NCBI GenBank assembly: GCA_048213135.1
Contig: PS015110.1
Coordinates: forward strand, 50,221 to 114,220
DNA: 64,000 nucleotides
Reading direction: 5' to 3'
Source: Reclinomonas americana ATCC 50394
Lineage: Eukaryota
The stretch's first letter is position 1; the number at the start of each line of letters is the position of its first letter. The notes under the pieces were generated by a model. That model had not been told where the DNA came from and did not search any database. It was given only the letters and a program-made list of their open reading frames with translations. The position numbers were made by a program, and so were the translations under genes. Below, piece by piece: positions 1-64,000 of the stretch.

Positions 1-27000: not shown

Positions 27001-29163
27001 AGTTATCTTCGACGGCCTCCTTCTCAGTTGCGGGTGTAACGCGCTCATCATCAATCCTGAGCCAGTTGCCCCGAAGGCCAGGGCGCAAATACACGTAGTA
27101 ATGGCCGCCCGACACGCCGCCCGAGTGCACTAGAACCGACAACAGCAAGTAGTCGTTGCGCACAGACTTATCGGCCTCCGGTGCCATGTACGCATCAAGG
27201 TTCATCTCAGTCGGGAATTCGTAGCGATCATCAATCTGCACCCCAACATGAAGTTCAGTTGCGCGCCTCCCAGCAGATCGGCATGTGTGCACTCAATACC
27301 TTGGAAAAGATATTCGTCGCGGCGTCGTACTCAAAGCGTTTGAGCTGCAGAACGAGAACCGGCGGCAGCGACAAGAACTGGTGCCTTTTTGTGGCTGCCC
27401 TGTTGCCCAAACCAAGATAGGATTGGCTGGCGCGACTAACGCCCTCCAAGCCGGTAAACTTGTTAAACGAGTCAAGAACACCGTTGCAGCCCTTCACAAG
27501 AAGCGGCAACTCGAGGAAGGATTCCGCGTGTGGCGATGAAGAGTAGTTGCGCTTCGCGTGCTGGTCGAGGCTTTTCACACGACTGCAAAATATTGCACTC
27601 ACGGTGCCCTCTTGCGGTGTTCCCTGCAACCCAAAAGGGTATCAGAGACGTAATTTGCGGAACAAGAAAAATCGTGCGCACACCTTTAGCTTCTCGTCGA
27701 CGTTGTCGACCAACGTACACAGTACCTCCTGTGCGTCGTATTGCACATATGCATCCATTGCACTCCAACCAAATGACTTGGTCAAGACCTTGGTTGAGAC
27801 GACGTCGGGTGAGACCTGCAAACGCCAGAATGTGTACTGGAGAGCGAGTGGAATGTTGCGAGATGCATCTTCCAAGTGCAACAGTTCCATGCGATTGAGC
27901 GCACGTCGGAAGTGAGGAACATGGTACAAGATCTGCAGAAATACGTTGATGGAAGCAGTTGCGCCCTGATTGCGCAATCCCACGCAGCCCGTCTCTGTGC
28001 GAGCGTCGTAGCTGTTACGACAAAATTTGAGCGCAGTGTTTCAGTGAATCATAGTGACAATCGACACGCCCACAGACAATTGCGTACTCATGGTATGCCC
28101 AACCGAAGAATTGGTCTTTCATCACCTCGATTCGAGCTTCAATGACAAGCGTGTCATTCACAAGGCTGACGGCGAGAAGCAAGTCATGCACATGTAATGC
28201 AACAAACACAAACTATGCGACTGCACGCAACAAGCCCTCGGCTTCTGTCAGCTTGGATACATGCAGAAACTGGCCAAACCCCCAGCTGGGCTCCTGCTTG
28301 TTGAACTGTTTGCGAGTTTCTGCGTGGGAACAACACCTGGTGAGTAGAATGAGGCGGAAAACTGACGGGAAACAAGACAAACCCTGGAAGTAGGAATCGC
28401 GCATGTCCAACTGGTTAACCACACCAAGACGGAACTCAGTGTACCGGGTACAATAGTCATAGCTTGGAGAGCAATCAGCGAAGAACAAAGAAGTGAATCA
28501 GCCGGTACACAGCACGATGACGCACCGTTGTGACTGTGTGTCAGCACAACAAAGATACAATGACACATGCCTGTCGTGTTGGCGGCCGTTGGGAACCATC
28601 AGAAGCCGCCTACGCGGAGAAAGAATAAGTATCTAAAGCAATTGCGTCGAGCATCTCGTTAGACGTATCACGTGCAGAGAGAGGGAGAGAATAGAAGAGA
28701 AAGATGTGTGAGTAGATAGAAGGAAAGCACACGAGACTTGTTGGCGATCACTGGTAGATGCTCATTGTTGTGTGTGTCCCAGTGAAGTTTCTATTATTCA
28801 GAGAGAAGAACACTCACCACGGAGCGCCGGCGCACTCAAACACCTCCGAGTGCGTGCCCTGCGTCACTTGACCAAAGTTGGTCAACTTCCAGCGCACAAT
28901 TTGGAACGTTGCTGTGCCACAAACAAGAGAAAGAAGGTCAATGCGGCTCAATCTCCCACGGTGTCAATCTCTCATCCGCACAAACACGCTCACGAGTGAT
29001 GCTCTTCACGAGATAGACACCAGCAGGCTTGCCGGAATCATCAAACGCCCGCTCCTCATCTGCACGCCAATGTGAGGAACGAGACCGAGTTTCGCTGCGC
29101 TCTCACTTGCTCACCACCAATAGCCTCCACTTGCGCTGCTGAGGACAGAGCAGAGCGCTCCAT
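24052..29163 (-). CDS. USP7/Ubp15-like protein (MATH domain, USP domain with catalytic Cys read as Ala, UBL region, Gln-rich coiled coil); apparently spliced to the kinase downstream
   Basis: MATH motifs VRWKLTNF..SEVFECAGAPW, FRLGVVNQ, SWGFGQF, VNDTLVIEARIEV. YDARTETGCVGLRNQGATASINVFLQILY (canonical is GLKNQGATCYMN), LTKSFGW..QYDAQE, LPPVLVLQLKRFEYD, DDRYEFP, LVHSGGVSGGHYYVYLRP..WLRIDDERV, AVEDNYG, MLVYVR. C-terminal UBL-like motifs LLLFKFYDP, LVHGDILVFQ, LRVEEIP, IGIEHRD. The start at 29163 is inferred. Confidence 0.88.
28717..28787 (+). repeat. Third, partial copy of the inverted-repeat arm seen at 30672 and 31317
   Basis: TAGAAGGAAAGCACACGAGACTTGTTGGCGATCACTGGTAGATGCTCATTGTTGTGT is nearly identical to ~31248-31303. 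Confidence 0.85.
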
Positions 29164-29205
29164 TGTTTTGACAATGGTCGCCGAGNNNNNNNNNNNNNNN
29201 NNNNN

Positions 29206-29239
<34 letters not shown>

Positions 29240-30005
29240 TAAGCACAGTGGCAATAGCAAAGAGATCTGTCGGAATAATGCGGTGCGAGTAGATGGGACA
29301 GGACGTATGTTGCCTCGTTCCGAAGTATCTCGCGTTTCTTGAAAGGAGACATTACCACGAGTACATAGATAGGAGTCGGCGACGTTGCCGGTCACCTTGC
29401 AACAGTGATTTTCATGGCGAAAGTTAACCAGCCGCATAATGATCAAGGCGGCGCGCGCGCGCCGGCGACCACTCTCTCTCATGGAGAGAACAATGATCAG
29501 GGGAAGCTGGTGCTGAGATGATGATGGACAACAACTCCGCATAGAGTACATGAGCAGCTGCATCAAGGCAACACCACCTCGACCGACAGCCGAAGACAGA
29601 CAACAAAAGGCCACGATATCCGTTGGGATGATGTCGAGTGGAGGTGCAGCAGCAACCACAAACACAACAACGCAGCAACCTCCGAACAAGAGCCGCAGAC
29701 AGACAGTGAGAAGGTCACGATCCAGCTGAAAACAACGACCGTAATCGTCTTCGACAACCGCACACACAGAGGTGATACCGAGTGAGAGGTGCATGAGTAC
29801 CCACAGACCCAGCAAAGCAGACTTCCTGCTGCTCAATCCACATCGATTCACCAAGAACACGAGTCACCTGCACAACCGGCACTCCCTCCCCGGGCCCGCA
29901 GCTGGTGGTTCATCGTGCCAGCAATGTACTTCTCTCCCACTGCCACCTTCCCTTCGCAACTCCGTCAGCATTTAATCAAAAACATGGTGCATTCCCTTCT
30001 TCCTA

Positions 30006-31797
30006 TCACTCGTCATCACTATCACCATAACCACCATACGCATCTGCCGCATCCTCCTCACCGCTGCTGTAGTCCTCGCCGATTTCCAGGCTGTAGCGCA
30101 TCGAAGCTGTCGTAATCTGCTTGTAAGAACACAACTTCTACATCTTGTCCCCGCACCACTACCACATCGACGCAACATTTGAGGTCGTTCAGCTGACGCC
30201 GCATGTTGTCGACGTTGAAGGGCGGTCGAGCAATGTCGCCAATGGTGGTGACGGGCGCCGCGGTGAGTTCCTCGGCCGCGGTAAACACGTCCTCGGTCAC
30301 CTGCAGCATCACGAGCGGGCAGTCGTGGCGATTGACCAGTGCGCGCTTGAGGTTGGTGTAGTGGCGGTCGAGCTGCTCGACGCGCTTGGTGGAGATGGTG
30401 GTTTCGCCTGCATGGGTATGGGGGAAGGAGAAGATGAGTGTTTCGGTTCGGGGAGAGGTATGAGTGAGAAAACGAGACACAGGAATGGAGAAATCCTGTG
30501 CATTCGACTTCTACAGGAGATGAAGAAAATACTTGTTCTGTCTTCCATCGCGCAGGTGAGAACAAGAGGCGTATATTAGAGAGAGTGAGAGAGAGGAAAG
30601 GAGAGGATAAGCTCGGGATTGACGATTGCAATTTTTTCTCGAAAGGAGACTGTTGCGGGAGACTCCACTCACTTCACTGATCCATACACAGCAATGAGCA
30701 TCTTCCAGTGATCGCCAACAAGTCTCGTGTGCTTTCCTTCTACAACTAAAACTGTTTAAAGTGTGTTGTCGATGTTGAGAANNNNNNNNNNNNNNNNNNN
30801 NNNNNNNNNNNNNNNNNNNNNNNNNNNNNNNNNNNNNNNNNNNNNNNNNNNNNNNNNNNNNNNNNNNNNNNNNNNNNNNNNNNNNNNNNNNNNNNNNNNN
30901 NNNNNNNNNNNNNNNNNNNNNNNNNNNNNNNNNNNNNNNNNNNNNNNNNNTAAAGCCCTATTCAGGGCACACGGCCTCTTGCTCTTTCTAATTCCGCGCT
31001 TTCTTTCTGGATTCTCTCTTGCATCCCTTGATCCCTCCTCTCTGTCTTCCTTATTATCGCATTCCGCTCTCACTCGATTCCTCTCCCCCCTTCGATACAT
31101 CTCTANNNNNNNNNNNNNNNNNNNNNNNNNNNNNNNNNNNNNNNNNNNNNNNNNNNNNNNNNNNNNNNNNNNNNNNNNNNNNNNNNNNNNNNNNNNNNNN
31201 NNNNNNNTTCTCAACATCAACAACACACTTAAAACAGTTTTAGTTGTAGAAGGAAAGCACACGAGACTTGTTGGCGATCACTAGTTGATGCTCATTGTTG
31301 TGTATGAATCAGTGAGGTTTCCATTATTATGTCTTCCACTTCCCTTTCTGTCGCACGATTCCGCCTCATTATCTCGATATGCTCCGTCCTTTCTCTCTCT
31401 CTCTCTATGTCTCTCTGTCTCTCTCTCACTCTCTCTCTCTCTCTCTCTCTCTGTCTATCTCTCTCTTTCTCTCTCTCTTTCTTTCTCTCTCTCTCTCTGT
31501 CATGTAACTGTGTCTATTTCAATTCTTCTCTCCCACATTCTCCCACTCTTGACGTTCCTCGCATCCAACCTCGCTAACTCGTGCAATAAGCTCCCAATTT
31601 CAGGTGGCTTCACGCGGTTACTCCTCAACAACAATCATTCACCAACAAACAGGCGCATGCTGACCAAGTCCATCCATGTTCAAAACATCAACACAAGCAC
31701 CAGTCTTGAGGCAGGAGAGAGGGAGACGGGAGGAAGAGGCAAACAACGCATGCATTCTGAGTGAGAGGGAAAAGAGAAAAGAGAGTGGAAGAGAGGA

Positions 31798-31832
<35 letters not shown>

Positions 31833-34800
31833 ATAAAGGGGAAACACATCTTGCTGCGAGCTTGCTGTTAAAGTCAAAAAGCAACAGACGCGTTCAGTGT
31901 ACGAGAGACGGCGAAGGAGACACAGTCAAGACTCGAGCGCGATCGACAAAGAAGATGCATGCAGAGGGAAGAGAGGGCGAGAAAGTTTCAAGCGCTGTCG
32001 ACAAGGAACACTTGCATTCTGAGATAGAGATAGAGAAGGTATTCTTGTGCGCGTGTTTGTCTAGAGTAATTACTCCTCCTCTACTCTTACAACATGTCTC
32101 TCCTTCATATACTCTCCCTCACTTCACTACTTTTCTCACCTTCGTTGTCTCTTCTCACCCTCTCCGTTTTTCTCTTGCATCTCCCTCGTCCCCTCACTCG
32201 CGCCCTTCTCTATCGGCATTCTTCCTTCATATCTTTCTCATCTCCATCCTCTCTCCCCCTTCTCCTCTTTGCACGCAACTCTGCACAATCGAATGACACC
32301 GCCGCTCCGCCGCATCAATCATCTCCACCGCCTTCTTCTTCTTCTCCGCCAGAGCCTCCTCCACCTGCGCAAACATCTCGAGCACCCGCTGCCGCGTCTC
32401 CTCCTGCGGCTTCTCCGCAATACCACCCAGTTGCTGCAACAGTTTGTCGCACTGGTGCTTGCGGGAGGCCATTTTTGACAGCTGTGTGTAGGTGGGGAGG
32501 AGGGGGGCAAGTGAGTGGGCAAGACTGAAGGAGAATGAAAGAGGAAAGGGAGAGGAATGTGTGAATGATGGAGGGAAAGAGAGAGCGATGGAGTGATGAG
32601 GATGTGCTGAGCATAGGCGGGAGAGCAAGGGAAGAGAGCAAGGGGGAGAGCGANNNNNNNNNNNNNNNNNNNNGGGGGAGAGCAAAGGGGGAAGAGCAAG
32701 GGGGGAAGAGCAACGGGGGAGAGCAAAGGGGGAAGAGCAACGGGAGAGCAAGGGGGAGAGCAACGGGGGAGAGCAACGGGGGAGAGCAACGGGGGAGAGC
32801 AACGGGAGAGAGCAACGGGAGAGAGCAACGGGGGAGAGCAACGGGGAGAGAGCAACGGGGAGAGAGCAACGGGGGAGAGCAACGGGGGAGAGCAACGGGA
32901 GAGAGCAGGGGAAGAGAGCGAAGGGGGAAAGCAAAGGGGGAAGAGCAAAGGGGGAAGAGCAAGGGAAGAGAGCACGGAAAGAGAGCAAGGGGAGAGAGAT
33001 GGAGTGAACAGTGATGTCATCACTTGGGCGAACCATGCTGCCAATCCGCTTGCACACCACCTTGGTGGCGTCGCGCACCGACACGCAGTGTGAGCGGCGT
33101 TCCTTATCACTATCGCATCCAAAGTAAAATCAGCAACAGGTGCCACCCCTTTTCCACACACGAGTCTCACGCAACCCTTGCACGCAGTCGCGACACAGCA
33201 GCGCATACTCGTGAATGTCAAAGAGGGTCAGCGGCAGGTGGTGGGTGTCGCACGTGAGCACCGACTCGGGGTCCTCGGTCGCCGCCAGCAGCTCCTCCAC
33301 CGACGCCGGCTGCTCGCGGTAGCGCAGGCGGCGTGAGCGGCGTGCCCAGGGGGCGAGGGTTTTGTCGGAGGGGATGGCGTTGAGCTGATGGAGAAATGAG
33401 CGAAGGAGGCATGAGGTGAGGATAGGAGGAGAGATGAGGAATAGGAAGAGAGGAAGAGAGGACGAGCGGAATGAGGAAGGGAGGAAGAAGAAGAAAGGAA
33501 GAGAGAAAGGAAGGAAGGGGATGAGAGAGAGGAAGGGGAGAAGAGGAAGAGAGTAAACTGGGAAGAAACACGGAAGACAGGAAAGAGACAGAGGAGGAAG
33601 AAGAAGGTAAAGGCTGTTCCTCTCGCCCCCTTCCTCTTTCCTCGCTCCTTCTCTCTCTCGCTTCCTCTCTTCTCCTTTCTCTTTTCCATCTTCTCTCTTC
33701 CTGTTTCATCTCTCGTCTATTCCTTCTCTTGTTTCCTCTGCCTCTGTTCATCCAGTCGTCTTCCTCCTGCCTCTCTTTCTCAATCGACTTCCTTTGCCCT
33801 GCCTTCTTCTTTTCCTCCTTCCTCTCTGTCTCTCGCTGCCTCTTTTGTTCATCTAATCGTCCTTTCCCTTCGTTCTCCTATCCTCCTCTTTCTCTCTCTC
33901 ATTCTTGAATTCTTCTCTCTTCATTTGCTCATCTTTCACCTCTTTCTCAAGCAGTAATCATCCCCAACGCCTTCCACTTCTCAGCCTTCTCCTTTGATCT
34001 CTCTCTCTCTCTCCTTCTTNNNNNNNNNNNNNNNNNNNNNNNNNNNNNNNNNNNNNNNNNNNNNNNNNNNNNNNNNNNNNNNNNNNNNNNNNNNNNNNNN
34101 NNNNNNNNNNNNNNNNNNNNNNNNNNNNNNNNNNNNNNNNNNNNNNNNNNNNNNNCGGACGCGCACACGACGGAAGCACATAGTACGTCTCATCGACCGC
34201 AACATCCTCCTGACAATCAGAAAGTTGTCAGCACAAAGATATCGAACATACAGGTCCGATGGGAGGACACACAGGCGCGCAACTCGACAAATGATGCACA
34301 TGGGCAGCTCTGCAGCAGGCGGTTGTGATGCAGCAGCAGCAGGAGGAGGCGACGAAGGTCCTTCGTTGTCGACCTCGGCAGTTGGCGTGGTCGTCGTGGT
34401 CGTCGCGACAGCTGTGGTGGTCGTCCGCTTGCGCTGCGTGTACTTGGAGCGCAGCTTACGAGCGGCCTCGCGTGCGGCCGCCTCTGCTTCGTCCAGCACC
34501 GCCTTCTCGGCCTCGTAGTCGACGTCGATGTCGACCGTCTCATCGATATTCGACGACGACGATGATGATGACGACGACGATGCAGTGGAGTCGGCGGTGT
34601 CAAAATCGAAAGTGATAGGTGCGCCCATGGGCGATGATGGCGTCTTGCTGTGCTTCTTTGGCGCCTTTTTCGCAGCAGCTCTGCCAGGAAAAATAAAAAA
34701 TCAGAAAATGCATGCACAGGGAGAAAGAAACACTCTTTGTGGGCTGCACGCACTTCGCAGGCTTCTTCTTGTTCTTGTTCTTGGCAGCAGCGCGTCTGAT

Positions 34801-35013
34801 CACGTGCATGCCAGTGAGTGACACGTGACACGCGCCAATTGACGGAAATACACACGTGTCACAATACCGTTGCTTCAAGCGACGCACAAAAAAGATGATG
34901 ATGAGCAGCAGTGGCACGCAGCACAGCAGAATGACTGTCCAGCGGTGCTCCTGTGGCACACACCACGGGCCGAATGCAAAGTGTGTGTCGGCGACGCAGG
35001 CGGAGTCAGCCAT
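30006..35013 (-). CDS. RING - B-box-like - coiled-coil (RBCC/TRIM-like) protein, multi-exon, partly in gaps
   Basis: CIICR|EDVAVDETYYVLPSC (RING start, 34300-34165, then a gap). LTCDTHHLPLTLFDIHEYALLCRDCVQG|DKERRSHCVSV (degenerate B-box, ~33260-33070). Helical exon 32481-32300 (QRVLEMFAQVEEALAEKKKKAVEMID) and ~30408-30157, then an acidic tail ending TGA at 30008-30006. The start codon and some junctions are uncertain. Confidence 0.62.
30672..31317. mobile_element. MITE-like / foldback element with about 110 bp terminal inverted repeats, inside an intron
   Basis: 30672-30781 is the reverse complement of 31208-31317 with only a few mismatches. The interior is mostly N-gap and no target-site duplication is evident. 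Confidence 0.6.
32633..32997. repeat. Intronic minisatellite, about 13 bp unit GAGAGCAACGGGG
   Basis: More than 20 tandem degenerate copies directly visible. Confidence 0.9.
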
Positions 35014-36213
35014 TCTTCGCTCGACCCCCAAATGCAAAATAAAAAATATGTTGCATAAATAGCTTTTAGCGCGAATCGCAGCTGCCAAGTCCGACACAGG
35101 CACACAAGCAACAGCGGGGCTTGCTGCGCACGTGTGAATGCGCAGCTCACAAGGTTTGATTCGAAGTGGCAGTCATTGAGAAATGCATTCGGACACCAAG
35201 ACCAACCACATGCAGAGCCACCACGAAACACCACAGCACCGCGATCTGCATCGCAGAGCAACGCGCAGCTGCACAGTGAATTGACGCACTCGGCTGTATG
35301 CAGACGACTGATACTCGAAGGATCCGCCCTTCGCCAGAGAGAGAGGGAGCCCCTACTGCTGTGAACGACATGAATGAAGGCGTCTGCGTTCTCCTCTCTC
35401 CCCTGCACAATTATCCTCTTCTATCCTCTCCTTTCGTCTCCTCTGCTCTTGTCTTTATCTTATCCTCCTTTCTTCTCTTCACTTCTCTCGTCTTCTCCTC
35501 AAAGGCCTTTTTTGAGAAGGAAAGAAAAGAAGCAAAGTCTCTTTTCTTCTCAAGAGAGAGAGTGAAAGGGAGATTCGTCTCTTCGTTCCTTCAGTTTCTC
35601 CTGTTCTGTTCTCTCCCCTCTTCTCCTCTCCTCTCTGCAGCTGTCTCTCTCTCCCGCTTCCCCTCCTTTCCTTTCCTCTCCTCCCTTTCTCCCTTCTCTT
35701 TCCACTCGTCCCTTTTCTTTTTTCTCCTCTATTCTCCTCCCTTCTATTCCCTTCTCTTTCCTTCGGCCTTTCACTATTTTCTTCGTTCTCCTCCTCTATT
35801 CTCTTCTTATCTTCTCTTCTTTTCTCTTCTTCGTCTCTCACCCCTCTCTTTCTCTTATCCTCTCGCCTTTTCCCTTCCCCTTCCCCTCATCCCCTTCCCT
35901 TCATCCCCCTTCCCCTCATCCCCCTTCCCCTCATCCCCCTTCCCTTCATCCCCCTTCCCCTCNNNNNNNNNNNNNNNNNNNNNNNNNNNNNNNNNNNNNN
36001 NNNNNNNNNNNNNNNNNNNNNNNNNNNNNNNNNNNNNNNNNNNNNNNNNNNNNNNNNNNNNNNNNNNNNNNNNNNNNNNNNNNNNNNNNNNNNNNNNNNN
36101 NNNNNNNNNNNNNNNNNNNNNNNNNNNNNNNNNNNNNNNNNNNNNNNNNNNNNNNNNNNNNNNNNNNNNNNNNNNNNNNNNNNNNNNNNNNNNNNTCCAT
36201 AACTTGACCTGAT

Positions 36214-36741
36214 TCACTCCGCTTCACCAACTGCAATCTCCGCCTCCAGATGCTTGCGCAGCGAGCCACTCTCCAACAACTCATGCAGCACGCTGGCATT
36301 GGAGAACCGCACCTGCACGCGCAGCGCATCTCCGTCGTCATTGTGCATCAACTCCGGACCCGTCACCTCCACCGTGGCGGCGGCGATTCGCCGGAATGCG
36401 CTGCTCACAATGTTGGCCGATCGGTGCACTGGGGTGTCGTCGCTATGCAGGGCGGATGCTTCGGAAATGTCGCCTGCGGAGAGGTACAGGTGAATTGCAG
36501 GGAACAGCACCCCTCCCCATCCACCACCTCTCACTCACTCACCATCATCCGTCAAGTCGAAGTCCATGCTGGCCACCAACCCTCGGTACAGCACTCGTGG
36601 CGAGTACTCCAGCAGCAATGAGCACAGCCTCTGCAGGGCCGACTGTGAGGCGCGCTGCGATCGGCTGTCACTGCCCGGTCGCAGAGTGCTGGAAGGCGCC
36701 GCGCTGGACTCGGACAACAGCTCCGTATCTGGGGAAGGCAT
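36214..36741 (-). CDS. Hypothetical protein (at least two exons; may be the 3' part of a longer gene)
   Basis: ORF 36741-36544 (..LQRLCSLLLEYSPRVLYRGLVASMDFDLTDD) splices GTGAGT..CAG in phase 1 to 36474-36214 (GDISEAS..LRKHLEAEIAVGEAE*). No family recognised. Confidence 0.45.
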
Positions 36742-37317
36742 TTGTGAGGAAGCAAGGGAATAAAGTGACCAGCTGCATCGTTACACTGACCCACGGAGCC
36801 GGGACCACGTGCAAAACCGTAAATATGGCAAAGTTCATCCAAGTTGGGGATACCCACTGGCAGGGGAGAGGAGATTTTAGACGCAACGATTCCCAACGTT
36901 GACAACACAAATCACGCTTACTGGCTGTCCTCCTCCACTCTCACCCAAAACTCTATCACTCTCGAGACAGAAATCTTCAACAATACGACAGCTGATGACC
37001 CCTGGCAGAACTGCAGCTCAACAGCTCGTGCTGCTTATAGTATTTTCCCGTACGTCAGCGGAGCAGACTGCTTATGTCATCTGACGTTGCTAGCGTGGCA
37101 AACAGGCCTATCACTTGCTCACATGCGCATGCTAGTCTACTGCTTTCAATTGTGTCCTCCTGCCTGTCCCTCTCGCTTTTCTATGTCCCTGCCCTCCACA
37201 TGTACCCGCACGCCCCCCACACACAGATTTGGCTCACATTTCGCGGCAATCTGACAACAACATGAGTGACTGAAAGCCTCAGCAAACAACACTACATCGC
37301 TCGAATCCTCACCGGCT

Positions 37318-39931
37318 TTAGCGGCAGACCAGCAGCAAACGCTCTGTTAAGAGTGAGTTCAAAATCAAGTTCTCCTCAAGCAGTCTGAAAGCCAGATACC
37401 TGTACGCTTCAGCAGCAGCGGCAGATTTGACACAAGAGATCTCAGTCGCCGTCTCGGCTTCAGGAAGCTGCTTGAACTCGACGAGCAGTCGATGGTACAA
37501 TGTCTCCCATTTCTCGACACCAGCAAGGGCATGGTTCGCCTGCGCCGCTGACTCTTCCATCTGTGCACGAGCCTTGGCAAGTTCGGCGCCATCGCTGAGC
37601 AGCTGCAACTTGCGGTGCTTTTCCTCCATCTCCGCCTCAAGCTGGGCAACAGCAACAACAAATTGCGTCAGTGATTCGACAAATCAGTGTATGTCATCAT
37701 CCACACTCTTAACCCCTCCCGGAAACCCTCTCACGTGACAATTACATACATAATGCTCAGCAATACTCAGTCAAGATGTCTGCGCCTTGTTATTCTTGCC
37801 TTCCTGCTTAGTGCTTCTCTCACCTTGCTGTGATAGATGAACCGACTGACGCACACTCCGAGCTCCTTCTTGCATCGCCCCTCTGTCTCGGCAACCATCT
37901 GCGGAACTTCCCCACGCCGCTCAGAGTCCTCTTGCCACAGCTGCAAAGAATTAGCTGCTGCTTGATACGCAGAAATATACATCTCCGGGAAGCAAGAACT
38001 CTCTGCGGAGAGAGCTTGCAACACGCCCAGGCACGCGTCAACTGGTTCCATCTCCGATTGCACAACCTTCTCTTGTTCGGCGAGCTCGGCGCTGAGACAG
38101 CTGAGTTCGTGCAATGCGACAGTGTTCAGCTTCAGCCGATGCAGCAAGTCCTGGCGCTCTGCCTCGCGCATCTGCCGCTGATCAGCCACGTAGACTGTCA
38201 TGCCTTGCAATTCCCGCCGAAGTTCGGCTTGCTGACCGCGCCCGCGGTCAAGGCTGCTGCAAAGCTCTTGTCGCCGCTTATGCCAGTTGACCCGCATATC
38301 GGATCCCTCACAGTTGACTACTGCTGCCTTCTCCACAGCAGCAGTTGTGATAGCCGATACCAAAGCAGAAGCATGCAACTGGTCAAGAGCCTTGTCCACC
38401 GCGGCCACTTGCAAAGGATCGCGGACCGCCGCCGCAGATACCTGAGCAACATCTTCAGAGGCTGCTTTCGCAGCCGCAATCAGCAAAAGCTTCTTCTCCG
38501 TCAAGTCATCCAGTGCATCAGAGTCGCGATGAATCTGCAACAAAAGTGTTGAACTATACTGGTAGCGGTGGCACAACATTCAACACGCTGTACCTCATGC
38601 ATCAGACCAATGGCATCGGCGACAGAGTGCTTTGTGATACATGTGACCAGTGGCAGCTTGGCATTGCGAAATGAGGGCCGATCCATGCGCGCGAGCACGC
38701 CATTCACAAGTTTCTGACGCAGTTGTCGCAAGTAATCGGCGGGATCGCCAGTTCCACACCAAGCCGGGAGTCTGCGACAAGTCGCAGAAAACGTCAATGC
38801 GAAGAAAAGGCCATACTACAGTAGGAGAAGCATGTACCCAAAGAGGATACTCAGATCCAAATCTGCGCACAAATTATTGAAGGCAGTGAGATTCGATGAC
38901 AGCAGCCAATGACACCTCTGTACAGAGAGTTACGCAAGCAACAGTTCTCCACTCATTGACTCACTCACTCCCTTTGGCAGCACCACTCGCCTACTTGTGG
39001 CACCAACTCATACTCCGTTCCACTCACTCACCGCCGTCGATGTTTTCGACTCCAGCAGCTGGGGCATCGGCTCCACGATCGTCAGCTATGTATGGAGAGC
39101 CCGACACATATTAATGCGACGAAAAATATATCCGCAAGTTAAAGTTGAACCGTACCGAGATGGCGCAGATCATGGGTCAGCTTCTCGACTTCCTCATCGC
39201 GCAGCACATCAGTCCGAGGATCTGGATACAGTGACTTCAGACTGCCCATCTCTTCCGCCACTCTCTCCCGTGATGCGTCAAACGGAGAGCGAAGGGTCTG
39301 CCTGACGTCACTGCAACACTCGTCATACTCTGCGAGAGCACAATACGTCAACTACCACGTATGCACGCTATAAGCGGATGCGCCGTCACGCAACCGATGG
39401 GAAGGCGAACGAGGGCAGCATCCCGCCTCAGGCTTTTTATCTGTGAAAACAATGAGATCACTGTTGAGACACGTACGCTCGCCACAGGTCACTCACCTCG
39501 GTAAGCTTCTCGAGCACCATGGCCAGTTCTTGTCTGCCGTTGTCACGTACTACTTGAGCTGCCGTCTCGCCTCGCTCATTTACCATGGGAATAAGGTCGG
39601 GATAACGAATGGCGAGCACTACCGCAGTGGCAACAAGGCGGCCAAATTGGGTGTCATCCCCATTATAGCGATAATGATACACCAGTCCGTTGACAGCGTG
39701 GTGAAGTGCCGTAGACTTGCCCTTGTCGACTGCCAGCGCCATTTTCGGCGGACATCGTTGATCATCGGCCAGAAACCACTCCACCACATCGATATCCTCG
39801 CGATAGTGACACGCGCGGATTGCCCCCATTAGTGGTGTCTCTCCGGGTTCTATCGCGAGCGTCACATATTCTCCGTTCACATGAAAGCTGACATTCCCAG
39901 AAGAGTAGTCAAAGCCGTTGTCACTGTACAG

Positions 39932-39984
<53 letters not shown>

Positions 39985-40229
39985 ACACACACACACAAAA
40001 GAAGGCGATGAATACATGGGGGCGAGATGGAGACACAACCACAGTGCACTGACGCACAAACTCATGTTTCGTGATCACCACAAGGACGTCGCCAAGGCGA
40101 CTTCAACGTTGATAAAGTTCAGTCGCACACACGAGTTGCACAAACTCGACACAGCCTTGACGATTCGCCTCGACCAACGTGTTTTGTCTTGGGGGACACA
40201 CCGCACCAATACTGGAGCTCGACGTGCAT
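37318..40229 (-). CDS. Ankyrin-repeat plus long coiled-coil protein, multi-exon
   Basis: Ankyrin-like motifs GETPLMGA, KSTALHHAV and NERGETAAQV in exon ~39924-39497. Phase-compatible splices lead to IKSLRRDAALVRLPI, EYDECCSD..LTHDLRHL and the helical exons ~38534-37824 and ~37640-37318. Start and middle junctions are uncertain. Confidence 0.55.
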
Positions 40230-40321
40230 TACTCGAGCGTATTCCACTTCTCCTCCTCCCCCCACCCCCCCCTTTCTCGCCTTTCACATCCCTTCAATAA
40301 TCAGACACCCTTTCCCTCTTT

Positions 40322-40777
40322 TCACTCCCTCGCCAACAACAACCTCTCCAACCTCTCCAACCTCCCCTGCATCTCCGCCACCGCCTGCTCCCTCCTCGCC
40401 CTCTCCTCCGCCAACTGCCGCCGCAGCTCGGCCACCTCGGCATCCTTCTCCCGCAACAACTCCGCATGCCGATCCACCTCCTCGTGCTGCTCATTAATGG
40501 CCTCCACCAGCACCGCCGTCACGCGCGAGTAATCGACCTGACGGAACTCGGTGCCGTGGCGCGACTTGTGACGCCACACCAGCTCGGGCCACACCGCCTC
40601 CAGCTCCTGCGCAATCACACCGATTTCGCGCTTGCCGGCGGTGGCGCCGACTTGATCGGCGGCGTACTCGCTCCACTCGAACGTGTAGCCGTGAATCGAG
40701 CGGAGGGCGTCGAGCACGGAGCTGCCGAGGGCCTCGCGCAGCGTTCGAACGTTGCTCTTGAGCGAGCGATCGGAGAA
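40322..40777 (-). other. Peptidase S74 / intramolecular chaperone auto-processing (ICA) domain plus terminal coiled coil
   Basis: FSDRSLKSNV (Ser codon 40774-40772, Lys codon 40759-40757) .. LDALRSIHGYTFEW .. REIGVIAQELEAVWPELV .. VDYSRVTAVLVEAINE, followed by heptads (LREKDAEVAELRRQL..MQGRLERLERLL). Confidence 0.92.
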
Positions 40778-43700
40778 GGCCGTGCCGAGGGTGATGGGAT
40801 ACGCGTTGCCGACGTTGTCGACCCAGCAGGGCTGCGGGTGGAAGGGAAGGGGATGAGCAATAGAAGGGTGAGGTTCTCCAACCTCTCTCGTTCTCTCTTG
40901 CTCTCTCACACAAACTGCCGTCTTTTCTCGCCCACTCTCTTCGTCTCGCGCTTGATCGTGTCACCGACAGCGTAGCTCGCACCGCCATTGGCCACCGTGG
41001 CACTCACAATGCCAGTGCTGACTGAGGACATGGCACCAGAAACGATCGTCTCTCACGCCCTCCACTTCGTATCTCTCTGCTTCCCATTCTCTCTCCCTTT
41101 ATTCTTCCCCCTCTCTGAACTTCTTTCGATCACTGCCTCCATCCCGATTCCTCGCAGAACCGCCAATAATTTATCGCTCACACACAGACCTCTCACTCTC
41201 ACCTCGGCAACTCACCATCATATCTCTCGCTTTCACTCTCTTCGCCTCTCGAGTCTCTCCTTTTCTCATTCTCTCTTCTTTTTCTCCCTCTATCTTTACT
41301 TCTTTTGGTCGCTGCCTTCTTCCCCATTCCTCGCAAACAACCATCTCTCATTTTCGCTCACACACAGACCTCTCACTCACACCTTCGCTCCTGTCCCTCC
41401 AACTCACATCTTGTCTCTCTCACTCCCTTTCTTCGCCTCGTTCATTGTCCTCACCTCTCCCCCCTCCTATTCCTCTCGCTGATTAACGCGCTCACTCACA
41501 AATGTCTCTCACTTTTTTCTTCCTTTCTTTCTCTCACCCACACAATTCCCATTTACCGTGTCTCCTCTCCAACTCCCTACGATCCTCTGAGAGAGAGCAT
41601 ACGATCATTCTCACTATCTTCCCCACAATATCTCAGTTGTTCCAGCTCTGAACAAACCAACTTCGTGTCTCTATCGCGCCCCTCCTAGTCTTTGCCATAC
41701 CTGTCCTTCCCTCCCTCTCACACATACACATTCTCTCCCTCCATCTCTCCCTTTCTCTCTCCCTCCCTCCTTCTCCCTCACTCTCTCTCCCTTACCCTCC
41801 CTCCCTTCTCCCTGTCCCCCTTCCCCCTTCTCCCTTTCCCTCACCCCCTCCCCCTTTCCCCTACTCACATTCACAGTAATTCCCATCTTGGTCGTTGCAT
41901 CGCACACATACAGCTGCCCATAACCACCAGCCTGCGTCGGCGGCGTAATCGCACGCGCCAAAATCGCAATCGTACCCGAGTCAAACTTGGTCAGTGACGT
42001 GGTAGAGAACACCGCGTTGCCGGCCACCGTCAACGTGTTGGTAGTTGACGGTAATGTGACATTGCCCGACAGCGTGGCGGCACCCGTGATCGCCACGGTG
42101 TTGGCAAACGACGCCGGACCGGCCACCGCAAAGGCGCCGGCGCCCACACTCGTAAACGAGGTAAGACCGGCAAAGGTAGTGGCGCCGGTAACCGACAGTG
42201 TGCCGCCCAAATTCGTGGCACTCGGGCCGGTCACCGTGAGACCCGCATTGAGGGTGGCGAGACCGGCGGAGACGGCAAAGGTGCCGGTGATCTGCGACAT
42301 GGAGAGAGGCATGGTTAGCAGCATATAAAAACAAGATTAACCTTCTGTTATGGAGATCTCGTCATCCACCATTTTAGCTCATTTAGATCTCTCTCTCTCT
42401 CTCTCGTACAGCCGCTGCGACACTCTCGACTCAGACACTCACAACCATCCATAGTGAGTGTGCATCGCTCACTTCGTTCGCTCTCTTGAACAACTCTGCC
42501 GATGCATGTCTCTGGCGGTGTCAAACATCCTGCGCGAGCGTGCATCACTCACTTTGTTCGCTCTCTCGAACTGCTCCTACGAACTCCACCATCCAAAGTG
42601 CGCGTGAATCGCTCATTTCGGTCGCTCTCTCAAATAACTCTCCTGCTGTGGCATGTTTGATGCCCACGCTTTCGACCATCACAAGTACGTGTATCGCTCA
42701 CTTCGTTCGCTCTCTTGAATCACTCTGACGCTGTCAATCATCCCCAGTGCATGTGAATCGCTCAAATCGTTCGCTCTCTCGAATCACATGCTTGCGTCTG
42801 ACGCTGTATACCATCCAAAGAGTGCATGAATCGCTCACTTCGTTCCCCTCTTGCCATTGCGTGCCTGTCACTGACGTCATCCAACATTTTAGCTCACTTC
42901 GATCTCTCTCTCGAGCAGCCGCTGCGACACTCTTGACTCTGACCCTCTCAGTCAATCTATCGCTCACTTCGTTCGCTCTCTTCACTCGCCTTCTGTGATA
43001 TGTCTCTGACGCTCTCCACCACTCTGGGTGCGCATATCGCTCACGTTGTTCGCTCTGTTGAATCACTCCGACGCTCTCCACCATCCAAGTTGTGCGTCAA
43101 TAGCTCACTTTGTTCGCTCTCTTGCTCACTCTCTAGTTGTGGCATGCTTATCTCTCACGCTCTCACACATGCGAGGTATGGGCATCGCTCACTTCGATCG
43201 CTACCTCGAATTGCTCTCTGACGCTTTCCACCATTCTCAGTGCGCGCGTATCGCTCACTTCGTTCGCTCTATTCAATCACTCTACGATGTCATTCTTCGT
43301 AGGTGTGCGTCAGTCGCTCACTTCGTTCGCTCTCTCAAATCACTCTCCTGTTGTGTCCGATGCTCTCACCTCGCACCTATCGCTCACTTCGTTCGCTCTC
43401 TCTACCCCTTTCCCCCTCTCTCCCTTCCCCTTCCACCCCCTTCCCCTTTCCCACTCACCGCCACATTGCTGCTGAACGTTCCCGTGGTGGCCGTCAGCGC
43501 ACCCACCGACGACGTGGTCGCCACCGTCAGGCTATTGAACGAACCGGAGCCACCCACCGTCAACGTCGACGGTGCCGTAATGGCCACACTCGACGCAAAC
43601 GTCACCAAACCGGCCACCGACAGCGTCGAGCTCAGCGTCGTCGCTCCGGTCACGGCCAGCGTACCACTCAGCGTGGTGGCACCGCCGCCCGTCACACTCA

Positions 43701-44587
43701 GCGTGCCCGGCGAGTTAATGGTGAAGCTGCCGGTGAGTGACGAGTTGCCGGTAATGGCCACGCCCGCCTGCATCGTCACAGCGCTCCTGACCAGCAGCGT
43801 GCCGTCCATGGTGGTCGGGCCGTTGCCCATTTGGAACTGCTTGCCGTCGGCAATCGTAAACGCGCCATTGTGTACCGTCGTTCCCGCCACCGTCAACGTG
43901 CCATTGAGGGTCGTCGCACCCGTACCCACCGCAAAGGAAAACGTGTCGGCAATCGAAACCGGAGCCAAGAAGCTGGTGGCGCCCGTCACCGACAGTGCAC
44001 CGACGTTGGTCTGCCCGGTCACCGAAAGCGTGCCGCCCAGGGTGGTGTTGCCGTTGCCCATGGAGAAGTTGTTTCCGTTGGGAATGACCACGTTGCCATT
44101 GAAGGAGAAGCTGCCGCCCAGTGCCGACAGGCCGCCATTCAGCGTCGTCAAACCGGCCACAGTCAACGAGCCGCCGAGGGTCGTGGCGCCCGTGCCCACC
44201 GTCAGTGTGTTGGCACCCGAGATGGAAATCGGTCCGTTGGAGGTGACACCGTTGCCGGCGGTGATGAGGCCCGTGATGTTGGCCGTGCCAGCCACCGTCA
44301 AGTTGCCTGCGATATTTTGTAAGAAAGAGACAGAGGGAATGAATTGCACGGCTGTGAACACTTCTCGCTCACCTCCCAACGTGGCCGTGCCGGTACCCAT
44401 GGTAAACGTCGACGCGTTCTGCAGCGTCATGTTTCCGTTGAAAGTCGACGCACCGCCCACCGACAGAGTCGACGACAAGGTGGTGGCGCCGGTCACTGCC
44501 AGCGTGCTGCCGAGAGTCGTCGCGGCGCTGGCGTTGAAGGTGCCGCCAACACTCAGTGCGCCTGTGATATCATCGAGTGAGTAGAGG

Positions 44588-44633
<46 letters not shown>

Positions 44634-45192
44634 CAGTACAACATAACAAACTACCACAGACGAAAGACACTATTGACTCCTACCAACCCTACAATCGCTC
44701 GCACGCACAGACAAGACACGCAGAATAAACAACGCAGAANNNNNNNNNNNNNNNNNNNNNNNNNNNNNNNNNNNNNNNNNNNNNNNNNNNNNNNNNNNNN
44801 NNNNNNNNNNNNNNNNNNNNNNNNNNNNNNNNNNNNNNNNNNNNNNNNNNNNNNNNNNNNNNNNNNNNNNNNNNNNNNNNNNNNNNNNNNNNNNNNNNNN
44901 NNNNNNNNNNNNNNNNNNNNNNNNNNNNNNNNNNNNNNNNNNNNNNNNNNNNNNNNNNNNNNNNNNNNNNNNNNNNNNNNNNNNNNNNNNNNNNNNNNNN
45001 NNNNNNNNNNNNNNNNNNNNNNNNNNNNNNNNNNNNNNNNNNNNNNNNNNNNNNNNNNNNNNNNNNNNNNNNNNNNNNNNNNNNNNNNNNNNNNNNNNNN
45101 NNNNNNNNNNNNNNNNNNNNNNNNNNNNNNNNNNNNNNNNNNNNNNNNNNNNNNNNNNNNNNNNNNNNNNNNNNNNNNNNNNNNNNNNNNNN

Positions 45193-45234
<42 letters not shown>

Positions 45235-48200
45235 AGTACAACATACAAATCCACAGCGAAAAGACACATTTGATCTCAACCCCTCAATCGCTCGCACGCA
45301 CAGACAAGACACGCAGATAAACAAACGCAGTGAGAGACAGAGGTCCGTACAACAAGGGATCAAGAAAGAAATAAGAGAGACATTTCCTCAGAATCACTCG
45401 AATTACATACATGCTCACTCGTGCACGCACAGAGAGAGAGAACATTGATAGAAGCGCAGAGACAAGTAAAAGCAAGAGAGCAGAAAACACAAAAATCCGC
45501 TGAGCAAGAGACACATATGACCGCAATCGCCAATCGCTCGCAAACAAGACAGGCGCACGAAGAGCGAGAGACAGACAGCGAGAGATGTCCGTACAACAAG
45601 TCTACGAAGCAGAATGACAGAGGTACAATCTCACACTCACTGTACAGATTCACGACTGACTGTATTCCTGATTTTGACACACAAACACAAGAGAGAGAGA
45701 GAGGGAGGGAGGGAGGGAGAGATGACCACGCAAACAGAATGCCTGACTGCGTGTTTGCGTGAGAGAGAATACATGCACACATACACACAGAGAGGGAGAG
45801 AGACAGAAAGAGAAAGAGAGAGAAAGCCAAACAAATCAACTGAATTCTTACACGCACTCGATCGCTCGCACGCAAACTAGTACACCTTGCTCAACAAGAA
45901 ACATACAGAGCAAAAAGCAACATATTCAGATCAGGTGACTGACAGTCTCGCTGACTAAGACACAGAGAGCGAAAGAGACACGCAAATGTGCGACTGACTC
46001 AGTGCATACAAATATAGAGAGACGCGACTCAGAAACAACATCAGTATGTGTTCAAACTCTCTTTGTTCCTCTTCGCCCTTCCCCTCCCAACCCTTCCCCT
46101 CCCCACCCTTCCCCTTCTTCCCCTCCCCTAATTTCCGCAACTCGTCACATTCATATTCTGCGACGCCGTGACATTCGCGGAGAACGTGCTCACACCACCC
46201 ACCGACAGCGTGCCGACAAGCTGCGTCGCACCGACCAGCACCTGCAAACCGCCCGCCGTCACCGTCACACCATTCTTGAAATCGGTGGCGCCGACCACAG
46301 TCAGCGCACCACCCAGTGTGGTCGTTCCCGTGCCAACATTCAACGTGTTGGTGCCGCTGATGCTCAGATCGCTGTTAAACGTAGCAATACCGCCCACCGT
46401 CAGCGTCGTCAGCAGATTGGTGGCGCCGGCCACTTGCATGGAGCCGCCAAAAACCGTCGGTCCGTTGCCGACCGTCACCGAGAAGCTGCTCGGCACCGTG
46501 AGGTTGCCGTTGATCGTCAGCGCCGACGTGAAATTGACGCCGCCATTAAAGGTGGCCAGTCCACCGACAGTCAGCGTGCCGCTCAGCGAGGTCGAACCTC
46601 CCACGGTCAAGCTATTCGTGCCCAGCACAGCGAGATTGCCGCCGTTCACATCCATGCCCGTGTTGGCCGTCACCTTGCCGGTCAGAGTCGACGTCGAGGC
46701 CACCGACAGCGTGCCGCCGAGTGAAGTGCCACCGGCCGTCACCGTGACGCCCGTAGCCACCGTCAGCGAGTTGGCAATGTTTGTCGCGCCCGTCACATTC
46801 AGCGTCGACAGCAGCGAGGTGCCGAGGAGCACCGAGAGAGTGCCTGTGAGGTGAGGGAAAGTGAGCAAGGCGATGGAAATAAGGACTCGAACAAAGGTGG
46901 AGCGAATACACATGCAGCTCTGTCAACTGGGACAACACACTCTCTCTCCCGCTTGCTCAGTCCATGATGCATTCACTCTGACAGCTCAATGAATCATTCA
47001 CTGACTTTCCTACTCATTCACACACACTCTCTCCCTCACGCAGACTCTCTCTCTCTCTCAACACACGCAGACTCACACTGACTAATTTAACCTCGCATCC
47101 TCCCTCACACACACACACACTCCCTATCTTCCCATGCCCACTCACTAACTCACACAACTCCGACTCACTTTTCTCTCTGATCTCCTCTCCCCTCCTTCTC
47201 CTCTCTCTCTCACTCACTCACTGCCACACACTCACACACTCACACACTCACTCACTCACTCACTCAGTCACTCACTCACTCACTCACTCACTCACTCACT
47301 CACTCACTGCCTTTCTCACTCACACACTCACTCACTCACTCACACACTCACTCACTCACTCACTCACTCACTCACTCACTCACTCACTCTCTCTCTCTCT
47401 CACTCTCTCTCTCTCTCACTCACTCACTCACTCACTCACTCACTCACTCACTCACTCACTCACTCACTCACTCACTCACTCCCTCACTCACTCAGTCACT
47501 CACTCACGCACCCCTTCCCTGTTCCTCTCCTTCTCTCCCCTTCCCCTTTCCCCCTTCACCCCTTTCCCTTTCATCCCCCTTTCCCTTTCTCTTCCCCTTT
47601 CATCTTCCCTTCCCTTTCATCCCCCTTCCCCTGCATACCTTGGAGAGTGGTGGGCCCATTCCCCACCGTCACCGTCTGCCCATTGGCAACCGTAACCGAC
47701 CCATTAAACGACGACGCCCCGCTCACCGTCAACGTCGACAGCGTCGTCGCACCCGTCACCGACAGCGTACCTCCGAGCGACGTCGCACCATTACCAATGG
47801 TCACCGATTGTCCGTTGGCCACCGCCACGGCGCCATTCAGTGTGGTCGAGCCGGCCACCGTGAGCGAGCCGCCGAGCGTCGAGGTGCCGGTGCCAACCGT
47901 GAAGGTGCTCGTGCCCGTCACGGCCACATTGCCAGAGAAGGTGGCCGTGGTGGCCGCCAGAGACGTCATCGTGGTGGCACCGGTGACGGCAAGGGAGCCC
48001 TGCAGTGCAGTGGCGCCGCCAGCCACCGTGAGTGTCGACGGACTGGCCACAGTGACGTTGCCGGCGACGGAGAGTGAGCTGGAGAGCGACGCGGCGCCCG
48101 TCACACTCAGTGTGCCACCGGAGATGTTCAGACCGCCGGCCAGAGTCGCCAGTCCGCTGTTCACCGTAAAGGTGTTGGTGCCGAGAATGTTGACATTGCC

Positions 48201-48647
48201 GTTGAAATCGGCCGCATTCGCCGTCAGCTTGCCCGTCAACGCAGTGGTGCCAGTGACCGCCAGCGAGCCGCCGAGCGTGGTGGCACCCGAGGCCACCGAC
48301 AGCGTACCGCCACCAGTGATGGAGACGNNNNNNNNNNNNNNNNNNNNNNNNNNNNNNNNNNNNNNNNNNNNNNNNNNNNNNNNNNNNNNNNNNNNNNNNN
48401 NNNNNNNNNNNNNNNNNNNNNNNNNNNNNNNNNNNNNNNNNNNNNNNNNNNNNNNNNNNNNNNNNNNNNNNNNNNNNNNNNNNNNNNNNNNNNNNNNNNN
48501 NNNNNNNNNNNNNNNNNNNNNNNNNNNNNNNNNNNNNNNNNNNNNNNNNNNNNNNNNNNNNNNNNNNNNNNNNNNNNNNNNGTACCGTCGGTACGTACGT
48601 ACGTACGTCGTACGTCGTCGTCGTCGTCGTTCGTCGTCGTCGTCGTC

Positions 48648-48739
<92 letters not shown>

Positions 48740-51700
48740 AGTCACTCACTTCTCCCTTCCCCCCCTTCTCCTCCCCCTGTGCAGCCGCCTCGCCCACCAA
48801 CCTGGGCGGCACGCTGACGGTCGCCGGCAACACCACCCTCAACAGCGCGCTGTCAGTCATTGGCGGCGGTGCGGTCTCGCTGGACGGTCCGGTGACGGTG
48901 CAGAGCGGGCGTACGTTACGCTGCTCGGCGGTGGTGCCACCACACTTGGCGGCTCGCTGTCGGTAGGCGGCACCTCCACGTTCTCCTCGCTGGTGACCGC
49001 CAATGCCGGTGTGACGGTGACGACGGGTGCGCTGTCGCTGACCGGCACCACTGCTCTGTCGGTGTCGGCCGGTTCGTCCACCTTTGGCGGCACGCTGAGT
49101 GTCGCGTCGACGAGTTCGTTTGGCAACGATGTGACGATTGCCGCCGGCGGCAATTTCACTGTCACCAATGGCACGAGTACGCTGGGCGGCGCGGCCTCGA
49201 TTGCGGGTGCGGCCTCGATTGGCAGCACGCTGAGCGTCGGCGGCGCCTCCACCCTCAACGGCAATGTCAACATTACGGGCACGAGTACACTGACGGTTGG
49301 CGCTGGTGCCACGTCGCTGGGCGGCACGCTGACTGTGACGGGTGCGGCGACATTCTTGGGCGGCGTCAACTTTACTGGTGGATCGACCGTCAACGGCAAC
49401 CTCACCGTGGCCTCGCCGTTCAACTTTACGGTGGCCGGTGCCGCCTCGACGTCGTCGATTGGCGGCTCGCTGAATGTGACGGGCGTGACGACACTGAATG
49501 GAGCGCTGACGGCCAACTCGACCACGACGCTGAACGGCAACGTAAATATTGCGTCGCCGGCGACGCTGACGGTGGCCGGTGCGGTGCCGACGGTCCTCAA
49601 CGGCTCGCTGTCGGTGGTCGGCGTCACCAACCTCGGCAACAANNNNNNNNNNNNNNNNNNNNNNNNNNNNNNNNNNNNNNNNNNNNNNNNNNNNNNNNNN
49701 NNNNNNNNNNNNNNNNNNNNNNNNNNNNNNNNNNNNNNNNNNNNNNNNNNNNNNNNNNNNNNNNNNNNNNNNNNNNNNNNNNNNNNNNNNNNNNNNNNNN
49801 NNNNNNNNNNNNNNNNNNNNNNNNNNNNNNNNNNNNNNNNNNNNNNNNNNNNNNNNNNNNNNNNNNNNNNNNNNNNNNNNNNNNNNNNNNNNNNNNNNNN
49901 NNNNNNNNNNNNNNNNNNNNNNNNNNNNNNNNNNNNNNNNNNNNNNNNNNNNNNNNNNNNNNNNNNNNNNNNNNNNNNNNNNNNNNNNNNNNNNNNNNNN
50001 NNNNNNNNNNNNNNNNNNNNNNNNNNNNNNNNNNNNNNNNNNNNNNNNNNNNNNNNNNNNNNNNNNNNNNNNNNNNNNNNNNNNNNNNNNNNNNNNNNNN
50101 NNNNNNNNNNNNNNNNNNNNNNNNNNNNNNNNNNNNNNNNNNNNNNNNNNNNNNNNNNNNNNNNNNNNNNNNNNNNNNNNNNNNNNNNNNNNNNNNNNNN
50201 NNNNNNNNNNNNNNNNNNNNNNNNNNNNNNNNNNNNNNNNNNNNNNNNNNNNNNNNNNNNNNNNNNNNNNNNNNNNNNNNNNNNNNNNNNNNNNNNNNNN
50301 NNNNNNNNNNNNNNNNNNNNNNNNNNNNNNNNNNNNNNNNNNNNNNNNNNNNNNNNNNNNNNNNNNNNNNNNNNNNNNNNNNNNNNNNNNNNNNNNNNNN
50401 NNNNNNNNNNNNNNNNNNNNNNNNNNNNNNNNNNNNNNNNNNNNNNNNNNNNNNNNNNNNNNNNNNNNNNNNNNNNNNNNNNNNNNNNNNNNNNNNNNNN
50501 NNNNNNNNNNNNNNNNNNNNNNNNNNNNNNNNNNNNNNNNNNNNNNNNNNNNNNNNNNNNNNNNNNNNNNNNNNNNNNNNNNNNNNNNNNNNNNNNNNNN
50601 NNNNNNNNNNNNNNNNNNGAGAGAGAGAGAGAGAGAGAGAGAGAGACAACAAGGAGAGGGCGCAACCCGCACAGAAAATAACACTCTTTACTACCAAGTG
50701 GTCGCTCGCTTCGCTCGCTCGTTTCAATTTTCTCTTGCAACACAAATGCTCAGCGCTCTCCGTTGTTGCGCTCACACTCGCATCAACCGCTTCGCTCGCT
50801 CTTTCTTATCATTCGCTTAAAAACCAGTGCTTCGAGCTCTCTGTTTTTGTCTCTCATTTGTACAACAACCTCTCTTGATGAACAACCTCTCTTGATGTGT
50901 GCAGTCGCTCGCTTCGCTCGCTCGTTCCAAATCGCTTGCAACACCAGTGCTTTACGCTCTCAGATCCTGCCGCTTAATCCTGCGCCAATCTCACGCTCGC
51001 TTCGCTCGCTCTTTCCCAACACCCCCCTCCTCTCTCTCTATCGCTCGCTTCGCTCCTATCCCTTCCCCACCACTCACCTAAGACACTCAGCGCCCCCGTC
51101 ACCGTCGCCGACGACCCAAACGTGGCCACTCCCGTCACCCCCAACGTACTGCTCAGCGTCGTGGCCCCGGTCACCGCCACCGTTCCACCAAGCGTCACTG
51201 CGCCCGTGCCCGTGGTCAGCGTGTTCGTGCCCGGAATCGACACGTTACCGTTGAGCGTCGAGGCGCCGCCGACCGACAGCGAGCTGCTCAACGTGGTGGC
51301 ACCGGCGGCGGTCAGAGTGCCACCGAGCGTGGTCGCCCCAGTGCCCACCGTAAACGTATTGGTGCCGGTCACCGACGTGTTGCCGTTAATGGTGGTCGCG
51401 CCCGTCACATTGGTGGTGCCGGTCAGCGACGTGGTGCCGTTGACCACAGTCAGATTGTTGCCAGCGGTGATGGTCACCGAGCCGGCAATGCTAGTGCCGC
51501 CGTTGAACGTGGCGAGACCCGTAAATGTCGAGGCGCCCGTCACGGCCAGCGTGCCGCCAAGTGTTGTCGCACTGCCGACACCCGTCGTGAGGTTTCTCGT
51601 TGGCGAGAGCGTTACATCGCCGTTAAAGGTCGACGCGCCACCAAGAGAGAACGGACCCGTGATGGTGGCGCCGCCGGCACTCACCGTCAGCGCGCCACCG

Positions 51701-54700
51701 AGCGTGGTGGTGCCCGAGTCGACCACCAGGTTGCCGGCGCCAAAGAGACGCACGTTGCTGTTGAAGGTCGCCGCGCCAGTGGTGTTTAGAGTGCCGCCGA
51801 TCGAGGTGTTGCCGGCGGCGCTGAGCGTACCACCCAGCGTCGTCGCACCCGTGCCGACAGTGAACGTATTGGCGCCGGTCACCGATGTGTTGCCGTTCAA
51901 GGTGGTGGTGCCGGTGACCACAGAGTTGCCAGTCACTGTCGAGTTACCGGCCACAGACAGTGCGCCACTGACCGTGGTCAGGCCAGTGCCCGTCGTCAGC
52001 GTCGTGGCGCCCGTCAGTGTCGTGTTGCCAGAGAGCGTAGTGGCANNNNNNNNNNNNNNNNNNNNNNNNNNNNNNNNNNNNNNNNNNNNNNNNNNNNNNN
52101 NNNNNNNNNNNNNNNNNNNNNNNNNNNNNNNNNNNNNNNNNNNNNNNNNNNNNNNNNNNNNNNNNNNNNNNNNNNNNNNNNNNNNNNNNNNNNNNNNNNN
52201 NNNNNNNNNNNNNNNNNNNNNNNNNNNNNNNNNNNNNNNNNNNNNNNNNNNNNNNNNNNNNNNNNNNNNNNNNNNNNNNNNNNNNNNNNNNNNNNNNNNN
52301 NNNNNNNNNNNNNNNNNNNNNNNNNNNNNNNNNNNNNNNNNNNNNNNNNNNNNNNNNNNNNNNNNNNNNNNNNNNNNNNNNNNNNNNNNNNNNNNNNNNN
52401 NNNNNNNNNNNNNNNNNNNNNNNNNNNNNNNNNNNNNNNNNNNNNNNNNNNNNNNNNNNNNNNNNNNNNNNNNNNNNNNNNNNNNNNNNNNNNNNNNNNN
52501 NNNNNNNNNNNNNNNNNNNNNNNNNNNNNNNNNNNNNNNNNNNNNNNNNNNNNNNNNNNNNNNNNNNNNNNNNNNNNNNNNNNNNNNNNNNNNNNNNNNN
52601 NNNNNNNNNNNNNNNNNNNNNNNNNNNNNNNNNNNNNNNNNNNNNNNNNNNNNNNNNNNNNNNNNNNNNNNNNNNNNNNNNNNNNNNNNNNNNNNNNNNN
52701 NNNNNNNNNNNNNNNNNNNNNNNNNNNNNNNNNNNNNNNNNNNNNNNNNNNNNNNNNNNNNNNNNNNNNNNNNNNNNNNNNNNNNNNNNNNNNNNNNNNN
52801 NNNNNNNNNNNNNNNNNNNNNNNNNNNNNNNNNNNNNNNNNNNNNNNNNNNNNNNNNNNNNNNNNNNNNNNNNNNNNNNNNNNNNNNNNNNNNNNNNNNN
52901 NNNNNNNNNNNNNNNNNNNNNNNNNNNNNNNCCACCGACACTGAGTGTGGACGAGAGGGTGGAGGCGCCGGCCACACTCAGCGTGCCGCCGAGCGTGGTC
53001 GCACCAGTGCCCACCGTCAGCGTGTTCGTGCCCGTAATGTTCACGTTGCCGTTGGTGTTGAGGGAGCCGTTCAGCGTCGTGGTGCCTGCCGCGGTCAGGT
53101 TGCCAGTCACGGTGGCGTTGCCGCCAATCGTGGCGTTGCCGCCGTTCAGCACCAAATTGCTGGTGCCCGTAAGCGTCACGTCGTTCGAGAACGTCGACAC
53201 GCCACCCACCGACAGCGTACCGGCCAGCGTCGTCGTGCCCGTCACTGCAATGTTGCCGTTAAAGGTGGTGGTGGTTGGCGGCCCCATGCCCGCCAGAATC
53301 GTGAGACCGCCCGTAATCGTCACACCACTATTAAAGGTNNNNNNNNNNNNNNNNNNNNNNNNNNNNNNNNNNNNNNNNNNNNNNNNNNNNNNNNNNNNNN
53401 NNNNNNNNNNNNNNNNNNNNNNNNNNNNNNNNNNNNNNNNNNNNNNNNNNNNNNNNNNNNNNNNNNNNNNNNNNNNNNNNNNNNNNNNNNNNNNNNNNNN
53501 NNNNNNNNNNNNNNNNNNNNNNNNNNNNNNNNNNNNNNNNNNNNNNNNNNNNNNNNNNNNNNNNNNNNNNNNNNNNNNNNNNNNNNNNNNNNNNNNNNNN
53601 NNNNNNNNNNNNNNNNNNNNNNNNNNNNNNNNNNNNNNNNNNNNNNNNNNNNNNNNNNNNNNNNNNNNNNNNNNNNNNNNNNNNNNNNNNNNNNNNNNNN
53701 NNNNNNNNNNNNNNNNNNNNNNNNNNNNNNNNNNNNNNNNNNNNNNNNNNNNNNNNNNNNNNNNNNNNNNNNNNNNNNNNNNNNNNNNNNNNNNNNNNNN
53801 NNNNNNNNNNNNNNNNNNNNNNNNNNNNNNNNNNNNNNNNNNNNNNNNNNNNNNNNNNNNNNNNNNNNNNNNNNNNNNNNNNNNNNNNNNNNNNNNNNNN
53901 NNNNNNNNNNNNNNNNNNNNNNNNNNNNNNNNNNNNNNNNNNNNNNNNNNNNNNNNNNNNNNNNNNNNNNNNNNNNNNNNNNNNNNNNNNNNNNNNNNNN
54001 NNNNNNNNNAGCAGCACCAGTGGTGCTCAGCGTGCCAGTCAGCGCCGTGTTGCCTTGCACCAGCAGCGACGAGTTGAGTTGCGTGACGCCGCCCACCGTC
54101 AGGTTCGAGCTCGCATTCACCAGCGTGACTGAGCGGTAAAACAGGCCGTCACCCTGCGTCGTCAGTGCACCCGCCACTGTGGTGTCGCCAGCCACAGACA
54201 GCGAGCTGGAGAGCGTCGTCGCACCCGTCACCGACAGAGTATGCGCATTGATAATGGACACGTCGCCGTCTACCGACAAGGAGTCCTTCATCGAGGTGGT
54301 GCTGTGGAATGTCGAGGCGCCCGTCACATCCAGCACACCGCCGAGTGTGGTCGTGCCCGTGTTGACCGTCAAGCTGGCCGCACCAATGAGTGACACATTG
54401 TCGTGCAACAGAGTCTTGCCGGTGACCTCCAGTCCGCCCGACATGGTGGTGTCGCCGGCGACAGAGAGCGTGGAGCCGAGTGAGGTGGTTCCAGAGACCA
54501 CGGTCAAGTTGGCATTCGAGCTGACGGAAACGTCTTTCGTGAAATTGGAGAGTCCGCCCACCGACAGCGCGCCACCCAGCGAGGTGGTGCCACTGGTCAC
54601 AACGAGCGGCACTCCGGCACTGAGCGTCACCTGTCCGTTGAATGTGGAAGTGCTTTGCGCCGTCAGCGCGCCCGACAGCGTCGTCGTGCCGGTGACACCG

Positions 54701-57700
54701 AGGGTGCCGCCCACCGACAGCACACCGCCAATGTTGACAGTGCGCGTCGGGTCGACCGTCACATTGTTCGAGAACGTCGACGTGCCGCTGACGGTCAGTG
54801 CTCCATTCGCCGCCAGCGTGCCCGCGACGGAAACAGACCCGCCAAACGACGCTGCTCCCGTGCCGACGGCAAAGGTCTGTCCGTTGGCCACCGAGACGGC
54901 GCCACTGAAGAGCGAGCTGCCGGTCACACTCAGGCCGTTGGACAGGTTGCACGTACCGGTGACCAGCAGGTTCTTCACCGTGGTGGCTCCCATCAACACC
55001 GTCAGCGTGCCGGTGGTCACCGAAACGCTGCCGTCAAACTGCGCACTGCTGCCGACCGAGAGCGTCGACTGCATCTGTGCGGCACCGGCCACAACCAGAG
55101 GCCCACCCAGTGTCACTGTGCCGGTTCCGACAATAAGACCGTTGGAGCCAGCCACAGTCACGTCGGCGTTAAATGTCGACGGCGCACTGGCCGTCAGCGC
55201 ACCGCCGAGAGTTGTGACACCCACCACTGACAGTGTGGTGGACATGAGCGCCGAACCAGTCACTGTCAGTGCGGCGCCGACCGCCATGTTGCCAGTGGTG
55301 GACGCAGCACCGGTCACCGTCAGGCCCGACGACAGACTCGTGTTGCCGGCGACAGTCAGTGTGCCACCAAACGAGGAGGTGCCAGAGACCACCGAAAAGG
55401 CGTTGTTGCTCAGCACCGTGACGGCACCACCAAACGAGGTGGCGCCATTGGCCGACAGTGCACCCGCAAAAGTCGAGGTGCCAGTCACCGACAGCGTGCC
55501 CGTGACGGTGGCGTTGCCGCCAACCGCCAGCGCCGAAGTGCCGGTAATGGTCACTGGCCCGCTGGCGGTGATCGCGCCAGTGGTGGCCGCGCCAGTGAGT
55601 GTCGTCGTGCCCGTCACGGCCAGCGCGCCGCCGAGTGTGGTCGGTCCCGACATGACCGTCAACGCCTTGCCCGTGTTGATGCTGACGTCGCTGTTGAAGA
55701 GCGACACTCCAGTCACCGTCAGTGTCGACTGCAGCTGCGTGGCACCAGTGACCGTCAATGCTCCGCCCAAGGTCGACGGCGTGCCGACACCCACAGAGAA
55801 TGTGGTGCCCGCCGCCACGGTGGCCCCGCCATTAAAGGTGGCCATTCCGGTCGTCGCCAGCGTGCTACCCAGAGACGCCGCACCGGCCAGTGTCAGCGTG
55901 CCGTTGAGCGTGGTAGGCCCGGTGCCGACAGTAAAGGCCTTGGTGTCGGCCACAGAGACCGCCGACTGGAACAGCGACGCGCCGGCCACCGTCAGCGCAC
56001 CACCCATGGTCGCCGTGCCGGACACCAGCAGGGTGCCGCCGAGCGAGGTGGCGGCCGTGGCCACGGTGAATCCGGCCGCGCCAAGAATCTGCACAGCGCC
56101 AGTCAAATTGGCGCCGGCCGTGGCCGAAAACAGTCCGGCCACCGACGCCGTGCCGGCCACCGTCAGGTTGCCTCCCAGCGTGGTGGCTCCGGTACCGACT
56201 TGCAGGTTGGCCGTGTTGGCCAACACCACATTGCTGGCAAACGAGGCCACACCTGTCACACCCACCGTTGAGGCAAACGTCGCGGCGCCCGCCACCGCCA
56301 ACGACGAGCCGAGAGTTGTCGCCGAGTCGGTCACCGTCAGCGTGGCGCCCGTGGCCAGCGTCACACTACCTTGATGAAGCGTGGTAGATGCAGCGGTAAG
56401 TGCGCCACTCAGCAGCGTCGAGCCCGTCACACTCAGGGTGCCGCCGAGGCTGGTCGCCGCATCCGTGACTGTAAACTTGCGCGTCGTGCCAACGATCACG
56501 TCGCCACCCGCAAAGGTGACGGCGGCGTTCGTTGTCAGCACGCCGTTCAGCGTCGTGGTGCCGGCAACGGTGAGCGAGCCGCCAATCGCCGTCACGCCGG
56601 TGCCAACGGTGAGTGGTGTGGCGCTGTTGGCAATGGTCAAGGTGCCGGTCAGCGTTGTGTTGCCGCCGACGCTGAGCGACGAAGTGAGCGTGGTGGCGCC
56701 GGTCACCGCCAGCGTGGAGCCGAGCGATGTGGCACCGTTGACCACGGTCAGTGTGCGGCCCGTGGCCACTGTCACGTTCGTGTTCAAGGTGGCGGAGCCG
56801 CCACCCACCGACAGACCGGCAGTCAGCGTGGTGAGACCGTTCACCGTCAGCGAACCATTCATCGTCGTCGCACCGGTGCCGATGGTGACCGTCTGCGAGT
56901 CGGCCACCGAGAGGCCGGCATTCAGCGTGGCCAGTCCACCCACTGTCAGCGTTGACGTGAGCGACGTGGCACCGGTGACGCCCAGAGTGCCTCCGAGCAC
57001 CGCAGGCGCGGTGGCCACCGTAAAGGTGGAGGTATTGCCGAGGATGGAGACGGTGTTGTTGAGGGTGGTGGCACCGTTGATGACGGCAGAACCAGAGAGC
57101 GTGCTCGCGCCGCCCACCGTCAGCGAACCGCCCAGGGCGGTGGCACCGCCGCCGGCAAGTGTCAGCGTGCTGCCGGCTCCAATCGTCACACTGCCGCTGA
57201 GGGTGGAAGCACCGGTCACCGAAATGGTGCTGTTGAAGGTGGAGGCGCCCGACACGGACAGCGTGCCGCCGAGTGCGACGGCGCCCGTGCCGACTGTCAG
57301 CGTGTTGGTGCCTGAGATGGTCACCGAGTTCGAGAACACGCTGGCGGCTGTCGCCGAGAGCGCACCGTTGAGTGTGGTCACGCCGCTCACCGTCAGAGAG
57401 CCGCCGAGAGTGGTGGCGGCCGAGGTGACCGCCAAGGCCGCACCCGCCGGCAACGCGATACCACCGGCAAAGGTGGCCAGTCCGCCCACCGAGAGCGTGG
57501 AGCTCATGGTGGTGGCGCCAGTGACGGCTAGACTGCCACCCAGCGATGTGGCCGCATTCGCCACCGTCAGCGAGCTGCCCATGGCCAGCGATACGTTGCC
57601 GGCAAAAGTGGCCAGACCCGACGCACTCAGCGTGCCATTGACAACAATCGAACCTCCCATGGCCACCGTCAGCGACTTATTCGCCGCCAGTGTCACATTG

Positions 57701-60700
57701 TCGTTCAGTGTCGAGGTGCCAGTCACCACCAGCGTGGAGCTGAGGGTGGTGGCGCCTGTCACCGTCACTACGCCTCCAAACGACGAGGCGCCGTTGCCGA
57801 CAATCAATGCAGTGCCATTGGCCACCGTCACCGTGTTCTGGAAGAGCGCGGTTCCGGCAGCCGTCAGCGCGCCACTCAGCGTGGTCACACCCACCACCGA
57901 CACGGCACCATTCACCGTCGTCAGACCCGTGCCTGTGCTCAACTTGGCCGCACCCGTCAGCGTCACGTCGCTGGCAAACGTGCTGGCACCGCCCACCGAC
58001 AATGTCGACGTGAGCGCTGTGGCACCTGAGACCGACAGTGTGCCGCCGAGATTGACTGCAGTCAGGGCGCCAGTGGTCATCGTCTGGCCCATGGAGAGCG
58101 TCAGCGAGTTGTTGAAAATGCCGGCGCCGTTCACCGTCAGCGCAGAGAGCACCGTCGGACCGGTGGACACGGTCAGCGTCTTGCCGTTGCTGACATTGAC
58201 GTCGCCGGAGAAGGTGGCGGTGGATGCCACCGCCAGCGTGTCGCCAATGGTTGTCGGCACACCGGCCAGCACGCTAAACGAGGTGCCGCCAGTGACCTGC
58301 AGGCCGCCGGCCGTCGTGGCCAGTCCAGTGACCATGACGGTCGACGAGAGAGTCGTGGCGCCCGTCACACCGAGAGTGCCACCCAGCGATGTGGCGCCAC
58401 CGACCACCACCAAATTGTTGGTGCCGAGCACAGTCAACGGACCACCGCCAACATTGGCGCCAGCCGTGGCCGACAGGAATCCCGACAACGTCGTCACGCC
58501 CGTCACAGTCAGCGTGCCCGACAGTGAGGCTGCACCACCGCCTACCATCGTAAACGTGCGAGCATTAATCAGCGTCACATTGCCGTCAATGGTGGTCGCC
58601 GCCAGCAAGCTGACAGCACCGCTGAGGGTGGTGGCACCCGTCACCGCCAGCGTGCCACCGAGAATCGTGGCACCCGTGCCCACTGTCAGCGGCGTGGCGC
58701 CCGACAGAGTCACACTGGTGGCAAACGACGCGGCTCCAGTGACTTGCACCGCGCCGGCAAAGGCGGCCGTGGAAACGTTGGAGGTCAGCGACAAGTTGCC
58801 GCCCAGAGTCACCGCGCCCGTGCCCACTGTCAGCGTGGAAGCGCCGGAGAGCGTAAGGTTACCGTTGAGAGTGGTGCCGCCAGTAATAGCAATCCCACCC
58901 AGCAGTGTCGTCAGGCCTGTCACCGACAGTGTGCCGCCAAGCGTGGTTGCGCCCGTGCCGACGGTAAATGTCTGCAAGTTGGCCAGCGACACCGCACCGT
59001 TGAATGTGGTGGTGCCGGTGACCACGAGCGTGCCGCCGAGAGCAGTGGCTCCCGACACCACCGTCAGCGACTTGCCGTTGATGACACTGACGGCGCTGTC
59101 AAAGATCGATGTGGCGCCAGTCACACTCAGTAGTCCAGTCAGCGTCGTGGTGCCGCTGACCAGCAGCGTGCCACCGAGCGACGTCGCTCCGTTGCCGACA
59201 GTGAGAGTAAACGTGTTGGCCACGCTCACATTGCCGTTCAGCGTGGTGGCGCCGCCTACAGTCAGCGTCGTGGCAAGGCTCGTGGCGCCAGAGACCACCA
59301 GCGTGGAGCCGAGGGAGGTGGCGCCGCCCGCCACCGTCAACGTGTTGACGCCAGCCACCAGCAGGTTGCCGTTGAGGGTCGTCAGTCCCGTGACACCGAG
59401 TGTGCCAGCCAGAGTGGTGTTGCCGGTGACTGCCAGTGTGCCACCAAGTGTTGTGGCACCGGTGCCAACCGTGAGCTTGGTGCTCGCGCCCGACACGGAA
59501 ACATCGTTGCTGAATGTGGAGACGCCAGTGACACCCAGCGTGCCGCCGAGAGTCGTGGCGCCAGTGGTGACCACCAGCGGTTTGCCGGCCGTCACCGTCA
59601 CATCGCCAGAGAAAGTGGAGACGCCAGCGACGCCCAGTGTGCCGCCAATGGTGGTGGCACCGCCGTTGACGGAAAAGTTGCGCACGCCCGTAATGGCCAC
59701 ATCGTTGTTGAAGGTGGAGGTGCCGGCGACCACCAGCGTGCCGTTCAAGGCTGTGTTACCGGTGGTGGTCAGCGAGCCGCCGAGCGTCGTCGCTCCCGAC
59801 ACCACCGAGAGTGTGCGCGTGGCCTCCAAGGTCACATTGCCATCAAAGGTGGACGCCGCGTTGGCCGAGAGAACACCATTGAGTGTGGTGGCACCCGCCA
59901 CCGCGAGCGTGCTATTCAACGTCGTCACACCAGCCACCGTCAGTGTCGACGCGCCCGTCAGTGCCACATTGTTGGCAAACGTGGTGAGGCCGCCAACCGA
60001 GAGAGTGCTCAGCAACTGCGTCGCGCCGGTCACCGTCAGCGGTCCACCCAGTGACACCAGGCCGGTGCTGGTGGTGACGGTTCCGTTGAGTGCCGTGGCT
60101 CCCGTCACCGTCAGCGTGCCCTGCGCCGCCACATTGCCCGTCAGCGTGCTCGCTCCCGTCACTGCCAGTGTGCCGCCGAGCGAGGTGGCCCCGCCGACCA
60201 CCGTGAACGGACTCGTGCCCTGCACTGTGGTCGGGCCATTGAACTCCGCAGCCGACACGGCGTTGTTGGCAAAGATTGTGCCGGCCGAGGTGAGCGTCTG
60301 GCCCACCTGCACGGCCTGTTGGAAGTTGGCCAGGCCGCCAGTGACAGTCAGTGTCTTGGAGTTGGTGACCACAACGTCGCCGTTAAACGTCGTCGTGCCT
60401 TGCACCGACAGCGTCGACGCCAGAGCCGTCGCGCCGGTCACATTCAGCGTGCCGCCAAGAGTAGAAACTCCCGTGCCGACATTGAAGGCGTTGGCGCCGG
60501 TCACCGACAGTGTGCCGTTGACAGTGGTGGCCGCCGACACGGCCAGAGTGCCGCCGAGCACCGTGGCACCAGTGCCGACGGTGAATGTATTGGTTCCGGT
60601 GATGGAGACATTGTTGTTGAAGGTGGTGGCACCGTTGGCCGTCAGCGGACCCGTCAGAGTCGAAGCGCCCGTCACATTCAGAGCACCGCCCAGCGACGTG

Positions 60701-63700
60701 ATGCCGTTGCCGACGGTGAGGGGGACGCCGGCGGCCAGAGTCACGGCCGAACCGAAACTGGTGGCGCCGGCCACCGCCAGCGAGCCACCCAGTGTGGTGG
60801 CGCCGGTGCCGACAGTGAACGGACTGGTGCTGGTCACCGACAGCGCGCCATTGATGGTGGCACCGCCGTTGGCGGTAAGGAGGCCAGTCAGCGTGCTCGT
60901 GCCGCCAATCGTCAGCGTGTTGGTGCCACTGACAGCCACGTTGCCACTGAAAGTGCTGGCGCCGCTGACCGACAGCGTGCCACCAAGAGTGGTGGCACCC
61001 GTCGCGACGGCAAAGTTGGCCGGCGACGCCACCGTGACATTGTCGCTGAGTGTGGTGGTGCCGGAGACGGCGAGTGTGCCGTTGAGAATGGTGGGACCGG
61101 CCGTGCTGACACCAATGTTGCCGGAGAATACGAGATTGCCGACGACAGTGAGACTGCCATTGACGGTGGTCGACGTGGCCGGAATGATCACGGTGCCGCC
61201 ATTGGTGCCGAGCGACACTTGCGTGCCCGACGCCGACAGCACACTCGAGGTGCCGACCACGGCGTCGAGCTTGGTGTTGCCCTTGATGAAGATCTCCGGG
61301 GCCACCAGCGCCATTTGCGTGCGCGTGCCACCGGATCCAACCTCGCCCAGCGTGAGCGAAATGTTGCCGAGGGCGCCGCTCGTGCGCGTAATGGTGATGA
61401 CATCGGAGGCGGGGTTGATGACGACGCTGCCGGCCTGGTTGGCGGCATTGGTGGCCGTCAGCGTAATCGACGACTTGGACGACACACTCATCACATCGGC
61501 GAGAATCGATGCCGACGCGGCATTCGCCGTGCCGTTGGCCGACACCGTGAAGGCGCCGGTGGCCAGCACATTGTGGTTGGTGACACGCGCTGTCAAGTCA
61601 ATGTTACCGGCGACCATGCCGGCACCGATGTTGAAGACGGTGGTGCCGAGTTGATTGATGACAGTGAAAGTGGTGGCCGTCACCGAATGCGTGTTTTGCA
61701 CCACCGCCGTGTACGACGAGCCGGCCACCGACACCGCAGTGCCATTCGGCGCCACGTACTGGCCGAGACGGAGTGTGCCGAGCTCGGAGCCGAGGGTGAG
61801 GGTGGACGGGGTGATGCTGTGCGTGGTGCCCGACATGGTCACCGTCGGTGCCACCAACGAGAAGAGCGACGACGGCGCCACATCCAACGTCGTACTCGTC
61901 ATGCGTGTGTATGGACCTGTGATGCGCAAGCTCGGTGCACCCGACGTGCCTGGCGTCAAATCCGACTCCACGACCACGGTCGATCCTTGCATGGTGACCG
62001 AGGGGCCTGAAAGTGCGCCAATCGCCACTTGGGTCGTGGTCGCCGCCGCAATGCCCATGACGATGCGGTTGCCGGCCAGCGTCAGCTGTGTGGTGTTGAC
62101 GCTCGAGCCGACAATGACCTTCGGGCCGATAACCTGCAGCAAGCCAGCCGTCGTCTGTCCGAGATCGACCAAGTACTGCTGTGCGGCTTGCGTGGCCGCC
62201 AACTGTGCACTCGTGTCGAGAAGCACCAGTTGCGAGGTGGCCGCCAGCACTGGATTCACGCTCAGCGTCACGCCGCCCGAGGTGGCACCCGACGACTTGA
62301 TGGTCGCCTGTCGCGCCAGCAACGAAAACGTGTCGATCTCAGTGGCCGTCGGCGTCTGCACCGACACGGTGCCAGTGGCCTGCAGCGCCAGCGAGTACGA
62401 CTTGAGGGTGATGCTGTTGGTGTTGATCGACGGCACCGTCTGCACCGTAATGGTGCTCGTGGCCGGTTCGCCCACCACGCTTCCATCGCCGCCGATAAGC
62501 ATGGTGGCGGCCTTGGTGCTCCACGCACCCGTCACCAGCGCCTGCAGCGACACGCCACGCGTCGTAATGGTGGTCAACGTCTGACCGAGGGTCAGCGAAC
62601 CCGACGGACGCAGCAGCAGGTTGGTGGGCGTAAAGTCGTACGACGGTCCCACAAACGAGGCCGTGCCACTGGCCAGCGTCATGGTGAAGGGACCGGTGTT
62701 GAGCGCAAACGATGTCGCCGTCGTCATGGTCAGCGTCGGCAACGTAATCGTGTTGTTCAGCGCCACATCCGAGGCCGACAGCGCAAATTGCTTGCTGGCC
62801 ACCGTCACCACCGCGTTCGCCGCATTGCCGAGGTTGACGGCCGTCGGCAGCGCCGCACCGGAACTGCCGAGATTGATGGTCGACGCGGCCGCGGCAGTGA
62901 ACACACCGCCGGCAACCGTCGCGTCCATGGTAATCAGAGGCGCCTTGGCCGTCAGCATCTTGGTGGCGGCGCGCGTGTCCAGATCCAGTGACACCACTTG
63001 CGTCTCGTCAAACAGCTGCATGCGCTGCGTGGTCATGGAGAAGGTGGCCGGCGTCGCCGCTGCACCCTGCTTGACAACCACCGACGAGGTGCCGGTCTCG
63101 TTGAACGACGTCAACGCCATGGCCTCGGCGTTGAGCGTAAAGGAGCGCGACTGTGCGCCACCCGAAGTGCCCGTCAGCAAGTGCGCATTGGCCGCGTACG
63201 TGGTCATGTTGAAGGTGGTGGCGGTGATGGTGTTGGACACGTTTGCCGCCGCCGTCGTGAGCGCGATCGATGTGGTGGTGGCCGTCGTACCAATCGTCAC
63301 CGTTGGGGCGGTGANNNNNNNNNNNNNNNNNNNNCCAGGTGGTGCCGGAGAGGGTGGCCGTCGGGGCGGTGAGCGTCAGCGAGGTGCCAATGTTCATCGT
63401 CACGGTGTTGGAGGCGAGAGTGAACACGGGGAGCGTGAACAAGTTGGTGCCGACGGCCGACCACGCGGTGATGGTAAATGTGCCGGCGTCGGCGGTCAAC
63501 GAGGTGAGCAGGTTGTTGCCGAGGACAATGCTGGTGGTGAGCGAGGCCGTGTTGCCGGCATTCTTGTTCTTGCCAATCTCCACCGCCAAGCCATCCAGGG
63601 TGACGCCGTTCGTGCCATTGGCGCGAATACGAGAGCACTCGACGCGCGCCGGGAACGTGGGATCATTGTCCAGCGTCATGGCGCACAGAGACGAGGTGCC

Positions 63701-64000
63701 GCGCGACATGACCACCGTGCTCGGTGTGCCGGCCGTCACCACCAGTCCCGACACATTGGCGCCAGAGCCAACTTGCATCGAGGCTGCGACGGTGGCCAGC
63801 GCCGTGTATGTGCCGGCATTCAGCGCCACGGTCGTCACCGGCGAAGCATTCGTGCCGATGCGCAGCTGCGTCGTGGCCAACAAGTCAATGTTCGCCGCCG
63901 TCGTGGTCACCAGGGTCGAAGATGTCAGCGCAATGTTCGTGTTGACAATGGCGCCAGCGGAGCCAATCGTCACCGTCGGAGACGCCAGTGTCACTGAGGT
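40322..64000 (-). CDS. Giant beta-repeat fibre protein (tail-fibre/adhesin-like) with C-terminal peptidase S74 chaperone domain; 5' end outside the window
   Basis: Exons: >64000-51078 (three internal gaps), flipped contig 48785-49642 joined to 48327-47639, 46843-46142, 44561-44373, 44306-43459, 42291-41869 and 40831-40322 (TGA). All junctions are GT-AG and phase-compatible. About 15.5 kb of sequenced coding DNA with repeats like GATTLGGTLSVTGATTL. Confidence 0.9.
42464..43401. repeat. Intronic array of 14 copies of an approximately 23 bp core ATCGCTCACTTCGTTCGCTCTCT with variable 35-60 bp spacers
   Basis: Cores start at 42464, 42544, 42608, 42693, 42757, 42830, 42889, 42959, 43036, 43100, 43184, 43250, 43313 and 43379; a degenerate copy lies near 42374. 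Confidence 0.9.
50701..51057. repeat. Intronic cluster of about 5 copies of (T)CGCTCGCTTCGCTCGCTC
   Basis: Copies near 50701, 50788, 50904, 50994 and 51040. Confidence 0.85.

Follow-up and report, generated by a model that had tools for sequence, protein, structure and literature searches.

A predicted intron-containing gene for a giant fibre-like protein with an S74 chaperone domain in Reclinomonas americana

Introduction

A 64,000-nucleotide stretch of the genome of Reclinomonas americana ATCC 50394 (GenBank assembly GCA_048213135.1, contig PS015110.1, positions 50,221 to 114,220; hereafter the window, numbered from its first letter) carries, between 40322 and 64000, a series of long repetitive coding blocks that end in an S74/ICA domain of the kind found in phage tail fibres. 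The locus raises the question of whether a eukaryote encodes such a fibre in a working gene of its own, and whether the product would serve the cell or a virus. To our knowledge, the S74-ended three-chain fibre design and the ICA domain have so far been seen in viruses, in some bacteria and in MYRF transcription factors, and in eukaryotic cells the ICA chaperone is known only from MYRF-type factors. The analysis reported here indicates that, more likely than not, one nuclear multi-exon eukaryotic gene encodes a fibre protein some 5,000 residues or more in length, with predicted splicing, ICA-assisted trimerisation and autocleavage. We infer the splicing, the autocleavage, the length of the fibre and its use by the cell rather than by a virus.

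Results

The last exon encodes an S74/ICA domain with an intact dyad

A Pfam search of the last exon, as the sequence-only reading had proposed, matched Peptidase_S74 (PF13884) with a score of 51.6 bits (E 1.1e-13), where the cut-off is 22, and the alignment takes in positions 1-57 of the 58 in the profile. In the SDRSLK motif of this exon, S20, D21 and K25 fall in columns that are at least 90% conserved among 39 aligned sequences; Ser20 lies at 40772-40774 and Lys25 at 40757-40759, and the cut is predicted between Phe19 and Ser20. The AF2 model of the exon (pLDDT 91.4) was used for a Foldseek search, in which the best match was the crystal structure of the MyRF ICA domain (7dc3; E 2.8e-6, TM 0.54/0.65, 23% identity), followed by 3gw6, 3gud and 4uw8, all of them intramolecular chaperones. 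The profile match, the column conservation and the fold together bear out the earlier claim of an S74/ICA domain with an intact SDxxLK Ser-Lys dyad. A terminal coiled coil had also been described, of which the model gives the helix, a charged stretch of 68 residues at the C-terminus (residues 101-168; 40328-40531).

A phmmer search with the exon found the long tail fibre of phage S16 (6f45) at E 1.4e-7. A profile of the S74 region matched the same structure at 2.6e-18 and the MyRF ICA domain 7dc3 at 1.3e-16, as well as 8ond ("bd2133"), 8oml and 8ojn (E 9.1e-8 to 2.4e-3), which we take to be Bdellovibrio fibres with a role in prey recognition. The domain was matched by 327 phage records, the best being from a Synechococcus phage at 37% identity. 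No close orthologue was found at E 1e-30 in 1.84 billion representatives, where the best identities were about 45-53%, nor was an orthologue of the exon found in JGI metagenome contigs, which returned a single match at 29% identity.

The coding blocks are separated by predicted introns of host type

Nine coding blocks on the minus strand together hold 4,919 stop-free codons between 40322 and 64000 (Table 1). The total of more than 5,100 codons given in the sequence-only reading is reached only when about 286 frameshifted codons are added from a plus-strand piece of about 1 kb. This piece (1,061 bp, 48582-49642) is bounded by gaps at 48328-48581 and 49643-50618, and since it sits between two gaps we consider it a misoriented contig or an inverted fragment. 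Eight of 11 inverted-repeat pairs, those involving coding repeats, have one arm in 49041-49543, while in the remaining three (GA)n/(TC)n microsatellites are paired. Six N runs interrupt the locus, so that the exon count and the protein length are minimum values, and a gap of 20 N at 63315-63334 shifts the reading frame. The 5'-most block is open at the end of the window, and thus the gene continues upstream of 64000.

Table 1. Predicted features of the fibre-gene locus in the order of its coding strand; positions are those of the window.
Feature	Positions	Strand	Details
5'-most visible coding block	63335-64000	-	222 codons; open at window end
Aperiodic T/A/S-rich part of large exon	61165-63312	-	P0002 residues 1-716; no Pfam family matched
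Repeat shaft in large intron-less exon	54010-61164	-	P0002 residues ~717-3101; 33/45-residue units
Repeat coding island	52932-53338	-	135 codons; N run on either side
Repeat exon, begins in gap	51078-52045	-	322 codons; donor TTAG/GTGAGT, phase 1, at 51077
Repeat exon, opposite strand	48784-49642	+	(TC)n then cag acceptor at 48783; frameshift near 48,915-48,920
Repeat exon, begins in gap	47639-48327	-	229 codons; donor CAAG/GTATGC, phase 1
Intron, GT..AG	46844-47638	-	795 nt; contains (CTCA)n microsatellite
Repeat exon	46142-46843	-	702 nt (233 codons); entry phase 1; inferred donor A/GTTGCG, phase 1
Intron	44562-46141	-	1,580 nt; includes 453-N gap; (GA)n/(CT)n tracts
Repeat exon	43459-44561	-	1,103 nt (367 codons); acceptor CACAG/GC, phase 1; donor GCG/GTGAGT, phase 0
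Intron, GT..AG	42292-43458	-	1,167 nt; 8 copies of a 68-nt repeat
Last shaft exon	41869-42291	-	141 codons; repeats, then ~45-residue non-repeat tail
Intron, GTGAGT..CAG	40832-41868	-	1,037 nt; phase 0; directly precedes S74 exon
S74/ICA exon	40325-40831	-	169 codons; stop codon 40322-40324

Four GT..AG introns are predicted to preserve the frame, with phase pairs 1/1, 1/1, 0/0 and 0/0; three of the four are free of gaps, the other (46141-44562) holding 453 N, and a fifth donor, at 51077, leads towards a gap. Every donor is followed soon after by stop codons, and intron GC (0.51-0.52) is like that elsewhere in the window. A weak donor, GTTGCG, stands at 46141, and this form recurs with a purine tract at 19626, 21899 and 32279. 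A donor followed by a purine tract is found at five donors of the fibre gene and, outside microsatellite arrays, at 4544, 13949, 16100, 19626, 21899, 22066, 32279 and 32511. The interruption of the gene by host-style GT-AG microsatellite introns, which had been claimed from the start, is thus backed by four predicted frame-preserving junctions and by a signature common to the neighbouring genes, and the intron placed just 5' of the S74 exon was likewise recovered in the sequence prediction (Table 1). A gap-free contig (36196-44739) carries the S74 exon along with two repeat exons, two introns in full and an ankyrin-like ORF, and genes for USP7, a kinase and SPA lie further along on the 3' side of the S74 exon. 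The tail of about 45 non-repeat residues in exon 42291-41869 had no match among the collected proteins, and the last junction is therefore without confirmation from homologues.

The large exon (P0002; 63312-54010, 3,101 codons) runs for about 10 kb free of introns, at a GC of 0.65 compared with about 0.52 in its flanks, and is composed mainly of T (20.7%), G (14.8%), A (12.8%), L (11.3%), V (11.0%) and S (10.8%). GC3 is 0.70-0.89 in the exons of the fibre gene compared with 0.59-0.67 in neighbouring genes, a difference that foreign origin and codon bias fit equally well.

The repeat shaft is predicted to form an intertwined trimer

The protein contains some 3,800-4,050 residues arranged in units of 33 or 45 residues on a 12-residue period (12+12(+12)+9), and this 45/33/12-residue periodicity begins near residue 717 of P0002. 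The description of the protein as G/T/V/A/S/L-rich repeats is accurate for the periodic shaft, but the first ~940 codons in the window are T/A/S-rich and aperiodic. At the DNA level the repeat units are just 60-79% alike, which makes the array an old one and not an assembly stutter, and the retention of the protein pattern while the DNA units diverged speaks for selection at the protein level. A Pfam scan of 3,463 residues (P0002, the penultimate exon and the 5' block) identified no family, and bactofilin (PF04519) did not match the window protein at E up to 1, although it does match some of its relatives. A search of the ESM Atlas returned low-complexity look-alikes only, with a recognition of 841, below the useful range. 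N-glycosylation sequons number 52 in 3,101 residues; composition alone predicts the same number, and thus the count is no evidence for secretion.

A trimer model of the kind that the sequence-only reading had proposed was run on one piece of the shaft, with three copies of 300 residues (P0002 1170-1469; 58906-59805), and the chains were predicted to intertwine. The three runs gave ipSAE values of 0.92, 0.91 and 0.91, whereas the best of three controls gave 0.00; partner pLDDT was at least 96, and at least 91% of contacts were common to the runs. About 2,130 inter-chain contacts extend over the whole length of the modelled trimer, in a register of i to i+6. In calibration, 20 of 30 proteins whose structures are pairs of one chain passed the ipSAE mark, as did 1 of 23 whose structures are single chains, and this set differed from the trimer run both in copy number, here three, and in the internal-repeat alignment used here; the trimer may also owe its pass to a memory, within the model, of solved triple beta-helices. 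The monomer model of the shaft was less confident (pLDDT 77), with a strand about every 6 residues, and a Foldseek search with it gave nothing at E <=0.001, the weak rows being beta-solenoids. The proposal of a homotrimeric, intertwined beta-fibre is thus favoured at the level of the predicted trimer (ipSAE 0.91 against 0.00).

Relatives of the shaft are giant metagenomic proteins

Searches with the shaft brought together 39 giant relatives of 1.7-5 thousand residues, most of which have the 12-residue period in common. Eight of the 39 carry PF13884, the S74 exon of the window matches the C-terminal end of four (phmmer), and one begins with the phage domain Mtd_N, so that the shaft repeats are related to proteins with phage fibre domains. 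The giant metagenomic proteins annotated as "tail fiber domain-containing" (P0006, labelled Pelagibacteraceae, 4,299 residues; P0008, P0010 and P0019) have the same 12-residue period and T/G/S/A/V/L composition and align with most of a 741-residue query at 30-41% identity, and several are S74-ended. In contrast to the window gene, they are single uninterrupted ORFs on contigs of 14-60 kb of prokaryotic or viral type, and some add bactofilin-like or FG-GAP stretches. The 45/33-residue super-repeat is common only to P0004 and P0011 among the relatives. The latter, from the alga Tribonema minus, is the sole named eukaryotic relative of the shaft; no signal-like start was found at its N-terminus, and nothing relevant on Tribonema and endogenous viruses was found in the open-licence PMC and bioRxiv literature. 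Five viral contigs of IMG/VR encode weak shaft relatives at 29-39% identity, with two contigs reaching 46% over 43-residue matches only, and this similarity is partly compositional; one contig, labelled as a giant-virus MAG, has an ORF of at least 2,602 residues. The 33/45-residue shaft would represent a simple, nearly charge-free triple-beta-helix repeat without a Pfam model, which links giant metagenomic proteins.

Discussion

Comparison with known S74 proteins

Phage fibres and tailspikes (K1F endosialidase, 3gw6; GA-1 neck appendage, 3gud; T5 L-shaped fibre, 4uw8; S16 long tail fibre, 6f45) share with the window protein the C-terminal S74/ICA domain, the Ser-Lys dyad and the fold, and phage tail fibres have a trimeric beta-helical shaft upstream of the ICA domain, as is modelled here. 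In contrast to these, the window gene lies on a eukaryotic chromosome, is split by introns and is several times longer, its S74 identity to any phage record being at most about 37%. No virion-attachment or enzymatic domain, as carried by phage fibres, was seen within the window, the N-terminus lying upstream of 64000. MYRF and MrfA are likewise eukaryotic genes with an ICA domain, and 7dc3 is the best structural match; in MyRF a short beta-helical stalk precedes the ICA domain, according to the title of PMC8326128. However, the NDT80 DNA-binding domain of MYRF/MrfA was not found in the 3,463 residues scanned, the N-terminus being outside the window, and the transmembrane segment that follows the ICA domain in those proteins is absent, the window protein ending instead in its charged helix. 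Cleavage of MYRF frees a factor, whereas the part upstream of the ICA domain is here a shaft of thousands of residues, and thus the fibre itself would be the product.

Protist viruses offer the nearest parallel in architecture. Polinton-like viruses integrated in protist genomes are reported to encode large fibre proteins that end in an S74 domain, reach 3.9 thousand residues and are ubiquitous among these viruses (PMC12220804), and giant viruses of algae are described as having S74 proteins together with "huge beta-helical" repeat proteins (PMC13659346, PMC13620141). Such fibres resemble the window gene in being large and modular, with a single C-terminal S74 domain, thought to be trimeric and found inside protist assemblies (PMC12220804, PMC13659346). 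As described there, they differ in their laminin-G, collagen, adenovirus-fibre or FhaB modules and in lying within viral elements, whereas the shaft of the window gene is uniform, in units of 33/45 residues, and the gene has five or more introns of host type and host genes on its 3' side. To speak of an undescribed system, as had been done, was thus too strong, large S74-ended fibres being already described for polinton-like viruses (PMC12220804) and giant viruses (PMC13659346, PMC13620141). No account of a giant S74 fibre gene that is cellular and carries introns was found for any eukaryote in the CC-licensed PMC and bioRxiv literature.

Proposed mechanism and alternative explanations

In the mechanism that we propose, the S74/ICA domains at the C-termini of three chains, together with the terminal helix, would set the chains in register, and the shaft, with one short strand per ~6 residues, would fold into an intertwined triple beta-helix. 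The Ser20-Lys25 dyad would then cut the last exon's product at Phe19/Ser20 and free a chaperone of about 150 residues, leaving a stable, almost uncharged fibre of perhaps 0.3 micrometre (a 4.8-A layer per 6 residues per chain, over the ~3,800-4,050 repeat residues). We propose tentatively, as something short of an even prospect, that a eukaryotic cell has domesticated a fibre module of phage or virus type, and that its ICA domain builds this trimeric filament for a cellular structure; candidates would be a hair on the surface or flagellum, a filament for adhesion or the thread of an extrusome.

The fibre could instead be the host-attachment protein of an endogenised eukaryotic virus (polinton-like virus, giant virus or mirusvirus), its gene belonging to an integrated element that reaches beyond 64000 or being a captured remnant, and it would then decorate virions and not the cell. 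We regard this as unlikely, although it deserves serious weight, since similar S74 fibres occur in protist viruses and introns in some eukaryotic viruses: spliceosomal introns are reported from mirusviruses and pandoraviruses, from a few chloroviruses and from endogenous giant viruses in decay (PMC12768974), and to argue from its introns that the gene is non-viral would therefore be too strong. The large S74-ended fibres of polinton-like viruses, the S74 and beta-helical proteins of algal giant viruses, the five IMG/VR contigs, one of them labelled a giant-virus MAG, the raised exon GC3 and the Tribonema minus relative without a signal-like start all point the same way. On the other hand, no hallmark gene of a virus turned up among the 20 ORFs scanned over the 40 kb 3' of the gene, which gave USP7, kinase, SPA, ankyrin and weak matches only; at least five introns of 0.8-1.6 kb with the signature of host genes suggest long residence; the reading frame has stayed open through 4,919 codons, as would not be expected of a decaying element; and the similarity to viral contigs is low and in part compositional. 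Were the gene an endogenised viral fibre, a viral attachment gene would have taken up host-type introns with ~5,000 codons intact, which would bear on the assimilation of endogenous viral genes.

A reading in which the locus is not one working gene is improbable: fragments of fibre genes would form an array that is silent or in decay, or paralogous pieces would have been strung together in the scaffold. The six N runs in 24 kb, the inverted and frameshifted 1-kb piece and the lack of an orthologue showing constraint in the 1.84 billion representatives or the JGI contigs would fit such an array, but the eight other minus-strand blocks are all stop-free with compatible phases, stops come soon after each donor, the protein pattern has been kept over diverged DNA repeats, and two 3' introns and three exons stand in a single gap-free contig. 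That a eukaryotic scaffold took in bacterial or phage DNA by mis-assembly is hardly credible. The nearest named S74 relatives are indeed phage proteins, and the large exon is intron-less and GC-rich; yet no bacterial or phage record is close, and the gap-free contig joins the S74 exon and two shaft exons, split by GT..AG introns with host-type microsatellites, to the ankyrin-like ORF. The contiguity of this contig already contradicts mis-assembly and excludes bacterial or phage contamination, in agreement with the original reading.

Were the cell to express the gene, this would show that the ICA chaperone is also able to form very long fibres encoded by a nuclear gene with introns, and the protein would be a molecular candidate for an unidentified protist filament. 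A domesticated fibre, if true, would be the first case in which a eukaryote uses this self-cleaving chaperone structurally and outside MYRF, and would rank among the longest beta-helical proteins known. The presumed Bdellovibrio fibres come from bacteria, measure a few hundred residues and are similar only in the stretch before the Ser-Lys dyad, but they are a case of a cell rather than a virus using trimeric fibres of phage type.

The terminal exon of the fibre gene encodes an ICA domain

The translated last exon of the minus-strand fibre gene (the S74 exon, 40831-40325) matched the Peptidase_S74 profile (PF13884), which describes the intramolecular chaperone auto-processing (ICA) domain, with a score of 51.6 bits where the cut-off is 22. 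The exon also matched, at E 1.4e-7, the chaperone end of 6f45, the long tail fibre of phage S16. On alignment with 38 of its closest relatives, S20, D21 and K25 (exon numbering) fell in nearly invariant columns, and thus both the family assignment and the intact Ser-Lys dyad, S20 and K25, proposed in the sequence-only reading were upheld. An AF2 model of the exon (pLDDT 91.4) displayed a small alpha/beta domain followed by a single helix (residues 101-168). Its top structural match in the PDB was the ICA domain of the eukaryotic transcription factor MyRF (7dc3, E 2.8e-6, 23% identity), with the K1F endosialidase chaperone (3gw6), the GA-1 neck appendage chaperone (3gud) and the T5 fibre (4uw8) also among the best matches. 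A profile made from the alignment recovered 6f45 at 2.6e-18 and 7dc3 at 1.3e-16, together with tail fibre 8jov and three further PDB chains, which we take to be Bdellovibrio fibres. Since no transmembrane stretch follows the domain in the exon sequence, and a Pfam scan upstream of the exon revealed no DNA-binding domain, the exon was assigned as an ICA domain and not as MYRF.

The shaft repeats are predicted to form an intertwined trimer

The repeat part of the protein (the shaft) was analysed in P0002, the 3,101-codon translation of 63312-54010, which is composed largely of T (20.7%), G (14.8%), A (12.8%), L (11.3%), V (11.0%) and S (10.8%); charged residues account for 3.3% of it, and cysteine occurs once. 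From about residue 717 it consists of units of 45 (12+12+12+9) and 33 (12+12+9) residues, with autocorrelation peaks at 45, 12 and 33, and the repeat-rich description given from sequence thus had to be corrected for an aperiodic N-terminal part. The DNA sequences of the units agree by 60-79% and recur at multiples of 99 and 135 nt, which indicates an old array rather than a recent expansion. The shaft matched no Pfam family. A monomer model of a 300-residue piece, for which 27 further pieces of P0002 served as the alignment, displayed short strands every six residues or so (pLDDT 77) and found no significant match in the PDB, the weak rows being beta-solenoids.

Three copies of the same piece gave ipSAE values of 0.92, 0.91 and 0.91, against 0.00 for the best of three controls, with partner pLDDT of at least 96 and at least 91% of contacts common to the runs. 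The trimer that had been anticipated was obtained in the model. Its contacts, about 2,130, are spread over the whole length and place residue i of chain 2 with i+6 of chain 3, and chain 3 with chain 1 at i+6 to i+8; an intertwined triple beta-helix would produce this register. Of 30 proteins solved as one-chain pairs, 20 reach the ipSAE mark, as does one of 23 solved as single chains; this calibration was made on two copies with other alignments, whereas the shaft model has three copies. As solved triple beta-helices exist, the result may stem from model memory. With each chain giving every third strand per sheet, 18 residues would rise three layers; at the textbook value of 4.8 A per layer, the approximately 3,800-4,050 repeat residues would span about 0.3 micrometre.

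Relatives of the fibre protein

A word-indexed search with 741 shaft residues recovered 39 proteins, 1.7-5 thousand residues long and almost all of them metagenomic. PF13884 was present in eight of them and bactofilin-like stretches in others, while one begins with a phage Mtd_N domain. Where names are given, the labels are Pelagibacteraceae ('tail fiber domain-containing'), Saccharimonadales, Kapabacteria and the yellow-green alga Tribonema minus. The 12-residue period is common to most; among the relatives compared, the 44/45 period recurs only in protein P0004 and in the Tribonema protein. The latter aligns over about 900 residues at 32% identity and carries an FN3 domain, with neither an S74 end nor a signal-like start. 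Weak shaft relatives are encoded by five IMG/VR contigs, one of them named as a giant-virus MAG and having an ORF of at least 2,602 residues. On two viral contigs (L005, 9632-17437, and L002, 4844-12736; one named as a giant-virus MAG, one of 143 kb), the proteins of at least 2,600 residues carry N/T/S/L-rich fibre-like repeats and no Pfam fibre domain.

The S74 exon had 15,663 matches among 1.84 billion representatives, none at E 1e-30 or better; it matched 327 phage records (best identity 37%) and a single metagenomic locus (29% identity). No orthologue was found in the representative, phage and metagenome searches.

Genomic setting and origin of the fibre gene

Features of the fibre locus and its neighbourhood (window coordinates)
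Feature	Position	Strand	Details
Intron	47638-46844	-	GT..AG ends, phase 1/1
Intron	46141-44562	-	GT..AG ends, phase 1/1; 453-N gap inside
Intron	43458-42292	-	GT..AG ends, phase 0/0
Intron	41868-40832	-	GT..AG ends, phase 0/0
Fifth donor, TTAG/GTGAGT	51077	-	leads into gap
Plus-strand shaft exon	48784-49642	+	about 286 codons, in 1,061-bp piece 48582-49642 flanked by two N runs
Ankyrin-like ORF	39461-40102	-	weak Pfam Ank matches, E 0.004-0.006
USP7-type ubiquitin hydrolase, multi-exon	24029-28040	-	UCH, USP7_ICP0_bdg

Four introns are predicted to be spliced from the fibre gene, with phases matching on both sides of each. Just downstream of every donor lies a G/A-rich tract; the 3' ends carry a C/T-rich tract or a microsatellite. 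The same donor-plus-purine-tract form occurs elsewhere, outside microsatellite arrays, at 4544, 13949, 16100, 19626, 21899, 22066, 32279 and 32511. The weak GTTGCG donor inferred at 46141 recurs before a G/A-rich tract at 19626, 21899 and 32279, and looks, from these sites, like a genome-wide intron signature of the source organism; this unusual form coexists with commoner GTGAGT-plus-GGGAAGGGG tracts. Intron GC (0.51-0.52) equals the window background. The gap-free stretch 36196-44739 carries the S74 exon together with two shaft exons, two complete introns and the ankyrin-like ORF; the USP7 gene lies beyond it, as do a kinase gene and one with an SPA domain. This contiguity rules out bacterial or phage contamination, as the sequence-only reading had maintained. 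The only database relative found for the USP7-type gene is 49% identical, so the source organism seems poorly sampled.

We consider it rather probable that a single nuclear gene here encodes a homotrimeric triple-beta-helix fibre of great length, which its ICA chaperone would fold and, after folding, release. According to excerpts of the published reports, polinton-like viruses recovered from protist genomes ubiquitously carry modular fibre proteins, up to 3.9 thousand residues long, that end in S74 (PMC12220804), and giant viruses of algae encode S74 adhesion proteins as well as a huge beta-helical repeat protein (PMC13620141, PMC13659346); as far as these go, the design is already known. Searches of CC-licensed PMC and bioRxiv found no paper on a cellular, intron-bearing giant S74 fibre gene.

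The main alternative, that the gene encodes an attachment fibre from an endogenised eukaryotic virus, seems rather unlikely, although the gene's viral and Tribonema relatives fit such an origin, as does the high GC3 of its exons (GC 0.61-0.66, GC3 0.70-0.89; GC3 is 0.59-0.67 in the neighbouring USP7, ankyrin and coiled-coil ORFs). Introns alone do not prove a host gene, since the excerpted text of one report describes spliceosomal introns in up to 36% of mirusvirus genes; nucleocytoviruses generally have none, with decaying endogenous elements, pandoraviruses and a few chloroviruses as exceptions, and introns in endogenous nucleocytoviruses are taken there as a sign of assimilation (PMC12768974). 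The host-type introns, the intact reading frame and the host genes on the flank inside the window nevertheless argue against a recent or decaying viral insert.

Coding content and assembly of the locus

Nine minus-strand stop-free coding blocks between 64000 and 40322 total 4,919 codons, the largest running intron-free from the window end to 54010 with a frame-shifting 20-N gap as its sole break. The fibre gene first described was confirmed, but the claimed count of more than 5,100 codons is reached only with the plus-strand exon. The piece holding this exon carries a (TC)n-cag acceptor of its own as well as a frameshift near 48,915-48,920, and one arm of eight of the 11 inverted-repeat pairs, the coding-repeat ones, lies in it; the other three pair (GA)n with (TC)n microsatellites. 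It is probably a misoriented small contig in the scaffold, but may instead be a genuine inverted fragment.

The ankyrin-like ORF starts about 220 nt downstream of the fibre-gene stop, behind a (CA)n tract, and may represent either a small gene in its own right or an alternative 3' exon. Intron 43458-42292 harbours eight copies of a 68-nt repeat (42423-43355; spacing 63-270 nt) with a conserved core (intronic repeat families D12/D13), and intron 47638-46844 a (CTCA)n microsatellite of about 77 units (47201-47511). The window, a eukaryotic scaffold, is interrupted by 18 N runs; long (GA)n/(TC)n runs flank several of the gaps and may explain the assembly breaks there.
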